Positions 1 through 64,000 of a stretch of DNA of 64,000 nt are shown in pieces (position 1 is the stretch's first letter; every line of letters begins with the position of its first letter). Where the stretch lies: positions 1,024,001-1,088,000 of the forward strand of contig CAWCYI010000004.1 of NCBI GenBank assembly GCA_963799845.1, given 5' to 3'. The notes below the pieces were generated by a model that worked only from the letters and a program-made list of their open reading frames with translations, did not search any database and was not told the origin of the DNA. Made by a program: the position numbers and the translations under genes. This DNA is from an uncultured Nitrososphaerota archaeon. GTDB lineage: Archaea > Thermoproteota > Nitrososphaeria > Nitrososphaerales > CADDZS01.

Positions 1-1
1 C

Positions 2-226
2 TCTGTTTTCGCGATACTCTTCACAACGATCGCCGGTTCGATCGGGGCTGAACTGAGCGCTTACGGAGAATCCGTCCTGGATCCGGTGTACAGAGCGCTC
101 GGGATTAGCTTCAACACTCTCGTGCTTACCCAAGTCGATGTTTATGTTACTGCCGGGGCAATGGTGGTAGCAGTGGCTGTGGTTGGTGTCGCCGCGCGGT
201 TGTCGGAATCTCGTAGGCATTCATAA
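2..226 (+). CDS. 3' end of a membrane protein (partial, runs off window start)
   Basis: Open frame from base 2 to TAA 224-226 with hydrophobic stretches (SVFAILFTTIAG...AMVVAVAVVGVAA). Confidence 0.6.
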   Translation, partial: SVFAILFTTIAGSIGAELSAYGESVLDPVYRALGISFNTLVLTQVDVYVTAGAMVVAVAVVGVAARLSESRRHS

Positions 227-325
227 ACATTTGAATTGTCGAGGCTGGATAACTATAGATTCTTACCGGGATAGCCTGACGATTCTGCGACAGGAATCTT
301 AAGCCTTCACCGCTAAGCGATCGAA

Positions 326-767
326 CTATCGACCGACAACCAAGTAGGCATACTTTAGCTGCTTGACGCCGCTGAGTTTTCTGACGTCCTGCTCAAGTTC
401 CAGAATCTTTCTGACCTTTCCGCGCACGACAATGATGTTGAGGCAGTTTTCTTCGTCAAGATGCTGATGGAGCGAAGAGACAATTACGAGCCTGTGCGCA
501 TGCCCGATGTCAGTAATCTTGCTGTCGATGTTCCGCGTATCGTGCTCGTAGAGTATCAGTATAGTACCGGTCGCAGATTTGTCAGGATCCTCCTTCAGCT
601 CAAACTCATTTATGAAATTTTGAATCGCTAGCTGCAAGGCTTTAGATCGCTCGTCGTATCCCATCAACTTGGATACGCGATCCAATTCCTTCTGCAATCT
701 CGGCTGCAACGAGAAACTGATTCCGGGAAACACCTTCCCTTTCTTCCTCTCGTTGCGACGTTGGCAA
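326..767 (-). CDS. nikR: Nickel-responsive regulator NikR (RHH + ACT-like metal domain)
   Basis: ISFSL..L..ELD....GY.ERSKA RHH and SSLHQHLDEENCL Ni-binding motif. Divergent from a NiCoT permease. Track ORF starts at 733; a 1-nt indel near 722 would extend it to TTG 767 (..GVSRISFSL). Confidence 0.85.
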
Positions 768-802
768 TTGAGTATTACCGAAAACGCAATTTTTTCTTAA
801 AG

Positions 803-832
803 AGTATTACTGACTGTGAGAAGTTTAACACT
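803..832. promoter_or_regulatory. Putative NikR operator
   Basis: A-GTATTA-N16-TAACAC-T, same 6-16-6 architecture as the E. coli NikR site GTATGA-N16-TCATAC. Lies between nikR and the Ni permease, next to an AT-rich TATA-like tract at 790-801. Confidence 0.65.
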
Positions 833-900
833 GATTATGGCTGAATTTGGGTCATCGCTAATATAGCTCAACTCTGCCCGCGCTCTCAAGGAAAGCGATC

Positions 901-1966
901 ATGACCGAGAGAGCATTCCAGGCTGAAAGAAATGTTTCTGGTCTCGGGCTTTCCCCCGGTGAGAAGATCAAGATCCTCGGAATTTTTGTATCGATAATTT
1001 GCGCGACCGCCTTTGGTTTCATAGCTTCCACAATAATTGGCAACATGTCGGTCGTTCTTGCAGGCCTGGGAGTTGTCGCTTTCGTTTTCGGGCTGCGTCA
1101 CGGAGTAGACGCGGATCACATCGCGGCAATTGACAATACAACGAGGAAACTAATGCAGGAAGGAAAAAGACCACTCACCGTAGGGACATGGTTTTCGCTG
1201 GGACACTCGACCATCGTCGTAGGTCTGATAGTTGCGTTGGTTCTGTCGACCCGTGCAATCACAGGCACGATCCCAGCTCTGCAAAACACGGGAGCTATCA
1301 TCGGCACGGCGGTTTCTGGAACGTTCCTGTGGTTGATTGGTCTGATCAACGTAGTTATCGTATTGGGAATATACAAGATCTACAAGCAGCTTAGGACGGG
1401 TCAGCTGAAATTCCGAACAGCTTGAGGAATTGTTGAACAAGCGGGGTTTCCTGAATCGCTACTTCTCTCCTCTTTTCCGGATAATCAGAAAGCCCTGGCA
1501 GATCTACCCCATTGGCGTTCTTTTTGGACTCGGCTTTGACACCGCCAGTGAAGTCGCCCTGATTGCAATAAGTGTGGGAGTTGGGGTGTCCTCTTCGGTC
1601 CCACTCTGGATGATCCTTGTGCTTCCGTTCATGTTCACCTGCGGGATGGTTCTCGTCGATACGGCCGATGGAATCACTATGCGCATGGCCTACGGCTGGG
1701 CATACCTCAAACCGATCAGGAAGATATACTATAATCTCACCCTGACGATAATTTCCGTCCTAGTCGCTTTTTTGATCGGCGGGGTTGAAGTCCTGCAAGT
1801 ACTTTCGGGAGAGCTCAACCTAACCGGCGCATTCTGGAACTGGCTCAACAGCCTGGATTTCGAAACTCTGGGTTACGGAATAGTGGCAGTTTTCATAGTC
1901 TCCTGGTTTGCCTCGATTGCAATTTACAAGTTCAAGAAAATTGAAACTACTGGATTCCAACCATAA
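901..1966 (+). CDS. HoxN/HupN/NixA (NiCoT) nickel/cobalt permease, split by one frameshift
   Basis: GLRHGVDADHIAAIDN and FSLGHS motifs in ORF 901-1425; LFGLGFDTASE in ORF 1430-1966. Removing one A at 1408-1410 joins them (GQLNSEQLEELLNKRG). Confidence 0.9.
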
Positions 1967-2088
1967 TCCATTTTCTGAGCTTGCTGAAGATTTGCACTTT
2001 TATCCATGCATAACCTTACCGTTATCGCTAGGTGGTTGTCTTCGGATTGAAATTACCATCATAGTTCAGTTTATTGCATGCTTTCATC

Positions 2089-2114
2089 GACGCTTTCCAA
2101 ATCTGAGAATCGTC
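2089..2114 (+). promoter_or_regulatory. Island box, copy 1 (upstream of coxG cluster)
   Basis: GACGCTTTCCA-AATC-TGAGAATCGTC, then 8 nt, then TTAATA. Confidence 0.75.
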
Positions 2115-2195
2115 TACATGTCTTAATACGCGAACTAGTAAAATAAATCATCGACTTTGTGCAACTTGCTCTGCAAGTGTTCAAAGCTCTGAAGT

Positions 2196-2660
2196 ATGTT
2201 TCATAAGGAGAAGAAACTAAATTTGCATTACGATGGCTCGTTTGAAGTCTCAGCATCTAAAGAGGCATCCTACGCTTTTGCGACAGATCCTGCAAAGGTC
2301 ACTACCATATTCCCTGATGTTCAAGATGTCAGGATAGTCGATTCGGAAACCTTCGAGTTGAAAACGAAAATAGGAATTTCTTTCATAAAAGGGATCATGA
2401 ACGTCAAGGGAAGTATTGCAGAAAAGATTCCATCCAAATTTGTAAAGCTGAAAGCAAAGGCAAATGGGTTGGGAAGCTCGATTGATTTGGAAAGTGGCTT
2501 TTCGATGGAAGATGGAAAAAATGGCGGAACTCTCGTAAAGTGGACTGCAGATGCCATAGTGGGCGGTCTAATTGCGCGGGTGGGTTCTAGACTAATCGAT
2601 TCTGCGGCGCAGAAGTACATCGAACAGATAATTACTTCGCTAAAACAAAAGCTCTCTTAG
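2196..2660 (+). CDS. coxG: CoxG-like SRPBCC protein
   Basis: Typical CoxG pattern (F.TDP......PD, GG.IA.VGSRLIDSAA), upstream of a CoxL-like gene. Confidence 0.8.
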   Translation: MFHKEKKLNLHYDGSFEVSASKEASYAFATDPAKVTTIFPDVQDVRIVDSETFELKTKIGISFIKGIMNVKGSIAEKIPSKFVKLKAKANGLGSSIDLESGFSMEDGKNGGTLVKWTADAIVGGLIARVGSRLIDSAAQKYIEQIITSLKQKLS

Positions 2661-2675
2661 CATCTGGAGTGACAT

Positions 2676-3641
2676 GTGATTTTGATAATTGATGTATTTA
2701 ACCACTTTTACCCGAAGGAATACCTGGACGCACTTTCCAAACCGCTGCCCGAGCAAGTAGTCTGGATTTCTTCAACAATGAGAGGAATCAACGACCTGGA
2801 GTATCGATTGACCCAGATGGACAGGTTCGGAGTTGACATGCAGGTTTTATCTCTTCCCATGCCAACGCTTGATGACCTTTCGAATATTCCAGTGCACGAA
2901 TTCGAAAGGATAACAAAGACTGCAAGCGATGGCATCGCGAGGATCGCCGAGCAATCGCAGGGACGTTTCAAGGGAATAGCCACTGTTTCTCTTCTCGACG
3001 TCGGAAAGGCGATCGACGAGGTTGAAAGGGTTGTGAAAGATCTCGGTCTGCTTGGAGTCCAAATCCTTTCGAATGTGAGAGGGAAACCTCTTGACCTGCA
3101 AGAGTTCGAGCTGTTCTATTCCAAGATCAGTCAGCTGGGTTGCGGCTTGTGGATTCATCCTACTTTCATGAGAAAAATATACGACTGGATGAACGACGAA
3201 TACAACATGAACATGATGATGGGCTGGGGCATAGATACGTCCCTTGCAATGTTTCGCATTTTCAGGGGAGGAGTACTAGAAAGGCATTCCGATCTAAAAA
3301 TCATACCGCACCACATGGGTACCCTGATTCCGCTCATGGCCGGGCGAATCAACGGTTTCGTAATGGGACAGGGAAAGAACGGCCTTCCTCCTTCTCCGCT
3401 CAAGAAGACCCCGATGGAGTACATGAAAATGTTCTACGTCGATACTGCCGAAGGGATGTGGAAGCCAGCCATGGATCTTTCTCACGATTTCTTTGGTTCT
3501 TCCCACATGCTTTTTGGCACCGACTATCCCTGGGGTGATACACCCAAAATCATCGAGAACATCGGGTCACTCAATATTCCGGAAGAGGAGAAGAAAATGA
3601 TATTGGGCGAGAACGCGGTTAAGCTCTTGGGGATCAGGTAA
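2676..3641 (+). CDS. Amidohydrolase_2 family (ACMSD-like decarboxylase/hydrolase)
   Basis: DVFNH, WIHP, HHMG, LFGTDYP and ILGENA motifs. Confidence 0.85.
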   Translation: MILIIDVFNHFYPKEYLDALSKPLPEQVVWISSTMRGINDLEYRLTQMDRFGVDMQVLSLPMPTLDDLSNIPVHEFERITKTASDGIARIAEQSQGRFKGIATVSLLDVGKAIDEVERVVKDLGLLGVQILSNVRGKPLDLQEFELFYSKISQLGCGLWIHPTFMRKIYDWMNDEYNMNMMMGWGIDTSLAMFRIFRGGVLERHSDLKIIPHHMGTLIPLMAGRINGFVMGQGKNGLPPSPLKKTPMEYMKMFYVDTAEGMWKPAMDLSHDFFGSSHMLFGTDYPWGDTPKIIENIGSLNIPEEEKKMILGENAVKLLGIR

Positions 3642-3677
3642 GGAAGAGATGATTCGGCGAAAAGGGGTAAATCCATC

Positions 3678-6195
3678 ATGATGACTACAGTTCTGCGACA
3701 AGAGGAAAAGGAACAACCCAAGGGTAGAGTAGAAGATCCGAGACTTCTCACGGGCAAGGGACGCTTTGTTGATGATCTTAATGCTCAAAACCAGGCATAC
3801 ATGGGCCTCGTCCTCAGTCCATTTGCGCATGCTAAGATCAAGTCTATCGATCTTTCGAAGGTTCGCTCTTCGCCCGAGTTCATTGCATCGCTTACCGGGG
3901 AGGATCTGTTGAAGGAGGGCGTGCACCCTGTAGCACAAAATCCGTGGCCTCCGCAGAAGCATGCGAAACGGTACCACCTAGCGGTAGACAAGGTGAGGTT
4001 TGCTGGCGAACCGGTTGCGGCGATACTTGTGAAGAACAAGAGTTCCGTTGAGGATCTTATCGATCTGGTGGAAGTGGAGTACGAGCAGCTGCCGGTAATT
4101 ACTACAATCGAAGAGTCGAAGGAAAAAAAGGCACTGCTTTACGACGACTGGAAGGATAATCTTTCTCAGACAAATAAAGAAAAGAAGGGCGATGCAGCTA
4201 AAGCAATCTCATCGGCTTCTTACGTGGTCAACGCAAGATTGGGAATAAAGAGGCAGGAGGGCGCCCCGATCGAAACGCATGCCGTCCTCGTATCTTATGA
4301 CGAAGGGAAAGATATGTACGAAGTTTATTCTACAGTTCAGTCCGTGCACGGCCTCCAGGGTCAGCTGGCTTCCGAGCTTGGGACTCCAAAGAAAAAATTT
4401 CATGTTAAAGTGATGGATGTAGGAGGTGGATTTGGGAGCAAGGGAGGTCCGTCCTATCCCTGGCCTCTGCTTGCGTGCCTGCTTGCAAAAAGAACGGGCT
4501 TACCAGTCAAGTGGACTGCGAGCAGGACGGAGGAGTTTCTCGAAGCAGCAGCCGGAAGAGACGAGTATTGCGATGTGACCCTTGCTTGCGACCAAGACGG
4601 AAGGATGGTCGCTTTGCAGGCAAGCGTGGAGTGTGATGTCGGTGTATCCGGCACGCAGACCCATATGCCGTCCTTGACGATGTGGACGATGCCGGGACCG
4701 TACAACATACCCAATTTAGATACTCAAGGTAGCAGCCTACGTGACGAATAAGATGCCGATAGGGCCGGTCAGGGGAGCTGGAGCACCCGAGGGATGCTAC
4801 TTTATCGAACGGGTCATAGAAATAATGGCGAAGAAAATTGGGCTTGATCCTATAGAATTTAGGCGCCGCAACCTGGAAAAGCCAAGAAAGCCAGGTGAAG
4901 AAGATTACCAAGTTCTACTGGATACTCTAGTCAAATCTTCAAATTATGACGCTCTTTTGCAGTGGAGGCTCGGCCTGCTGTCCAAATTCAGACAGGAAGG
5001 TTCCGCTGCTTCAAAGGTTTTGGGAGGAATAGGGATTTCGGTACGCGGCAGCAGTGAATCGGAAGATGAGGAAGAGGATTGGGGCGGCGAGGGAGAGGGG
5101 TTCCAGGGCGGGGGTGACGAAGATAGAACTGCATCGTGGCAGAGCTCGGGGAATTCTAGTGGGTCAGCAAGCAATGCAGAAGCGAAACCAGGATCTTCAT
5201 CTTGGCAAAGGGGTGATAACAACGGCGATTCCTCTGAACAATGGAAATCTGGAACCGATGATGACGATGGTGGTGGTTTTTCCTTCATGACCGAGTCAGC
5301 CAAGGTCGTATTGGACTCCAATGGAGATGTGACCGTGTACACCGGCTCGTCGCCCCATGGACAGGGGGAAGAAACAACGTTTGCTCAGCTTGCCTCAGAT
5401 GAATTAGACGTCCCTCTCGAAAAGGTTCACGTCGTTTGGGGCGACACCTTATTGATTCCTTTCGGAATCGGAACATTCGGTAGCCGCTCAGCAGCTACTG
5501 GTGGAAGTGCAGTAGTTGATGCCACACGTAAGCTGAAATCGCACCTTCTCGAAAAGGCGTCCAAGGTTCTTGGGGTCGATGCGAAATTACTTGGGATACG
5601 AAATGGGACATTTGTGAATCTTTCAAATCCAAACACACCGCTATCGACTTTAGGGCAGACTCTCCAAAAGCTCGGAATGAATGAGATTTCGGCTGATTCG
5701 AAGTTTACTTTGAGCGCAATGAGTTATTCTAGCGGAGTTCATCTGTGTGTGGTAACTCTGGACGTCGAAACAGGTAAGGTGAAGGTCGAAAAGTATCTAG
5801 TCGTCGAGGACTGCGGACGAATGATAAACGAATCCATAGTTGAAGGGCAAATTCATGGCGGTGTGGTTCATGGGATTGGCGGGGCACTGCTTGAGCAACT
5901 GGCATACGACGAATCTGGGAACCTCTTAACTTCCACTTTCATGGACTACAGCATTCCAACATCTGTGGACAGCCCAGATGTCGAAATCTTCCACAGAACA
6001 ACTCCATCAACTGTTACACTCGACGGTGTCAAGGGCGTCGGAGAAAGCGGTACGATTGGTTCTTACGGGGCAGTCGTGAATGCTTTGAACGATGCTCTCT
6101 CGCAGGTTGAAAAGAGCAAAGAAATCAATGTTGCGCCTATAGTGCCTGATATCATTTATTCCGCTGCCCTAAATAACAAAGAGCATCACTTTTGA
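3678..6195 (+). CDS. Xanthine dehydrogenase/CoxL-family molybdopterin-binding large subunit, one frameshift
   Basis: RVEDPRLLTGKG, DVGGGFGSK, VRGAG, PHGQG, GSRS, GQIHGG and KGVGESG motifs. ORFs 3678-4751 and 4741-6195 join if one base near 4720 is removed (NLDLKVAAYVTNKMP). Confidence 0.9.
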
Positions 6196-6914
6196 ATAAG
6201 AATGTGCTGAAGCTTATCGAGAAAAGACAGTCTACAAGGATTCCCTTTAATTCTCGTCGACAAGTGGATAAAAGAGATCTCAAACAGATTATCGAAGCAG
6301 CGCGATGGTCACCGACGGCTCATAACATGCAGAACTTTGAAATTGTCGTGGTGGATGATACTAAGATCTTGAAAGCAATTGGGAACATCAAGTCTCAGAT
6401 TTCGGAGGATTTTCTTCGAGAGAACTATCAACAGCTCTCGTTCTCGAAGAAAGAGTTGCTCAGTAAGAAAGTGGGAATTCTCGGTTCCGGTTTTCCTCCT
6501 TCGTGGCGAGATCCAACAAAGCTGGACGCGGTCGCTAAAGAGAGTCCGCCAAGGCCTTTGAGCCAAACGATTCAGGGCAGCCCACTGCTGTTGGTAGTTG
6601 TCTATGATCCTCGTAAGAGGGCCCCCGCATCTAAAGGAGATTTCTTGGGTATTTTGAGCCTCGGCTGCGCAATGGAGAACATGTGGCTCATGGCCCAGTC
6701 TTTGGGGATAGGTTTTCAGGTAATGAGCATCTTCAGCAGTGTGGCCGTTGAGAAAGAAGTGAAGCGAGTTCTAAATATTCCTGGGCACATGAAGATTGCA
6801 TATGCCATTCGCTTGGGATATGCCCAAGGCAAGTCGACAGAATATCTTAGAGTACGCCGGGATCTGGAAACGTTAGCTCACCACAATCAGTTTGGAAATC
6901 TGGGTCTAGGATGA
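6192..6914 (+). CDS. Nitroreductase family protein
   Basis: KRQSTR, AARWSPTAHNMQ and ENMWLMAQSLGIG motifs. Confidence 0.9.
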   Translation: MNKNVLKLIEKRQSTRIPFNSRRQVDKRDLKQIIEAARWSPTAHNMQNFEIVVVDDTKILKAIGNIKSQISEDFLRENYQQLSFSKKELLSKKVGILGSGFPPSWRDPTKLDAVAKESPPRPLSQTIQGSPLLLVVVYDPRKRAPASKGDFLGILSLGCAMENMWLMAQSLGIGFQVMSIFSSVAVEKEVKRVLNIPGHMKIAYAIRLGYAQGKSTEYLRVRRDLETLAHHNQFGNLGLG

Positions 6915-6939
6915 ACGAATCTAATACGAAGGATATTGG

Positions 6940-6965
6940 TCTTCTTCTCGGATTTGATAATCGTG
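6940..6965 (+). promoter_or_regulatory. Island box, copy 2 (upstream of USP and ABC exporter)
   Basis: TCTTCTTCTCG-GATT-TGATAATCGTG, then 8 nt, then TTAAGTA. Confidence 0.7.
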
Positions 6966-7013
6966 TCCGGGGGTTAAGTATCTGAAGCGCCTCAACTGTC
7001 CCGTTGAGGAAGT

Positions 7014-7499
7014 TTGGCAGAGAAAGAAAGTTCGAATTCCGATCTATTTCATTTATCGAAGATTCTAGTTCCAACTGATGGCTCCGCAAACGCTAGCCGG
7101 GCTGTGAATGGTGGGATAGATCTCTCAAAAAAGTACGGTTCCGAACTTGTCGTTCTGTGCGTAATACCTTCTCCAACTCTTCTTGTAGAGGCCTCCGTTG
7201 GTCTAGGGATGGCGCCTGGGGGACTGGATTCCTATTACAAGCAGCAAGAAATGAGGGCCAATTATTTCATTGATGAAGCCGTGACCCTTGCCAAGACACA
7301 AGGCATCAAAGTGAGGAGTGAAGTGTCTCGTGCCGACAAGTCGATAGTTGGGGAAATAATTGAGATATCCATTCATGAGAAAATTGACTTGATAGTTATA
7401 GGCACGCGGGGCCTAGGTGGGTTTAGGAAACTGCTTCTAGGCAGCGTTTCAAGCGGCGTTGTAACTAATGCTCAGTGTAATGTTTTGGTCGTCAGATAA
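7014..7499 (+). CDS. Universal stress protein (UspA family)
   Basis: ILVPTDGS and DLIVIGTRGLGGFRKLLLGSVS motifs. Confidence 0.95.
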   Translation: MAEKESSNSDLFHLSKILVPTDGSANASRAVNGGIDLSKKYGSELVVLCVIPSPTLLVEASVGLGMAPGGLDSYYKQQEMRANYFIDEAVTLAKTQGIKVRSEVSRADKSIVGEIIEISIHEKIDLIVIGTRGLGGFRKLLLGSVSSGVVTNAQCNVLVVR

Positions 7500-7517
7500 G
7501 AGGGAAATTGACCCGTC

Positions 7518-8564
7518 ATGTCACAACAAAAATCATTGGAGCTATACCAAATAACGACATCCAAGGAAATTCTGAACCTCCAAAAACTGACGAAGAGTTT
7601 TGATGACAAGACAAATGTCGTCGATGATGTTTCGTTCACTGTATCGGAGGGTGAGATTTTTGGCTTTCTCGGCCCCAACGGTGCGGGAAAAAGTACCACG
7701 ATCAACATGCTGACAACGATTCTTCGTCCGACATCGGGAGACGCAACAATATGTGGTTATGATATAATCAAAGATCAAACCGCGGTGAGGAGAAGCATCG
7801 GCGTTGTTCCTCAAGAATCGACAGCTGATGAGGATTTAACTGGTCTTGAAAACGTGTTACTCTGCGCTGATTTTTATGGAATCCCAAGGAAAGTCTCAAG
7901 GCCACGTGCCTGGGAACTTCTCGAACTAGTAGAACTCTCCAAAGATGCGAAAAGAAAAGTCAGCACCTATTCCGGCGGCATGCGAAGGAGGCTTGAGTTA
8001 GCTTCAGGTCTGATAAATCGGCCTAAGCTACTGTTTCTCGACGAGCCGACCCTCGGTCTTGATGTTCAGACAAGAGCAGCAGTCTGGGAATACATACGCT
8101 TACTCAAGGCGGAATTTCACATGACTCTCTTTATGACCACCCACTATCTCGACGAGGCTGACAACCTTTGCGATCGAATAGCGTTGATAGATCACGGAAA
8201 GATTCTGACAATCGGTTCACCTGACGAGCTCAAGGAAAGCCTTGGCGGGGACATAATTGAAGTCGAAGTGCAAGATGGAACAGCCGATCTCTCAGAATCA
8301 ATACGGCGGGTTGAACACGTAGTTGATGTTAGAAAGACAAATTCCGACTACAGGATCAAGACAGAACTCGGAGAAGAGACAGCTCCAGCAGTTATGGAAG
8401 CACTGAGGTTAGCCGGTGCAAAGGTTGTTAGGATTTCAATTGCCAAGCCATCTCTCGATCAGGTGTATCTGGAATACACAGGAAAGTCCATCAGAGAAGA
8501 GCACGCTGATAGTAGCTCTCAGATCCCGAGACACGGAAGAATGTCGATGGGAATGCGAAGATAG
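7518..8564 (+). CDS. ABC-2/DrrA-type exporter ATP-binding subunit
   Basis: GPNGAGKST, YSGGMRRRL, LFLDEPT, TTHY. Confidence 0.95.
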   Translation: MSQQKSLELYQITTSKEILNLQKLTKSFDDKTNVVDDVSFTVSEGEIFGFLGPNGAGKSTTINMLTTILRPTSGDATICGYDIIKDQTAVRRSIGVVPQESTADEDLTGLENVLLCADFYGIPRKVSRPRAWELLELVELSKDAKRKVSTYSGGMRRRLELASGLINRPKLLFLDEPTLGLDVQTRAAVWEYIRLLKAEFHMTLFMTTHYLDEADNLCDRIALIDHGKILTIGSPDELKESLGGDIIEVEVQDGTADLSESIRRVEHVVDVRKTNSDYRIKTELGEETAPAVMEALRLAGAKVVRISIAKPSLDQVYLEYTGKSIREEHADSSSQIPRHGRMSMGMRR

Positions 8565-8581
8565 ATGGAGGTTGGATAGAT

Positions 8582-9556
8582 GTGACAGAATCAGTAACAA
8601 CAAGCAACAAGAAAGATCTAGCCAAACAAGAATTGAGTGAAGTCCCGACGTTGGAACGAACGAGCCAACACATGTCGGCATTCGAGCAAGAGACCGCCCT
8701 CAACCAGAGCTCGCTTCATGGCTTGTGGGCCCTTACAAACAGAGAGCTAAAGAAATGGTACAAGGCCCCGATAATACTGATCCTCTCTCTAATTCAGCCC
8801 GTCATCTGGCTCGGATTATTTGGCAAAGCGATGAACTTCGGAGCGATCTTCACCGGTAGCTCGTTCAACATACCTGGGCTTAACATCCCGAAAAGTGTGC
8901 TCGACACGCTTTCAAGCCAGATTATGCAGAACACGTTCGGTACAAGTGATTATTTCTCGTTTCTTGCAGTTGGCATGTTATCTTTCATTTCACTCTTCAT
9001 GGCCATGCAGAGCGGCATGTCCGTAGTTTGGGACCGGCGGCTGGGCTTCCTGAACAAGGAATTAAGCACGCCGCTTGCACGAGGTGCTTTTCCCATTGGT
9101 AAGGTCTTCTCTTCAATCCTGAGAGGACTCACTCAAGCGGCTACCGTGCTCATCATAGCGATATTGTTGGGGCTCGATGTCTCTCACATCACGGTCGTTG
9201 CAATACTTGGCACTTTTTCCGGGATCTTCCTAATGGTGATGGGCTTTTCTTCATTGTTTGTGATGCTAGCAGTTCGCTCCAGCAATCAGGACACCCAGAT
9301 GATGATAGTAAATCTGTTGAACCTTCCCCTGCTTTTTGCGAGCAATGCTATGTTTCCAGCAAAATTCATGCCGAGCTGGCTTCAGCCTGTGGTTCAGGCA
9401 AATCCGGTCAGCTACGCGACTGATATTTCTCGTCAGCTTCTTCTCGGTTCTACAGGCATGGCAAGTCTGGGTTTTGACTTTCTATATCTGGGAGCGTTCG
9501 CCGTGGCGATGCTGATACTTGGAACATACATATCATGGAGATTCCTTTCGAAGTAA
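8582..9556 (+). CDS. ABC-2/DrrB-type exporter permease
   Basis: Multi-TM protein with WDRRLGFL, LLFASNA and NPVSY patterns, following the ATPase. Confidence 0.9.
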   Translation: MTESVTTSNKKDLAKQELSEVPTLERTSQHMSAFEQETALNQSSLHGLWALTNRELKKWYKAPIILILSLIQPVIWLGLFGKAMNFGAIFTGSSFNIPGLNIPKSVLDTLSSQIMQNTFGTSDYFSFLAVGMLSFISLFMAMQSGMSVVWDRRLGFLNKELSTPLARGAFPIGKVFSSILRGLTQAATVLIIAILLGLDVSHITVVAILGTFSGIFLMVMGFSSLFVMLAVRSSNQDTQMMIVNLLNLPLLFASNAMFPAKFMPSWLQPVVQANPVSYATDISRQLLLGSTGMASLGFDFLYLGAFAVAMLILGTYISWRFLSK

Positions 9557-9658
9557 GAATTTAACTTTCGAACCAAATGTCCATTGTCCCTTACACTTAA
9601 GGCAGCTTCAACTCAATCAAATGGCGATCGTTCTTCGACCTCGATAGGCCAAAGCGCT

Positions 9659-10438
9659 TTACTCTATTATTCTTCTCAGCGCCATCGAAGCAAGCGCGAT
9701 AAATGCGAAAGTCGAGATGAGGAGTACACCAATATCCACTGGAAGATTCGAATAATTTCCAGTCAAAAGCATGGCACGCATGGCGTCAACCACATAGCTA
9801 AGTGGGTTGAACTTTGATACATACTGAAGCCAAGTCGGCATTATGGAAGTTGGATAGATTGCATTGCTTGCGAAGAAAAGTGGCATGGTAATTGCCTGCC
9901 CAATCCCCATCATTCGGTCACGAGTCTTGAAGAACGAGGCGAGCAGCATGGAAAGGCTCGAAAAGCACATTGCAAATAATATGATTACCACGAACACACC
10001 TACAACATCAAACACATCGAACCGGAGGTTCACTCCGATTATCAATGCGAGGGCGAATATTACAACTGCCTGAAACACTCCTCTGATGCTTGCCGCTAGG
10101 GCTTTCCCGATTACGATTGAAGATATACGTGAAGGCGTTGAAAGAAGTTTCGTTAGTAGTCCCATATCCCTCTCCCAGACTATGGTTATGCCGTAGAATA
10201 TTGCCACGAACAGGACAGACTGCGCAAGCACTCCTGGAGTTAGATACTGAAGATACGTGTACCCCGGAGGTGCAAGTCCGTGAACCGCATTGAAGACTTC
10301 TCCGAAGATAAGGAGCCAAAGGAGCGGCTGTATTGTTCGTATCCAGAGCTCGGTGGAATCATGTTTGATTTTCCTTGCCTCCATCTTTGCGATTGTGAGC
10401 GAATCTTCGACTGACTCTACTGCTGCGCTCATAACCAC
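9659..10438 (-). CDS. ABC-2 exporter permease (second system)
   Basis: WERDMG, PLFFASNA and NPLSY patterns. Confidence 0.9.
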   Translation of the reverse strand: MVMSAAVESVEDSLTIAKMEARKIKHDSTELWIRTIQPLLWLLIFGEVFNAVHGLAPPGYTYLQYLTPGVLAQSVLFVAIFYGITIVWERDMGLLTKLLSTPSRISSIVIGKALAASIRGVFQAVVIFALALIIGVNLRFDVFDVVGVFVVIILFAMCFSSLSMLLASFFKTRDRMMGIGQAITMPLFFASNAIYPTSIMPTWLQYVSKFNPLSYVVDAMRAMLLTGNYSNLPVDIGVLLISTFAFIALASMALRRIIE

Positions 10439-10441
10439 TTG

Positions 10442-11416
10442 CTACCTTCCAAAGCTCCGCCTTGTGGAGCGCACATCTTGAATTGTCCCCGATTCTAGAC
10501 TCCTCCCTCCGTACTTGAGAAAGACGTCGCCCAATGTCGGTCTAGCAAGAGAAATTGACGCGATTACAATGCCGTTCCTCTCAAGATAATTAACGACAGG
10601 TGCAATCTCTACCTCCCCATTTGCAGTCTGTATCTCAAGCAATCTGTCTTCTGATTTTACTAGCGTACCAATCTCGGTTGGCAAAGTTGAAGGTATCTTT
10701 CCCTCCCTGATCTTGATCGTCAGGATGTCGACGTCCACGGTCCTTTTCAAATCCTCGGGTGAACCGGTTACTGCTATCTTGCCGGAGTTCATGATTGACA
10801 GTCTCTGACATAATTCATTGGCTTCTTCCATATCGTGAGTTGTGATGAGAATCGTAGTTGCGAACTCGGTGCTCAGTCTCTTCACGTAATCCCAAACCTG
10901 CGTCTTGGAAGCAGGATCAAGCCCTATAGTCGGCTCGTCGAGGAAGAGAACTCTTGGTCTGTTAACTAGTGCTTGTGCTATTTCCAGCCGCCTCATCATT
11001 CCCCCAGAATAATGCTTAGCAAGATCATTTGCCCTAGATGTCAAGTCCATGTACTCGAGGGCTTGATCTATTCGCGCATGCCGTTCCTTTTTGTCTACGT
11101 GAAATAACATCGCGAAAATCAGAAGGTTCTCATAACCAGAAAGGTCTCCGTCAACAGAAACAGCCTGAGGAACATACGCTAGCTTTTTCCTGACTTCTCT
11201 CGGCGACTTGATCGCGTCCATCCCCAGTACTCTAATAGAGCCCGAAGTCGGTTTCGCAAGGGTTGTAAGCATCTTTATTGTGGTAGTTTTTCCAGCACCG
11301 TTTGGACCAAGCAGCCCAAAGACCTCCCCTTCTTCGATCGAAAAAGAAATCCCGTCAACTGCTTTTGTACCTTCGCCATAGACCTTTGTTAACGACTCAA
11401 CCTCGATAGCTTTCAA
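10442..11416 (-). CDS. ABC-2 exporter ATP-binding subunit (second system)
   Basis: GPNGAGKTT, YSGGMMRRL, LFLDEPT, TTHD. Confidence 0.95.
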   Translation of the reverse strand: MKAIEVESLTKVYGEGTKAVDGISFSIEEGEVFGLLGPNGAGKTTTIKMLTTLAKPTSGSIRVLGMDAIKSPREVRKKLAYVPQAVSVDGDLSGYENLLIFAMLFHVDKKERHARIDQALEYMDLTSRANDLAKHYSGGMMRRLEIAQALVNRPRVLFLDEPTIGLDPASKTQVWDYVKRLSTEFATTILITTHDMEEANELCQRLSIMNSGKIAVTGSPEDLKRTVDVDILTIKIREGKIPSTLPTEIGTLVKSEDRLLEIQTANGEVEIAPVVNYLERNGIVIASISLARPTLGDVFLKYGGRSLESGTIQDVRSTRRSFGR

Positions 11417-11461
11417 TGTTCTCTACAAGACTTGTTGAGCGCAATCATTCTAAAGGGTGAA

Positions 11462-11487
11462 GACGATCTTCATATGTGAGAATTAGT
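11462..11487 (-). promoter_or_regulatory. Island box, copy 3
   Basis: + strand GACGATCTTCA-TATG-TGAGAATTAGT; good half faces the minus-strand ABC gene; weak TTTAGAA ~7 nt further. Confidence 0.65.
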
Positions 11488-11555
11488 GGGAATCGGAATC
11501 ATCCTAGGCATTTTATGAAATTCAAGAAAGGCGAAAGTACTCTCTTTTAGACCGG

Positions 11556-12797
11556 TTAATCCCATAAAATTCGAGGTGCCTCAACAGTACAGACATCCTC
11601 GACGGCTTTCATTGTCCTGTTCCTCAACTCATCAAGCCCAATGAACTCTCGCACTAATCTTCCATCTCGGATGAGCGGTTTTAACAAGGGCCTGTATTCA
11701 GCAGAAGGTGATTTTTCATCGAGTGTGACGATATCTTCGAAAGTTTTCTGATTCCGAAATACATTCTTTCTTCCGGAAAGGTCGCCCCTTTTTGTGATGA
11801 GCATCCGCTTTCCATCCTCGCTTTCTTTCTCGACAATCTTGTCGCAAAAATCGATTATCGGAGCGGCCGAAATACCGGCCCCAATTCCAAAACCATCCAC
11901 GAAATCTCTCAATTCTACGACGTCTTGTTCGTCTAAACCACCAGAAACTATTATCTTAACTTCCCCAGCATTCCGGACTTTGAGTTCCCACTTTACTTCT
12001 TGGACTAGTTTCCTCATGTCACCCCTCCTTGAAGTTGGAGTGTCAAGCCTAACTCCGTATAGTTTGTTTCCCAGAGTCTCGTAGGCTTTTATGGCTGCCA
12101 TCTTTTCGTCGCTCAGAGTATCAATTAGAGCAATCCGTGGGACTTCGGGTGGTAACGCTTGATCGAAAATTTTCCAGGCTTGAGCTTCATCTCCCACGCA
12201 TAAAATGAAGGCGTGTGGCATCGTTCCGCTAGCCTTCTTATTCATGAGTTTTGCTCCCAGGACATTTGAAACACTAGTTACTCCTCCAATGTATGAGCAT
12301 CTTTCGACCAGAGGTGCAAGCGCTGGGTGAACGCGCCGGGTACCGAAGCTGATAATCATTCTGCCTCTCGCAAGATGAACAAGTCTTGCTGACTTCGTAC
12401 AGATTCCACTAGACTGAGCCAGCAAACCTAGTATCGGGTTTTCATAAATTGCAATATCTTGGTATCGACCTATTATTCTTAGAACAGGCTCATTCACTGC
12501 AACTGTCGGGTCAGTAAGAAAGACTTCTCCCTCTTCCATAGCATCGACATCCACCGGAAGACCTTGCAAGAGTTTTGCAATTTCGTAAATGCCACAAGCA
12601 ACGGCCCAACGTGCACCGAAAGGATTCGTTCTTGTAAAGACCTCCATTGTTACTTTCGGATTTATGCCAGCAAATCTCAGAGCGTCACGAGCATATTCAA
12701 AGTAGATGTCCGTCGTGAGTCCATCTTTGATCTCTTGCTCCTTCGGCATCCAGAAGAGACGGTCATGGAGATCGCTTCTTAGATTGCTATCAATCAT
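11556..12797 (-). CDS. pncB: Nicotinate phosphoribosyltransferase (archaeal type)
   Basis: TTDIYF, SFGTRR, GTMPHA, GVRLDT, VSGGLD. Confidence 0.9.
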   Translation of the reverse strand: MIDSNLRSDLHDRLFWMPKEQEIKDGLTTDIYFEYARDALRFAGINPKVTMEVFTRTNPFGARWAVACGIYEIAKLLQGLPVDVDAMEEGEVFLTDPTVAVNEPVLRIIGRYQDIAIYENPILGLLAQSSGICTKSARLVHLARGRMIISFGTRRVHPALAPLVERCSYIGGVTSVSNVLGAKLMNKKASGTMPHAFILCVGDEAQAWKIFDQALPPEVPRIALIDTLSDEKMAAIKAYETLGNKLYGVRLDTPTSRRGDMRKLVQEVKWELKVRNAGEVKIIVSGGLDEQDVVELRDFVDGFGIGAGISAAPIIDFCDKIVEKESEDGKRMLITKRGDLSGRKNVFRNQKTFEDIVTLDEKSPSAEYRPLLKPLIRDGRLVREFIGLDELRNRTMKAVEDVCTVEAPRILWD

Positions 12798-12840
12798 TTA
12801 GGCCATCCACACATTGACAATTCCGCATTTTGACAATTCG

Positions 12841-13344
12841 TTATCTTCGTATGATACTGCGTGGAGGACTTAGCTTTACTACGGCCAATATCGAATCGAC
12901 AGTTTTTTCGGTCGACAATGGTTTTTTCAAAAACAATTCTATACCCGTGTTCTCTACTTCCCTAGAGACCCCCTCGTTTCCAAGGATCATGATTATTTTT
13001 GTCGCGGATCTCTTTGACAATATTTGCTTGGCAGCCTGTATACTATCGCCAATGGTGTAATCCAATACGACGACGTCTGGGTGTTTCTTGGAAGATTCTG
13101 AAATGGTTGATCTTACACCTCTTGTGACAATTACTGTGCAACCTGCTAACTTAAGTGCAAGTGAGAGAGAGTCAGACTCAGATTGATTCAAAGCTAGGAG
13201 AACGGTGTGATGTTTGGTCAAACTGTCTGACTGACCCCCGTCGGAGAGAATCGAACCTCTCTCTTGTTTAGGACGAGAAAATGACACATTTTTGTCGACA
13301 GTCGGGACAGTATCTTTCTCGTCAGAGGAAGTATTGTCAGCCAT
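12841..13344 (-). CDS. Stand-alone receiver (CheY-like) domain protein, degenerate
   Basis: PDVVVLDY and FLKKP. Lacks the N-terminal acidic pair. ATG 13344 preferred over track start 13398. Confidence 0.7.
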   Translation of the reverse strand: MADNTSSDEKDTVPTVDKNVSFSRPKQERGSILSDGGQSDSLTKHHTVLLALNQSESDSLSLALKLAGCTVIVTRGVRSTISESSKKHPDVVVLDYTIGDSIQAAKQILSKRSATKIIMILGNEGVSREVENTGIELFLKKPLSTEKTVDSILAVVKLSPPRSIIRR

Positions 13345-13402
13345 TTCGCAATAACACCTCTTCGGTGCTGTTCTTATTAGATCAAGCAATAAGAACACAG
13401 CA

Positions 13403-13428
13403 GACGATTATCAATCCTGAGAATTATT
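13403..13428 (-). promoter_or_regulatory. Island box, copy 4 (upstream of receiver and pncB)
   Basis: + strand GACGATTATCA-ATCC-TGAGAATTATT. Confidence 0.75.
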
Positions 13429-13538
13429 GCACCTGAATCTTGATTATGAACAAAAGTTAGAGCAAAGACTGGCCGGTTTGGATTTCGGGCTCTCGGGTCG
13501 CTGCAGTCTTTTTGGTCCGAATATGCTGAGAGTCATTT

Positions 13539-14309
13539 CTAAAATGAGGAATACGCAAACGCTTCGACTAGATCTCTTGCAGTGACGATTCCGACGATCT
13601 TGCCAGAATGAATCAAAGGGAGTCGCTTGATCCGACGCTCGATCATTATTTTTGCAGCATCTAGACCGTCAATCCCTTGCTCGGCTGTAATCAGATAGTG
13701 AGTCGAATAATTCTCGACACTCGAATGCATGGTGAATTCTGAAGTCAGAATTGATCTGAGAAGGTCTCTTTCCGTAAAAATTCCCCTCGAAAATCTCCCT
13801 TCAGAAACTATGACGCTGCCGACGCGCCTCTTGTCCATAAGTTGGACGATTAATTCCACTGTCGACCGAGGCCCTTCCTCATAAACAATCCCGGAATAAG
13901 CACTCTTGAAATCAAAACGTCTTCCGAATTTGCCTATCTCTCTGACGATATCAGTTGCAGTAACGATGCCAATTGGTTTTTCACTTTCGAAAACCACCAG
14001 CCTCCCCTTTTTCTCGCGCATGATCTTGGCGGCGTCTCCTAGAGTTGCATCGGGACTCAGAATGTTGAATGATGGTGTCATGACTTCCGTGAGAACCGGT
14101 TCCTCAAGTTTCCTTTGACGAGCAAGCACTTTGCTCAAAAGATCACGCTCGGTGAAGATGCCAACCGGCCGTCCACCGTCCTCCACTATCACGCTTCCTA
14201 TCCCGTACTCAACCATCGACTTCACAGCCCAGCTGACATTTGAGCTGGAGTGGCCCAGAACAAGTTTCTTGCTCATGAATTGCTGGGCGGTAATAATTTG
14301 GGATATCAT
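13539..14309 (-). CDS. Four-CBS-domain protein
   Basis: Repeated GIFTERDL / GIVTATD / GIVTARD. Track start 14372 lies inside the regulatory box, so ATG 14309 is more likely. Confidence 0.9.
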   Translation of the reverse strand: MISQIITAQQFMSKKLVLGHSSSNVSWAVKSMVEYGIGSVIVEDGGRPVGIFTERDLLSKVLARQRKLEEPVLTEVMTPSFNILSPDATLGDAAKIMREKKGRLVVFESEKPIGIVTATDIVREIGKFGRRFDFKSAYSGIVYEEGPRSTVELIVQLMDKRRVGSVIVSEGRFSRGIFTERDLLRSILTSEFTMHSSVENYSTHYLITAEQGIDGLDAAKIMIERRIKRLPLIHSGKIVGIVTARDLVEAFAYSSF

Positions 14310-14347
14310 AAGTGAAATAGACGAGAGGCTATCCATTATATTGATAG

Positions 14348-14373
14348 GACGATTCTCAGAATTGAGAATCAAA
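14348..14373 (-). promoter_or_regulatory. Island box, copy 5
   Basis: + strand GACGATTCTCA-GAAT-TGAGAATCAAA; TATAAT 7 nt further on the minus strand. Confidence 0.8.
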
Positions 14374-14463
14374 AATCACCGTTTGAGTCGACGTATTCAA
14401 TCACAGAGGGTGAAAACGAAGGGCGACAAAACTGACATTAAAGACGATCCTTTGTTTGACTTT

Positions 14464-16197
14464 CTAACCTGCGACCAGCACCGCCGATTTGAGCGTTTTC
14501 AAGAAATCTCCTAATTTTCTTGAATTGAGTATGTCACTAGCGGTAGCCCAGCCTCTTCTTGCCTGGGCTATCCCAAGCTCCAAGAAATGAAAGTTGATCT
14601 TCGCATGAGAATCCGAACTAATGCCGAGTTTGACGCCAATTTCGATTGCTTTCTTTATGTGTTCGTCCTTCAAATCCAATCTGTCCGGATACGAGTCGAT
14701 ATCGAGCATCGTACGATTTGCTTTCGCCGCTTCCATAACTTTCTCGATGTCGAGTTCTATTGGATCCCTCTTCTGCAGCTGCCTTGCAGTAGGATGATAG
14801 ATAATGTCGACATCTGGATTTTCAATCGCTGCTATCACTCTGCGAGTCATTTCTTCCTTGGTCAGGTTAAAGTGTGAATGAACGGCCGCCCCAACCACAT
14901 CTAGTTTCCGGAGAGCCTCGCTGGCAATGTCCACGGTTCCATTCTTCATTATATTCAACTCAACACCCTTCAGAATGCGAAATCCACTAAGTTGTTTATT
15001 CAATTCGTCAATCTCCGCCGCTTGTTTTGAAAGCATTTTCTCATCCAATCCTCCTGTCATGGCAAGGGACCGCGAGTGGTCAGATATGACAATGTATTCC
15101 AATCCTATCTTCATCGCTTCTTCAGCCATTTCCTTGATGGAATTTGAGCCATCCGTCCATGTGGAGTGAACTTGTAAATCACCTTTCAATTCATCGTAGC
15201 CAATCAGTTTTGGTAATTCGTTTTTCGCTGCCGCTTCGATCTCGCCGGTATTCTCCCGGAGCTCTGGAGGTATCCACGAGAGTCCAAGTTTTTGATAAAC
15301 CTCCTCCTCGTCCTGCCCCGCGATCATTCGAGTTCCATGAAACAGACCGTACTCATTCAACTTCCATTTCTTCTCTTGGGCGATTTTTCGAAGTGCAACG
15401 TTGTGATCCTTGTTGCCAGTGAAATATTGTAGAGCAGCGCCAAAGCTTCCGATCGGAACAACTCGCAGATCCGCGTGTAGTCCTGTGTCCAGCTTCACAG
15501 AAGACTTTGTCTCTCCCTTCATCATGACCTCAGCGACTTCTGGCATCCCCACGAAGAAATTCATGACTTCTCCAGGTCTCTCAGAGGCAACGAGAAAATC
15601 GACATCACCAATAGTTTCCTTCATCCTCCGAACTGATCCTCCTACCATGACCTTGCTTACTTCATCATGATTCTTCAGACGGTTCTCGATCTCTCGAATG
15701 AATGCGAGATTGAAACCCAGGATGAATCGCCCCTTACTTTTCTTCGCAAACTCGATTCCTTTCAGGATGTTCTGCTCGGTCTTTTCTTGAAAGCCTGGAA
15801 TCTTGCACACTTTGTGCGTGGTGCAAGCACTCTCGAGATCGTCTATATTCCTGATTCCAAGTTCTTGCCATAGAGTTTTGATCTTTTTTGGACCGAGCCC
15901 TTCCACTCCGGAAAGACTACCAAGATCAACGGGGACTTTCTCTTTCAGTTTCTCGTAGTAATCGAGTCGTTCAGTTTTGATGAGCTCTTCAATTTTCTCC
16001 GCTATACTTTCGCCAATTCCAGGAATCTCCATGAGTGCCTTAATTCCGCCTCTTCTGTATACGTCCTCGACATCCTCCTCCAAAGCCTCGATTGATCTAG
16101 CAGCTTTTTCATAGGCTCTTGGCTTGAATTGAATGTCGTCCATTTCCAAAAGGATTGCAATGTTGTTTAGAATGTGTTCGACTTCCCAGTTTCTCAT
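14464..16197 (-). CDS. polX: DNA polymerase X / PHP exonuclease fusion
   Basis: HhH GIGESIA, GSVRR..ETIGDVD, YFTG, then PHP motifs DLQVHSTWTDG, SDHS, HPTAR, SSDSH. Confidence 0.95.
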   Translation of the reverse strand: MRNWEVEHILNNIAILLEMDDIQFKPRAYEKAARSIEALEEDVEDVYRRGGIKALMEIPGIGESIAEKIEELIKTERLDYYEKLKEKVPVDLGSLSGVEGLGPKKIKTLWQELGIRNIDDLESACTTHKVCKIPGFQEKTEQNILKGIEFAKKSKGRFILGFNLAFIREIENRLKNHDEVSKVMVGGSVRRMKETIGDVDFLVASERPGEVMNFFVGMPEVAEVMMKGETKSSVKLDTGLHADLRVVPIGSFGAALQYFTGNKDHNVALRKIAQEKKWKLNEYGLFHGTRMIAGQDEEEVYQKLGLSWIPPELRENTGEIEAAAKNELPKLIGYDELKGDLQVHSTWTDGSNSIKEMAEEAMKIGLEYIVISDHSRSLAMTGGLDEKMLSKQAAEIDELNKQLSGFRILKGVELNIMKNGTVDIASEALRKLDVVGAAVHSHFNLTKEEMTRRVIAAIENPDVDIIYHPTARQLQKRDPIELDIEKVMEAAKANRTMLDIDSYPDRLDLKDEHIKKAIEIGVKLGISSDSHAKINFHFLELGIAQARRGWATASDILNSRKLGDFLKTLKSAVLVAG

Positions 16198-16524
16198 ATC
16201 ATTTCACAAAATGCACTCGGCAATCATTTCAACACGTTTTCACTAACATACTGACGAAATTCAAATTCTTCCAATGAATGCGCTCTCAAAGGAGATGACA
16301 TTCTCACTCTCGAAAGAAGGGACAACATTACCAGAAGATTCCCGAAAAATCCTACTGCGACTTTTTCCGTCTTTGATGCTACTCAGGTAAGCACCTCATG
16401 TATGACGAACAATCAAATGTTTGTCGGACAAATCCGCAAACAGCGCACCTTAATTCCGGTCTCATCTTCACCTTTTTCATCGGTTTGTTACAATGGTAAC
16501 TTGCAGTCAAATTCTATTTCTCAC

Positions 16525-16941
16525 CTAAACAATGCAATCTATCGGCAGTGGCGGCTCAAAATCGGTATCAGGTGCTGCTTCTTCCTTCTCGGCCAAATTC
16601 GCAGGTTTCCTCTTACTCAACAGTACGCTCGATCCGAAGACAATCGCAAGAATAACCGCGAACCAAAACAGATAGTCGAGAATCATATTTGGGGCGTTCG
16701 TGCCAATTGGAACGACGTCAGCGCTTGAGGGACAGACCAATGTTGAATGTGTCTGCGGCGGACTAAGGGACTCTCTATTCATTGAATAAAAAAAGGGCTC
16801 AGGAAAACCATACTCGGTTCCGGCTACACAAGGTTGGCCATTCCAGCGAACAGTATGAGTTCCAGAAACAAGAAAGGAACTTAACAAAAGCAGAACTCCA
16901 ACGCCACAAGAGAGAAGTGGCAGCTTAACGTAGTTTCTCAA
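16525..16941 (-). CDS. Hypothetical membrane protein (2 TM, YGFP motif)
   Basis: Two hydrophobic helices flanking a Cys-containing loop; has its own boxed promoter. Confidence 0.6.
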   Translation of the reverse strand: MRNYVKLPLLSCGVGVLLLLSSFLVSGTHTVRWNGQPCVAGTEYGFPEPFFYSMNRESLSPPQTHSTLVCPSSADVVPIGTNAPNMILDYLFWFAVILAIVFGSSVLLSKRKPANLAEKEEAAPDTDFEPPLPIDCIV

Positions 16942-16993
16942 TTCAACTTCACTTGAGATGGATCTTGCAGCGTTCGTGCATATATCTTGAGAA

Positions 16994-17019
16994 GACGATT
17001 ATCAAATTTGGTAATACCT
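16994..17019 (-). promoter_or_regulatory. Island box, copy 6
   Basis: + strand GACGATTATCA-AATT-TGGTAATACCT; ATATAT 8 nt further on the minus strand. Confidence 0.75.
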
Positions 17020-17360
17020 CAGCCCTTCTCGTCTGCTATGGTTTGAAGTGTATTCGCGTTATCCATCCAATCCGTCCAAGGGATCTTTGCCCGTTAAGAG
17101 GGCTTTCGATCCGCGTCTAAACAATTTTCGCCAGATCGTCTTCTGGTTTGATCTCCCCTGCGCACCTTATTTCTTTTTAGGATCTTCGTCGTCGACACAA
17201 AATTAGGATAAATCACTCGCGATTTTTTCGCCGGCGTCACTTAGAGGACACGTATTGAAAGCATCCCGTATCATATGACATCTCGACGCCGGCATGCTTA
17301 ACGCATTTGAGAAACCTGTTGACTTGGATTAATTCAAGAAACAAAAAGTATCTGTCGTAA

Positions 17361-18042
17361 TTAAGCTTGAACAACGTTTCCCGGATTCTTTGGTCGTGTC
17401 CTTCTCTCGGTTAGATCAATTTCTTTCAGTGCGTTTTTCACTTCATTGTCTTCTACTTGTTCAAACCGTTCATAGAACTCGCCTATTGCATAGAATGGTT
17501 CGGGAGTCTCAAGACAAATTACTTGGTCTGCCACACTTGAGAGCCGCCCAACTGTTTCGGATGGAGCCACTCCTAATGCAAGAATAATTTTCGCTGGTTT
17601 TTTCCTCTTAACAGATTCGATTGCCGCCAGCATTGTATTCCCAGTCGCTACTCCGTCGTCCACAATTATTACGGTCTTTCCTGTGAGATCTGGATACGGC
17701 CTCTCTCCCCGATATTTTTGCATCCTATCTGTAATTTCTTTTTTTTGCCTCAGCTGATTCTTCTTTCAGGTACTCTTTGCTTATTCCGTATTCTCTCACG
17801 ATATTTTCGTCTAAAATCAGCTCACCATCTTGAGTAACCGCTCCTATGGCGAACTCCTCCTGACCTGGAAATCCTATCTTCCTCGTGATTACGAGATCCA
17901 GCTTGGCTCCGAGAGAAAGTGCAATTTCTTTTGCAACCGGTACGCCTCCTCGTGGAATCGCCAGCACAATCGGATTCTTGAACTTCATTCCAATAATCCT
18001 GTCGGCAAGAAGTTTGCCTACTTCAGTTCTATCACGAAACAA
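17361..18042 (-). CDS. Phosphoribosyltransferase (Rv0571c/Rv2030c N-terminal type), one frameshift
   Basis: FRDR, LAIPRGGVPVA, RKIGFPGQEEFAIGA, then VDDGVATG and AIGEFYERF. Frames join if the T8 run at 17739-17746 is T7. Confidence 0.9.
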
Positions 18043-18049
18043 AGTTTTC

Positions 18050-18709
18050 TCACAGATACTCCTCAAACCAATTTGAAGCATGCCTTGCTACTTGAGCAAG
18101 TGTTCCGGGCTCTTCGAAGAGATGAGTTGCATGAGGGACGACAATCAGTTTCTTTTTCCTAGAGGCTATCAGAGCCAATGCAGAACGATTCAATTCGAGG
18201 ACCTCTTCATCATTTCCTCCAACAATCAGAAGAGTTGGTACGTTCACTCGAGCAAGATGGGAGCCTGCCATGTCAGGTCTACCTCCTCTTGAGACAACAG
18301 CGCAAACTTCATTCGGCCCTAAATCGGCTGCCGCTCTGAGCGCCGCTGCTGCGCCGGTGCTCGCTCCAAAATACCCCACTCGAAGTAAACGTTTCTTGAT
18401 GTTATGTTTGACCCAGTTCGATGTATCTTCAAGCCTCTTTGTGAGCAGGTCGATGTCAAACCTCGTCTCATAATTCTCGTCCTCATTCTCCGTCAGAAGG
18501 TCGAAAAGCAGGGTGCCGAATCCAGAATCTTGAAGAACTTCAGCAACGTATCGGTTTCTCGGACTGAGTCTACTACTTCCGCTTCCATGGGCGAAAATCA
18601 CCAAACCCTTCTTGTTCGAACGTGGCTCGACCAGATCTCCGTGCAAAGTCGTGGAATCGATTCTAATTGTTACTGATGTATTGGCGGATCCTTGCATTTC
18701 TTTTCCCAT
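18050..18709 (-). CDS. Dienelactone-hydrolase-like alpha/beta hydrolase
   Basis: FAHGSGSSRLSPRN, GYFGASTG, VSRGGRPD, ATHLFEE. Confidence 0.9.
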   Translation of the reverse strand: MGKEMQGSANTSVTIRIDSTTLHGDLVEPRSNKKGLVIFAHGSGSSRLSPRNRYVAEVLQDSGFGTLLFDLLTENEDENYETRFDIDLLTKRLEDTSNWVKHNIKKRLLRVGYFGASTGAAAALRAAADLGPNEVCAVVSRGGRPDMAGSHLARVNVPTLLIVGGNDEEVLELNRSALALIASRKKKLIVVPHATHLFEEPGTLAQVARHASNWFEEYL

Positions 18710-18751
18710 ACTTCCCGATCCGATCCTTTGATGTTACGAACTATTTCCGCC

Positions 18752-19099
18752 TCAGCATGTCAAGTGCAGAACGGCGTTCGTTTCCTCAGGGTTCTTCATC
18801 AACTGAGCAATAGCCTCCGACGTTGGGAGGATGGACAACTCGATTTTGCGACGCTTAGCTTCTCTCTTGACTTCTTCCATTACTGGAAGGGCTCCACCAC
18901 CAGTTCCGATCACCAAGTGATTACACTTCCAAGGTATCTCCTCTTCTAGGGAGAGTGGAGTATGGCCAAAGGCATCACGAAACTTCTTGGATTGCTTCTT
19001 TTTGCGCTTGAATACCTTCCCACGATCTATAACGACATCGTGATCATATTTGATCCCATTAATGCAGATTGAACCAAAGGAAAATTCTTCAAATTGCAT
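18752..19099 (-). CDS. Mth938-like (DUF498) protein
   Basis: FSFGSI.ING..Y..D, LVIGTG and C-terminal HLTC. Confidence 0.85.
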   Translation of the reverse strand: MQFEEFSFGSICINGIKYDHDVVIDRGKVFKRKKKQSKKFRDAFGHTPLSLEEEIPWKCNHLVIGTGGGALPVMEEVKREAKRRKIELSILPTSEAIAQLMKNPEETNAVLHLTC

Positions 19100-19176
19100 T
19101 GCGCTTCACTCGCGTTGACATTGCAACATTCGTTCGACCGATATGCGAACTGCACGAGTCGTATTTAATGATCGGG

Positions 19177-19202
19177 CACGATTTTCAGAGTTGGGAATCA
19201 TA
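19177..19202 (-). promoter_or_regulatory. Island box, copy 7
   Basis: + strand CACGATTTTCA-GAGT-TGGGAATCATA; TTAAATA 8 nt further on the minus strand. Confidence 0.75.
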
Positions 19203-19295
19203 CCTTCTTAAGAAGGAGGCATTTCAGTGCTCGAACGATAATAGAAAACAAGGCCTTATCTGAATCTTGGATGAAAATGTCTATACGTGCACAAC

Positions 19296-20279
19296 TTAAT
19301 TGCGAACTATCGCTTCAAAACAACCTTCGGATTTCTTCAGAACTAATCCAGTACCAAGCTCCGCGCATAATTGGCGCATCTTGTTTCCTATCAATCGAAT
19401 CTCCAGTCCTTTAACAAGATTTGCTTGAAACTTCTCAATCCTAGTTGGATAGAGTTCTATCCTATCGATTTTATCGTCTTCGCCTTCTAATGAGAATACA
19501 AAAGACTCGTCGTTGCGTTCGACTGGATCAATAGCGTAATCATCGATGAAATCACCGGTGCAGTAAAGAATCGGCCGACGCTTGAAAATCTCAATTCCTC
19601 TGAAAACATGGCCGGAGTGCCCGAACACAATATCTGATCCAGCTTCCACCAAAGCATGTGCAAATCGAGTGCGCTCCTCTGGCGGCTCATATCCCCAGTT
19701 TGGTCCCCAGTGAGCGGAGACTATGAGTAAATCGACCGACTCTTTGGAGCGTTTGACAAGATCTAGAAAGCGAACTGACCGCTCATCCGTCAACTCGGAT
19801 GGGACAAAGAGTACTCCACGTCTGATGGATGTGGCTTCCCACTCAGGTTCGTTGTCCGTGAAAGCAACGACACCAATTTTCTTATGATGAGTATTCAGAA
19901 GTGCGAGTCGTTCTGCTTCGTTTAGGGAACTGCCCAGGCCAGCATGCTTGATGTTCGCGTTATCTAGTAGTCTCAACATGTCTTCAGCAGCTTCATAACC
20001 GTAATCTAACGAATGATTGTTGGCTGAAGAGATCACATTGATATCTCCAGCGGACAGAACTCTGACATTCTTGGCGTCTGAACGAAAGTGGAATTCCTTT
20101 ACTGTTGCAGACCATGGTTTTCCTATGTTAGAAATCACGCACTCTAGGTTGCACATTCGAATGTCGGCGGAATGAAAAAGAGAGAGTGTGTTGCCCCACG
20201 GATAGTCTGGTGATCTCTGTCTTAGAACTTCATTGACAAGTCGACCCAGCATGACATCACCGACCAATACAATTCGCAT
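19296..20279 (-). CDS. CapA/PGA_cap family metallophosphoesterase (Rv0574c-like)
   Basis: GDVMLGR, NLE, ANNHSLDYG, SAHWGPNW, GHSGH, GDFIDDY. Confidence 0.9.
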   Translation of the reverse strand: MRIVLVGDVMLGRLVNEVLRQRSPDYPWGNTLSLFHSADIRMCNLECVISNIGKPWSATVKEFHFRSDAKNVRVLSAGDINVISSANNHSLDYGYEAAEDMLRLLDNANIKHAGLGSSLNEAERLALLNTHHKKIGVVAFTDNEPEWEATSIRRGVLFVPSELTDERSVRFLDLVKRSKESVDLLIVSAHWGPNWGYEPPEERTRFAHALVEAGSDIVFGHSGHVFRGIEIFKRRPILYCTGDFIDDYAIDPVERNDESFVFSLEGEDDKIDRIELYPTRIEKFQANLVKGLEIRLIGNKMRQLCAELGTGLVLKKSEGCFEAIVRN

Positions 20280-20342
20280 AAAACGATCAAACCTGACTCT
20301 TATGATTTAGTTGAGTTATTCGTAAAGTGGTCAAGCGAAAAT

Positions 20343-20471
20343 TCATTGGCCCGGACCGTCAGCCTGATAGATCCTATTGCAGATGCATCCCCTGCATGTG
20401 CATCGTTTCATGGTGCATTCTGAAGCGCTCATGTGACCACATTGGCTGCAATGCTTTTTTTGGTTGTTCAT
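20343..20471 (-). CDS. 42-aa Cys-rich micro-protein (metallothionein/zinc-finger-like), absent from ORF track
   Basis: Hand translation MNNQKKHCSQCGHMSASECTMKRCTCRGCICNRIYQADGPGQ; ATG 12 nt after the RNR stop. Confidence 0.7.
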   Translation of the reverse strand: MNNQKKHCSQCGHMSASECTMKRCTCRGCICNRIYQADGPGQ

Positions 20472-20482
20472 ACTAATATCGC

Positions 20483-22581
20483 TCAATAAGGGCAGGTGCT
20501 CCCCACGCACCCTCCGGAATATTCAGAATCAGCTACGACGTGTTTATCTCCATGTTGCTTTTCTAGCGCGTTAATTGTAAGTACCTGTTGAGACTTGCTT
20601 CCGTATCTGTAGACTGTAATTCCTTTGCAAATCAACCGCCAAGCCAGCAAGTAAGAATGCCTAACATCTTCGAGGCTGGCGTTCTGGGGCAGATTTACGG
20701 TCTTTGATACCGCGTTGTCAACATATTTTTGAAATTCTGCTTGAATTCGGACGTGCCACTCCGGAGAAATATCTAGGGCCGTCCTAAAAACATTCTTCAC
20801 ATTGGAGGGAATTTGATCAGAGCCCTGAACCGAGCCAGTTTCGGCAATCTTGAATATAAGATCCGATGAAAAGAAACCGCTTTCAATTGCAAGTTCTTCG
20901 AAGAGCTTATTGACTTCCAAGAGCTTGGTTCCCTCCATAATGTCCCTCACGAATGAAACAGCGAATAGAGGTTCGATTCCTGATGAACAGCCAGCAATGA
21001 TACTTATCGTTCCTGTTGGCGCTATGGTTGTGGTTGTCGCATTCCTCATCGCCTTGTAACCTTCTGCGTACCAAATGCTTTTTTTGAAATTTGGAAATGA
21101 TCCCCTTGACTCAGCTAGTTTCTGCGAAGTATCGTGTGAAGTTCCTTGAATCAATTTCATTAATTTGCGCGCCACCAAGAGCGCGTCTTCAGAATCATAT
21201 TTCACTCTAAGCATGATCAACATTTCCGCAAAACCCATAACACCCAAACCAATTTTTCTATTCGAGAGCGTAATCTTTGAGACTCGATTAAGCGGATATC
21301 TGTTTGCGTCAATTACGTTGTCCAAGAAGTGGATTGAATCGCGGACGACTTTTCGAAGTTTCTCCCAATCTAAGTCTCCATTTTTCACGAATTTTGTGAG
21401 GTTGATGCTCCCCAGGTTGCAGGATTCGTAAGGCAGTAACGGCTGCTCCCCACATGGATTGGTGGCTTCTATTGGCCCGACTCCTGAAGTTGGATTCGCT
21501 CGATTTATTGCATCAATGAATATCAGACCCGGGTCTCCGGTCTCCCAAGCTTTCGAAACAATCATTTCAAATATTTCTGAAGCCGAAATTTTTGCGACAG
21601 CTTTAGAGTTCTCGGATTAACAAGATCAATCTTTTTCCCGTTTAGCACTGCTTTCATGAACTTGTCATCGACGGCTACAGATATGTTGAAGTTTTGGAGA
21701 AATCCTGGTTTTGATTTTGCAGTTATGAATTCCATTATGTCTGGATGGTAGGCTGATAGGATTCCCATGTTTGCTCCGCGTCTTCTACCCCCTTGCTTGA
21801 TCTCCTCAGTGGTTGCATCGAATATCTTCATGAAGGAAACTGGACCGGATGCCACTCCTCCAGATGTTTTCACGTAATCTCCACGCGGTCTCAACCGGCT
21901 GAATGAGTAGCCAGTCCCGCCCCCGCTCTGATGGACTAGAGCGGTTGCCTTGACCGCGTCGAATATGCTAGAGAGATTATCTTCGATAGGAATCACAAAA
22001 CAGGCAGATAGCTGCCCCAACCGGGTGCCCGCATTCATTAGCGTGGGGGAATTCGGTAGAAATTCTAGTTTTGCCATCATGTCATAGAATAAATGTTCAG
22101 TTTCCTGAACATCAGTGGATGAATTGTATCTTTTGTCAACCTCCGCAATCGTACGAGCGACTCGCCTGAACAATTGACTCGGTGTTTCAACGACATTTCC
22201 GTTTTCGTCCTTCTTCAGGTAGCGTCGCTCTAAAACCTTGATGGCGTTCAGTCCCAGCTTGAGGTCGTCGACAACGCCAACAAGCTTTTTGGAGTCTCGA
22301 ATACGTGCTCGCTCATTTCTGTAGAGTATGTACGCTTTTGCGGCACGATCAAACCCATTCTTGATCAAGCAATCCTCTACTATGTCTTGAATATCTTCGA
22401 CCGACGGAATCCGGCTCCGATACTTTGCGTTGAGGTCTGAAACAACTTGATTGGTCAGACTTTCAACTGTGGACTCAGAGTACTGATTCACTGAACGAAA
22501 TGCTTTGCCTAGGGCGTTTGCAATTCTATCTTTGTTGAAAGCCTGGATACGGCCGTTCCTTTTCTTTATCCTAGAAATCAA
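20483..22581 (-). CDS. nrdJ: Class II (B12-dependent) ribonucleotide reductase with ATP-cone, one frameshift
   Basis: N-terminal ATP-cone, PNSPTLMNAG, LSACF, RRGANM, TNPCGEQPL, IAPTGT, C-terminal Cys pair. Frames join by adding one base in the T run at 21602-21604. Confidence 0.92.
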
Positions 22582-22634
22582 CTAAAATTCGCCACTTTTC
22601 CTTTATCGCCAAAGGCCGATGATGAGCAAAAGAA

Positions 22635-23075
22635 TCATTCGAAGATAGTTTGGTATTCAGCTCTTGCAGCCGCAGCAAGCATCGGCTCTTTTCTTGCCTT
22701 CGCACTCAAGAACTTTGCAAAGTCAGTAGTAGTGAGCATTCCGACAACTCGTGAATGGTCTCTAACTGGGAGCCTCCTAATTCCATTCTTTATCATGAGC
22801 TTCGCAGCCTCGGAAACCGGAGCCCGAGGTGAGATAGCAATTACGGGTGTAGTCATGATCTGCGACACTTGGGTCTTTTGGAATGATCTTCCTTCGGCAA
22901 CAACTCTGTGAACGATGTCTCTCTCTGTAACTATGCCAACAAGAATACCTCGATTCATCACAACTAGACATCCGCTGTGAACCTCTTTCATTCTCTCGGC
23001 TGCATTTTTGACGGTTGCATCAGGACGAATGGAATGTATTACATTTTTCGTCATCAGGTCCGTTACATTAACCAT
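22635..23075 (-). CDS. Two-CBS-domain protein (Rv2626c/Hrp1-like)
   Basis: GIVTERDI, IRRLPV, VGMLTTTD. Confidence 0.9.
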   Translation of the reverse strand: MVNVTDLMTKNVIHSIRPDATVKNAAERMKEVHSGCLVVMNRGILVGIVTERDIVHRVVAEGRSFQKTQVSQIMTTPVIAISPRAPVSEAAKLMIKNGIRRLPVRDHSRVVGMLTTTDFAKFLSAKARKEPMLAAAARAEYQTIFE

Positions 23076-23130
23076 AACCCAAAGACACTCTCCCGTAAGC
23101 AAAGACGGGATTCAGAATAAAGGTGAGCTA

Positions 23131-23156
23131 GACGATCATCAATAATGAGAACGCAA
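23131..23156 (-). promoter_or_regulatory. Island box, copy 8 (CBS-nrdJ-capA run)
   Basis: + strand GACGATCATCA-ATAA-TGAGAACGCAA; TTTATT 9 nt further on the minus strand. Confidence 0.75.
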
Positions 23157-23341
23157 TTTCTCTTGGCAAAACTCAGTTTGTGAAAGAATTACTCAATCAC
23201 GATTGGCTTTTGCCCAAACTGTCTTAATTCAACTAATTCCTCTTTTGCCAATTCATCCAGGTAATGGAGAGCCAACAAGGTATCATCTCTGTTGACAATA
23301 TCAAGTGCCATTTCAAGATTGGTTGTTATCCTGATTTGCAG

Positions 23342-23367
23342 CTCCTTTTTCAGTATTGATAATCGTC
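23342..23367 (+). promoter_or_regulatory. Island box, copy 9 (dnaK)
   Basis: CTCCTTTTTCA-GTAT-TGATAATCGTC, then 8 nt, then TTAAAT. Confidence 0.75.
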
Positions 23368-23404
23368 TACCGGACTTAAATCCCCGGGCTATCTTTGCAA
23401 ATCC

Positions 23405-25289
23405 TTGGAAAAGAGAGAATCATCGGAGATGGCCAAAGTGAGCGATGCCGGTCAAAGTCAGAAAATCCTTGGAATAGATCTCGGAACGACAAATTCTGCT
23501 GGTGCCATAATGGAAGCTGGTCGTGCACTCACGATACCCAGTGCTGAGGGTCCAACTATAGCTGGAAAAATGTTCCCCTCAGTTGTGGCATTTACGAAAG
23601 AAGGACAACTGTTAGTGGGCGAACCCGCAAAGAGACTTTCTGTCTCAAACCCGGAATCTACAATATTTGAAATCAAGAGGAAAATGGGTACCGATTACAA
23701 AGTCAGAGTGGCTGGAAAAGAATTCACCCCACAGCAAATCTCGGCTTTTATTCTTCAAAAGATCAAGAAAGATGCAGAGAGTTATCTTGGATTTCCTATA
23801 AAAAAAACAGTAATTACTGTCCCTGCCAATTTCAATGATAATCAACGCCAAGCTACCAAGGACGCGGGGGAAATAGCGGGGCTTGAAGTAGTAAGGATAA
23901 TCAACGAGCCGACGGCAGCTTCTCTTGCCTACGGTCTTGACAAAGCTGGTAAAGATCTCAAGATAATGGTTTTCAGCTTTGGAGGAGGGACGAACGATAC
24001 AACTCTGATGGACTTTGGTGGAGGAGTCTTCCAAGTCGTTGCGACGAGTGGAGACACGCAAACTGGGGGAACAGACATCGACAGCGCAGTCGTAGAGTAC
24101 CTCATCGAAAGTTTCCGCTCCCAGACTGGCCTCGACCCTCACAACGATGTCACAGCCATGGTCAGATTAAAGGAAGCCGCCGAGAAAGCCAAGATCGAAC
24201 TTTCGAACCTCTTCACAACTGAGGTCAACCTGCCCTTTCTCTTAGCAGATTCGAATGGGCCAAAACATCTGCAGCTCACCATGAGCAGGGCAAAATTAGA
24301 GCAGCTCTCTCTTCCGATTGTGCAAAAAATACGCGAACCAATATTCAAGGTCCTGTCTGACGCAAAGATAGAACCGAAAGATATCGACAAAATAATCCTG
24401 ATTGGAGGGATGACGAGGATGCCATTAGTTCGAAGGACCGTGGAAGAACTGATGGGAAAGGTTGTTGAAAGTGGAGTTGATCCAATGGAGTGTGTAGCCA
24501 TCGGTGCTGCAATCCAAGGAGCCATTCTTGCAGGCGAAGTTCGTGATATCGTTCTCTTGGATATCACTCCCTTGTCTTTGGGGGTGGAGACGCTTGGAGG
24601 CGTGATGACCAGACTCATAGATCGAAACACAACCATTCCGACGAAGAAAAGTGAACTATTCACGACCGCAGCGGACTCTCAGACGGCAGTAACTATTCAA
24701 GTGCTTCAAGGCGAACGGCCGATGGCGTCAGACAATGTTTCACTTGGAATGTTCAACCTCATGGGCATACCTCCAGCGCCGAGGGGGATACCGCAGATCG
24801 AGGTTACATTCGATATTGATGCGAATGGAATCTTGAATGTCGCCGCCAAAGACCTTGCAACCGGAAATCAACAGAGAATAGCCATAACTGCATCGACAAA
24901 GCTTAGCGAAGAAACAAAGTCAAAGATGATTAGAGAAGCCGAGCAATTTGCTGAGCAAGACAAATTCAAGAGGGAAGAAGCCGAGATCCGAAACAATGCA
25001 GATTCTCTACTTTATTCAGCCGAGAAAACAAAGAAGGACCTTGGCGAAAAGATTAGCAAGGAGAATTTGGAACGCCTAGACAAAGTTTCATCAGAACTGA
25101 AACAGAAACTATCAGGAAAAGATGTCAGACTTATCCAAGCTGAAGATGGAAGAGCTCAACAAAGTGTTACAGGATATAGGTACTGCAGCTTATCAAAGAG
25201 TGGGCGAGCAACAGCAACGAAGATCTACAGATCAACCTTCGACTGAAGACAAGAAAGTGATCGACGCAGACTATCAGGTAGTCTCATAA
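23405..25289 (+). CDS. dnaK: Hsp70 chaperone DnaK, frameshift near the 3' end
   Basis: [45 protein letters not shown]. Removing one C at ~25136 restores the tail ...[14 protein letters not shown] at 25289. Confidence 0.97.
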
Positions 25290-25473
25290 ATTGTCACACC
25301 CAGCCAGCAACAGGGAAGATCAGAACAGTCTCTTGCACATTGAAAGGACTGAGCTGCTCAAGTTCCAATAACTTGTTTTATCTTTTCTGTGTCTGATTGT
25401 AAAGTCGCCTCCGCTACGATGAGAGAACAATTAAGGCGACTCACGTGATTCGGGACTGAAAATCCTTCACGAG

Positions 25474-25528
25474 ATCTTGAACGTCACCTTCAAAGACCTT
25501 GCAATGGGAAATCAACAGAGGATATCCA
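25474..25528 (+). repeat. Degenerate copy of a dnaK internal segment
   Basis: 47/55 identity by hand alignment to 24830-24884. Confidence 0.75.
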
Positions 25529-25773
25529 ATCGTGGACTGACGGGCATGAGTTCTCTTTCTCCATTTTCAATTCACATAGGATCGGTTCTCTTAGAGACAT
25601 GTTGTAGCAGCTGAGAACAAATTTTGATCCGCGCCTAATCATTGTTTCCTTATCCAGTCATTTGAGGGACACAATCATGAGACACTTTTCGATTCATATT
25701 TGCACAAATTATTACAAAAAATACATATCCTATAACTAAGATCAACTCGCTATCGAAAAAGACAGGGAAAAGT

Positions 25774-26001
25774 ATGACTGACAGTCACGCTTTCGTAATC
25801 TTAAGGATCCATACCAATTCTCCAATCAGAACTTCAAATTATGACAGAATTGAGGAAGGAATAGCTGGCTTAATCGGGGTTAAGAATGTTCAAATCAATT
25901 ATACAACGAATTCGATAAAAGTGGGCTATGATCCTAAATTACTTAATGTCGAGACGATAAGAGAAAGATTAGAGGAACTCCAAAAATCAGCTTCTCGGTA
26001 A
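25774..26001 (+). CDS. HMA-like domain protein without CxxC
   Basis: IEEGI..LIGVKNVQINY......V.YDP pattern of heavy-metal-associated domains; no Cys. Confidence 0.6.
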   Translation: MTDSHAFVILRIHTNSPIRTSNYDRIEEGIAGLIGVKNVQINYTTNSIKVGYDPKLLNVETIRERLEELQKSASR

Positions 26002-26075
26002 CTTTCAAGGAAAAATTTATGGCATGGGCACGAGTTATGCCGTCGGCATAATTACTGGTCGTCTCTATTTTAGGA

Positions 26076-26672
26076 ATGCATATAGCACGAACCACTAATG
26101 CGATTCCACCCTTGAAGCAGAGCAAATCTGACCGTACGATTACTAGGTCATTTCGAATTAGTGAGCACGCGCTAAAGGCGATCGAAGAAGAAGCAAAGAC
26201 TCACAACCTTAGCGTCAGTACCGTCATAAACCAGCAGCTTCTTGCTTTTGCCGATTTTGACCGCTTCGTCCGAAGGTTGGGTCTCATCAAAATCTCCTCT
26301 GGCACGTTTCAAAGACTCATCCAGGTAGCTCCGGACAAGGAGATAGAGGAAGCTGGCAAGGATGCAGGAGCGGATACGCCAAAATCCATCATACTTTCTA
26401 AAGAGGGGTCTCTCAACCTTCAGACTGCCATAACTTTCTTGCAATCGGTTTCAGAGTATGCAAACCTGTTTGAATACGGCGAAGTTGATTCTGGAGGCAA
26501 GAAAATAATCACCCTACTTCACAGACTTGGACCGAAGGGAACGCTGTTTTTCTCCAGTTACGTACGCTCGCTATTCGAGCAGATCGGCTATGTCCCGAAG
26601 ATCTCTGGATCGGAACATTCTGTCACAATCGAGATTGTCCTAGAACAAATGACGCGAAACGGTTCGTTTTAG
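26076..26672 (+). CDS. Archaeal RHH-type DNA-binding protein with C-terminal effector-like domain
   Basis: TITRSFRISE....IEEEAK..NLSVSTVINQ N-terminus; LLHRLGPK segment. Confidence 0.6.
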   Translation: MHIARTTNAIPPLKQSKSDRTITRSFRISEHALKAIEEEAKTHNLSVSTVINQQLLAFADFDRFVRRLGLIKISSGTFQRLIQVAPDKEIEEAGKDAGADTPKSIILSKEGSLNLQTAITFLQSVSEYANLFEYGEVDSGGKKIITLLHRLGPKGTLFFSSYVRSLFEQIGYVPKISGSEHSVTIEIVLEQMTRNGSF

Positions 26673-26752
26673 CACGTTCTCTTGCAATTTGTTGCCGAAA
26701 ATACATCAGCCTATTATATCGACGTACTTCACACGTGAATCGGTGGTGGAGT

Positions 26753-27172
26753 ATGGCTCTGGTTCAAGAAGTTGAAAGAAAAGATGCGGTCTTGCTTGCG
26801 ATGTCGGACGAATACATGCTAAAGATTTTGTGTTCAATAATGTCTGAAGCAAAATCTGTCGAGAAGATTAGTAGCGAAAATGGGATTCCATTGAGCACTT
26901 GCTACCGGCGGATTCGAGAGCTTCTTGCTTTCAGGTTAGCCAGAATAGAGCGCACGATAATCACCCCTGGAGGAAAAAAATACGAAACTTTTAGAAGTTT
27001 GATTTCTGACGCAAAGGTCAGTTTTTCGGCAGCAGACCTATCTGTTGAGATTACCCCCCTGAAGATTAGTCCCGAAGATAAGTTGCACAACATGTGGAAG
27101 ACGGCGAAAGGGATTGATCAAGAATCGTTAGAGCAGCAATCTCTGTCGGTCCTCGAAGTGAGAGCCCAATAG
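26753..27172 (+). CDS. Winged-helix (ArsR-like) transcription regulator
   Basis: AMSDEY..KIL....KSVEKIS.ENGIPLSTCYRRIREL and wing PGGKK. Confidence 0.8.
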   Translation: MALVQEVERKDAVLLAMSDEYMLKILCSIMSEAKSVEKISSENGIPLSTCYRRIRELLAFRLARIERTIITPGGKKYETFRSLISDAKVSFSAADLSVEITPLKISPEDKLHNMWKTAKGIDQESLEQQSLSVLEVRAQ

Positions 27173-27187
27173 AAGGGTAGAAGCAAG

Positions 27188-27382
27188 ATGTCACAGATAC
27201 AAGTACAAAAAACCGTGCGTTTGAGCTATGCTCCCTGCGCCAAGTGTGAAAAACATCCAAACTATCCGGAATTGCTACCCGTGACTCTCCATAAGGGCGA
27301 CACATGCCTAAATTGCGAACAACTTCTTGAAACAATGCCAGTCTCTAATAAAACTAATCGAGTAGATTCCATTTTTGAATAA
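27188..27382 (+). CDS. Small CxxC...CxxC zinc-finger-like protein
   Basis: CAKC and CLNC in 64 aa, 15 nt after the HTH gene. Confidence 0.6.
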   Translation: MSQIQVQKTVRLSYAPCAKCEKHPNYPELLPVTLHKGDTCLNCEQLLETMPVSNKTNRVDSIFE

Positions 27383-27553
27383 GGATGGTCAGCTGGTTCG
27401 TCGGAGTTTGTCCTGCGATACACAGATATTTTCATAGGGAATTCAATTCGTATTCGAGACCAAGCTGGACAAGTATGTGAATTGTAAGTCGTCAGCAGCT
27501 CTGTCGCAGTTAGCTGCTATGGCTATTCCAGATTCCTATAGCGCGTTCATTTT

Positions 27554-27751
27554 TCAAAAACCAACTTTCTCCAGCAGTTTGAGCATTTCTTCGTCTCCTC
27601 CGGCCGGTGGCTTCCAGTCCACATTAATCACCTCAATGTTCTGAGAATGCAGGTCATCTGCGAATGTCGATATCCCGATATTCACGACTTTCAGTTGTTC
27701 TGCCAATAGATTCGTTTTTTTCTCCTCTACTCCCTTCTTACTTTCAATCAT
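27554..27751 (-). CDS. FdrA C-terminal domain protein (split FdrA tail)
   Basis: VVNIGI..FADDL..Q...VI.VDWKPPAGG; ATG 27751 preferred over track start. Confidence 0.85.
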   Translation of the reverse strand: MIESKKGVEEKKTNLLAEQLKVVNIGISTFADDLHSQNIEVINVDWKPPAGGDEEMLKLLEKVGF

Positions 27752-27776
27752 CTTAATCCAAACCTTTCCTCTGGAA

Positions 27777-29336
27777 TTACGATTCAATGCTCCTTCCGGT
27801 CGCAATGAGACCCGCGAGCTTTGAAGCCTGAACGTTGCTTGGCATGATAAGTACGTCAGCATCAACGAGACTTTTCTCTTGTTTTGCAAGATCCTGAAAG
27901 TCACCATCCGTCCCAACAATGGAAGCAACAAAGACTAGATGGCGGCCGTTATTTTCTGCCAGATCTCTAGCTTTGAGGATAACCGGAACAAGCTGCCCCG
28001 CAGGATCGGGATTCGAACCGTATCCTAGTTCCACATCGAGAAGAATGACCGCGGTCTCCGGATCCTTGGCTTCTTGGAGAATCCGCATGTTCCGCACGGT
28101 AAAGTCCATCATTGGATGCGCCCTTCCCACGACAAACTCCTCGGCGCCCATATCTATGCATGTGTGCTTCTTGCTCGGCGCATCGCCAGGTACTTTGTTC
28201 TCCGCGTTGATTGGCGCATTCGAGTACACGGTGCCGATTAGCGGTTCGAGAACAACCTGTGATTCATAGCAAAGGGTTCCGCCCGAAAAAAGACCGCGAA
28301 CGTATCTTTGGCTCCCAGCGAGCTTTTCATGTTCCCCCAACCCGAGAAGGACTATTTCCTTTGAAAAACGGTCTACTTCACCGAAGGACTTTACACCGGA
28401 GAGTTCACAAGCAACTCTTGCTGCATCTTCAAGAGTATTTGCGAGTCTAAGCTGCCCGAGCATTCTTTGATCTACATTTGCTCCAAGAAAGTTCACGAGA
28501 ACAGGCTTCTTGCACTGTTGGGCGACTGTCAGAACTTTTTCCATCGCGTTCGGACCGGGCGGCTTTGAGATGAGCACTATCATTTTTGTTTGTTCGTCTG
28601 CCTCGAGCATCTCAATCCCCTGAATCATTGTTATTCCTCCGACCACTTCTGAGAGGTCTCCCCCGCCTGTACCGATAGCTTGCGATATCCCGAAACCGCT
28701 CTTATGAATTAGAGTGGCAACTTCTTGCAAGCCGGTTCCAGACGCGGAGACTAGCCCAATTGAACCTTCGCGAATTGTGTTTCCAAATCCCAATACTTTG
28801 TGATTGATTATGGATGTTCCGCAATCGGGACCCATGACTAAGAGTCCCTTGTCCCGTGCCACTTGCTTGAGATTAAGTTCGTCTTCGCGTGAGACATTGC
28901 TGCTGAATAGGAAAACATTCAGACCTCTTCCCAGCGCCTTCGAGGCTTCCCTCTTCGCGAACTGACCCGGTACCGAGATCACGACCAAATTAGCATCTGG
29001 CATCAACTCAAGCGCATCATCGAGCGACGCTGGAAGTGCTTTCTCCCCAGCCGGTTTCTCGCCTGAAGAAAGAAGCATTTTATCTGTCTCTACTAGAGCA
29101 GAGTCAAGCGATGCCTCGTTTTTGGCCCCGATTGCTATGATCATATCGTCGCTCGCTGCCCGATCGATCGCGGGATCTTTGAACCCGGCTTCCGATAACA
29201 CACGACGGTTCAACTCGGTAGCCATCACAACAGCAGCCTGCGTGACCCCTGGCAGTTTGGACAAACCGTCCGAGATTTTCATTAGACTGATTGAGTCTCT
29301 GTAAGTCGCTTTCTTCACGAGTACTTTGGTTGTCAT
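27777..29336 (-). CDS. fdrA: FdrA/YahF acyl-CoA-synthetase-like protein (AllF-like)
   Basis: YRDSISLM, MGPDCGT, ASGTGLQE, RGLFSGGTLC, GRAHPMMD. Confidence 0.92.
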   Translation of the reverse strand: MTTKVLVKKATYRDSISLMKISDGLSKLPGVTQAAVVMATELNRRVLSEAGFKDPAIDRAASDDMIIAIGAKNEASLDSALVETDKMLLSSGEKPAGEKALPASLDDALELMPDANLVVISVPGQFAKREASKALGRGLNVFLFSSNVSREDELNLKQVARDKGLLVMGPDCGTSIINHKVLGFGNTIREGSIGLVSASGTGLQEVATLIHKSGFGISQAIGTGGGDLSEVVGGITMIQGIEMLEADEQTKMIVLISKPPGPNAMEKVLTVAQQCKKPVLVNFLGANVDQRMLGQLRLANTLEDAARVACELSGVKSFGEVDRFSKEIVLLGLGEHEKLAGSQRYVRGLFSGGTLCYESQVVLEPLIGTVYSNAPINAENKVPGDAPSKKHTCIDMGAEEFVVGRAHPMMDFTVRNMRILQEAKDPETAVILLDVELGYGSNPDPAGQLVPVILKARDLAENNGRHLVFVASIVGTDGDFQDLAKQEKSLVDADVLIMPSNVQASKLAGLIATGRSIES

Positions 29337-29338
29337 TT

Positions 29339-30347
29339 TTATCTCACAATCTTTCCTAAACTCAAGAAATTGCAACTTGTGCAGAGCATTGCCCCTAGAA
29401 CAATTCCTAATACGCCATCCGTTCCCGAAGTCTCCCCGACCGAAAGTAGGCGCCTAGTTTCTAAGCAGACTGAATTGATTTCCTTTGTAAGTATCGCTTC
29501 GCAGAGTCTTGTCACCGATTCATTCCCCCTTCCCAAAGCTGCCTGCGCCAAGTATTCTTCGCTAAGTTTCGTCGTTCGGTTCTTGATTTCTCTTGATATT
29601 GCCTCCGCAATCAGGCGACTTTCATGCACAGCTCCGCCGGTATTTTTGGAATAGAGAAACAGAAGAAGAATGAGAGCAGCGAGCATGTCATCGGAGGAAG
29701 GTGTCAGCCCCGGGCCGAGGCCGATGAGTTCGCGCACCGACGCTCTTCAGCTCGTCTTCATTCAGCAACTTGATAGCATGTAGAAACCCAACTATGCGGG
29801 GCAGAGCCGAAGATGCAAAAATATTGAGACTCTTAGTGTGTACGGTATCCGCAGCTGCATTTGACTGGAACAGCGGAAGTAACTGCCCCAGCCCCGCCAT
29901 CTTTCCAAAATTAAGAGCAGTTTTCGCAGTAACCTCGATATTCGATTCAATCTCACTCCTCGGGAGTACTGGGTGAGAAAATGTGGTTATTGGTGAGTAG
30001 ATTTCTGCAGAACGATATGAAAGCCAGCATCGATCACCGAGCTTCAGGGCATGAGCCTTCACCGATACTTCGTCGCCCGCCCTAACTCCGAGCTGAGACA
30101 TTCGACACGCCCAAATTGGAAGCTGCAAAACGACGTTTAGAGGCCCCCTTTCCACCGAAGGTGTAACCAAGCTCACGAGCTTGCCATGAAAAAGTATATT
30201 GATGGCTGAATCAAACACCCCGTGAACCACGCCTTTCCTCGCTCTTTCGATGCGCGAATAAGCGACCTGTCCGATAGATGATGCTTCAAGAATGGGAGAG
30301 GCATTGGCATGTTGAGTTTCCTTGAATGTTAGGGCATTGGACATCAT
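29339..30347 (-). CDS. DUF2877 protein (YlbF/AllH-like), one frameshift
   Basis: LIGLGPGLTPSSDD and GETSGTD motifs; N-terminal half is in ORF 29688-30440, shift near 29738. Confidence 0.85.
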
Positions 30348-31849
30348 TTTTTCGCAATTCCTCCCATCATCAGACCAATTTCCTCCAGCTTGGCTGACGC
30401 GGCTGGTACGATTCCCATGATCTTTCCCTCGGAGATGCACGCTATTCTATTGCTCAGTGACATGACTTCACTCAAGTCACTCGATATCAAGAGTATTCCG
30501 ACGCCGAGGGCCTTCTGCTCTTCGATTTTTTCGTGAATGAACTCCGTAGATCCAACATCTAAGCCAGACGTGGGTTGTGCCGCGATCAGTACTCTTGGAT
30601 GTCTTGAAAGAATTTTCGCTAATATCAGCTTCTGCATATTGCCACCCGACAGAGTTCTGGCAGGGGCGTCGACGCCTCCACATGTTATGGAAAATTCTTT
30701 GACTAGACTTTTGGCGTTCTCGTTGATATGATCATTGTCCAACACGTATCTTTTCTCAAATCGCCCATCTGTCCTTTGTTCAAGAATCAGGTTCTCGGCT
30801 ATGGACATGTCAAGAACCAGACCGGCACCAATTCTATCTTCAGGTATGTGGCCTACGCCGTGTTCAATTATTTCATTAGGTGAACGATTAGTAAGATCCA
30901 GCCCTTGAACTATAACCCGGCCGTTGGAAACCTTTCTCATCCCGCTCAGAACCTCGGCAAGCTCTGTTTGCCCATTCCCAGCTACACCAGCTATTCCGAG
31001 GATTTCGCCTTCACGAAGCTGAAAGGATACATCATTGAGTGCTAGCGCTCCCTTGTCATTCCTTGCGGAAACCTGTCTGACTTCTAGGGCGACCTTTACC
31101 AAAGGCTCCCCTCCGAGTCCCGCTTCCTTGTGCGAGATCGCTCTTCCGACCATCTTTTCGGCCAGCTCGTCTGGGTTGGTTTTCTTGGTCTCGAGCCTTG
31201 CGACTACCTCGCCACGCCGCAGAACGGTTACTCTGTCGCTGACGTCCATCACTTCGAGTAACTTGTGCGTGATTACTACCACGGCCCTTCCACCCTTAGC
31301 CATTGAGCGAATAAATTGGAAAAGACCTCCGGCCTCCTGCGGAGTTAGGACAGAAGTCGGCTCGTCGAGTATGAGCAATTCTGGCTCGCGATATAGAGCC
31401 TTAATTATTTCTACCCTTTGTCTCTCTCCGACGGAGAGCTGCTCTACCTTCGAGTCAGGATTTACAAGAAGGCCGTACTCTTTCGCGAGCTCATTTATCC
31501 TCTTGACAACATCGTCGAGATTAAGGTAAGGCTCTCTCTTAGCCTTGAGACCCAGTCCAACATTTTCAGCAACTGTTAGCGTCTGGACAAGTTCGAAGTA
31601 CTGGTGAACCATCGCAATCTTTAGAGCAATCGCGTCTTTGGGCGACCTTATATTGACTGGCTCTCCGTGCACGAGAATTTCGCCTGAGTCTGCTTTGTAC
31701 AGACCGTAAAGTATGTTCATCAGTGTCGTCTTGCCCGCTCCGTTCTCGCCTAGCAGAGCGTGGACCTCGCCCTGATAGATCGTGAAGTCGATGGAATTAT
31801 TGGCCACGACCCCCGAGAACCTCTTTGTAATCCCCTTCATCTCAATCAT
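30344..31849 (-). CDS. CUT2-family ABC importer ATPase (nucleoside type)
   Basis: GENGAGKTT, LSVGERQRVEI, GVAGNGQ, LSGGNMQK, AQPT. Confidence 0.95.
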   Translation of the reverse strand: MIEMKGITKRFSGVVANNSIDFTIYQGEVHALLGENGAGKTTLMNILYGLYKADSGEILVHGEPVNIRSPKDAIALKIAMVHQYFELVQTLTVAENVGLGLKAKREPYLNLDDVVKRINELAKEYGLLVNPDSKVEQLSVGERQRVEIIKALYREPELLILDEPTSVLTPQEAGGLFQFIRSMAKGGRAVVVITHKLLEVMDVSDRVTVLRRGEVVARLETKKTNPDELAEKMVGRAISHKEAGLGGEPLVKVALEVRQVSARNDKGALALNDVSFQLREGEILGIAGVAGNGQTELAEVLSGMRKVSNGRVIVQGLDLTNRSPNEIIEHGVGHIPEDRIGAGLVLDMSIAENLILEQRTDGRFEKRYVLDNDHINENAKSLVKEFSITCGGVDAPARTLSGGNMQKLILAKILSRHPRVLIAAQPTSGLDVGSTEFIHEKIEEQKALGVGILLISSDLSEVMSLSNRIACISEGKIMGIVPAASAKLEEIGLMMGGIAKK

Positions 31850-31914
31850 GGGAAGAAGTGATGGAGGTCGTGACGAGGAAACATCGCTCAGTTGCAGATC
31901 AATCCTTTCGAATC

Positions 31915-31943
31915 AAAAAGAGGGGAGGCGGGGACCCTGCCCG
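31915..31943 (-). terminator. Possible hairpin plus T-tract after the BMP gene
   Basis: Minus strand CGGGCAGGGTCCCCGCCTCCCCTCTTTTT directly after the stop. Confidence 0.35.
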
Positions 31944-31952
31944 ACTACCTGA

Positions 31953-33107
31953 CTAAGGGGTAGTCGGAGGGCTCGCAGTATTGTTGAATGGGACTTGGAT
32001 TGTGCCGTCGGCGATCCCTGCGGCGGTCTCATTAAGCAGTGTCTTCACGGATGCTGGGATTATACTGTCGTAGGAATGGAAGGGCCCGAGAGAACCAAGA
32101 TTCAAGTTTTCTACTTGGCCTCCGATCTGGCTCCATGTGCCATTCAAGATGTGCTGGATCACTGGCTGTATGAATGCGGTCATGTTAAGGAGGACGCTTG
32201 TCATCATGTCGGTTGGGGATAGATCAATTTGGTCCAAGACAGTACCTATGAGAGTAGTGTTACTAATCGTAGCTGCAGAGATTACTCCCAGTCCAGTCGT
32301 GTCAGCAATTGGGACGAGGATGTCGACATGATCCGCTGTAATCATCGTCTGTGCATCTTCGTATCCGATGGTTGGGTCACTCCACGTTCCTGGAACGGTG
32401 AGGTAAACCTGGGCCGAAGGATTCGAGCTGTGCACGCCAGCCTGATACGCATAGAACTCGTACGAGAGCGCTGCGAACCACTGACCGATTATGACTCCGG
32501 TGGCGTTGGTCTTCGTCATTTTCCCAGATAGAACGCCTGCCAAATAGTAGCCCGTCGCTTGGTTTTGGGCGCCTAATGCTACCACGTTCTTGGTGAGGTT
32601 GTCTCCGTCATATGTTGGAGTCATGATGAAGTCAACATTGGGGAATTTTGCGGCGATTGCTTCAGTTGTTCCGATGAATTGATTTCCGTCGGTCCATATC
32701 ACGTTGTAGCCTTGCTGTGCGTACGATGTCATTACTGCCCCCTGATCAGAATAGGCGACATCTTGCGAGATTGAGACCGTCCAACCATAGGTGGCACCGA
32801 TCCATTGCGCTACTTGAACGCCTTGATCGTTCAAACCATCATCTGTTGTGTCTCCACCGACAAGAAGCGCTAGCTTGTACTGTTGAGTTGGCGAGCTGCT
32901 ACTTGTCGTCGAGCTGGTTGTGCTAGTGACGGTTGAGACGGCCGTTGAAGTGGCAGTAGTCGTGGCGGTAGTGGTCGCAGTGGTTGTGAGAGTCTTCGAA
33001 AGCGAGGGAATAGCGATCACTATCCCAATTGAAGCCACCAATATGATTACTATAACGATTATAACCGCAGCCATCGTTGAGAGTGCTTTCTTATTTTCGA
33101 ATTTCAT
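31953..33107 (-). CDS. BMP-family ABC substrate-binding protein, membrane anchored with Thr/Ser linker
   Basis: N-terminal TM, poly-T/S linker, YYLAGVLSGKMTKT, GTWSDP; ATG 33107 fits the boxed promoter. Confidence 0.85.
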   Translation of the reverse strand: MKFENKKALSTMAAVIIVIVIILVASIGIVIAIPSLSKTLTTTATTTATTTATSTAVSTVTSTTSSTTSSSSPTQQYKLALLVGGDTTDDGLNDQGVQVAQWIGATYGWTVSISQDVAYSDQGAVMTSYAQQGYNVIWTDGNQFIGTTEAIAAKFPNVDFIMTPTYDGDNLTKNVVALGAQNQATGYYLAGVLSGKMTKTNATGVIIGQWFAALSYEFYAYQAGVHSSNPSAQVYLTVPGTWSDPTIGYEDAQTMITADHVDILVPIADTTGLGVISAATISNTTLIGTVLDQIDLSPTDMMTSVLLNMTAFIQPVIQHILNGTWSQIGGQVENLNLGSLGPFHSYDSIIPASVKTLLNETAAGIADGTIQVPFNNTASPPTTP

Positions 33108-33155
33108 AAAAATTCGCTGAGTATTGAATACGCTCCCGATTTTAATAAGGGAGAA

Positions 33156-33181
33156 CACGATTCTCAATCCTGAGAATGTGA
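33156..33181 (-). promoter_or_regulatory. Island box, copy 10 (internal promoter for BMP gene)
   Basis: + strand CACGATTCTCA-ATCC-TGAGAATGTGA; TTATTAAA ~7 nt further on the minus strand. Confidence 0.8.
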
Positions 33182-33213
33182 TCAAGAAGGCAAGCTCTGA
33201 CCAGAGGCTTCAT

Positions 33214-34158
33214 CTACTTCCGCTTGTATGGAACGGTAAGGGACGATGGTGACTTGGTTCCCCTATGAAAGAGTAGTATGAAGATAATGGCGAAGATGTA
33301 TGGTATCGCCAGTAGGAAGTAACCCGACGCCGTTCCAAGGCCAGAGAATATGCCGGAGCCTATGAATATCGCGGCTATCGAATATCCGAGTCCAAACAGC
33401 CAAGCTCCGGCGATCGCTTTGTAAGGACTCCATCTCGCGAAAATCACGACGACGATAGCAATCCACCCCCTCCCGGCTACGAGAGTATCTCCCGTCGCGT
33501 AAAGGCCAAGGTAGCCAAGCACAAGGGATGCTCCTGCAAGGCCAGCGAGAGTAGCACCCAGGATTACACACAGGTTCCTCACCAGATTGACGTTGATTCC
33601 GGCCGAATCAGCGGCTTCGGGATTCTCTCCTACCGCCCTGATTTTGAGGCCCCAAGTGGTCCTATAAAGAACAAGACCCAAAAGTATTGCCAAGGCGAGT
33701 GAAGCGTAGACCAAGATGTTCTGGCTGAACAAAATGGGGCCCACCACCGGCAGATTACTTAGGATGGGGATTTGCACCGGTGATATAGGGCGTACATGCA
33801 AGTACGAAGTCTTCGTCACTATTATGTAACCGAAATCACCCAAGGAGAGTGCTAGGAAGTATATCATGAGTCCTGCGATCAGCTGGTTGATTCCTATCCT
33901 GATAGTTGCGAATGAGTGCAGCACACCCATGGCAGACCCTACAGCCATCGCGGCGAGAAGTCCGTACAGGTAGGAGCCTGTCGAGAAGGTAACCCACAGC
34001 GAGATGAACGCTGATAGACTCATCACTCCCTCGATGCCCATGTTAAGCACACCGGACCTCTCTGCGTAGACTTCGCCGATCGAGGCGTAAAGAATGGGCA
34101 TAGTCAGCGGCAGGCTCGCTGCCAAGATTGATATGGCAAGATCTCCGTAAGAAACCAT
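33214..34158 (-). CDS. Nucleoside-type ABC permease II
   Basis: ERSGVLNMGIEG, RAVGENPEAA, AGRGWIA. Confidence 0.92.
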   Translation of the reverse strand: MVSYGDLAISILAASLPLTMPILYASIGEVYAERSGVLNMGIEGVMSLSAFISLWVTFSTGSYLYGLLAAMAVGSAMGVLHSFATIRIGINQLIAGLMIYFLALSLGDFGYIIVTKTSYLHVRPISPVQIPILSNLPVVGPILFSQNILVYASLALAILLGLVLYRTTWGLKIRAVGENPEAADSAGINVNLVRNLCVILGATLAGLAGASLVLGYLGLYATGDTLVAGRGWIAIVVVIFARWSPYKAIAGAWLFGLGYSIAAIFIGSGIFSGLGTASGYFLLAIPYIFAIIFILLFHRGTKSPSSLTVPYKRK

Positions 34159-34166
34159 CCCATTCT

Positions 34167-35198
34167 TTACCCCTTGTTCGTCCTGTCGCCGATCCACTTC
34201 TGAACGATTAGGACAGACAGCACTATAATCGCCTGCAGAGCGTAGATCAATTCGATTGGTATAGCCGCGGCGCTGCGCTGCAGGCTCTCGCCACCAATTG
34301 TCAGCGCGGCATACAATACGGAGGCGATGACGATGCCCAACGGATGGAACGCACCCAGTGCAGCCACGGCGATTCCCTGATAGCCGTACCCGGGCGAGAA
34401 GTTCTGCGCGAGCACGTGGTCAACGCCTGCTACGACTACGATCCCTGCTAGTCCCGCGAGCGCCCCACTCATTAGGCCCACCGCGACTATGCTCCTTGAG
34501 ACATTGATGCCACCGCTCTGTGCCGCTCGTGGGTTCGCCCCAGACGCCCTGATTTCATATCCTAGAACCGTCTTGTAGAGAACAAAGTACACTGCGAAGG
34601 CTGCAATCCCGGCGATTATGGCACCTATGTTGAATTCCGTGCTCTGGACAAAGACAGGGAGCCAAGTCGACTGCGGCAAGGCTGGAGTCTGAAGGTTACC
34701 CGACAGCGGATCCTTAAGAGGTCCCGCCGTGAGCCAGTTCACTAGGTCCAAGGCAATAAAATTCATGACGAGCGTCGGAAAAATTTCGTTTACTTGGAGC
34801 TTGACTCTCATGAAGAGTGGCAGCGCTAGCCAGAGTGTTCCTCCAGCCGCAGCTGCCAAAAGCATCAGTGGAATTGCAATCACGCTGGGAAGATTGCCGA
34901 GCTGGGCAGCCGCCACATAGCCGAACAATGCACCAATGTAGAGCTGACCCTCTACCCCGATGTTGTAGAATCTAGCCCTGAACGCCACAAGGAATGCAAG
35001 AGCAGCGAGCAGAAGGGGTGCCGTGAGAAAGAATGTCTCGGAGGTGAGAAAGGTTGTACCAAATGACCCTGTTACGAGACCCTCCATGCTCGTGATAGGA
35101 TTGTATCCGAAAGCCAAGAGAATGAGAGAGAAAATTACCAGCGACGCAACAATCCCGAGCAAGTATGAGACGTAATTTCCCAGGGATAGTTGCGTCAT
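34167..35198 (-). CDS. Nucleoside-type ABC permease I
   Basis: NIGVEGQ, GYEIRASGANPRAA, GYGYQGIAVA. Confidence 0.92.
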   Translation of the reverse strand: MTQLSLGNYVSYLLGIVASLVIFSLILLAFGYNPITSMEGLVTGSFGTTFLTSETFFLTAPLLLAALAFLVAFRARFYNIGVEGQLYIGALFGYVAAAQLGNLPSVIAIPLMLLAAAAGGTLWLALPLFMRVKLQVNEIFPTLVMNFIALDLVNWLTAGPLKDPLSGNLQTPALPQSTWLPVFVQSTEFNIGAIIAGIAAFAVYFVLYKTVLGYEIRASGANPRAAQSGGINVSRSIVAVGLMSGALAGLAGIVVVAGVDHVLAQNFSPGYGYQGIAVAALGAFHPLGIVIASVLYAALTIGGESLQRSAAAIPIELIYALQAIIVLSVLIVQKWIGDRTNKG

Positions 35199-35222
35199 AA
35201 TACACCCCACACAGGCATCCGA

Positions 35223-36488
35223 TTAGGCGTACTCGGCCGCAAAAGTTGTGAGGGCTTTTTTGAATGCCTCCATCGGCGCCTCAGCGATCCCGGTACCTAT
35301 TATCCCATGGCCGCCGTCCTTGTGAGCAATTCCAGTATCAACTCTTGGCGGGGAATTGAGCTCTACTACTTTGCGAATGTCAATCCCGACTGGGACGCCG
35401 ACAAAATCCATGTAGGGAATTCTGAATAGTGGGTCTTCGGCAAGAGAGACTTTTTGCATCGCTCGTGTGTGTTGGACTGCCTCGTCAAGCCCACCTCCGA
35501 AAAGTCTCGCTTGGGAGGGAGATGCGGGTAACGCGGTTCCTCCGAACCCTCTGGATTCCGAGATCGCGCTATCGCCTATATCTGGAGCTGCGTCAGCTGC
35601 CGTGAAACCGGGGAATAGAAAACCTTTGATCTCTCCGGCCGGACCGGTAAACCATTCGTCACCGAGGGCGCTTACCTTGATCCCGAAATCAACACCATTT
35701 CTTGCCATCGCGGTCACAACCGTACTGTACTTTATCCCTTTGGCCGAGTCCATCATCACCTTGCAAGCGCCCATCATCAAGTTGCCGCAGTACCAGCGAC
35801 CACCATTTCCCATGAAGTAGTCGCCGACCTCTCCCAAAGTCTCCTTGGGAAAGCCAGTCCTAACAATGTGGGGAAGAATCCAGTTCATGAGAACGCCACG
35901 ACAGGCTTCGAAAGAACCGTGTAATTCGTCGCCCATGGTAAGCCCCTTGGAAAGCAATTCTTTGATATTGAATCCACCTGCGTGCTTGATGGTCGCCGCG
36001 AGAACAGGAGCCATCGTCTCCTTGACAAACTCAACTTCCTTGATTGCCCGCTCATATTTGTCGGCAAACGATGTTAGATCTGTCTGCATCCAGTCGGTTG
36101 CAGTGTTACCGTGCACCTTGTCTTTGAGAACCAGAACCGGACTCGATGCTGATGTCACGCCGCACATACCGCTTACATTTCCGTAATTGTGATTGGGTTC
36201 AATTCTGACCTCGCCCGTCCTAGCGAGCTTCTCCGCACGTCGCGCAGTATCGGCGAGGCCTTCCGCCCTAATTGCGTTGATAATAGCGATCTTTTGAACT
36301 TTGATCATTCTGTCCCATTCGATTGGCGGCCCGGCGTGTGTAATCAGGTCGCTCTTGTATCCTGATATTGCTTTAATCGCTGGTTTCAGGTCAACCAAAA
36401 CCGCTTCAGATTCAAGTATTCTGGCAACAGCTTTTCCGTTAGCTTCATCGATCTGGTCTTTCAGCTCACTACTCAAATTAGCTAGCAC
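35223..36488 (-). CDS. DUF1116 protein (YlbE/AllG/YahG-like)
   Basis: HAGPPI, MGDELH, MARNGVDFGI, PDIGDSAISE, DTGIAHK. Confidence 0.92.
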   Translation of the reverse strand: MLANLSSELKDQIDEANGKAVARILESEAVLVDLKPAIKAISGYKSDLITHAGPPIEWDRMIKVQKIAIINAIRAEGLADTARRAEKLARTGEVRIEPNHNYGNVSGMCGVTSASSPVLVLKDKVHGNTATDWMQTDLTSFADKYERAIKEVEFVKETMAPVLAATIKHAGGFNIKELLSKGLTMGDELHGSFEACRGVLMNWILPHIVRTGFPKETLGEVGDYFMGNGGRWYCGNLMMGACKVMMDSAKGIKYSTVVTAMARNGVDFGIKVSALGDEWFTGPAGEIKGFLFPGFTAADAAPDIGDSAISESRGFGGTALPASPSQARLFGGGLDEAVQHTRAMQKVSLAEDPLFRIPYMDFVGVPVGIDIRKVVELNSPPRVDTGIAHKDGGHGIIGTGIAEAPMEAFKKALTTFAAEYA

Positions 36489-36555
36489 TTCTATTTTTCA
36501 GCAACATTCTTAGAATAGGCTCTAGTTTTCGACGTGTAGACAATTTAAGTACGGG

Positions 36556-36581
36556 GACGATCTTCAGATCTGAGAACGTCA
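36556..36581 (-). promoter_or_regulatory. Island box, copy 11 (DUF1116 operon)
   Basis: + strand GACGATCTTCA-GATC-TGAGAACGTCA; TTAAAT 7 nt further on the minus strand. Confidence 0.8.
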
Positions 36582-36611
36582 AACAAGCCGCTCAAGCTAG
36601 AAGACTATTGT

Positions 36612-36637
36612 GTTGATTCTCAAGTATGAGAATCGTC
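36612..36637 (+). promoter_or_regulatory. Island box, copy 12 (carbamate kinase)
   Basis: GTTGATTCTCA-AGTA-TGAGAATCGTC, then 8 nt, then TTATAT. Confidence 0.85.
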
Positions 36638-36726
36638 ATGTCGGATTATATGTTGCAATGAACAAAAATCCTCTCTCTGGGATTTGGTATCCGGCCTTTT
36701 AGATTTTAGATGTTCCATGGCAAGTC

Positions 36727-37734
36727 GTGAATGACAAAATTTCCTTGAATGAAGAGGAGAGGGATAAGATATTGGGAAGATATGCGAATGCCAAGAAGAA
36801 AATTTTAGTCGCCCTGGGCGGAAACGCCCTCATAACGCATGGAGAATCAGGCATAATTGAACAAGAGGAAAATGCCAAGGCTGCTGTCAAGCATCTGGTT
36901 AAACTTCTTGAAGAGGGTAATAAATTGGTGATAACCCATGGTAACGGACCTCAAGTTGGAGACATCCTCCTAAGGAATGAAATTGCGAAGGATACAGTTC
37001 CGGCCATGCCACTCGACGTATGTGGTGCCGAAAGCCAAGGGATGATCGGTTACGTACTCCAGCAATCTCTCTACAATGAATTAAGAAGGAAGGGCAAGAA
37101 TACTCCGGTCGCTACGATTCTCACGCAATCAATAGTCGACAAGGCTGATCCGGCGTTCAAGAAGCCCACAAAACCAATTGGTCCATTTTATACGAAAATC
37201 GAATCTTCAAAGCTGTCACGAAAAAAGGGATGGAAAATGATCAACGACAGTGGTCGGGGTTATCGACGCGTCGTACCTTCCCCGCGCCCGATTGCGATTC
37301 CGGAGTTTCCGATAATTAAGGAATTGTTTGATCGTAACTACATCATAATTCAATCTGGAGGCGGAGGCATTCCAGTTGTGCGTAAGCAGAATGGGACGCT
37401 GATTGGCGTGGAGGCTGTTGTCGACAAAGATCTTTGCGCGTCCTTGCTTGCTTCTCTTCTCAAGACTGATGTATTGTTAATCCTGACCGACGTTGACAAA
37501 GTTAGGCTGAACTACGGCAGACCGGACCAAAGATCTCTTGACAGAATGACAGCGGACGAATGCAAGAAATATCTTGCGGAGGGGCAATTCCCTGCAGGAA
37601 GCATGGGCCCTAAAATAGAAGCAGCGATGAATTTTGTTAAATCTGGAAAAGAAAAGACTGCGATAATTACGTCGTTAGAGCTTGCTGAGACAGCATTGAA
37701 AGGCGAGACCGGCACGAGAATTGTAAATTCGTAA
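36727..37734 (+). CDS. arcC: Carbamate kinase
   Basis: ALGGNA, THGNGPQVG, PTKPIGPFY, RRVVPSP, GGGGIPV, GSMGPK. Confidence 0.97.
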   Translation: MNDKISLNEEERDKILGRYANAKKKILVALGGNALITHGESGIIEQEENAKAAVKHLVKLLEEGNKLVITHGNGPQVGDILLRNEIAKDTVPAMPLDVCGAESQGMIGYVLQQSLYNELRRKGKNTPVATILTQSIVDKADPAFKKPTKPIGPFYTKIESSKLSRKKGWKMINDSGRGYRRVVPSPRPIAIPEFPIIKELFDRNYIIIQSGGGGIPVVRKQNGTLIGVEAVVDKDLCASLLASLLKTDVLLILTDVDKVRLNYGRPDQRSLDRMTADECKKYLAEGQFPAGSMGPKIEAAMNFVKSGKEKTAIITSLELAETALKGETGTRIVNS

Positions 37735-37911
37735 GTGGGCTGTTCCAGTTCCCGATCTTCTTCTGATATCACGACTCTTGGGACAACATCGCCATCTTTG
37801 CACGGATTCCGCTGCCGTTGAATAGGCGGGTTTCTCTGTTCTGACAGATTGGTCGACGGCTAACCATGATAGTCTCTATATTGAAATTCACGTGAGTAGA
37901 AAGGCTCCTTT

Positions 37912-37937
37912 TACAATTCTCAATTTTGAAGATCGTG
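37912..37937 (+). promoter_or_regulatory. Island box, copy 13
   Basis: TACAATTCTCA-ATTT-TGAAGATCGTG; TATAT 9 nt further. Confidence 0.7.
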
Positions 37938-37991
37938 TACTGTATCTATATCGTTAAGCAAGATCTTATTTTACAGAGGTCATGAAACCCA

Positions 37992-38216
37992 ATGTCAACA
38001 GTAATGAAAGAGACAGTCGAGGAAGAGCGTCCGGTTTCGTTGTCACATGTGAGGCAGCAAATACTGACCTATGGTGACGAAATACACGCGTTTCTGGAAC
38101 ATGTTCACGCAGATGTAGAGAACTATAAGTTCACCGTGGAAAAACGTGCAGATGGCGTAGTAGTTGAGATCAACTTTAAGGCCTTGATCAAAACGAAGCC
38201 GGTTCTGAAGCCATAG
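37992..38216 (+). CDS. Small hypothetical protein
   Basis: 74-aa ATG ORF with protein-like composition behind a boxed promoter. Confidence 0.7.
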   Translation: MSTVMKETVEEERPVSLSHVRQQILTYGDEIHAFLEHVHADVENYKFTVEKRADGVVVEINFKALIKTKPVLKP

Positions 38217-38316
38217 GTCTAAGCCGAACTGACTTTACTTAATTGTCCTCGTTCTCAACGAGGACTTCACCTAATTGGCAGGAATTTGACCTGTAACGAA
38301 GGATGGTTGTGAACAA

Positions 38317-38667
38317 TTGAATCTGAGACAAACTCGGCGAAAATCGAATTCTAAGATTCAGCAATCAGATAGGGCTGTTATATCTTCTCCAACCTTCTTG
38401 AAATTAGATGATTCGATTCTGATGGGTATTGATCGAAGAACCGCCGGAGAGCTCGTGGCTGGGTATCTCTACTTCAAATCAACTCGCAGAACGGATGCCG
38501 ATTTCACTCGTTTTCTGTTGGCCAACAGATTAGATGTTGTCTTGCGGATAGTTGGGAATTCTCTCCCAGTGCTAATACCTGCGTTCTTCTCCGACAAGGA
38601 ATTAAGATCGTTAGTTGTAAACGTTTTCATGAGATCATTTTATAGTTTAGAGCCGAATCAGTACTGA
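38317..38667 (+). CDS. Hypothetical protein
   Basis: 116-aa ORF filling the gap; no motif recognised. Confidence 0.4.
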   Translation: MNLRQTRRKSNSKIQQSDRAVISSPTFLKLDDSILMGIDRRTAGELVAGYLYFKSTRRTDADFTRFLLANRLDVVLRIVGNSLPVLIPAFFSDKELRSLVVNVFMRSFYSLEPNQY

Positions 38668-38791
38668 AGGGAAAGCGGCCCGCAGGTTGCTTCATTTCTG
38701 GAAAGAATCACACTTCCGATCGTACGGGCCCCATTAGGAGGGTAGACGAAAAATTAGTGTAATAAGTCAAACCGGTATGAATTCTCACTCG

Positions 38792-38817
38792 GCTCAATTT
38801 CATTTTTGAGAATCGTC
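38792..38817 (+). promoter_or_regulatory. Island box, copy 14 (no substantial ORF downstream)
   Basis: GCTCAATTTCA-TTTT-TGAGAATCGTC, then 8 nt, then TTTAATA. Confidence 0.8.
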
Positions 38818-38854
38818 TACCCCACTTTAATATTGGCTGTGTGTACTTATTCAT

Positions 38855-39088
38855 TCGTCGTTCGGCCAGGTAAAGGTTGTATTTGGAGACAAGAAAAAGC
38901 ACTGGGTAAGGGCTTAGTGCATGGCGCCTATCTCTGACCGTCCGGGTGAGTATGTAGAAACGGGTTCACCCGAACTTCGGACACTCTCGGACGAGGGCAA
39001 ACCGAGACAGTGGGAATGAAGGAAATCTACGTAGCCGCTGTCAAAGGAAAGCCACATGCGTCCTGAAAGCCGAATGGCATTATTTTTT
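38855..39088 (+). ncRNA. Candidate structured non-coding RNA
   Basis: Boxed promoter upstream; stems at 38899-38920, 38940-38975, 38982-39012 and 39051-39078; T6 tract at 39083-39088. Confidence 0.45.
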
Positions 39089-39745
39089 CCAAGACCAAGC
39101 AAAAGGTTTCTGTTGTTCTGCGGTTTGACTAAGATAAACATCAGGAGTTGTTTCACGAATTGATCCGTGATCAACATCGAGAATGAATATCGTATGGACT
39201 TCGGCATAGGTAATTTGATCTATCGTTACTGCGGGATTTGAATAGTACATATCACAAACGAATTTAGCCATTTGAACTTCCGCAGTGTTTCTGAATCGAG
39301 GAGGCTGTTGGAAGATGCCTGGAACCGGCAGGATATTTGTGACAGTCGTCCCCAAAACGAATCTATTTGCAAACGGACTGTATCTTGCGGTCTTACTGAT
39401 TATTCTTGCATAACAGTATCTTGCAGGATCAAGCGCATGGGAAGGGGGAACAAAACCCGTCTCAATCTCGACTATCATGGTGCTCTCACCCTTCATGCCG
39501 TAGACATCGCAAACCAGATTATCCTTCAATTCGTGCTCGACTTTGACTTCGTAGCCTTCAGAAATCAGTTTGTCCGCGCACAACAGTTCAATTACAGAGT
39601 GATTGATCTTGACAAGGTTCTTCCTATAGAGATCGACGAGGTGCAGCCTCACAGAATCAAGTTTGGCCTTGACTTCTGGGGATCGTCCTATCGAAACTCT
39701 CCTGCACATCTCCACTAGATCATCATCAAATCTCTTTACATTCAA
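39080..39745 (-). CDS. Archaeal hypothetical protein with PD-(D/E)XK-like motif
   Basis: E...GYEVKVEH....VCDVYG......VEIETG spacing resembles the restriction-endonuclease fold. Confidence 0.65.
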   Translation of the reverse strand: MNVKRFDDDLVEMCRRVSIGRSPEVKAKLDSVRLHLVDLYRKNLVKINHSVIELLCADKLISEGYEVKVEHELKDNLVCDVYGMKGESTMIVEIETGFVPPSHALDPARYCYARIISKTARYSPFANRFVLGTTVTNILPVPGIFQQPPRFRNTAEVQMAKFVCDMYYSNPAVTIDQITYAEVHTIFILDVDHGSIRETTPDVYLSQTAEQQKPFAWSWKK

Positions 39746-39833
39746 CAGTTATTGTACACTGCAATCAAATCACTGACTATCATAGAATATAAAAGAAAAA
39801 GCATGGATCCTGTCAGAAATTCTTCCCGCTCTT

Positions 39834-39859
39834 GATGATTATCAAATCGGAGAATCGTA
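39834..39859 (+). promoter_or_regulatory. Island box, copy 15 (unit leading to mgtA)
   Basis: GATGATTATCA-AATC-GGAGAATCGTA, then a T-rich TTTTTAT ~8 nt further. Confidence 0.8.
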
Positions 39860-39920
39860 TAACCTCTTTTTTATCCTGCTTTGATATTACTTGTACGTTG
39901 AATAATGTGGGAACCTGGAA

Positions 39921-40496
39921 ATGTTGAATGATCAAGAACGATTACAGCACAAGAAGGAAGTAGCAGAGCTGGTGATCAAGGATATCGAACTTCTGGAGGG
40001 TGATGTCCGCAAGGGGATGTTCCCAGCCGAGACAGAACCCGAACAAATAATTGAACTTGTGAAAGCGCTCGCGAGCCTAAGTGGGGGTATAGATGTGGTA
40101 AACCTACAGAAAATCTTAGGCATACATAGTGACGAAATGGAACGATTAGTAAACGCTAGCCAGATCTTGGGCTTCACGAGTATCCACAATGGTCTTATCT
40201 GGTTAAGTGGGGCTGGAACGGAGCTGGGCAATTCTCCGATGAGCAAGAAAAGGCAGCTTATATCAGAAAGGATTTCCTTACTCGAACCTTTTAGGACAGC
40301 GATCGATATTGCGACTAAATCCAAGAGTTTCTCATCAGACAAAGTAGCTGATGTCCTCTCAAAGAAAGACCTCAGATGGGCAGAGGAAGAAGAGCTGAAT
40401 GAGTTACTTGTCCACGACATTCTTGTAGACTGCGCGGTTTTTGCAGGATTGCTTGAGTATGATGGAAGGACTGATATGTTTAGCCTGCGGTCGTGA
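39921..40496 (+). CDS. Stand-alone AAA-associated (ABC ATPase C-terminal, winged-helix-like) domain protein
   Basis: FP......I.ELV..L...GG.D...L, ASQILGF.....G.I.L...G, FAGLLEYD pattern. Confidence 0.6.
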   Translation: MLNDQERLQHKKEVAELVIKDIELLEGDVRKGMFPAETEPEQIIELVKALASLSGGIDVVNLQKILGIHSDEMERLVNASQILGFTSIHNGLIWLSGAGTELGNSPMSKKRQLISERISLLEPFRTAIDIATKSKSFSSDKVADVLSKKDLRWAEEEELNELLVHDILVDCAVFAGLLEYDGRTDMFSLRS

Positions 40497-40571
40497 ATGT
40501 GGAAATATTACAAATGCTCTAAACTCGAAAAGAGTTTCAGCTGAGACAAAAACGGATCTGAATTACGTCTT

Positions 40572-41363
40572 TTGCCTATTCCACTCGTCGAACCATCCGA
40601 GAGACAGGCAGTTCGGAGAATCAAGCGACACATTCACGCCTTGGAGGAAGTCGAGCAGTGCCGAGAAGTGCGAATGTCGTTCACAAGAAAGAAACCGCAT
40701 GTATACGTGCACGTCTGGCTTCGGGGAAACCCTGACTACGAGACTATTCACAGGATCTGCTCAACAATTGAAGTTGTAGTCAGAGTCATTGTCCCAAATG
40801 CAAGGGTAGCAGTGCGTTCAGAACCGAGCGTTGAAGGAACCGAAGAGGCGTGGTATCTCGTCAAGAAAATCGCGGAAGAGGAATCCGGATCTAGGGGCGC
40901 GCACAATATTCATCTAAAGAATGCCGGGGAAACGCTGGGAGTTGATTTTGTTCTTGAAGTGAGCGCGGACATGAACCTAAGACAGGCACATGACGTTTCG
41001 GCTCGGATAGAGAAAAAGATCGTTGCGTCAAATTCTAGAATATCGGAGATAATCATTCACGAAGAGTATGTTTCCGAGCTGATCGCGAGCGAACAATCCG
41101 GTCATGGCACCGAGATAAAATGGTACATTTTCCATGTCGTAATGAGATTTCCTGAAATTAGATTGATTCGGAATCCGACTATTCGACGGGTTGGTGATTT
41201 TTTCCACGTTTCAATCAGAGCAGCATTCAAGACCGGGACTAGTCCAGAGAAAATAAGTGAGGTTACATCAAGACTGGACTCGGCTATCAGAAACGGATAT
41301 CCAGCAATCGAAAAAGTATTCATTGTAACAGACTCGTCATCACGTGCTTCTGATACATTATAG
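40572..41363 (+). CDS. Tandem CDF dimerisation (ZT_dimer-like) domains without membrane domain
   Basis: Three repeats of the pattern HNIHL...VDFVLEV...MNL.QAH.V...IE..I....IIIHEE; no TM segments. Confidence 0.65.
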   Translation: MPIPLVEPSERQAVRRIKRHIHALEEVEQCREVRMSFTRKKPHVYVHVWLRGNPDYETIHRICSTIEVVVRVIVPNARVAVRSEPSVEGTEEAWYLVKKIAEEESGSRGAHNIHLKNAGETLGVDFVLEVSADMNLRQAHDVSARIEKKIVASNSRISEIIIHEEYVSELIASEQSGHGTEIKWYIFHVVMRFPEIRLIRNPTIRRVGDFFHVSIRAAFKTGTSPEKISEVTSRLDSAIRNGYPAIEKVFIVTDSSSRASDTL

Positions 41364-41441
41364 CGGCGAAGAAGCACGAAATCAAAGAAGCCCGAAGCTT
41401 CGAGAACTGTCGCAGAGTACTGGTCGCTTGAGAGTTCTGAC

Positions 41442-43949
41442 GTGTTCCGAGCTGAGGGCACAAGTGAGCAGGGCTTATCAAGCGAGGAAGCGAGGAATCG
41501 TCTTGCCATTTACGGCCCAAACGAACTGCCAAGGGAAAAATTCAGCTGGATAAAAATTCTCATCAATCAATTCACGAATCCAATGTTCGTAATACTCATC
41601 GTTGTGGCCGTCATTTCAGGATTCCTAGGCCAACCGGAACAATCTGCAATCATACTTGTGATCATAGGTCTGAGCGTAGTTCTCGGATTCTACAACGAAT
41701 TTCGTGCCGAGAAACTCGTCGAGGAGCTGAAGGACACTGTTTCAATAAAGGCTGTCGTCACAAGGGACGCCAAGACGAGCGAGCTCGATTCAGCCTTGCT
41801 TGTTCCGGGTGATCTTGTAACAGTGTACATAGGTGATATCGTCCCCGCCGACATGAGAATAATCGACTCGAAGGAATTACAAGTCAACGAGGCCGTACTG
41901 ACCGGTGAGTCGTTTCCCGTAGATAAGAATCCGGAGAGACTTTCAAACGCACCTTCTGCCCTAACTCAGGCCTCAAACTTGCTCTTCATGGGCACTGTCG
42001 TTACAAAAGGGATCGCTCGTGGAATCGTAACTTCTACAGGCAAGAATACCGAATTCGGCTCGATTTCAAAGAGCCTAGCTCGCGCGCACCCGGAAACAGA
42101 GTTCCAAAAAGGCACAAAGCGATATGGGAACCTGTTACTAACTCTCACGTTCTTTCTTGCAATAGGGATCTTTGGTTTCAATGCTTTAGTGGGACACTCG
42201 TTGCTGAACTCTCTTCTGTTTTCACTCGCAGTTGCAATAGGAATCGTGCCCGAGATGATGCCAGGGATAGTGACAATCACACTGTCACGTGGCGCTCACA
42301 AGATGGCGAAAGAGAAGGTCATTGTAAAGAGGCTTGTTTCAATGGAGAACTTGGGAAATATCAACGTGCTATGCACTGACAAGACCGGTACCTTAACAGA
42401 AGGTAAGATTATTCTGGAGAATTCAATAGCTCCTGACGGTACGGCCTATGAGAGACCTGTCACCTTGTCAGTTGTTTGCAGCGCGGCAACCTTCGTTGGA
42501 GAGAAGATCTCTGGCAATCCCATGGATGTAGCGATTCAGGAGTACGCTATCCAAGAAGGTCTACAAAATTTGGCCGCAGATTACCAGAAGGTCAACGAGG
42601 TTCCGTTTGACTATCATAGACGCATGGTGACTGTCATTGCAAACTGCAAAGACGAACTGATCCTGATCACAAAAGGTGCCCCCGAATCAGTGTTGCAAAA
42701 ATGCAAGTATGTAGAGTGGAATAAAGAAAAGACAGAGATTACTCCTGAGCTTACGGAAGAGATGTCCAAGAATTTCAACAATTTTTCAGAGAAAGGTCTG
42801 CGGGTTCTTGCAGTAGCTTGCGGTGAGACGGGAGCAAAAAGAGAGTACAGCAGCGCAGATGAAACAGATCTCACAATGGTGGGTTTTCTTGTCTTTACAG
42901 ATCCTCCAAAATTGAATGCAGGCAGTGCCATCGCAAAACTCAAGGCGCTTGGGGTGGATACCAAGATTTTGACTGGTGACAATGAATTAATTGCAAAGAA
43001 AGTTTGCGAGGATCTGGGTCTCCACATCAACGGAATCGTTACTGGTTCAGACCTGACTCCATTGAGCTGGGTTGAGTTCAAGTCGCGAGCGGAAGAAGCG
43101 ACAATTTTTGCTAGAGTCACCCCAGATCAAAAGCTAGATCTGATCAAGGCACTAAAGGAAAATGGGCATGTTGTGGGTTACATGGGAGACGGCGTAAACG
43201 ATGCTCCTGCCCTCTATGAAGCAGACGCTGGAATATCTGTAGACTCGGCTGTCGATGTCTCGAAATCAGCAGCCGATATAGTTCTTTTGGAGAAGGATCT
43301 AAATGTTCTCGCAAACGGCGTGGAAGAAGGACGAAGGACCTTCGCCAATACAATGAAGTACGTCCTAATGGGTACGAGTTCAAACTTTGGTAACATGTTC
43401 AGCGCATCCGCTGCTTCCGTGTTCCTCCCCTTCCTGCCGATGCTTCCAATGCAGATTCTTTTCATGAACCTGTTATACAATTTCTCAAATCTGACTCTTC
43501 CAACCGACAATGTTGATCCAGAGTACACCAAATGGCCAAGGCGATGGGACATTGGGTTTGTACGGAATTTCACCTTGTTTTTCGGACCGTTTAGCTCGGT
43601 CTACGACTTCTTGACGTTTGGGATAATGCTGTTCATATTTCAAGCGTCAGCCTCGCTTTTCCAAAGCGGATGGTTTGTCGAATCCTTCTGGACGGAGGTA
43701 TTGATCATATTTGTGATCAGAACAAGACGTATTCCGTTTTACAAAAGCCGGCCTGGTAAGTGGCTCACGGTCTTGACGCTGGGTTGCGTGGCGTTCGGTA
43801 CGGTACTACCATTTACAACGCTGGGTAGTTTCTTGGGTTTTGTGCCACTGCCACTTGGCTTCTGGGTACTAAACATACTCATGACTGCCACCTACCTGCT
43901 ACTAGTAGACGCAGGTAAGGTCTTCTTTTACAGGGTGTGCGGATTTTGA
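41442..43949 (+). CDS. mgtA: Mg2+-importing P-type ATPase (type IIIB)
   Basis: TGES, PEMMP, DKTGTLT, KGAPE, TGD, GDGVND, MGTSSNFGNMFS, PFLPMLPMQIL. Confidence 0.93.
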   Translation: MFRAEGTSEQGLSSEEARNRLAIYGPNELPREKFSWIKILINQFTNPMFVILIVVAVISGFLGQPEQSAIILVIIGLSVVLGFYNEFRAEKLVEELKDTVSIKAVVTRDAKTSELDSALLVPGDLVTVYIGDIVPADMRIIDSKELQVNEAVLTGESFPVDKNPERLSNAPSALTQASNLLFMGTVVTKGIARGIVTSTGKNTEFGSISKSLARAHPETEFQKGTKRYGNLLLTLTFFLAIGIFGFNALVGHSLLNSLLFSLAVAIGIVPEMMPGIVTITLSRGAHKMAKEKVIVKRLVSMENLGNINVLCTDKTGTLTEGKIILENSIAPDGTAYERPVTLSVVCSAATFVGEKISGNPMDVAIQEYAIQEGLQNLAADYQKVNEVPFDYHRRMVTVIANCKDELILITKGAPESVLQKCKYVEWNKEKTEITPELTEEMSKNFNNFSEKGLRVLAVACGETGAKREYSSADETDLTMVGFLVFTDPPKLNAGSAIAKLKALGVDTKILTGDNELIAKKVCEDLGLHINGIVTGSDLTPLSWVEFKSRAEEATIFARVTPDQKLDLIKALKENGHVVGYMGDGVNDAPALYEADAGISVDSAVDVSKSAADIVLLEKDLNVLANGVEEGRRTFANTMKYVLMGTSSNFGNMFSASAASVFLPFLPMLPMQILFMNLLYNFSNLTLPTDNVDPEYTKWPRRWDIGFVRNFTLFFGPFSSVYDFLTFGIMLFIFQASASLFQSGWFVESFWTEVLIIFVIRTRRIPFYKSRPGKWLTVLTLGCVAFGTVLPFTTLGSFLGFVPLPLGFWVLNILMTATYLLLVDAGKVFFYRVCGF

Positions 43950-43969
43950 AGGGAGCTAGTTGAGAGGGA

Positions 43970-44263
43970 ATGGTTTACGCGGATCTGTTTGGCTGGTGGA
44001 TCGGCACAATCAGCTGGAGTATCGCCTTTCCAATCGTGGTGAGCATTTACTTGCATCGGCGTAGAATTCGGTCATCAACGGCCCAAGTGAGAAAGAAGGT
44101 CCAGTGGGTAAGAGACTTTACGTTTGTATGGTTTCTATTGGGTCTTCTTATTTTCTACATAATTACAGTAAGTCAAGGGTCGTCTTTAGAGTTCGGGATT
44201 GGGAATATCGCCTTCGAGTTGTTGCTCATCACATACGCTTTCAAAAACAGACAGAAAAATTAG
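43970..44263 (+). CDS. Small 3-TM membrane protein
   Basis: 97-aa hydrophobic ORF 20 nt after mgtA. Confidence 0.65.
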   Translation: MVYADLFGWWIGTISWSIAFPIVVSIYLHRRRIRSSTAQVRKKVQWVRDFTFVWFLLGLLIFYIITVSQGSSLEFGIGNIAFELLLITYAFKNRQKN

Positions 44264-44355
44264 TCCTCAGAGATGAAGTACAGGATATTCGCCATCGTAA
44301 TGACAAACACTGATAGACACGCTCTAAGTTGAATCAAAGGTTGACTTCAAAAGTC

Positions 44356-44381
44356 GAGCGTTATCATTGTTGAGAATCGTA
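44356..44381 (+). promoter_or_regulatory. Island box, copy 16 (last clear copy)
   Basis: GAGCGTTATCA-TTGT-TGAGAATCGTA, then 8 nt, then TTAAAA. Confidence 0.8.
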
Positions 44382-44455
44382 TTCGGGTCTTAAAAGAATG
44401 GAAGAGCATTATGTGCTCGCTGTGGTTCAGCTTGACGAATGGTGATATTATAAGT

Positions 44456-44572
44456 ATGGAAGTATCAAATGATGCACTCGTAATCTGCGATTCGAGATTT
44501 GGAAATACAAAGAAAATAAGAGAGGGGAAAAAGTTGAGGAGATCGGAAAGTCTTTCTCAGCCATCACAATAG
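44456..44572 (+). pseudogene. Flavodoxin N-terminal remnant
   Basis: MEVSNDALVICDSRFGNTKKI matches the flavodoxin FMN-phosphate loop (LVxYxSxxGNTxxIA); similarity then stops. Confidence 0.5.
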
Positions 44573-44587
44573 GGAGGAGATGCAAGT

Positions 44588-44857
44588 ATGAGCGTTGTCA
44601 GCGAACGTAGATCAGCGACAGGATATGAAGGCCCCATAGCTCCTATCATTGCATCAATTGTTGGAATTATTGTGTGGCTTGTTTTTTTCTTGGTTTATGC
44701 GCTGTAATGGTCAAAGAGTTTTGATCTTTTTCAAAACGTCATTGTCACGATGGTCTCGCTCACAATCGCTACAGTGTTGATCGGCTTGATGTGGCTCATC
44801 TGGTTCAAACCAACGGGTGAGCTCCGAAGACCTTTAAAAGAAACATCTGCCAATTGA
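44588..44857 (+). pseudogene. Small 2-TM membrane protein interrupted by in-frame TAA
   Basis: ..IIVWLVFFLVYAL-TAA(44705)-WSKSFDLFQNVIVTMVSL..; the frame stays hydrophobic across the stop. Confidence 0.6.
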
Positions 44858-44961
44858 GCGGCCGCGACAAAAACCGATCTGTTATCAATTGCATCACTTC
44901 CTTAGATGAAATATCAGTTTCTGGGGCCATGGGAAACTCTTAGGTTCTCGATCCCCATCGT

Positions 44962-45840
44962 ATGTCGAATAAATTGGTATACGCTGAGCTTGCTGGGATT
45001 AAGTTAGGAGACGACTATCCTGTCAGAATAATGGGAATCATTAACGTCAGTCCCGAGTCCTTCTACAAGGGCTCGGTGAAATCGAGACCGGATGACGCTT
45101 CTGAACTTGCCGCCGAGATGGTGAAGGAAGGCGCGGATATTATCGATGTAGGCGGAATGTCGACTGCCCCTTATCTCGTAACGGAGATTTCCATCGAAGA
45201 GGAGACCAAGAGATTGATGACAGCGATCAAAGCGATCAGGGAAGCTGTTAAAGTACCGATATCAGTTGATACTCCCAGGTTGGCTCCAGCAGAAGCTTCT
45301 CTGGAAGCCGGAGCGAAAATTGTTAATGATGTAAGCGGTCTGAAGCATGACGCGCGAATGGCAGACCTCATCACAAAACATGATGCTTCCGCTATCCTGA
45401 TGGCCTTCGAAATGAAGAATAGCTCCGGTCCACCCATGGAAAGAATCACGTCAGCATTGAGAGAAACACTCGACTTGAGCAGCAGGGTTGGAATACCAGA
45501 GAAGAAGATCGTGATTGATCCTGGTCTGGGATTTTTTCGCAAGGATGGAAGAGGATTTGGATTCTCACCTTCCAGCGAACTTCCTTGGTACGCGTGGGAT
45601 TGTACCGTTATTAGGGAGCTTGGTCAACTTCGAAGTTTGGGCAGGCCTTCGTGCATCTCGATATCAAGAAAGTCCTTCATTGGCAAGATACTCGGGATCG
45701 AAAATCCTGACGAGCGGCTGATCGGTTCGCTTGCAGCGACATCAATTGCCGTCTTTAACGGGACTCACCTAGTTAGAACTCACGACGTCGGCGCAACCGT
45801 TCAGGCAGTAAGATTGGCTGAGAGTATCAGGAAGCGATGA
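44962..45840 (+). CDS. folP: Dihydropteroate synthase
   Basis: MGIINVSPESF, IDVGGMST, SVDT, VNDVSG, IDPGLGF, SRKSFIG, RTHDV. Confidence 0.95.
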   Translation: MSNKLVYAELAGIKLGDDYPVRIMGIINVSPESFYKGSVKSRPDDASELAAEMVKEGADIIDVGGMSTAPYLVTEISIEEETKRLMTAIKAIREAVKVPISVDTPRLAPAEASLEAGAKIVNDVSGLKHDARMADLITKHDASAILMAFEMKNSSGPPMERITSALRETLDLSSRVGIPEKKIVIDPGLGFFRKDGRGFGFSPSSELPWYAWDCTVIRELGQLRSLGRPSCISISRKSFIGKILGIENPDERLIGSLAATSIAVFNGTHLVRTHDVGATVQAVRLAESIRKR

Positions 45841-45873
45841 GGATGACAGAATGCGATATCCCCGAAGCTGTGA

Positions 45874-46233
45874 TTGATTGTGGATAAGATCTTCATCGAG
45901 AATATGGTGGTGCCGTGCAGGGTGGGCATCACCGAGAAAGAAAGGGGTAGAAGGCAGACTGTAATCGTTGACCTTTACATCTTCCGCGACTTGACGGATG
46001 CGGGTATTACGGATGACCCTGATAAGACATCAAGCTATTCAGAAATTAGGGAGAATGTATTCGACTTTGTCTCAAAGGGCGAGTTCAGACTTCTGGAGAG
46101 CATCGCCGAGGGAATAGCTTCTCTCCTTCTCGAGAATACCGTTGTAATGAAAGTGAAGGTCAGGGTTCGGAAGAAAAAATACGCGACAAGTCCAGGCATT
46201 GGAATAGAGATTATGAGGACTCGCCATGGTTGA
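45874..46233 (+). CDS. folB: Dihydroneopterin aldolase
   Basis: DKIFI, VG...ER...Q, SY, LLESIAE, VRVRK; sits between folP and folK. Confidence 0.9.
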   Translation: MIVDKIFIENMVVPCRVGITEKERGRRQTVIVDLYIFRDLTDAGITDDPDKTSSYSEIRENVFDFVSKGEFRLLESIAEGIASLLLENTVVMKVKVRVRKKKYATSPGIGIEIMRTRHG

Positions 46234-46714
46234 TGTCTTTATCGGTCTTGGATCAAATCTTGACGATAGGGAGGGCAACCTGAGGAGGGCCGTAGAATTA
46301 CTGAAACAGAAGATGAAACTCGTCAAGGTCTCTTCTCTTTACGAGTCAGAACCAATGTACGTGAAAGACCAGCCTTGGTTCTTGAATTGTGTCGCGGAGT
46401 TCGAGACCAAACTTACTCCGGTAGAACTCCTGGATTATCTTCGTGAAATCGAAAGAAAGTTGAGAAGACAAGAGAGTGTGAGGTACGGTCCCAGGTCCAT
46501 CGATCTGGATATCTTATTCTACGGAAATGAAGTCGTAGAGAAAAACGGATTGAAAATTCCCCATCCCAGGATCCAAGAGAGGCGATTTGTCTTGGTTCCC
46601 CTCGAAGAGATTGATCCAGATTACATTCACCCGGTTTATCGAAGTAGTATTTCCACTCTCCTCGCTAATCTGAAATCGAACGAGTTGGTCCGAAAGGTTG
46701 AACAGTCAATTTAG
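46226..46714 (+). CDS. folK: HPPK pyrophosphokinase
   Basis: IGLGSNL, FLN, YGPRSIDLDIL, IPHPRI.ERRFVLVPL. Confidence 0.97.
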   Translation: MVDVFIGLGSNLDDREGNLRRAVELLKQKMKLVKVSSLYESEPMYVKDQPWFLNCVAEFETKLTPVELLDYLREIERKLRRQESVRYGPRSIDLDILFYGNEVVEKNGLKIPHPRIQERRFVLVPLEEIDPDYIHPVYRSSISTLLANLKSNELVRKVEQSI

Positions 46715-47011
46715 GGCACATATGGGGACGATACTTACGAGAAAATAGCTATCCCTAGCTATAACTCTATCCTGTACTCTCGCGCTTTTAATAGCAGTTC
46801 CCATTGATTCTTATATAGAAAAAATTCTGCCGTTTAGCAACCGCGCGTACCTTTTGGCCGAAGAGTTACGTTCAAGCTCTGTTCAATTGAAGCAGCTTGT
46901 TTCACCTCTGTAGCTAAAACAGAGCTCGAAACACCGAGTTCGATTTTCTTCTTCTGCCTCTTTTCCTGCCTAACTGTCAGGGGTCAATTCTTATCTTAGA
47001 AAGTATCACTC

Positions 47012-47548
47012 GTGAAACTGGCGATAGGCGTAATAACGAGCCCGCAAGCTGGAAATCCGACAAAATTGACAGTAGACATTGCAGTCAAGACGACACCAAG
47101 CTACAAAGTAGCGTCACTTGAAAAAGTGGGTTCCGAAGGCTCTGATCCGCTCCGGCGAGAATTTTCAGAACTGGAAAAGTGGGCGAAAAAACAGAAGGTC
47201 AAAACCGGGAGATGGATATTCTACTTTTTTGAGACTGGGAGGGCGCCGAGTCGATACAAATTCGAAGCGTGTTTAGAGATAAGAGGGAATCCAAAGCCGG
47301 AGGGAAAGATCAAGCTTAAAACACTTCCAAAGCTGACCGTGGCGGGCGTAAAGTTCAACCCTGACCACGTTGCCCCGAGGCTGGTTTACAACGGAGTCTA
47401 CGGTTGGCTGGATGAGAATGACATGTACAAAGTGTCCGGTCCGTTCTCAAGGGAAATTTATTTCGGAAATCCGTGGACTGATTCTTGGGCGTGGGCTCGT
47501 GCTGAAATCCAAGTTCCAGCTGAAAAAAAGTCGAAGAAAAAACGCTGA
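47012..47548 (+). CDS. GyrI-like small-molecule-binding protein
   Basis: Y..VYGWL......SGPFSREIY...P.....EIQVP pattern. Confidence 0.7.
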   Translation: MKLAIGVITSPQAGNPTKLTVDIAVKTTPSYKVASLEKVGSEGSDPLRREFSELEKWAKKQKVKTGRWIFYFFETGRAPSRYKFEACLEIRGNPKPEGKIKLKTLPKLTVAGVKFNPDHVAPRLVYNGVYGWLDENDMYKVSGPFSREIYFGNPWTDSWAWARAEIQVPAEKKSKKKR

Positions 47549-47558
47549 TCTCTAAGAA

Positions 47559-49404
47559 TTAGATTTCAATTTCCTTACCCGTCCTCCCGTCGATCCACAC
47601 GTGCCGAGTTCTCCCTTTCAGGATGATTTCGGCCACGTAAACTGGATAGTAGATGTGCCTGAAACTATCCACGTCGGCGCCCTCCCAAAGTCCCTTTACC
47701 GCCTCTCGTACCTGAGGCTCTTTTATCTTCAATTTTGAGAGCTTGAACCCATCGGAAGGAGTAAGCTCGTTCAGCTTCAGAAGCGGCTGGCTGATCAAAT
47801 CTATTTTCGGAATGTCCAAGAGCCGCCTGTACATCTTCGCCCGACCGCTCTTTGTTGAACGGACGAGTCGCCTGTCTTCGAGCCCCTTGAGGAATCGGCG
47901 GGTTTCTTCGGTCTCCCTCTTCGCGACACCAGCGATCTCGATCAGGCTCAAATCCCTGTCCGGGTACAGCGCTTTTAAAATCGCAATGTGCCCTTCGTCT
48001 AGCGTCAACAGTTTTTCGAATCCTTTTTTCGTGCCAAGTCTATCTGTGACCTCCGCGAGCTTACCGCTCATGCCGTCCAGAAGGAAATATTTCGTGTCAA
48101 ATTTTTTCTTGATGAGGCCTGCCCTAATTCTTACGCCCACCTCCACCAACGGCCTAAAAACCAGGGCCACTCCCGTTACGTTTTCCTTCTGCCCAAACAA
48201 CCTGTACGTCTTCTCAAGCTTGATGAGAGCGGGAACCGACTCGGCCTGTATCATCGGGGCGAGTCCCATGATTTTGGAATCGGAATCAGTCCCGGCTCTA
48301 ATCGGCTCAAAGTCTACTGAGTCGCTCTCTGGAATATCCTCGGATTGATTGTCTTCGAATTGAGCTCCCAACTCTTCCACGACATCCGAAATCTCCTTTC
48401 TCGGCACGACAGCGGTCGTCTCAGGTTTGGGCAGCGCAACCGCCGTCTCTTTTTTCTCCTGTACCAGGACGGCGGTCTCCTGCTCGTCCGGAAGCGCAAT
48501 CGCCGTTTCCCGCGGCGTACCCAGCTGGATCGTCTCCAATATTTTCCCAACAGAATCTCCTACCACGGTCGGGTGGAGTTTCGGGGTCATTCCGCCATGA
48601 CGCGTCTCCCGAGCGCGTATCTTCACTTTTTCTGGCTCCTGCACTATGCCACCGAGGGCAAAAAATTCACCGGGAGATAGTGCGGTCAGCTGATTTGGGG
48701 GCCCGTGGTTTGAAAAAAACTGCGCGACAGAGTTCAGGTCGTTCTTGATTACGAGTTTTCCAATTAACTGGTTCGAGCACTGGCTCAAAATATTCTTGTC
48801 GACAACAGAGGGCCTCTGGGTGCATAGCATCAATCCAAGGCCTCGCTTTCGGCCGCGGCGCGCGATCTCGTCGAAGATGGGAAGCCTATCGCCAACCTGC
48901 GGGGAGAATCGATCCGCCTCCTCTAAAATGACGAGATAAGGCGTCCTCCGTCTGGATATTTCTCGATAGAGCTCGATGAGAAATTCGCTTACCTTCTCGC
49001 GTGGCTTAACCGCTTCCGAGAGATCAAACACTATCGGTGGACAATCTGGGGCTCTCTTCGCAAGCAATTTTAGATCAAACTTGTTCCTCCAGCGGAGATC
49101 GCTTTTTTCATCATCTCCAACCCAGATGACTTCGAATTTTTCTTTGAGCCCCGAATATTCGCCTTCAATGTCCACAATCACAAAAGGAACCTTGTTCTTG
49201 CATAGTTCCTCGCAAATCACTCCCACGGTGTAGACTCTTGCCGCTCCCGCTGCTTCCGATGACACAAGTTCTCCCGGTTGCGATCAAATCCGGACTCACC
49301 TGAAATGGCTGTGCATCCTCTTCCTCCAAAAAAAACGGAGTATCCCCACCAATTTCTCCTTTGGAAATTATTGTCCCGAGATTCAGAAGCTGTTCGGCAG
49401 ACAT
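47559..49404 (-). CDS. HerA/DUF87-like ATPase with C-terminal winged helix, one frameshift
   Basis: Walker A GSSGSGKS in ORF 49165-49470 joins YTVGVICEE by a 1-nt indel near 49233; DIEGEY, LEEADRF, RGRKRGLG, TQRPS. Confidence 0.88.
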
Positions 49405-49646
49405 CGCGGGAAACGCTAGGTAGAAAGCTTCTATTAACTTGTCTAAGATCACTCTCGACTTTCGAGACATGAAAAGGCATTTGCTGAAATCCGGTTATTC
49501 TCGCCATCAGAATTCTACCCGGATCGATTAAAGAAAATTTTCCGTTTTCTTAACGAGAGCATGTATCTTTCCAAAACTGAATTCTGACTTTCCGGACAAC
49601 ATTAATACCGCTCTCAAAAAATCCGAAATAACGATCATTAGATAAG

Positions 49647-50777
49647 TTGGGAACAATGAAGATCTCGAAAATCGATGCAACTCCCGTACGCATGCCGATG
49701 CGCCTTTTCACAGATGCCTATTCCGGGTATGACAGGGGCGAGTTTGCCCTAGTCAAGATCGAGACAGACGAGGGGATAATCGGATACGGAGAGGCTCCTT
49801 GCAGCGTCACCGTCGGATTTTACGGCGAGACGCTCGAGACTGTTACACTTTCGCTGAGGAATATCCTCGCACCAAAATTGATTGGAGAAGATCCACTGAA
49901 CATACGGAAACTCACCTCAATCATGGACGTGGCTCAGGGGAATTCGTTTATCGCAAAGACCGGCGTCGACATCGCCCTGCATGATCTGATCGGGAAAATT
50001 CTCAAAGTCCCTGTTAGCACGCTTCTCGGTGGTAGACAGAGGGACAGAATAAAGGCGTGCTCCGAAATCGGCATCGTCAAGTCCAGCGAGATGGCTTCAG
50101 AAGCTTTGCGCCTCGTCGAAATCGGCTTCAAGGCAATAAAAATCAAGGCTGGAAGCGACGTCGAGGACGAGATGAAGGGCGTGAAAAATGTCCGGGATGC
50201 CGTTGGAGATGACATCGAACTCAGAGTTGATCCTAACGCGGGCTGGTCGCGGGAATCGACCCTCAAAGCTACGAAGACTTTACTGAAATGCAATGTGCGA
50301 TATCTTGAGCAGCCGCTTCCGGGCTGGGATCTCGAAGGGCTTTCGAGGGTACGCAAGAGTACTGGTATGCAGATTATGGTTGATGAGAGCGTGTGGACCC
50401 CTCAGGACGTAGCCAGGGTATCCAAAGCTCAGGCTGCGGACATTGTCAACATAAAGATAACAAAGACGTGCGGTTTGAAAAAAGCAATCGAGGTCTACGA
50501 CACCGCCACCGCGCACGGATTGCCGTGCGTTATCGGAACTGAGCTGGAATCATGCATGGGCTTGCCTGCAAAACTTCACATCGCCGCAGCGCTTGAGAAG
50601 CTGCCATTTGCTTGCGAATTTACCGAGGTCGCTTTCCAGAAAATCGCACTCAATGGTTCTGTGAAACTGGATGGCGAAGGATGTATCTCTGTACCTCAGG
50701 GACACGGGCTCGGCATCGATCCCGACTTGAAAATGATAGAGGGGCACATAGCGAGTGAGGGGACAAGAACTCAATGA
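49647..50777 (+). CDS. Enolase-superfamily (MLE/dipeptide epimerase-like) enzyme
   Basis: KIK, DPN, EQP, DES, NIK motifs. Confidence 0.9.
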
Positions 50778-51877
50778 AGATCACCAGAGTGCGCGCATTC
50801 AAAGTCGACCTCCCTCTCCACGAAGGCGCTTACAAGTGGTCGGGCGGAAACTTTGTGAATGTCTTTGATTCGACGGTTGTGGAGATTCAGACCGATGAGG
50901 GGATTTCCGGTTACGGCGAAATTTGTCCCTTGGGTCCGGCTTATCTCCCCGCGTATGCTGCCGGCGCTCGTACAGGAATCGCCGAGCTTTCTCCTAGTTT
51001 GATAGGATTAGATCCGACCGAGCTCGGCGTGATAAACGAGCATATGGACCGGGTGTTGCGAGGTCATCCTTACGTAAAATCCGCCCTCGATATCGCCTGC
51101 TGGGACATACTGGGCAAGGCCAGCATGAAGTCGGTTGCTACTTTACTTGGAGGCAGGTTCGGGAAAGATTTTCCACTTTACCGCGCGATCTCTCAAGATA
51201 CTCCCGCAGCGATGGTGGAGATGGTTTCAAAATACCGACGCGAGGGGTACACAACATTTCAGCTGAAGGTGGGCGGCGTCCCGGATGTTGATGTTGAGAG
51301 AATTAGGGCAATCAGGGAGATCATTCGCGAGGGAGAGGTATTGATCGCGGATGCAAACACCGGCTGGACTCAGCACGACGCGATGCGGGTTGCAGACAAA
51401 ATTCGTGACGTGGATGTTTACCTGGAGCAGCCCTGCCCAAGCTATGAGGAGTGTCTCTCGATCCGTAGGCACACTTCACTGCCCTTTGTACTTGACGAGG
51501 TAATAGACAATGTCTCTATGGTTATCCGTGCCATCTCGGATAGGGCGATGGATGTGGTCAACTTGAAAATTTCAAAGGTTGGAGGGCTCACAAAAGCAAG
51601 GCAGATCCGAGATCTCTGTGTCAGCGAAGGAATCGTCCTGACGATTGAGGACACATGGGGCGGAGACATCGTGACCGCAGCTATCGCGCATCTTGCGCAC
51701 AGCACTCCACCGCGCTATCTCTTTTCCACGACCGACTTTAACAGCTACGTGACTCGTAGCATTGCAGAGAACGCGCCGCATCGCCATGAAGGAAGGATGG
51801 AGGCCCCGACCGAACCGGGACTGGGAGTAAATCCGCGCATGGAGGTTTTGGGTAAACCGATCGTCGATGTGACGTGA
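50774..51877 (+). CDS. Enolase-superfamily enzyme, cis-3-hydroxyproline dehydratase / hydroxyproline-betaine epimerase-like
   Basis: [45 protein letters not shown]. Confidence 0.8.
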
Positions 51878-51894
51878 TGGATGGGGCTTGTGCT

Positions 51895-52365
51895 CTAAAA
51901 ATAATCTGTCATTAACTCTTTGGCCCAGCGCGGTTCCCAAATCGGAGTCAAAGTGATCAATTCGTTGAACCATGGCTTGATATCCAAGACAGGAGTGCCG
52001 TCAATAGCGTCGAGTCCGCGAACTTTCAAACTCATTTCCTTGCGTCCGACCAGTTCGCAAATCGACACCCCGATCCTGTTCGGCCTGTTTTTTGCCCTCT
52101 GCGCAAGAATTCCGACTTCAGGCCAGGCAGGATTATCGCGCGGCCGCCTTTTGCCATAGGAGATCGAATCCTCATCCATCCTGTGAAACACATAGACGAC
52201 CTCCACATGGCTGAATTCTACGATTCCGTCGAGTGCGCTAGATTCTAAATTTGAATTCAACTCAATGGTTGATTCGATTTCTCCCCAGCTATCGTCGATA
52301 GGCTCCTTTCTGGGAGACCTCACCGTCCCGATCGTTTTTACGATCCACGATCCATCGTTCGACAT
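51895..52365 (-). CDS. TsaA/TrmO-like SAM-binding protein
   Basis: IGTVRS, AQRAKNRPNRIG, GLDAIDGTPVLDIKP. Confidence 0.9.
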   Translation of the reverse strand: MSNDGSWIVKTIGTVRSPRKEPIDDSWGEIESTIELNSNLESSALDGIVEFSHVEVVYVFHRMDEDSISYGKRRPRDNPAWPEVGILAQRAKNRPNRIGVSICELVGRKEMSLKVRGLDAIDGTPVLDIKPWFNELITLTPIWEPRWAKELMTDYF

Positions 52366-52481
52366 TAGATTTGACCTACGATACGGATGAGAAACAATTC
52401 AGGCACTATTATCAAATTTCTTGAGTTCTGTCGTATTGATTGATCCGATAAAGCATAATAGAATCATAACCTCGCTGTCTT

Positions 52482-52973
52482 ATGAGTCCCATGATACGCT
52501 GGCCAGATAACTACAAGCCCGAGAGTACGGGCGTTCACGTCCGAAACGAACTGGAAATGCCCGTTGCTCCCGAGCTGGTCTGGGCGTGGCTCATTCGAGC
52601 AAAGCTATAGCCGACTTGGTACTCGAACTCATCGAACGTTGTGATCGAAGGCGGAGGACCTGACCTTCAGGCGGGAACGAAATTCAAATGGACGACATTC
52701 GGCGTCAGATTGGACTCCCGAGTCGAAGAATTTGTTTCATTCGAACGGCTCGCGTGGAGCGCTAGGGGAACCGGAGTGGACGCATATCATGCGTGGTTGA
52801 TCGAAAAGAGGCCGACCGGTTGTTATGTTTTGACGGAGGAAAATCAAAATGGTTTACTTGCAAAATTGAGCAACGCGCTCAGGCCCCAGAATATGAGTCG
52901 ACAACATCAGAACTGGCTGGAAGGACTGCTCAGGAAAGCGAGAGAAGGTCCCCCGCCTAAATCAAGCTCGTAA
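52482..52973 (+). pseudogene. SRPBCC/polyketide-cyclase family protein with in-frame TAG
   Basis: ATG 52482 is in frame with track ORF 52641-52973; TAG at 52608 falls in VWAWLIRAKL-*-PTWY where Trp (TGG) is expected. Confidence 0.75.
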
Positions 52974-53004
52974 TAACATGGTGTTCATTATCTGCAGTTG
53001 CTCA

Positions 53005-54375
53005 TTACTTCATTGCACGAAGTCCATTAACGATCAGGAACTTTCCGATCCAGAACGATCTGAGCACGGCTAGAAATTGGATGGGTGAAGTCCATATCGG
53101 ACCAAATTGCGCAACGGCCGGCAGATTTATCCCCAGAAAGGCAAGCGCGGCAGAAAAACCCCATATTATCACCAACGCGTTTACGATTTCAAATATGAGA
53201 AACTCTGGATAATACTTTGTCATTCCCGGAAGCAAAACGAAGAATGGCAGGAGCATGAGATTCATCTGCGGAGTGCAAATATAACTGGAAAATAAAAACG
53301 CGAACATGAAGAAAGAGCTCGTTGTTACGACGAGTATTGCCCGATCGAGGGGCGTTACCACGTACTTCTTCATCTTTAAGCCCTTGTACACAATCAATGC
53401 GGTCAGCGCAGCGAACAGACCGGGAAAAATATAGTGGCGTAACGGACTAGTGTTAGTGAGAAATGCGAGCATCCATGATCCTTCCGTGTACCAATTCTGC
53501 TCGTAATGCAGGAAATCCGTTATGAAGTTGATATTTGGAAATTCGAATGGATACTGTACGATGACGTGCTCGGCGTTCATGTAGGAATGCGGAAACGAAT
53601 TGAGAGCTGTCAGCGGCAGGTAAACAGCCAAAAGAGCTGAAGTCATCCCAGAAACAAACCGAGCTCTCTCCCTCCAACGGTTCGCTCCAAAAGTCAAAAT
53701 TCCAAGGGCAGGCACAGCCGTGACCAAGTTCGAAGCCGCGGACAATCCGAAAAGAAGCCCGCTCCAAAACCAGCTGTTTCTGCCGCCTTCAAGGAACTTG
53801 CGCAGCCCAAATACCGCGAAGAAGACGCCTAATATGTACCAGTTCAGGAGAAGCATGAAGACAAAACTGGGAGTCGCAACGAGATAGACCAGGGCGCGCC
53901 TATTTCTCTGCCAGATTCTAAGAAGCTCACTGATCTTGACGAGGTTGTAAATCAAGAGGAGCGTCGGAGCAAGCAGAAATATGGAAGTGTAAGAATAGTA
54001 ACTGCCGAGCAAATCGCTGGCTGGAAGCGGGAAGATATGTCCAAGCATCCCCATCGCGTACATGAAAAAACCTGTAATCACAGGATACTCAACAAAATAG
54101 TTTACGTACGGAAGACCCGTCCCGCACGAGTCGGAGTAACAGAACCTGTTTTGGTAGACACTCACAATGTCGCTGTATATGTGGCCACCCGAGAAAGGAA
54201 GGTGTTCCCATACTCCCAACAGATAAAAGAGGCAGGCTATGACATAGAGCCATGTCTCGCCGCGAGCATAACTTGCTCGGATGACTTTCGTAATCTGTTG
54301 ATGAATCTGCAATTCAGAAAGATGACTGCTTGGATTGTTTAACGACGAACGTTTCGGTTCGAACTCTCTCCTCAA
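53005..54375 (-). CDS. GT-C fold membrane glycosyltransferase (GT87-like)
   Basis: YSDI, PY....VEYPV.TG, LLNW, TPQ in a multi-TM protein. Confidence 0.75.
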   Translation of the reverse strand: MRREFEPKRSSLNNPSSHLSELQIHQQITKVIRASYARGETWLYVIACLFYLLGVWEHLPFSGGHIYSDIVSVYQNRFCYSDSCGTGLPYVNYFVEYPVITGFFMYAMGMLGHIFPLPASDLLGSYYSYTSIFLLAPTLLLIYNLVKISELLRIWQRNRRALVYLVATPSFVFMLLLNWYILGVFFAVFGLRKFLEGGRNSWFWSGLLFGLSAASNLVTAVPALGILTFGANRWRERARFVSGMTSALLAVYLPLTALNSFPHSYMNAEHVIVQYPFEFPNINFITDFLHYEQNWYTEGSWMLAFLTNTSPLRHYIFPGLFAALTALIVYKGLKMKKYVVTPLDRAILVVTTSSFFMFAFLFSSYICTPQMNLMLLPFFVLLPGMTKYYPEFLIFEIVNALVIIWGFSAALAFLGINLPAVAQFGPIWTSPIQFLAVLRSFWIGKFLIVNGLRAMK

Positions 54376-54774
54376 ATTGAACCCTGCGTTTTACTTGAGC
54401 TTAGAGAATTCGTGTCCGATTCTGTCTGGCGATCAGAACACGGTTCAGATTGCATTGCTTTCAAATGCTGGAATGTGTGCGAGAAATTCTCCCATATTAT
54501 TTGAGACTAGGCATCAGATCTGATGTTCTCGCGCTCAGAACAGGTAACAATAGATAAATTCGATCGAATGGTTCAGGAGTTTTAGAGCAGAAACGAACGG
54601 GATGAAGCTGTTAAAGAAAATATTGTTGTAGTTGTAATCTTGATTCTAGCAGGGATGATGTTATTGGGATTCCATTATTAGTTTGCGCAAATTCTTCGGT
54701 GTCCGGATCAGGAAGTTGGAGACGACCCTTTGTCGCCCCCAGTTCCCGAACGATGCGTCGCTAACAGGACCCAG

Positions 54775-55035
54775 TCATCCTGTTGTCGTAGTCGAACTGC
54801 TTGATCCGCCGGAGTAAGATCCCATGTTTGGGCAATGACTGCTGCTAGATGTTCCAGATGACGTCGAGCCGCTTGCCGTTGACGTGGTCGTCGAAGTGGT
54901 TGTCGCTGCGAATGAGGCGAAGCCGAACGCGACTAGAGCGCCTACTGCGAAGATTGCGAGGACTGCGATGAGCAACAGGGATCGTTTGCTGGGGAACGAA
55001 CGAATACTCGGCTGTGGAGTTGTTCCAAATTCCAT
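54775..55035 (-). CDS. Small membrane-anchored Ser/Thr-rich protein with HCPNM motif
   Basis: One TM followed by a low-complexity S/T tail. Confidence 0.65.
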   Translation of the reverse strand: MEFGTTPQPSIRSFPSKRSLLLIAVLAIFAVGALVAFGFASFAATTTSTTTSTASGSTSSGTSSSSHCPNMGSYSGGSSSSTTTTG

Positions 55036-55282
55036 TTTCTTGATTCACCTCCGACAATATCGTGAATAAGGTTGCGTCTCTAATATCGAATTTCCGAGAA
55101 CTGTCCATAATCTATAGCTAATCAAACTAGAATTCAGTCATATCTCAATACGAGCGTCGAAGTTAAGCGGTACATCGTTTCTTGAATCCGTGGAGCATTA
55201 GAGAATGATTTCGTAACGATTTGGGAATCTTCTCGGAAAGAGGATAATATTCTCGAAGACGAATAGGTGATCGAATTTCAAG

Positions 55283-56464
55283 ATGTTGAACCAGAAATCT
55301 GTCTATTCAAGACGTGGCCTCATACCCGCGCTAGCAGCGATAGCGGTAGTAGCCATCGTCGGTCTTCTGGCGTCGTTTCTTGTTATAGGCAATGCAGCTC
55401 AAACAGTGACGACGACTCAGGTGACCACAGTTCCGACAACAATCACAACCGATCCAGCAGTCAATTCATCTAGCCAACTGAACTCAGAGCAGATCTATGC
55501 AAATGCCAATCGAAGCATCGTGACGATCCAGGGTACTCAGGTCCAGAATTCTTTCTACGGCAACCAAGTCGCAAGTATTCTCGGTTCCGGATTCGTCGTG
55601 AGTTACTCCGGTGCAAACTACATAGTAACCAACTATCACGTAGCGGGCACAACCTCGAATCTCACCGTAACATTCTCCAACGGGGACTCGTATCCCGCAA
55701 AAGTCGTCGGATCAGACCCCTATTCTGACCTTGCTATAGTCTCGGTTCAGGCTCCAAGCAGCGAATTTTACCCACTGACACTCGCAGCCTCTTCCTCGCT
55801 CAGAGTCGGAGATTCAGTTGTAGCGATTGGCGATCCTTACGGCTTGACAGGTTCAATGACCGAGGGAATCGTAAGCCAGCTTGGCAGGACAATCCAAGAT
55901 GAGACGGCCGGGAACTTCTCCATCGCCAACGTAATCCAAACCAGCGCCCCGATAAATCCAGGAAACTCCGGTGGACCTCTATTGGATGTGAACGGAGATG
56001 TCGTGGGAATAACCACGGCGGGCATAACGAGTTCGCAGGGTCTCGGCTTTGCGATTCCGTCCGACACGATAATCGGGGAGCTGCCATCTCTAATAGCAAA
56101 CGGCTCATACAACCTCCACTCATACCTCGGGATTTCCGAGACCGACATGAATTACCAACTCTCTCAAGCGACGGGAGCAAACGTAACGTACGGCGTATTG
56201 ATCGAGAACGTAGTCCAGGGCGGACCGGCGGCAACAGCAGGACTGCAATCGGGTACCCAAACAGTCGTGATCGAAGGTCAGCAGTATCTCATAGGGGGAG
56301 ACATCATCATTTCCATAAACGGCACGCGGATCATCGATTCGGACTCGCTGGGCACTTACCTTGCGGCACACACGGTGGCGGGTCAGACTGTATCACTCGG
56401 AATCGTAAGAGCGGACAAATACATGACGGTAACCGTAACTCTGGGAGCTAGACCCTCCCTCTGA
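55283..56464 (+). CDS. htrA: HtrA/DegP-like serine protease with PDZ domain
   Basis: GSGF, TNYHV, SDLAI, INPGNSGGPL, C-terminal PDZ (GGDII). Confidence 0.95.
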   Translation: MLNQKSVYSRRGLIPALAAIAVVAIVGLLASFLVIGNAAQTVTTTQVTTVPTTITTDPAVNSSSQLNSEQIYANANRSIVTIQGTQVQNSFYGNQVASILGSGFVVSYSGANYIVTNYHVAGTTSNLTVTFSNGDSYPAKVVGSDPYSDLAIVSVQAPSSEFYPLTLAASSSLRVGDSVVAIGDPYGLTGSMTEGIVSQLGRTIQDETAGNFSIANVIQTSAPINPGNSGGPLLDVNGDVVGITTAGITSSQGLGFAIPSDTIIGELPSLIANGSYNLHSYLGISETDMNYQLSQATGANVTYGVLIENVVQGGPAATAGLQSGTQTVVIEGQQYLIGGDIIISINGTRIIDSDSLGTYLAAHTVAGQTVSLGIVRADKYMTVTVTLGARPSL

Positions 56465-56562
56465 CCCCCTTTTTGATTCTCCGAATTCGTTTCAAAACGA
56501 GAACAAGAATATCCGAGTGATTTATTAGAAAGAGATTCGAATTAAATTGGCTTGGGAAAAGA

Positions 56563-56811
56563 ATGAAAGTCAAGAATAATCCAAAATTCGTCATCCTGCT
56601 TCTTGCGTTAGTTTTCGGTGCCTTGCTTGCGATTGCACTTTATTCTCCAGCATACATTACGGCCGGGCCATCACAAAATTCCGCTGTTTTGACTGTTATT
56701 CCAGTGAGCTTTATCCATTCCAACAACCCATCTAACACGGTTCATACTATTCCCTCCGAAAACTATACCGGGCTGTTCTACGTCCAGCATGTTTGCACCT
56801 ATCATGAGTAG
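56563..56811 (+). CDS. Small exported/membrane hypothetical protein
   Basis: Basic N-terminus plus hydrophobic helix. Confidence 0.5.
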   Translation: MKVKNNPKFVILLLALVFGALLAIALYSPAYITAGPSQNSAVLTVIPVSFIHSNNPSNTVHTIPSENYTGLFYVQHVCTYHE

Positions 56812-56950
56812 ATTTGCTGAGTGATAGGAATCATCTCCAGCGGCTTTCAGTCCAAGCTACAGAAAACCTGAGCACTAAGCGAAACCCTGCGACGGCTTGT
56901 TAATCTAATAACAAGAATTAACGAGTCCTCTGACGAGCAAAAGTTCCTTC

Positions 56951-58108
56951 ATGGCTACAAGATTAGCTGTAGTGAAAGTCGGTACTAGCTCCATCACTAC
57001 AGCTGAAGGAAAACTGGACGAAGGAGAAATGCACAGACTGACCGATCAAATATCAGCAGTAGTAAGGGGGACTGACAGAATAGTCCTTGTGACGTCTGGT
57101 GCAGTCGCTGCTGGTATCGCCGAATTAGGCATAGCTCAAAAACCAAGTCATGACATTGTCTTTAGGCAAGCCGCTGCCGCGACAGGGCAAAGCGTCTTGA
57201 TGGCAAAATACCGCGAGCTGTTCAAGTCTCACGGGGTCAAAGTCGCCCAGATTTTGCTCACCGCTGAAGATCTGTCCAACAGAGGATCTTACCTCCACAC
57301 CTGCAATGTCTTGAAAATGCTACTAAAGATGGGATTGGTACCGATCATAAACGAGAACGATGTGACCTCAGTCGACGAACTGTTGCCCCTTGCTGAAGGA
57401 TTGAAGGTGAATTTCAGCGATAACGACATCCTATCAGCTCTTGTAGCCAACGCAATAAGTGCTGACATACTCATAATATTGTCCGATGTAGACGGCTTGT
57501 TTACAGCCGACCCAAGGAATCCAGAAGCGGTCATAATCAGAAATGTGGAAAATATAGCGATTGAGCTCAAGAATGCTTCCATTGGCGGAAAAAGCAGGAC
57601 AGGCAGGGGAGGAATGCAAAGCAAGATAAAAGCGGCTGAAATCGCAACCAAAAGCGGTATTCCAGTTGTAATTGCCAACAGCCGAAGGGAAGACGTAATC
57701 CCCGATATTCTTGCAGGAAAAGAAGATGTAGGCACCTATTTCAAGCCGCAAAGCAGAATGCCCTTAGTGAAAAGATGGATAGCTTTCGGCGCCTCAGTAA
57801 AGGGCGAGATCCACGTAAACGAAGGGGCTAAGAGAGCTATACTGGCAGGCTCGAGCCTTCTGGCCGTAGGAGTCACCAAGATAACAGGTCATTTCGATGT
57901 TGGAGATGTAGTCTCCATTGTAGATTCTGACAATTCAGAATTTGCAAAAGGCAATCCAAATTTTAACAGTGACGAGATAAACACGATAAAGGGATTGCAA
58001 GTATTGGAGATAAAGAAAAAATTACCCAATTCTCGATCAAAAGAAGTCGTGGCACGAAAAAAGATACATCTGATAACCAGAGAAAGAGAAGAAAAGCAAC
58101 TTTGTTAA
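56951..58108 (+). CDS. proB: Glutamate 5-kinase with PUA domain
   Basis: VVKVGTS, VTSGAV, PIINEND, FSDND, GGMQSK. Confidence 0.97.
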   Translation: MATRLAVVKVGTSSITTAEGKLDEGEMHRLTDQISAVVRGTDRIVLVTSGAVAAGIAELGIAQKPSHDIVFRQAAAATGQSVLMAKYRELFKSHGVKVAQILLTAEDLSNRGSYLHTCNVLKMLLKMGLVPIINENDVTSVDELLPLAEGLKVNFSDNDILSALVANAISADILIILSDVDGLFTADPRNPEAVIIRNVENIAIELKNASIGGKSRTGRGGMQSKIKAAEIATKSGIPVVIANSRREDVIPDILAGKEDVGTYFKPQSRMPLVKRWIAFGASVKGEIHVNEGAKRAILAGSSLLAVGVTKITGHFDVGDVVSIVDSDNSEFAKGNPNFNSDEINTIKGLQVLEIKKKLPNSRSKEVVARKKIHLITREREEKQLC

Positions 58109-59343
58109 TAGAGACAGGTAAAAGGGCGAAGGCAGCCTCGGTGGAGCTAGCCAAACTTTCCGCTGAAAAAAAGAATAGAGCACTCCAGAAAATGGCGCTG
58201 GCGCTTGAAAACAACGTGGAGGCAATACTCTCGGCCAATCGGAAAGATGTTGAGAGCGCGAAAATCAGAGGATTGAAGCCCGCTCTTCTGGACAGATTGG
58301 CCTTAGACGAGCGCAAGATCAAGAACATGGCGAAATGTCTGAGGGAGGTCGCTGAATTGCCCGATCCGGTCGGTGTCATTTTGAGCACTTGGACAAGGCC
58401 CAACGGTCTCTTGATTGGGCAACTCCGCGTTCCCCTCGGTGTAGTGGGAGTTATCTATGAGTCTCGTCCGGACGTCACCTCCGATGCTGCTGGAATATGT
58501 TTGAAATCAGGCAACGCTGTCATTCTCAGAGGTGGGTCAGACGCACTAAACTCAAACACGGCAATAGGTGGAGTGCTGAAAGAAGCTCTCGCGGACGAAG
58601 TTCCCAGTGATTCCATCCAGGTAATAAGCTCAACCGAAAGAAGTGTAGCTGAAGAGCTTATGCGAATGAGAGAGTATGTCGATGTTCTGATCCCGCGTGG
58701 AGGGGCTGATCTCATAAAGACGGTAGTGGAAAAAGCCTCTGTTCCCGTAATCGAGACAGGGACTGGAAATTGCCACATCTACGTTGAAGAAGACGCTGAT
58801 CTCGAGAAGGCAGTCCGTATCATTATCAACGCAAAGTGCCAGAGACCCGGGACCTGCAACTCAGCAGAGAAACTTCTTGTCCATAGCAACATAGCTAGTA
58901 AATTTCTGCCGCTTGTTGTTAGTGCGCTCAGGGCGGAGGGAGTCGAAGTCAGAGCAGATGAGCAAACAGCCAAGATCGTTTCTACAGGAGTGAAGCTAGC
59001 CACGGAGGAAGACTGGGGCACCGAATACTTGGACCTAATCATGGGTGTCAAAGTTGTAAAGGATATGGACGAGGCGATATCCCACATAAACAAATACGGT
59101 TCGAAAAACTCTGAATCCATACTAACATTGGATTTCGACAAGGCTCAACGTTTCATCAGAGAAGTTGACTCTGCAGCAATCTACTGGAACGCCTCCACTC
59201 GCTTCACAGATGGTAACCAATTCGGGTTGGGAGCGGAAATAGGCATTAGCACGCAGAAAATTCATGCTCGGGGACCAATGAGCGTGCAACACTTGACAAC
59301 CACGAAATATTTCATTCTAGGAAGCGGCCAAACAAGGGTTTAG
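58102..59343 (+). CDS. proA: Gamma-glutamyl phosphate reductase
   Basis: VPLGVVGVIYESRP, KSGNA, GNCHIY, NASTRFTDG, GAEIGIST.KIHARGP. Confidence 0.97.
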   Translation: MLIETGKRAKAASVELAKLSAEKKNRALQKMALALENNVEAILSANRKDVESAKIRGLKPALLDRLALDERKIKNMAKCLREVAELPDPVGVILSTWTRPNGLLIGQLRVPLGVVGVIYESRPDVTSDAAGICLKSGNAVILRGGSDALNSNTAIGGVLKEALADEVPSDSIQVISSTERSVAEELMRMREYVDVLIPRGGADLIKTVVEKASVPVIETGTGNCHIYVEEDADLEKAVRIIINAKCQRPGTCNSAEKLLVHSNIASKFLPLVVSALRAEGVEVRADEQTAKIVSTGVKLATEEDWGTEYLDLIMGVKVVKDMDEAISHINKYGSKNSESILTLDFDKAQRFIREVDSAAIYWNASTRFTDGNQFGLGAEIGISTQKIHARGPMSVQHLTTTKYFILGSGQTRV

Positions 59344-59427
59344 ACTTTGTAATCGTAGTAGATCATTCATTCCGAGCGAGAATTTACGTAAAACATTAAC
59401 TATTGCGCACGATCAAGTCGATTATCG

Positions 59428-59907
59428 ATGGCATACTCACTTCGTTACAAGTTCAGCCAAGAGTTCAGAGTTCCGGCGCGCGAGGCGTTCGAGTGGTGCA
59501 CGAGCTACGACCCGAACGACCTGACTTTAATGGGAGAGGTGGGAACAAGATCAATCGATATTATTTCAGAAACAACGCTGATTTTGAATGATACCTACAG
59601 GGATGGAAAAACAATCAACGAGAGAAAAAGATTGGTGCAACTCTATCCGGCCGACCTGTTTTGGGTATCAACTCACCTGATAGGCCCCACAAAGTATTCC
59701 CAGTTTCTGTACAAGATTTCTCCGGAATCTGAATCTAGCTCTCGGCTTGACTTTACCGGTCTGCAAGTCGAGTACGGATCCGAGAAGATAACGAAAAGAA
59801 GCTTATCCATAAGAGCTGAAAAATTAAGGAAACTCGATTCGGGAGCGTGGAAGAAGCTCGCCGAAGAAATGGAACGTGACTGGAAGAAGAAACTTTCGAA
59901 GAATTGA
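59428..59907 (+). CDS. Hypothetical protein, possibly SRPBCC-like
   Basis: 159-aa ATG ORF with P...AFEWCT.Y start and a C-terminal helix. Confidence 0.65.
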   Translation: MAYSLRYKFSQEFRVPAREAFEWCTSYDPNDLTLMGEVGTRSIDIISETTLILNDTYRDGKTINERKRLVQLYPADLFWVSTHLIGPTKYSQFLYKISPESESSSRLDFTGLQVEYGSEKITKRSLSIRAEKLRKLDSGAWKKLAEEMERDWKKKLSKN

Positions 59908-59933
59908 TTTAGGGAAAAAATGTAGAAAACATC

Positions 59934-59982
59934 CAACTAGCTCACCTGCGATTGGAAAAAAATACGACAGGTGAGTTAGTTG
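59934..59982. terminator. 15-bp inverted repeat between convergent ORFs
   Basis: CAACTAGCTCACCTG ... CAGGTGAGTTAGTTG (one G-T pair), 19-nt loop containing an A7 run. Confidence 0.55.
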
Positions 59983-60004
59983 AGCGAAGCTAAGCTTCTG
60001 CTTG

Positions 60005-60037
60005 TTACTTCTTCTTCTTTGTTTTCTTAGCTGGCAA
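60005..60037 (-). CDS. Lysine-rich 10-aa micro-ORF MPAKKTKKKK
   Basis: TTG CCA GCT AAG AAA ACA AAG AAG AAG AAG TAA, TTAAGTA ~30 nt upstream, hairpin downstream. Confidence 0.45.
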   Translation of the reverse strand: MPAKKTKKKK

Positions 60038-60303
60038 AGGTACTTGCAAAAGTGCTAATCGATCTACTTACTTAAGTATCTTGCGTTTTTTGACATTTTT
60101 TCGAAATCTCGATCGAAATCCGCGAAAACCGGGGGATTCTTGTGAATTTAGGGCAGTTGGAGGTCATCCGAAGCGGTTAATTTGATTTTGCGGGAAAGTA
60201 AACTTCACTCGATTTCTCAAAATAGTTTCCTCGGGATTCCGCCGCTTACAGCTAATCTTTTCTGTATTGAAAACTGGGTTGTCTCGGGATTAGGATGATG
60301 TAA

Positions 60304-61092
60304 TTGACCGATCCGGTCGTGGAATTCTCGCATGTCAGCGTTGACATTCAGGGCAACAAGGCTCTCTCCGATGTCAGTTTCAGGATAAATCCGGGCGAAA
60401 AATGGGCGATCGTCGGCCCGAACGGGTCAGGCAAGACGACGCTTCTCAAGATTGTCAATGGATACCTCCGTCCGTCGGCGGGGGAAGTTTCCGTCTTGGG
60501 AGGCAAGTTCGGCGAGACAAGCTTGCCGGAAATCAGGAAAAGATCAGGTTTCGTCAGCTCGTACCTCGATAATCTGTTGGAATCGGACGACAACACTCTG
60601 GACGTTGTCGTGAGCGGCATGTACGGTGCAACGAGACTGTGGGGAGTCCCCCCGAAGGAAGACGTGAAGAGGGCGCGAGAGATATTGAGAGAGCTGGGGT
60701 GCGCGAGGTTCGAAGACAGGAGGCTGCGGGAACTCTCCCAGGGGGAACGGCAGAAAATCCTGATTGGAAGAGCTTTGATGCCTGATCCGGGGCTGCTCAC
60801 TTTCGACGAGCCCTGCGCTTCTCTAGATCTGGGCGCTAGGGAGTCTTTTCTGAAGGGGATAGAAGCCATCGCGAAGGACCGGAAAAGAGCCGCGCTGGCG
60901 ATGATTTACGTGACACACCGGATAGACGAGATTCCTGATTGTTTTACGAACGCGATCTTGATGAAGAAGGGAAAACCGATGGCGGTCGGAAAGATCAGAA
61001 GAATAATCATCGGAAAGAACCTTAGCGATTGTTTTGACGTTAAGGTGGAAGTCAAACGCTGGCGGGGTAGACTCTACCCGGTCGTGGTCTGA
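60304..61092 (+). CDS. ABC ATPase, ModF/YlmA-like, orphan
   Basis: GPNGSGKTT, LSQGERQK, FDEPC, VTHR..EIP. Confidence 0.9.
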   Translation: MTDPVVEFSHVSVDIQGNKALSDVSFRINPGEKWAIVGPNGSGKTTLLKIVNGYLRPSAGEVSVLGGKFGETSLPEIRKRSGFVSSYLDNLLESDDNTLDVVVSGMYGATRLWGVPPKEDVKRAREILRELGCARFEDRRLRELSQGERQKILIGRALMPDPGLLTFDEPCASLDLGARESFLKGIEAIAKDRKRAALAMIYVTHRIDEIPDCFTNAILMKKGKPMAVGKIRRIIIGKNLSDCFDVKVEVKRWRGRLYPVVV

Positions 61093-61251
61093 GGCTCCCG
61101 CCCTTCGAGGATTTGCTTGCCGATTCCCAGAATAGAGCACGGTCGGGTTTAGCAAACCGTCAAAAGATCACCCGAATTTTTCTGGAAGAGGAACAAAAAA
61201 CCTAACTTTCTTCGGTTCGCTAGTTTTGGATAACCGACACTGTGAAACAAG

Positions 61252-61575
61252 ATGGAAGAGTACGACCTGCTTCAGTGCATCGACAAGGGTCTCGAACCGT
61301 TCGGATCTCACGTCACGCAATCGATTTACTGGAAAATGTCGATTCTCCACAACTATTCGCGCAATGAAGTTATCGAAAATCCTGAACGCCTGTCGAACGT
61401 CATCAGGGAAACTCTCGGCGACAGTTCGGGGGCGGTTGAGGAATCGATAATGAAGGAGATCAGAGAAAAATTCAGCATCCCTGACGAAGAGTCGCAATCG
61501 ATCGTTGATGCGATCGGGAGTGCCAAGAGGCAGATAATCAATATTTACGCCACCACGGTGACTGTATCCTCCTGA
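61252..61575 (+). CDS. Small archaeal helical protein (DUF3227-like)
   Basis: CID.GL..FG......IYW.......R.E....PE.....I...LG pattern. Confidence 0.6.
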   Translation: MEEYDLLQCIDKGLEPFGSHVTQSIYWKMSILHNYSRNEVIENPERLSNVIRETLGDSSGAVEESIMKEIREKFSIPDEESQSIVDAIGSAKRQIINIYATTVTVSS

Positions 61576-61667
61576 CTTTGTTAGTTCTTGTCTATGTTTT
61601 GGGGCTCTACCCAAACGCTTTCCTTCAACGAAAATGATTTGAAAACGATCTGACGAAAATATCTCGC

Positions 61668-62174
61668 ATGGCCTTTTCTGAGTTTGGAATCGGCATCGCA
61701 AACCTTGCGGGATTCCTTGCTCTCTTTTTCATCATCGCGACCGCGGTAATGATGTTCATTAAGACACGCCTATTCAACAGGTATCCTTCGTACCAGAAGC
61801 TGCTGCGGAATACTCACATCGTCCTCGCTTCACTCGGTGGAGCGTTCCTGTTGGTACACGCTGATTATTTCATAAACGCGCCGATTTTGAACACGGGAAT
61901 TTTTCTCGGCTACGTCTCGACAGCTGTCGCGCTAGTAGTATGGTTCACAGGGTTCTCGTTTCTTGAGCGGTTGAGGTACTCACTTCTCTACCATGGATCG
62001 CTCTCGCTGTTTGCAATCTCTCTTATGGTTGTTCACGCAATAGATCTCGGATTCAACATCTCACTTGAAATTTCGGAAACAATCCTGGCAGCTATTGTCG
62101 TCGTGACATTCGCGCGGGCGCTTTTGCATGTCAACAAGATCTTAAACAAGAAAAGCGTGGCAGTGAGGTCCTAG
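61668..62174 (+). CDS. Membrane protein with paired intramembrane His (possible b-heme binding)
   Basis: TH...LVH and YH...VVH pairs in TM helices. Confidence 0.6.
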   Translation: MAFSEFGIGIANLAGFLALFFIIATAVMMFIKTRLFNRYPSYQKLLRNTHIVLASLGGAFLLVHADYFINAPILNTGIFLGYVSTAVALVVWFTGFSFLERLRYSLLYHGSLSLFAISLMVVHAIDLGFNISLEISETILAAIVVVTFARALLHVNKILNKKSVAVRS

Positions 62175-62324
62175 TTTGAAGCGCGGCGAGCTCATCTGGA
62201 GAGTTGTGTCCATCTCGTTTTTTGTAGTTGCCAGTGCAATTGCGCTGATCATTCTGATTCAGATGCTCCAGACATTTAGCTAGGATTCCTGAATCGAAAG
62301 TACGAAGTTATTCCAGAAAACAGT

Positions 62325-62609
62325 TTATGACTTCAGTTCGATGTCCAGATTCAGCACGTCCGTTGAACCGAGGTTTTCAATTTCGTGAGTGATTCCCTCG
62401 GAATAAGTCGCCTGACCCTTCGCAATTTCCGCTATCCGGCTGGACCCGTCGGGAAAGGTAAACTTGACCCTCGCGGGATTCATTGTGTACGCGACGTATG
62501 CGGAGTGAGTATGCATGGGCATCTTCTCGCCGGCGGGGAGTCTGATCTCGACAATCTTCACGCGGTCGTTGTCAAGAAGTACTTTCTTTTCTATCATGGT
62601 TCGTTGCAC
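62325..62609 (-). CDS. Cupin domain protein
   Basis: LLDNDRV, PMHTH, THEIENLG. Confidence 0.85.
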   Translation of the reverse strand: MQRTMIEKKVLLDNDRVKIVEIRLPAGEKMPMHTHSAYVAYTMNPARVKFTFPDGSSRIAEIAKGQATYSEGITHEIENLGSTDVLNLDIELKS

Positions 62610-62650
62610 TCTGGTTCATATGAAACCGCGTATGTATTTTAAGAGATCAA

Positions 62651-63010
62651 TCAGGCTTTTTTTGGAACGAACTTTAGCGAAATCGAATTGACGCAGTGCC
62701 TCGTATCCTTTGGGGTGAAACCCTCTCCCTCAAACACGTGGCCCAGATGAGCTCCGCAGCTTGCGCACTCGATCTCGATCCTCTCGCCGTCGGGATCGGG
62801 GAGTCTCTTCACCGCGCCTTTGATTTCATCGTCAAAACTCGGCCATCCACACCTTGCGTCAAACTTGTCTTCCGATCTGTACAGGGGAGCATCGCACCTC
62901 TTGCAGATGTACACACCAGGTTGGAAATTTTCTTCATACTCGCCGCTGAACGCCCTCTCGGTACCTTTGCGGACGATAACTCTTTCTTCCTCAGCCGTGA
63001 GTTTATTCAT
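62651..63010 (-). CDS. msrB: Methionine-R-sulfoxide reductase
   Basis: GTERAFSG, CxxC, GWPSF, HLGHVF, RHCVNS. Confidence 0.97.
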
Positions 63011-63042
63011 TTTCTCGGCACGGACAGATCAATTGAAAGATC

Positions 63043-63276
63043 CTAATGAATATCTTTTCCCTTCCACGCCTGCGCCTTCTCGCAAAAGGCATCGATTTCC
63101 TTTTGAGATATTGAGCAGTGCCGGTAGTGGTTGATTATTTCCCGCAGCGCTTCCTCGATCGGTGTTGGAGCTCCGGGGCACGATGCGTCGAGCTGGGCCC
63201 TAATCTCGACTAGGGGTTGCCAGATGTCCTTGGGAATGTGGAGAGGAACGCTTTCCTTTGTAGTGGTCATGTGCAC
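63043..63276 (-). CDS. Small hypothetical protein
   Basis: 77-aa ORF just upstream of msrB on the same strand. Confidence 0.55.
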   Translation of the reverse strand: MHMTTTKESVPLHIPKDIWQPLVEIRAQLDASCPGAPTPIEEALREIINHYRHCSISQKEIDAFCEKAQAWKGKDIH

Positions 63277-63482
63277 TCCGCTTCATCGCACTAGGAGAAA
63301 AACATTCTGATGGAATCTGTTTCTCTCTTGCCACCCGATCCGCAAGAACAAATGAAAGCGTCAATCTGAATGCTCATCACTGGTTTATGATTAAACATCC
63401 TGTTTCCCTTTCTGTTTAGATACAATAAACTGTAGCACTAAATAGTCGTAGCTCGCTTATCTTCAATTTGAAGGAAGGAAAG

Positions 63483-64000
63483 ATGGTAGACCATCGGGGT
63501 AAGGCTATCATTGCATCGACTATCGCAATACTGATAGCTTTGACCATCGGACTAGGGATCTACTACATTCAACCTGTAGGGTCTGGGGGTATTTCTGTAA
63601 CAACGATAAAGATGCCTAAAGGCAACGGAACAGATCAATATCCCGTGACCTCCGACGATACAAATTCTACATTGGGCTTACAGCTTCAACTTTCGATAGG
63701 CTCCACTTTGTATAATCCTGGCGATAACGTCTCAATCAATATTACGGAGTACAATATTCTTGGAACGCAAAACAACGTTACAGCGTCAAATAATTGGCCA
63801 AACGAGACGAGCCCAATAGCAGTCTGCGATCCGATCTATCCGCTGCGCGTCGGAATCATCAGTGGCTTTTACGATTCAAACAACATTTCTCGAATCTCCT
63901 CGACCCAGATCGTCCACTTTATCGACCCGAATTTGGTGTACCCATGTCCTGCTATTCCGGTGATAAATTCCTACAATTTCCAGCCCAATAGTGACAATGC
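63483..64000 (+). CDS. Membrane-anchored extracellular protein (partial, runs off window end)
   Basis: Hand translation MVDHRGKAIIASTIAILIALTIGLGIYY...GLQLQLSI...SNNWP...; open to the end, with several N-x-S/T sites. Confidence 0.75.
   Translation, partial: MVDHRGKAIIASTIAILIALTIGLGIYYIQPVGSGGISVTTIKMPKGNGTDQYPVTSDDTNSTLGLQLQLSIGSTLYNPGDNVSINITEYNILGTQNNVTASNNWPNETSPIAVCDPIYPLRVGIISGFYDSNNISRISSTQIVHFIDPNLVYPCPAIPVINSYNFQPNSDN

Follow-up and report, generated by a model that had tools for sequence, protein, structure and literature searches.

A single palindromic box upstream of TATA elements marks a putative regulon of about 90 promoters in a non-ammonia-oxidising Nitrososphaerota archaeon

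The box and its setting in the window

Several archaeal factors act from sites beside the promoter. According to PMC4706686, Ptr2 and TFB-RF1 recruit TBP and TFB, TrmBL1 is an activator from sites upstream of BRE/TATA and a repressor from sites downstream of them, the archaeal repressors named act over TATA or TSS, and the TGM of TrmB/TrmBL1 reads TATCAC-N5-GTGATA. Like the sites of Ptr2 (Methanocaldococcus), TFB-RF1 and TrmBL1 (Pyrococcus), the box described here is palindromic and lies directly upstream of BRE/TATA; it differs from theirs in occurring singly at each promoter and in serving a far larger putative regulon (~90 promoters), and it differs from the TGM in both half-site and spacing (here TT[A/C]TCA-N4-TGA.AAT plus CGTC). 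Upstream-activator-type sites are already known in archaea, and this particular putative operator appears not to have been described before: the literature on archaeal and thaumarchaeal motifs and on archaeal dormancy-regulon genes yielded no description, in agreement with the earlier note, and the promoter content seen in PMC3379541 concerns amo promoters only.

The host of the window (the whole 64,000-nucleotide stretch analysed) belongs to the same order as the ammonia-oxidising archaea but is itself no ammonia oxidiser. Sixteen boxes had been claimed between 2089 and 44381, and a position check in the window found the starts and orientations all correct. They are given here with the genes behind them, together with a paralogue of the candidate regulator P0001 introduced below.

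2089..2114, + strand: box 1 (29.0 bits); CoxG 2196-2660, amidohydrolase 2676-3641, split xanthine-dehydrogenase-type Moco subunit 3678-6195, nitroreductase 6192-6914
6940..6965, + strand: box 2 (27.3 bits); universal stress protein (USP) 7014-7499, ABC-2 transporter 7518-9556
11462..11487, - strand: box 3 (27.7 bits); ABC ATPase 10442-11416, ABC-2 permease 9659-10438
13403..13428, - strand: box 4; stand-alone receiver-like protein 12841-13344, nicotinate/quinolinate-type PRTase 11556-12797
14348..14373, - strand: box 5 (35.9 bits, the genome's best); 4xCBS protein 13539-14309
16994..17019, - strand: box 6; 138-aa membrane-like ORF 16525-16941, then PolX 14464-16197
19177..19202, - strand: box 7; DUF498 18752-19099, dienelactone-hydrolase-type (DLH) protein 18050-18709, split PRTase 17361-18081
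23131..23156, - strand: box 8; CBS pair 22635-23102, ribonucleotide reductase (RNR) with ATP-cone in two ORFs 20483-22581, PGA_cap 19296-20279
23342..23367, + strand: box 9, divergent from box 8; DnaK/Hsp70 23405-25246
26735..27172, + strand: paralogue of P0001 (34-36% identity, weak HTH_20 match), with no box of its own
33156..33181, - strand: box 10; Bmp/PnrA-type binding protein 31953-33107, ABC ATPase 30344-31849, AllH 29339-29737, FdrA-like CoA-ligase protein 27777-29375
36556..36581, - strand: box 11; AllG 35223-36488, two permeases 33214-35210
36612..36637, + strand: box 12, divergent from box 11; carbamate-kinase-type amino-acid kinase 36727-37734
37912..37937, + strand: box 13; 74-aa ORF 37992-38216 with no family match
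38792..38817, + strand: box 14; TATA present, no ORF of at least 50 aa and no Rfam match behind it
39834..39859, + strand: box 15; AAA_assoc_C 39921-40496, ZT_dimer 40572-41363, type-II P-type ATPase 41442-43949
44356..44381, + strand: box 16; 53-aa ORF, with FolP beginning only at 44962

Eight boxes lie on each strand, the better-conserved half faces the downstream unit in every one of the 16 copies, and a TATA-like hexamer follows 7-10 nt 3' of the box in all of them, as had been described; the divergent promoters at 23131/23342 and 36556/36612 indeed carry one box per promoter. A matrix scan confirmed that no further window box reaches 12 bits after 44.4 kb. Every copy had been described as intergenic once likely true starts are taken; in the window, those at 14348 and 33156 overlap the longest ORF call, but an in-frame start codon is available 38 nt beyond the former and 48 nt beyond the latter. 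Not every box has a convincing gene to face, those at 37912, 38792 and 44356 having none; a flavodoxin remnant proposed behind 44356 gained no support from tblastn. Within the window the G-A of TGA and the whole of ATCGT are invariant, the T of TGA is found in 15 of the 16 copies, and the distal TT.TCA hardly varies (T 15/16, T 16/16, C 16/16, A 15/16). The literal 26-mer consensus, with up to three mismatches allowed, gave 5 matches against 0.01 expected.

Genome-wide motif, promoter layout and distribution

A weight matrix applied to the 4.6-Mb genome gave 98 matches of at least 14 bits (two in the reversed genome) and 82 of at least 16 bits (none in the reversed genome). The 98 matches represent 89 distinct places, 73 of which fall outside the window, the nearest 3.25 kb left of its start. 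The proposal of a self-contained regulon island of ~42 kb therefore fails, because the window is merely the densest cluster of a putative genome-wide regulon of ~90 promoters. With a matrix built from 58 outside sites only, each of the 16 boxes in the window scored between 24.6 and 31.3 bits, and matches of at least 16 bits numbered 105 vs. two in the control.

Across the genome-wide sites the conserved unit is aTT[A/C]TCA-N4-TGA[G/T/A][A/G]ATCGT[C/G], a 7-4-7 palindrome that is extended by CGT[C/G] towards the promoter but not at its other end. The half-site TGA.AATCGT that had been singled out as conserved is so in the window; the outer GACGAT of the distal arm, part of the same proposal, is not conserved genome-wide. 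The spacer is fixed at 4 nt as claimed: among 182 genomic TGA.[AG]ATCGT half-sites, 36 have TCA at spacing 4, whereas any other spacing from 0 to 8 accounts for only 1-7. A TTTAAA/TTAAAT TATA box lies 7-9 nt 3' of the box end. TATA-like elements occur at +6..+18 of 42 of the 89 boxes, against 2.3% of random positions, and among the 60 best sites the TATA pattern was found in 28, starting 6-10 nt (mostly 7-8) after the box. The distance from box end to start codon has a median of 50 nt over the 89 places. Only 22 of the 89 boxes fall in open frames of at least 150 codons, compared with 76% of 5000 random positions. For a comparison of BRE composition between regulon and other promoters, usable promoters were few (66 and 12). 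Together these features support a putative promoter-associated operator of archaeal architecture, upstream of BRE/TATA at fixed distance and orientation, and are consistent with binding by a dimeric factor.

Among the genomes compared (G000 is the host, G003-G028 its relatives), the exact box pattern occurs 36 times in the host. Five of the six genomes compared from its genus have 2-27 occurrences each, five genomes from a second genus have 13-35, and a single genome from another family has 11, with reversed-pattern controls of 0-1. The box is abundant in two genera of the host family and in one other family, but no such abundance is seen across 300 further genomes of the phylum; box clusters are found also at G007:C65 and G011:C140. 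Recurrent exact matches in ammonia oxidisers (four genomes) were set aside, as they lie inside the conserved coding region for a 250-aa protein, which we take, reading by eye, to be ribosomal protein L3; these are chance matches held by protein constraint. We conclude that the predicted regulon is genome-wide, comprising ~90 promoters, and that its conservation extends over the two genera and the additional family.

The box targets include USPs, CBS proteins, a nitroreductase, a class II RNR, phosphoribosyltransferases, a P-type ATPase and DnaK. Genes recurrently preceded by a box in G000, G007 and G011 taken together encode USPs (10) and CBS proteins (7), and also a receiver-like protein, carbamate kinase, an SDR and a wHTH protein. 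The carbamate-kinase-type gene and its box 12 form an orthologous pair with those in G011. The receiver-like gene 12841-13344 starts 58 nt after box 4 and is box-preceded also in G007; its product is the sole receiver-like protein seen, and has no match to a DNA-binding family. We read the box set as a putative stasis or low-oxygen type stress regulon, a label that comes from the family names of a heterogeneous set in which ~30 of the 89 downstream genes have no annotation or family match.

Candidate regulator and competing readings

The most likely candidate regulator would be P0001 or its close paralogues. P0001, 118 aa long, is an ArsR/Phr-like winged-helix protein whose gene lies outside the window (G000:C4:304534-304887). 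A promoter-oriented box lies 61-68 nt before the P0001-type start codon in G000, G003, G010, G007 and G028, and 10 of 15 metagenomic orthologues (at least 64% identity) have a box of at least 18.9 bits at 63-66 nt, with a weak box in the same place in two more. Similar palindromes precede homologues of 38-46% identity at two loci of another Thaumarchaeota MAG and, scoring 20.9 and 15.0 bits respectively, in one MAG each from the Methanobacteriota and the Methanomassiliicoccales; the chance expectation for such upstream matches, from the reversed-genome rate, is ~0.002 in 9,900 positions. This conservation shows apparent membership of the P0001 gene in the regulon, rather than binding of the box by its product. 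The divergent neighbour of the gene, L004, matches no Pfam family and no PDB sequence, and its Atlas relatives are only Nitrososphaerota hypothetical proteins.

The AlphaFold model of P0001 (pLDDT 83.8) points to a winged-helix fold of the ArsR/SmtB class. Its best Foldseek matches are Phr (PDB 2p4w) and PH1932 (2cwe, 1uly), with E values of 2.5e-4 to 1e-3 and TMq of 0.52-0.62, and SmtB, HlyU, CzrA, CadC and NolR are matched at probability 1.00 with TMq ~0.5. At the sequence level the resemblance is slight: the Pfam HTH_20 score is 26.0 bits, just below the 27-bit cut-off, identity to Phr, PH1932 and ArsR-type structures is 17-23% (17% for Phr, the top fold match), and a search of PDB sequences gave no significant match, only two at E ~0.85. 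With no Cys and no His, P0001 has no obvious sensing site; in some of its paralogues the recognition helix contains a single Cys.

We lean, with little margin of comfort, towards the box being the operator of one regulator, P0001 or a close paralogue, that controls itself and activates ~90 promoters. Such a regulator would bind sequence-specifically, probably as a homodimer, to the 18-bp palindrome ATT[A/C]TCA-N4-TGA[N][A/G]AT. The CGT[C/G] extension ends 7-9 nt before TATA, which would put the site directly upstream of the BRE position, and from this fixed and oriented position the bound protein would most likely aid TFB/TBP loading, much as Ptr2, TFB-RF1 and upstream-bound TrmBL1 do; the activator role is suggested by position. 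The 89 box places, with their stress, redox, nucleotide-salvage and transporter genes, would be switched on together, and since the P0001 promoter has the same box-TATA layout, P0001 would feed back on itself. Here we infer the identity of the binder, its dimeric binding, whether it raises or lowers transcription, and the signal to which it responds.

A serious competitor, if an unlikely one, is that another protein binds the box (a different wHTH paralogue, a membrane-anchored wHTH protein seen in G028, or an unannotated factor), the 118-aa wHTH gene being only a conserved target. G011 (96% complete) speaks for it, with 35 exact boxes and a closest P0001 homologue only 40% identical, which means that either the paralogues share specificity or another protein binds. 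Nor does presence of the P0001 family predict the motif, as G008 has a 58%-identical homologue yet only one exact copy of the box, and homologues of 42-47% identity are present in ammonia oxidisers, which lack the box. Paralogues of P0001 are several (at least four in G000, where paralogues lie at C4:317464-317784 and at 26735-27172 of the window, and at least four to five each in G006 and G011), but all keep the IPxSTxYRR recognition helix and may therefore share a site. The membrane-plus-wHTH gene stands directly behind a box in G028 and has a 38% homologue in G000 within a box-rich cluster (C6:475-482 kb), but that homologue has no box, and we keep the protein only as a weak rival. Two further candidates were rejected. 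The box-preceded Lrp/AsnC proteins L037 and L052 show a phyletic mismatch for a master regulator, with no homologues at E<=1e-10 in six box-rich genomes (G004, G006, G007, G009, G011 and G028), and L037 is better seen as a target because its G003 orthologue keeps the box; the AAA_assoc_C protein (39921-40496) has homologues in genomes poor in boxes, and a search of G028 for one gave no match.

It is rather doubtful that the same operator is instead a repressor site, where the bound dimer touches or overlies the BRE and keeps TFB out until stress releases it. The ArsR/SmtB and Phr fold class consists mostly of repressors, and P0001 finds its closest folds there (Phr, PH1932, SmtB/HlyU/CzrA); a wing could reach the BRE position from a box ending so close to TATA, and negative autoregulation is common in such factors. 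However, the ~60 strong sites all lie upstream of TATA, none over TATA or TSS, and simple occlusion would not need the strict promoter-facing CGT[C/G] arm.

We think it improbable that there is no separate regulator and that the TGA.AATCGTC half is an extended promoter element for a dedicated TFB/TBP paralogue. The fixed distance to TATA and the asymmetry of the arms, with a promoter-side extension that has no mirror image, would fit such an element, but it would end 7-9 nt from TATA, beyond the BRE position, and the distal TT.TCA, at exactly 4 nt, is nearly as conserved as the proximal arm, which indicates a two-fold symmetric binder. A dispersed MITE-like repeat, RNA hairpin or terminator, for which the many copies and a possible 7-bp stem with 4-nt loop might be cited, is hardly credible, since flanks are not conserved, conservation is of base identity rather than pairing, position and orientation are fixed relative to TATA and start codon, transcription of the facing gene would be expected to start downstream of the box, and an Rfam scan of the window gave no match. 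A tRNA scan of the window also found nothing.

To our knowledge almost nothing is known of gene regulation in Thaumarchaeota, and we know of no cultured member of non-ammonia-oxidising lineages of this kind. The present finding yields a crisp putative operator, a target list of ~90 promoters and a small soluble candidate regulator, which could be expressed and assayed against oligonucleotides with no need to culture the host. The fixed box-TATA phasing would offer a clean system for studying contact between an archaeal factor and TFB/TBP, and the box may aid annotation of these MAGs by pointing to genuine promoters and start codons.

Comparison with ArsR-type regulators and dormancy regulons

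The predicted fold of P0001 is neither that of Lrp/AsnC (Ptr2) nor that of TrmB. Phr binds over the TSS and represses, whereas the present box ends 7-9 nt upstream of TATA, not over the transcription start; P0001 is also shorter (118 aa vs. 198 residues in 2p4w), the Phr/HSR1 regulators having ~200 aa and a long dimerisation part at the C-terminus. As points of similarity to Phr, P0001 is apparently self-regulated and a chaperone gene, that of DnaK, is among the box targets. ArsR/SmtB proteins bind as homodimers to an imperfect inverted repeat of ~26 bp, of 12-2-12 type. The window site spans 26 bp, but the core conserved genome-wide is 7-4-7 plus the one-sided extension, and P0001 differs from these proteins in having no Cys/His metal or thiol sensing sites.

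The content of the regulon finds its closest parallel in bacteria. In the parts of PMC12976132 and PMC7753917 consulted, the DosR regulon of Mycobacterium tuberculosis includes nrdZ (class II RNR), Rv0571c (phosphoribosyl transferase), pncB2, Rv0574c, the USPs Rv1996 and Rv2623, ctpF (P-type ATPase), acg and hrp1/Rv2626c. By family name, and not by sequence comparison with the mycobacterial proteins, eight categories overlap with box-driven genes of the window: RNR, DLH with PRTase, NAPRTase-type PRTase, PGA_cap, USP, type-II P-type ATPase, nitroreductase and CBS. For acg, Rv0574c, pncB2 and Rv2626c the domain content presumably corresponds to the window families. We advance only tentatively, as unlikely in its entirety, the joint reading in which a single, positively self-regulated 118-aa ArsR/Phr-like activator, in contact with the pre-initiation complex from its site beside the BRE, drives across ~90 promoters of these archaea a dormancy or low-oxygen programme that is an ancient stasis module shared with DosR; if true, a stasis module common to both domains would have been rewired to unrelated regulators. 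The core set of this joint reading consists of class II RNR, DLH-PRTase, NAPRTase, PGA_cap, USP, CBS, nitroreductase and Ca-type P-type ATPase.

There are also differences from the DosR system: DosR, a response regulator, is no relative of the candidate regulator, the domain of life and promoter type differ, and the Dev-box sequences given in PMC7753917 are unlike the box. A second bacterial parallel is the lxa locus of Burkholderia cenocepacia, described in the consulted part of PMC3721108 as large, low-oxygen-activated and rich in universal stress proteins, and thus likewise a USP-rich cluster. That the targets overlap those of the dormancy regulon in mycobacteria suggests a set of survival genes that recurs among lineages and is wired to a different switch in each.

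The box across the genome

All 16 boxes that the earlier note had picked out in the window were found at its coordinates, eight on each strand as it had reported, and a TATA-like hexamer follows each of them, starting 7-10 nt past the box end. Turned towards their genes, these boxes align as TT[C/A/T]TCA-N4-TGA[G/T/A][A/G]ATCGT[C/G/A], with G-A and ATCGT invariant (16/16), the T of TGA missing from a single box (15/16), and almost no variation in the TT.TCA of the distal arm. The palindromic 26-bp consensus that had been drawn from them stands in its core and 4-nt spacer, but in the 60 best sites the distal arm does not keep its outer GACGAT; the sites show a symmetric 7-4-7 core, with a CGT[C/G] extension, then T, on the promoter side only. 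The fixed spacer is borne out: TCA lies 4 nt away from 36 half-sites, vs. 1-7 for any other distance from 0 to 8.

The literal 26-nt consensus, at three or fewer mismatches, gave five matches where 0.01 was expected. A weight matrix, a fairer test, gave 98 matches in the whole genome at a cutoff of at least 14 bits (two in the reversed genome) and 82 at a cutoff of at least 16 bits (none in the reversed genome). Because this first matrix was trained on the window, a second was rebuilt from 58 sites outside it; all 16 window boxes score 24.6-31.3 bits by the second matrix, which at a cutoff of at least 16 bits yields 105 matches vs. 2. Counts so far from their controls show that the repetition of the box is real and far above chance.

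By the matrix there are 89 distinct box places in the host assembly, G000 (4.6 Mb, nine contigs). Seventy-three lie outside the window (C4:1024001-1088000), one of them 3.25 kb to its left, and smaller clusters occur at C4:305-337 kb, C4:1770-1774 kb and C6:475-482 kb, which refutes the proposal of a self-contained 42-kb regulon island. The regulon is thus genome-wide, and its boxes crowd most densely in the 42-kb stretch, with 16 there vs. a genome average of roughly one in 52 kb.

The promoter context of the 89 boxes is distinctive. A TATA-like element lies at +6 to +18 behind 42 of them, vs. 2.3% of 5000 random positions, and far from being equally frequent in coding DNA, boxes fall within open frames of at least 150 codons in 22 cases, vs. 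76% of random positions. Behind 67 boxes an ORF of at least 60 aa begins at a distance of 20-135 nt, though this discriminates poorly, as 48% of random positions pass the same test. Start codons come, at the median, 50 nt past the box end. For thaumarchaeal amo genes, PMC3379541 gives TATA boxes 23-24 nt before the ATG and suggests leaderless transcripts; the distances here would fit short or absent leaders, the transcription starts being predicted ones.

Genes behind the box

Box-preceded units in the window
CoxG, amidohydrolase, Moco dehydrogenase and nitroreductase
Universal stress protein (USP) and ABC transporter
Second ABC transporter
Receiver-like protein and nicotinate-type phosphoribosyltransferase (PRTase)
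Protein with four CBS domains (4xCBS)
Membrane ORF, then PolX
DUF498 protein, dienelactone hydrolase and PRTase
CBS protein, ribonucleotide reductase with ATP-cone, and PGA_cap protein
DnaK
Bmp-type ABC system, AllH and FdrA-like protein
AllG and permeases
Carbamate kinase
AAA_assoc_C protein, ZT_dimer protein and type-II P-type ATPase

Gene calls were crude ORF calls, and several genes in the assembly are split into two ORFs. In the window, two adjacent or overlapping ORFs make up each of a NicO transporter (901-1966), a Moco dehydrogenase subunit (3678-6195), a PRTase (17361-18081) and the ribonucleotide reductase (20483-22581, the halves overlapping by 4 nt); these could be assembly frameshift errors, pseudogenes or genuine splits. 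AllG, AllH, the FdrA-like protein, carbamate kinase and the Bmp-type importer lie together at 27777-37734 and, with the Moco dehydrogenase and amidohydrolase (2676-6195), look like an oxamate/purine-catabolism set under the same box. Downstream of the strong box at 38792 (29.9 bits, with TATA) there is no ORF of at least 50 aa and no Rfam match (38792-39080); its product may be a small protein or a non-coding RNA, or the gene may have decayed. On the other strand an ORF of 221 aa (39080-39745) matched no family. To the right of the last box FolP, FolB and FolK, of bacterial-type folate synthesis, stand in a row (44962-46714).

Outside the window the first ORF was taken behind 52 boxes, 37 being scanned one by one and all 52 counted together. 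Many matched no family; the rest include further USP and CBS proteins, flavodoxins, a hemerythrin-like protein, a radical-SAM protein, an F420H2-dependent quinone-reductase-like protein, a fumarate-reductase-type flavoprotein, dehydrogenases, hydrolases, a cupredoxin, beta-helix proteins, an amino-acid permease, two Lrp/AsnC regulators and one small winged-helix (wHTH) protein. One Lrp/AsnC regulator has 12 paralogues in G000 (e.g., at C6:560446-561111, C8:67382-67864 and C6:492137-493175), three of which have internal stops; the expanded family was not found in most relatives and is a lineage-specific expansion, two copies of which are box targets. When first ORFs were clustered across G000 and its relatives G007, G011 and G028 (taking in 30 of the 32-35 sites from G007 and G011), the recurrent core consisted of USP (10 members) and CBS proteins (7), and six target families were common to genome pairs, among them the receiver-like protein, carbamate kinase, an SDR and the wHTH protein.

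The mycobacterial DosR regulon includes nrdZ, Rv0571c (phosphoribosyl transferase), pncB2, Rv0574c, USPs, ctpF, acg and hrp1, as listed in PMC12976132 (Table 1) and PMC7753917. The target set here appears similar, a likeness to be read as a lead rather than a result, because it is judged from gene lists and from the domain content ascribed to several mycobacterial proteins.

Relatives and a candidate regulator

An SSU rRNA fragment marks the host as archaeal. Neither AmoA nor McrA was found in G000 (86.7% complete), and three complete genomes of its order do encode AmoA; the host is thus a non-ammonia-oxidising member of an order holding ammonia-oxidising archaea. Its genome is well above most relatives sampled in size (0.8-3.7 Mb; one phylum genome 4.3 Mb), with a contamination estimate of 4.9%. 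Conservation was counted with the exact core pattern TCANNNNTGADRATCGT, which occurs 36 times in G000, 0-27 times in each of six other genomes of its genus (58-87% complete), 13-35 times in each of five genomes of a second genus, once in a third genus of the family (G008, 94% complete), 11 times in one genome of another family (G028) and 0-3 times in each of the remaining 27 sampled genomes of the order. Reversed-pattern controls gave 0-1, and none of 300 further phylum genomes had more than five matches. G001, flagged as unpublished, adds only one row to the counts. Recurring matches in ammonia oxidisers were rejected as boxes, since in the four genomes inspected they fall within a conserved coding sequence, that of a protein of 250 aa which we read by eye as ribosomal protein L3. 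Clustering recurs in G007, where contig C65 has 13 exact-pattern sites, 12 of these within 12-89 kb, and contig C140 of G011 has seven. In G028 the box targets (L055-L065) consist mostly of membrane proteins together with a multicopper-oxidase-like protein and a wHTH protein anchored in the membrane, so regulon content differs between families.

Only one DNA-binding protein keeps the box before its gene across lineages:

G000:C4:304534-304887, minus strand, P0001, wHTH protein of 118 aa, 720 kb from the window

A gene-facing box lies 61-68 nt upstream of its start codon in G000, G003, G010, G007 and G028 (weaker in the last, 14.5 bits), and in G000 TTATTAGA comes seven bases after the box. Among 15 metagenomic orthologues of at least 64% identity, some from near-identical and so not independent loci, 10 have a box of at least 18.9 bits at 63-66 nt, then TTAATA; a further two have a weak box in that position, and the other three lack it, as do all 65 more distant homologues (45-55% identity). 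Homologues of 38-46% identity have similar palindromes upstream, at two loci in another Thaumarchaeota MAG and also in a Methanobacteriota MAG (20.9 bits, at 85 nt) and a Methanomassiliicoccales MAG (15.0 bits). Many homologues of 50-54% identity (metagenome L237-L298) have a conserved GAATAGACTCAAATACGGTAATC-like element about 13 nt before the start, absent from G000, which may be their own operator. The family (88 clusters) has generic names only ('helix-turn-helix domain-containing protein' and alike). A structure model of P0001 (pLDDT 83.8) best matches Phr, the heat-shock regulator of Pyrococcus, followed by PH1932 and, after it, SmtB/HlyU/ArsR proteins; a PDB sequence search gave no significant match (only two, E about 0.85), and the sequence has no Cys and no His.

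A conserved box before the P0001 gene shows regulon membership rather than binding by its product, and the box may be bound by another factor, with the P0001 gene merely one more target. Consistent with this, G011 (96% complete) has 35 boxes yet P0001 paralogues only 35-40% identical, G008 has a 58% homologue and almost no boxes, and ammonia oxidisers have 42-47% homologues without a box. The IPxSTxYRR recognition helix is kept in all P0001 paralogues, making a shared specificity among them possible. We consider the case evenly poised as to whether P0001 itself binds the box as its regulator.

Mode of action and known systems

The near-symmetry of the two arms and their constant 4-nt separation point to a dimeric binder. 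The box always lies upstream of the TATA element, its end 7-9 nt from that element and bordering the BRE position, and its asymmetric extension is always directed to the promoter; together these features suggest that the bound regulator would contact initiation factors stereospecifically from a site beside the BRE. PMC4706686 describes Pyrococcus TrmBL1 as an activator where it binds upstream of BRE/TATA and a repressor where it binds downstream, with Ptr2 and TFB-RF1 recruiting TBP and TFB. By a TrmBL1-type positional rule the box would be an activating site, and a regulator with the box on its own promoter would amplify its own synthesis. The opposite sign is conceivable on the same geometry, in that a repressor may occlude the BRE from the box and be released under stress, a reading that agrees with the fold class of P0001.

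The earlier note had not recognised the motif as a described archaeal operator, and we likewise found no description in the literature, supplements and regulatory-site databases aside, on this box in archaea or Thaumarchaeota or on archaeal dormancy-regulon genes. We regard the operator and its regulon, from an uncultured lineage, as undescribed; the set of targets is unusually large and sharply delimited. The box system works like known archaeal upstream activating sites, but it belongs to none of TGM/TrmB, Ptr2/Lrp and Phr, each of which has at least one defining feature that fails here, be it consensus, spacing, the fold or size of the candidate binder, or operator position.

Follow-up and report, generated by a model that had tools for sequence, protein, structure and literature searches.

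A shared promoter box joins stress and survival genes of a soil archaeon in a candidate anoxia/dormancy regulon

Introduction

The gene roles and operons of the Mycobacterium tuberculosis DosR (DevR) regulon are described in parts of PMC5309233 and PMC3177182, and the latter gives the Dev box as a palindrome with GGGACT half-sites. Its content overlaps with that of lxa, the low-oxygen locus of Burkholderia cenocepacia: in the portions of PMC3721108 that deal with it, lxa is a ~50-kb island of an aerobe, induced by low oxygen and required for anoxic survival. Mycobacterial NrdZ groups with archaeal NrdJ, according to part of PMC4428469. In archaea, the Sri ribosome hibernation factors act in extended stationary phase, and their 'SriC-short' clade comes mainly from Nitrososphaerales, as passages of PMC13454478 report.

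We analyzed a 64,000-nt stretch (the window) of an uncultured Nitrososphaerota archaeon, GCA_963799845.1, a metagenome-assembled genome with 86.7% completeness and 4.9% contamination. In this soil archaeon, ~80 promoters carry one box and make up a regulon that extends across the family; the regulon's largest island lies in the window. We tentatively read the regulon, at a probability of about 0.45, as an archaeal anoxia/dormancy regulon with a regulator different from DosR, gene content being what points to oxygen control. Dozens of archaeal stress and survival genes would then stand on one shared switch, with a content mirroring the low-oxygen dormancy programmes of tuberculosis and Burkholderia.

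Results

The box spans 22 nt, TTMTCA-N4-TGAKAATCGTCT, with a TATA-like TTTAAATA ~7 nt downstream; its core is a 16-bp palindrome, TTMTCA-N4-TGAKAA, with TCGTCT as an extension. Allowing up to 3 mismatches, TTCTCN4TTGATAATCGTCT is matched 13 times in the window (0.11 expected), a number reached by 0 of 100 shuffles. Scanning the 4.6-Mb genome with a 46-nt weight matrix (threshold at least 18 bits) returned 92 strand hits and none in the reversed-genome control; unique sites number 81 genome-wide and 16 in the window. An ORF of at least 70 aa starts 5-120 nt past the TATA at 72 of the 92 sites, compared with 831 of 2000 random places. The units had been predicted to share an archaeal-style operator, and the pattern and matrix scans with their controls agree: one archaeal-type promoter-proximal box is common to them. 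The island exceeds the interval first proposed, with boxes from 2094 to 44382 and another 3.2 kb upstream of the window. The many copies of the box, clustered in islands along the genome, could suggest a dispersed repeat such as a miniature mobile element, with no regulatory role. We consider this extremely improbable: conservation is confined to the 22 nt and the TATA, the box keeps its orientation and its distance to the start codon, and orthologous promoters in other genera retain the box.

The boxes of the window and the genes associated with them are as follows.

2094..2115, plus strand: box, CoxG operon promoter (32.5 bits, matrix scan)
2196-2660, plus: CoxG, first gene under this box (Pfam)
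2676-3641, plus: amidohydrolase, same box (Pfam)
3678-6195, plus: xanthine-dehydrogenase-family large subunit, split into two ORFs, same box (Pfam)
6192-6914, plus: nitroreductase PF00881 (101.7 bits), final gene of the CoxG operon
6945..6966, plus: box (31.5 bits) of the USP and ABC-2 ATPase/permease unit
7014-7499, plus: USP, same box (Pfam)
7518-9556, plus: ABC-2 ATPase and permease, same box (Pfam)
11461..11482, minus: box (31.3 bits) of ABC-2 ATPase 10442-11416 and permease 9659-10438
13402..13423, minus: box (33.6 bits, 0 mismatches to the search pattern) of the receiver-like protein and NAPRTase
12841-13344, minus: receiver-like protein, same box (Response_reg 26.4 bits, cut-off 30.2)
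11556-12797, minus: NAPRTase, archaeal type, same box (NF006415 454.4 bits, cut-off 243)
14347..14368, minus: box (32.2 bits) of the 4xCBS protein
13539-14309, minus: 4xCBS protein, 256 aa, four tandem CBS stretches (Pfam)
16993..17014, minus: box (32.8 bits) of a 138-aa protein of unknown family, 16525-16941
14464-16197, minus: PolX, 328 nt past the gene of the 138-aa protein, without its own box
19176..19197, minus: box (31.5 bits) of the DUF498, hydrolase and PRTase unit
18752-19099, minus: DUF498, same box (Pfam)
18050-18709, minus: alpha/beta (DLH-type) hydrolase, same box (Pfam)
17361-18081, minus: type I PRTase, two ORFs in the window, same box
23130..23151, minus: box (30.3 bits) of the 2xCBS protein, class II RNR and CapA
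22635-23102, minus: 2xCBS protein, same box (Pfam)
20483-22581, minus: class II RNR, adenosylcobalamin-dependent, N-terminal ATP-cone, split, same box
19296-20279, minus: CapA/PGA_cap (PF09587), metallophosphatase family, after a 204-nt gap from the RNR (241.3 bits, cut-off 27)
23347..23368, plus: box (35.5 bits) of DnaK
23405-25246, plus: DnaK, same box
33155..33176, minus: box (35.0 bits) of a PnrA/Bmp-type binding protein, 31953-33107
36555-36576 (minus) and 36617-36638 (plus): divergent box pair (matrix scan)
35223-36488, minus: AllG-family protein, under box 36555-36576
36727-37734, plus: carbamate kinase, under box 36617-36638 (411 bits, cut-off 358)
37917-37938, plus: box followed by a 74-aa ORF
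38797-38818, plus: box with no ORF of at least 40 aa within ~200 nt downstream
39833..39860, both strands: palindromic box (matrix scan)
39921-40496, plus: AAA_assoc_C, same box
40572-41363, plus: ZT_dimer, same box
41442-43949, plus: MgtA-type P-ATPase, same box (TIGR01524 798.6 bits, cut-off 610.75)
39080-39745, minus: 221-aa unknown protein, same box in its minus reading
44361..44382, plus: box (34.8 bits) followed by a 53-aa ORF, then a Pterin_bind protein, 44962-45840

Every gene family named in the original prediction lies where it had been placed, according to Pfam and NCBIfam profiles. The class II RNR has a frame change near 21603-21612; its C-terminal half scores 435.3 bits with TIGR02504 NrdJ_Z (cut-off 399.95) and its N-terminal half 280.9 bits. 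The split of the PRTase is an assembly error: without one letter at 17751, which short-read contigs lack, it is a single 239-aa frame. The boxed RNR, NAPRTase and DnaK are second paralogues of unboxed genes, with 38% identity to the housekeeping RNR and 68% each to the NAPRTase on contig C1 and the DnaK on C6. PolX, beside its boxed unit, is likewise a second paralogue, and the other PolX copy has no box.

Subfamily assignments refine the comparison with the DosR regulon. The P-ATPase passes the MgtA-type cut-off and the chaperone is a DnaK, in keeping with the prediction that these two are only analogues. A nitroreductase is present as predicted, but it is not of the Acg type (NF047509, 38 bits, cut-off 199). 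The predicted PncB is indeed a NAPRTase, but one of the archaeal subfamily: it satisfies NF006415 and scores 159.4 bits, below the cut-off of 297.4, with TIGR01513, the bacterial PncB type to which we take Rv0573c to belong. Hydrolase and PRTase are two genes with a 32-nt overlap, hydrolase first, and not a fusion as Rv0571c presumably is. The CBS proteins, predicted to resemble Rv2626c, do so only as ordinary CBS pairs: Rv2626c ranks ~30th among their PDB matches, and the best matches of both are Methanosarcina Sri ribosome-hibernation factors. For the 4xCBS protein these are Sri chains of 9ZNF (E 1.5e-17) and 9ZNI (E 1.8e-15), and other CBS proteins, e.g. MJ1225, are no less similar.

The families of Rv0570-Rv0574c were said to be matched almost one for one. 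This holds, at the level of Actinomycetota relatives, for RNR, hydrolase, PRTase and CapA, true relatives of co-located Actinomycetota proteins, with 33-58% identity, and not for the NAPRTase. An Actinomycetes locus has PRTase, hydrolase (58%), RNR (44-51%) and CBS within 7.5 kb, and among 401 Actinomycetes genomes sampled, 2 have an RNR with 51-52% identity to the archaeal one. In Actinomadura (L134), PRTase, hydrolase and CapA are adjacent, with 33% identity in CapA. Hydrolase, PRTase and CapA are repeatedly clustered in bacteria of many phyla: among 80 CapA loci, the hydrolase occurs in 18 (50-59% identity) and the PRTase in 11; PRTase and hydrolase are adjacent in the bacterial loci, PRTase first. 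One protein, P0089, is a PGA_cap-PRTase fusion. Had common stress families merely become neighbours by chance, with no shared history, the likeness to DosR would be superficial; USP, CBS, nitroreductase, P-ATPase and chaperone, which match at superfamily level only, and the NAPRTase would fit such a view. The identities to Actinomycetota proteins, the adjacency in several phyla and the fusion make it very improbable.

The box is a feature of the family. Allowing at most one mismatch, each of the 12 family genomes sampled has the pattern (1-73 hits); of 28 other genomes in the order, 26 have 0-2 hits, and the backwards control gives 0-1. A genome of another genus, G007, has a 39.8-kb island with 21 strand hits, where boxes precede USP and CBS genes, a hydrolase-PRTase operon and a CBS-P-ATPase unit; G003 keeps the box-CBS-RNR order and a divergent DnaK-type box. 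CapA of the same subfamily was found in 0 of 12 family relatives and the hydrolase in 1 of 12, so that the DosR-like core counts as accessory here.

Class III RNR and its activase are useful only without oxygen. Outside the window, a box precedes an NrdG-like activase gene (TIGR02491 101.2 bits, cut-off 126.1; Fer4_12 93.7 bits, cut-off 22), followed 17 nt on, on the same strand, by class III NrdD (PF13597, 353 bits). Hypoxia is plausible as the signal because this probable class III RNR operon, elsewhere in the genome, is boxed. The genome also encodes a haem-copper oxidase. Boxes lie directly before 6 of its 10 USP and 7 of its 27 CBS genes, and the regulon includes FdrA-like genes, a purine-type importer and a molybdenum hydroxylase. 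Other members fit oxygen use or general stress, among them a cupredoxin/multicopper-oxidase protein, flavodoxins and VKOR. The same box and regulon could instead answer general energy limitation or stationary phase, an unlikely but credible alternative: USP, CBS, DnaK and PolX serve growth arrest in general, and both CBS proteins match best the Sri factors, placed in extended stationary phase by part of PMC13454478. Against it speak the boxed, probable class III RNR with activase, carbamate kinase and a second class II RNR that needs no oxygen.

As predicted, the window contains no DosR/DosS homologue: the sole candidate is the sub-threshold stand-alone receiver at 12841-13344, which has no DNA-binding domain. 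Dev-box-like GGGACN4GTCCC, with at most one mismatch, occurs twice in the window (1.13 expected), neither time at the units' promoters, and a search for a sensor found none, all 7 HATPase_c genes of the genome being without a nearby box. The sole conserved boxed transcription-factor gene encodes an ArsR-like HTH_20 protein (Pfam 26, cut-off 27); it sits in the second island, and in 4 of 5 genomes its close orthologues have the box as well. As master regulator it was rejected: only 5 of 32 homologues examined are boxed, with 0 of 3 in G004 and 0 of 5 in G011, the relatives richest in boxes, despite 41 and 73 pattern hits there. ArsR/SmtB-type proteins are usually repressors, and this boxed gene would suit a box that is a repressor operator, released under stress by, for example, an ArsR-type protein. 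We regard this as distinctly unlikely, since, besides the few boxed homologues, the whole box is upstream of the TATA. That element is weak and its ~7-nt spacing fixed, the BRE position between them is not conserved, and the matrix holds at most 0.2 bits at the six positions following the box. Archaeal activators usually bind directly upstream of TATA/BRE. The position of the box thus suggests activation, not repression.

Discussion

In the anoxia/dormancy regulon that we favour, a putative dimeric DNA-binding protein at the box would recruit TBP/TFB, which would make the box an upstream activating site, and activation would occur when respiration fails at low oxygen or in anoxia. Gene content suggests this signal and the following enzymatic roles. 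The extra class II RNR and the probable class III RNR with its activase would supply dNTPs without oxygen, and the extra NAPRTase and the PRTase-hydrolase-CapA trio would keep up NAD and nucleotide pools. Carbamate kinase, AllG/FdrA-like genes, the purine-type importer and the molybdenum hydroxylase may yield substrate-level ATP. Macromolecules would be protected by the extra DnaK and PolX, USPs and CBS proteins, the last possibly as silencers of ribosomes.

Known archaeal upstream activating sites, such as those of Ptr2 and TFB-RF1, likewise lie directly upstream of BRE/TATA with weak core elements, whereas the present box is described from sequence and its binding protein is putative. The four tandem CBS domains predicted in the boxed 256-aa protein resemble the Sri/Dri hibernation factors. 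Described for lxa in part of PMC3721108 are USPs, a nitroreductase, a cation ATPase, zinc alcohol dehydrogenases, enzymes that yield ATP by fermentation, and a class II RNR next to one that depends on oxygen, a content that resembles that of the archaeal island; lxa is bacterial and under another regulator.

Like the archaeal regulon, that of DosR, which responds to hypoxia, NO or CO, comprises ~50-80 genes in few blocks under one palindromic site. Both contain several USPs, a CBS-pair protein, a nitroreductase-fold protein, a P-type ATPase and a chaperone and, as in Rv0569-Rv0574c, an extra class II RNR and NAPRTase beside housekeeping copies, PRTase-hydrolase and a CapA-like protein. The archaeal box differs in sequence, and neither a NarL-type regulator such as DevR nor a haem kinase such as DosS/DosT was found. 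CapA follows the RNR in the archaeon but precedes pncB2 in the DosR block, and the archaeal NAPRTase, nitroreductase, ATPase and chaperone match by function, not by subfamily. To the DosR repertoire the archaeal regulon adds the probable class III RNR, carbamate kinase and, beside a boxed unit, PolX.

Results

A recurring sequence upstream of the transcription units in the window was first brought out by a repeat search. The pattern TTCTCN4TTGATAATCGTCT (at most 3 mismatches) has 13 matches in the window against 0.11 expected, a count reached by 0 of 100 shuffles, and 55 in the 4.6-Mb source genome. Aligned with their flanks, the sites show a palindrome, TTMTCA-N4-TGAKAA, with the extension TCGTCT (the box), followed after ∼7 unconserved bases by a TATA-like TTTAAATA. 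From the aligned sites we built a 46-nt weight matrix, which gives 92 strand hits in the genome at a threshold of 18 bits, most of them between 22 and 38 bits, and none in the reversed genome. Merging the two strand readings of each palindrome leaves 81 sites; the 64-kb window accounts for 16 of them and a second island (C4:300-340 kb) for 12. An ORF of at least 70 aa starts 5-120 nt past the TATA-like element at 72 of the 92 hits, versus 831 of 2000 random places. The pattern excess, the separation by the matrix and the spacing of downstream ORFs therefore establish that the boxed units of the original prediction carry real, oriented promoter elements. Two strong boxes have no ORF behind them (38797-38818, 34.2 bits) or just one of 53 aa (44361-44382, 34.8 bits); they may control small proteins or non-coding RNAs. 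We found nothing in print on the box: among the matches listed for box strings none is archaeal, and among those listed for Nitrososphaera no literature joins it with the promoter terms.

The ORF listing and the Pfam and NCBIfam scans recover in the window all gene families named by the original prediction. The set resembling Rv0570-Rv0574c, the DosR block of M. tuberculosis, is spread over three neighbouring minus-strand units.

Features of the window (genes of a unit in order of transcription)
2196-6914: operon of CoxG, amidohydrolase and molybdenum hydroxylase, ending in the nitroreductase (6192-6914)
7014-9556: USP and ABC-2 exporter
9659-11416: second ABC-2 exporter
12841-13344, 11556-12797, minus: receiver-like protein, NAPRTase
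13539-14309: protein with four CBS domains (4xCBS)
14464-16197: PolX
18752-19099, 18050-18709, 17361-18081, minus: DUF498, alpha/beta hydrolase, type I PRTase
22635-23102, 20483-22581, 19296-20279, minus: 2xCBS protein, class II RNR with ATP-cone, CapA/PGA_cap
23405-25246: DnaK
39921-43949: operon with the MgtA-type P-ATPase last

Also in the window, carbamate kinase (arcC; 411 bits, cut-off 358) and an AllG-family gene are arranged divergently, each with a box. These two are grouped at 27777-37734 with an FdrA-like (CoA-ligase-fold) gene and a PnrA/Bmp-type ABC importer (two permeases and a double ATPase), a set that recalls the anaerobic, ATP-yielding oxamate/carbamoyl-phosphate branch of purine breakdown. 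Together with the molybdenum hydroxylase operon, these genes would serve a purine-type breakdown yielding ATP by substrate-level phosphorylation. Cluster look-ups for the 191-aa and 138-aa proteins without known family returned unnamed clusters only. The spacer behind dnaK contains, at 25474-25528, a 55-nt copy of the 3' part of the gene (24830-24884; 85% identity), as if a remnant of a duplication. The stretch is present in soil metagenome runs; among the sequencing runs listed, no RNA dataset was found for 16900-23500.

The PRTase frame is broken in the assembly. Short-read contigs from two runs of one study, possibly of the source sample, are one letter shorter at 17751, and read in this way the gene is a single 239-aa frame; on this comparison of sequences, the split is an assembly error. 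The RNR changes frame at about 21603-21612 by comparison with G003, a genome of the same genus in which it is one 698-aa frame. The contigs of four soil runs (one study) all end at 21600-21615, and none bridges the frame change. A third gene, for the large subunit of the molybdenum hydroxylase (xanthine-dehydrogenase/CODH-family), is split in the middle of MoCoBD_1 into two overlapping ORFs (3678-4751 and 4741-6195), probably by another frame error of the assembly, which suggests that there are more of the kind.

Four of the boxed enzymes, RNR, NAPRTase, DnaK and PolX, are second copies. The boxed RNR shares 38% identity with an intact, housekeeping RNR (C4:97.4-98.9 kb) and 38-40% with the sole RNR of most relatives; a weaker NRDD-like match (59 bits, C4:95834-96562) lies just upstream of the housekeeping gene. 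The boxed NAPRTase shares 68% identity with a copy on contig C1. NAPRTase is single-copy in 9 of 12 relatives, and no box was found in the 1.5-kb flanks of the C1 copy or of those nine. The other DnaK and PolX genes, both on contig C6 (68% and about 40% identity), are without a nearby box.

We explored the regulon through the first gene after most boxes: the window genes and 40 ORFs outside the window, picked from 60 by dropping close paralogues and doubtful short ORFs. The recurrent boxed families are CBS proteins (7 paralogues), USPs (5 by clustering and 1 more by Pfam) and flavodoxins (3). Direct boxing applies to 6 of the 10 USP genes of the genome and to 7 of its 27 CBS genes, with at most 4 further CBS genes downstream in possible operons. 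Boxes also precede oxidoreductases of the zinc alcohol dehydrogenase and SDR types, an FAD-binding protein (fumarate-reductase-type fold), a cupredoxin/multicopper-oxidase protein, an F420H2-quinone-reductase-family protein, VKOR, alpha/beta hydrolases, an amino-acid permease, a CitMHS transporter and many proteins without known family. A divergent pair of boxed USP genes (C4:332110-333204) in the second island is broken, one gene by an internal TAG and the other by a frame change. Two further P-type ATPases (C7:39608-42555 and C4:1966462-1969292), 30% identical to that of the window and without a nearby box, are each preceded by a CBS match within a 623-aa open frame.

Outside the window there is the most telling operon of the regulon: behind the box at C7:34860 come the gene for an NrdG-like radical-SAM activase (C7:34306-34779) and, 17 bases further on, that for the class III anaerobic RNR NrdD (C7:32622-34289, 353 bits). 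Class III RNRs function solely without oxygen. The genome also encodes haem-copper oxidase subunit I, from which it appears that the source organism most likely respires oxygen. No match to McrA was found in it; archaeal AmoA gave no match either, a blank that is uninformative as the control also matched nowhere.

The box is conserved in the family. The pattern TTMTCAN4TGAKAATCGT, with at most 1 mismatch, occurs in all 12 sampled family genomes (1-73 hits each). Elsewhere in the order, 28 genomes representing 19 other families were scanned: 26 have 0-2 hits, G028 has 12 and G032 has 6. The backwards control gives 0-1 hits in every genome. These tallies include one unpublished genome (G001), and no claim depends on it alone. 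In G007, of a different genus, a 39.8-kb stretch with 21 strand hits (16 sites) contains boxed USPs and CBS proteins as well as a box-CBS-P-ATPase unit; it also has a boxed hydrolase with an intact PRTase behind it (61% and 65% identity) and, next in line, a homologue of the window gene 39080-39745. G003 keeps the order divergent box, box, 2xCBS, RNR at 88-90% identity. The boxed island in G007 and the order kept in G003 therefore show that the genes are not scattered and unboxed in relatives, for those genes that the relatives possess. CapA of the window's subfamily was found neither in five chosen relatives nor in the 12 family genomes, the hydrolase was found in only one of the 12, and CapA loci at the level of the order display little synteny. 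Judged by the presence of CapA in 0/12 and of the hydrolase in 1/12 family genomes, the DosR-like core is accessory in this archaeal lineage.

Since the palindrome spans 16 bp, the box-binding protein would be a dimer. The box has a fixed place just upstream of a weak TATA and of the six positions where a BRE would lie, which are unconserved (at most 0.2 bits per position), an arrangement that would fit activation. Archaeal activators usually bind just upstream of the BRE/TATA, and because the box occupies this position we favour activation over repression by about two to one.

An ArsR-like HTH_20 gene (C4:304534-304887) is itself boxed, as are four of its five close orthologues. Its candidacy as the master regulator is weakened by the boxing of just 5 of 32 family homologues, none of them in the box-rich G004 and G011, and similar proteins occur in box-poor genomes too. 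It has no PDB relative and no NCBIfam hit. A boxed Lrp/AsnC-like protein was rejected as the regulator: its family is multi-copy, does not track the box and has just weak matches in the box-rich G004, G007 and G011. In the source genome this family has 15 matches (for example C6:560446, C8:67382 and C4:535631), several with internal stops and two boxed. None of the seven HATPase_c (kinase-type) genes of the source genome is near a box; five of them lie within 36 kb (C4:1850993-1887026), next to an unboxed multi-USP gene. In the boxed receiver-like protein upstream of NAPRTase, Asp and Lys-Pro align with the CheY phospho-acceptor positions, which hints at a phosphorelay input.

A search with the window's CapA returned 3872 proteins at E ≤0.001, the best 120 of which are 54-91% identical. 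The few named matches among these 120 belong to Nitrososphaerota, Geotalea, Eisenbacteria and candidate-phyla bacteria, and one is a PGA_cap-PRTase fusion. Judging from the names of these few matches and from the taxa of the clusters closest to a regulon protein, the source organism is probably one of the Nitrososphaerota. Using tblastn with the window proteins (E ≤1e-3), we examined the neighbours of 80 CapA loci in species genomes. The hydrolase was found at 18 loci (50-59% identity, one locus 36%), PRTase at 11, a CBS protein at 7, the MgtA-type ATPase at 4 (three at 43-46% identity), PolX at 4 (40-46%), RNR at 3, USP at 2 and DUF498 at 1. NAPRTase accompanies 4 loci and, being just 24-31% identical, belongs to another subfamily. 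In a Parachlamydia MAG, a Bryobacterales MAG and Actinomadura, PRTase, hydrolase and CapA form a tight operon in this order, and a Thermodesulfobacteriota MAG has RNR-PRTase-hydrolase-CapA with NAPRTase nearby.

Among 401 sampled Actinomycetes genomes, two encode an RNR with 51-52% identity to the boxed enzyme. In one of the two, a stretch of 7.5 kb takes in this RNR together with PRTase, the hydrolase (58%) and a CBS protein. Sites resembling the DosR-binding Dev box (GGGACN4GTCCC, 1 mismatch; chance expectation ∼2.6 per 20 kb) lie 83 and 91 nt upstream of these archaeal-like RNR genes, at position 9030 of locus L160 (genome G228) and 11591 of L161 (G369), and hint at DosR-type control there. 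The half-site used agrees with PMC3177182.

Discussion

To our knowledge, the regulons of soil Nitrososphaerota are almost unknown. The one described here has a large, sharply defined set of cis-elements with a readable gene content, making it a testable archaeal regulon. Our most far-reaching interpretation, tentative and given a probability of about 0.35, is that the PRTase-hydrolase-CapA trio, often with class II RNR, NAPRTase, MgtA-type ATPase or PolX, forms a cassette for survival without respiration that moves horizontally, is shared across domains and has a new nucleotide- or NAD-related chemistry. Unrelated regulators would have captured it independently: DosR in mycobacteria, and in a soil Nitrososphaerota family a putative box-binding activator commanding ∼80 promoters, including those of dedicated stress paralogues of housekeeping enzymes. 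Literature searches aimed at other subjects brought up nothing in print on this neighbourhood across phyla.

The original prediction took the gene set at 6192-25289 for an archaeal hypoxia/dormancy module that parallels the mycobacterial DosR regulon under a different operator. Dev boxes in the window are at chance level. The likeness holds for RNR, hydrolase, PRTase and CapA, which have Actinomycetota relatives, and fails for NAPRTase, which matches the archaeal-type model and not the bacterial one. For Rv0570, Rv0571c and Rv0574c, the case for orthology runs through Actinomycetota other than M. tuberculosis, which supplied the sequences compared. The nitroreductase loses its supposed Acg-type affinity, having failed the NCBIfam Acg model, and the P-ATPase, as predicted, is only an analogue of the DosR-set enzyme, being MgtA-type by NCBIfam. 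The alignment of the 2xCBS protein with Rv2626c does run over the full length (E 7e-9), yet some 30 other CBS proteins in the PDB score higher. For both CBS proteins the best PDB hits are Sri ribosome-hibernation factors of Methanosarcina, and a "SriC-short" clade is placed mainly in Nitrososphaerales by PMC13454478; a ribosome-hibernation role of the boxed CBS proteins is a lead only. Whether DUF498 is the counterpart of Rv0572c is moot, because the latter lacks a Dev box and shows no induction (PMC3177182).

We found no archaeal counterpart of a DosR- or lxa-type regulon in print. Both M. tuberculosis (DosR) and Burkholderia cenocepacia (lxa; PMC3721108) have low-oxygen dormancy regulons or islands of comparable content, and the likeness between mycobacterial NrdZ and archaeal NrdJ has already been published (PMC4428469). 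According to the same source, M. tuberculosis has nrdZ beside nrdEF and pncB2 beside pncB1, an arrangement mirrored by the boxed second copies. The regulon suggests that aerobes of both domains use the same kit for arrest under oxygen loss, made up of RNRs that need no oxygen, NAD salvage, USP and CBS proteins, and ion pumps. The Rv0570-Rv0574c-like genes of the mycobacterial dormancy set belong to a widely shared cassette, and its archaeal version would offer a non-pathogen route to the function of these biochemically uncharacterised proteins.
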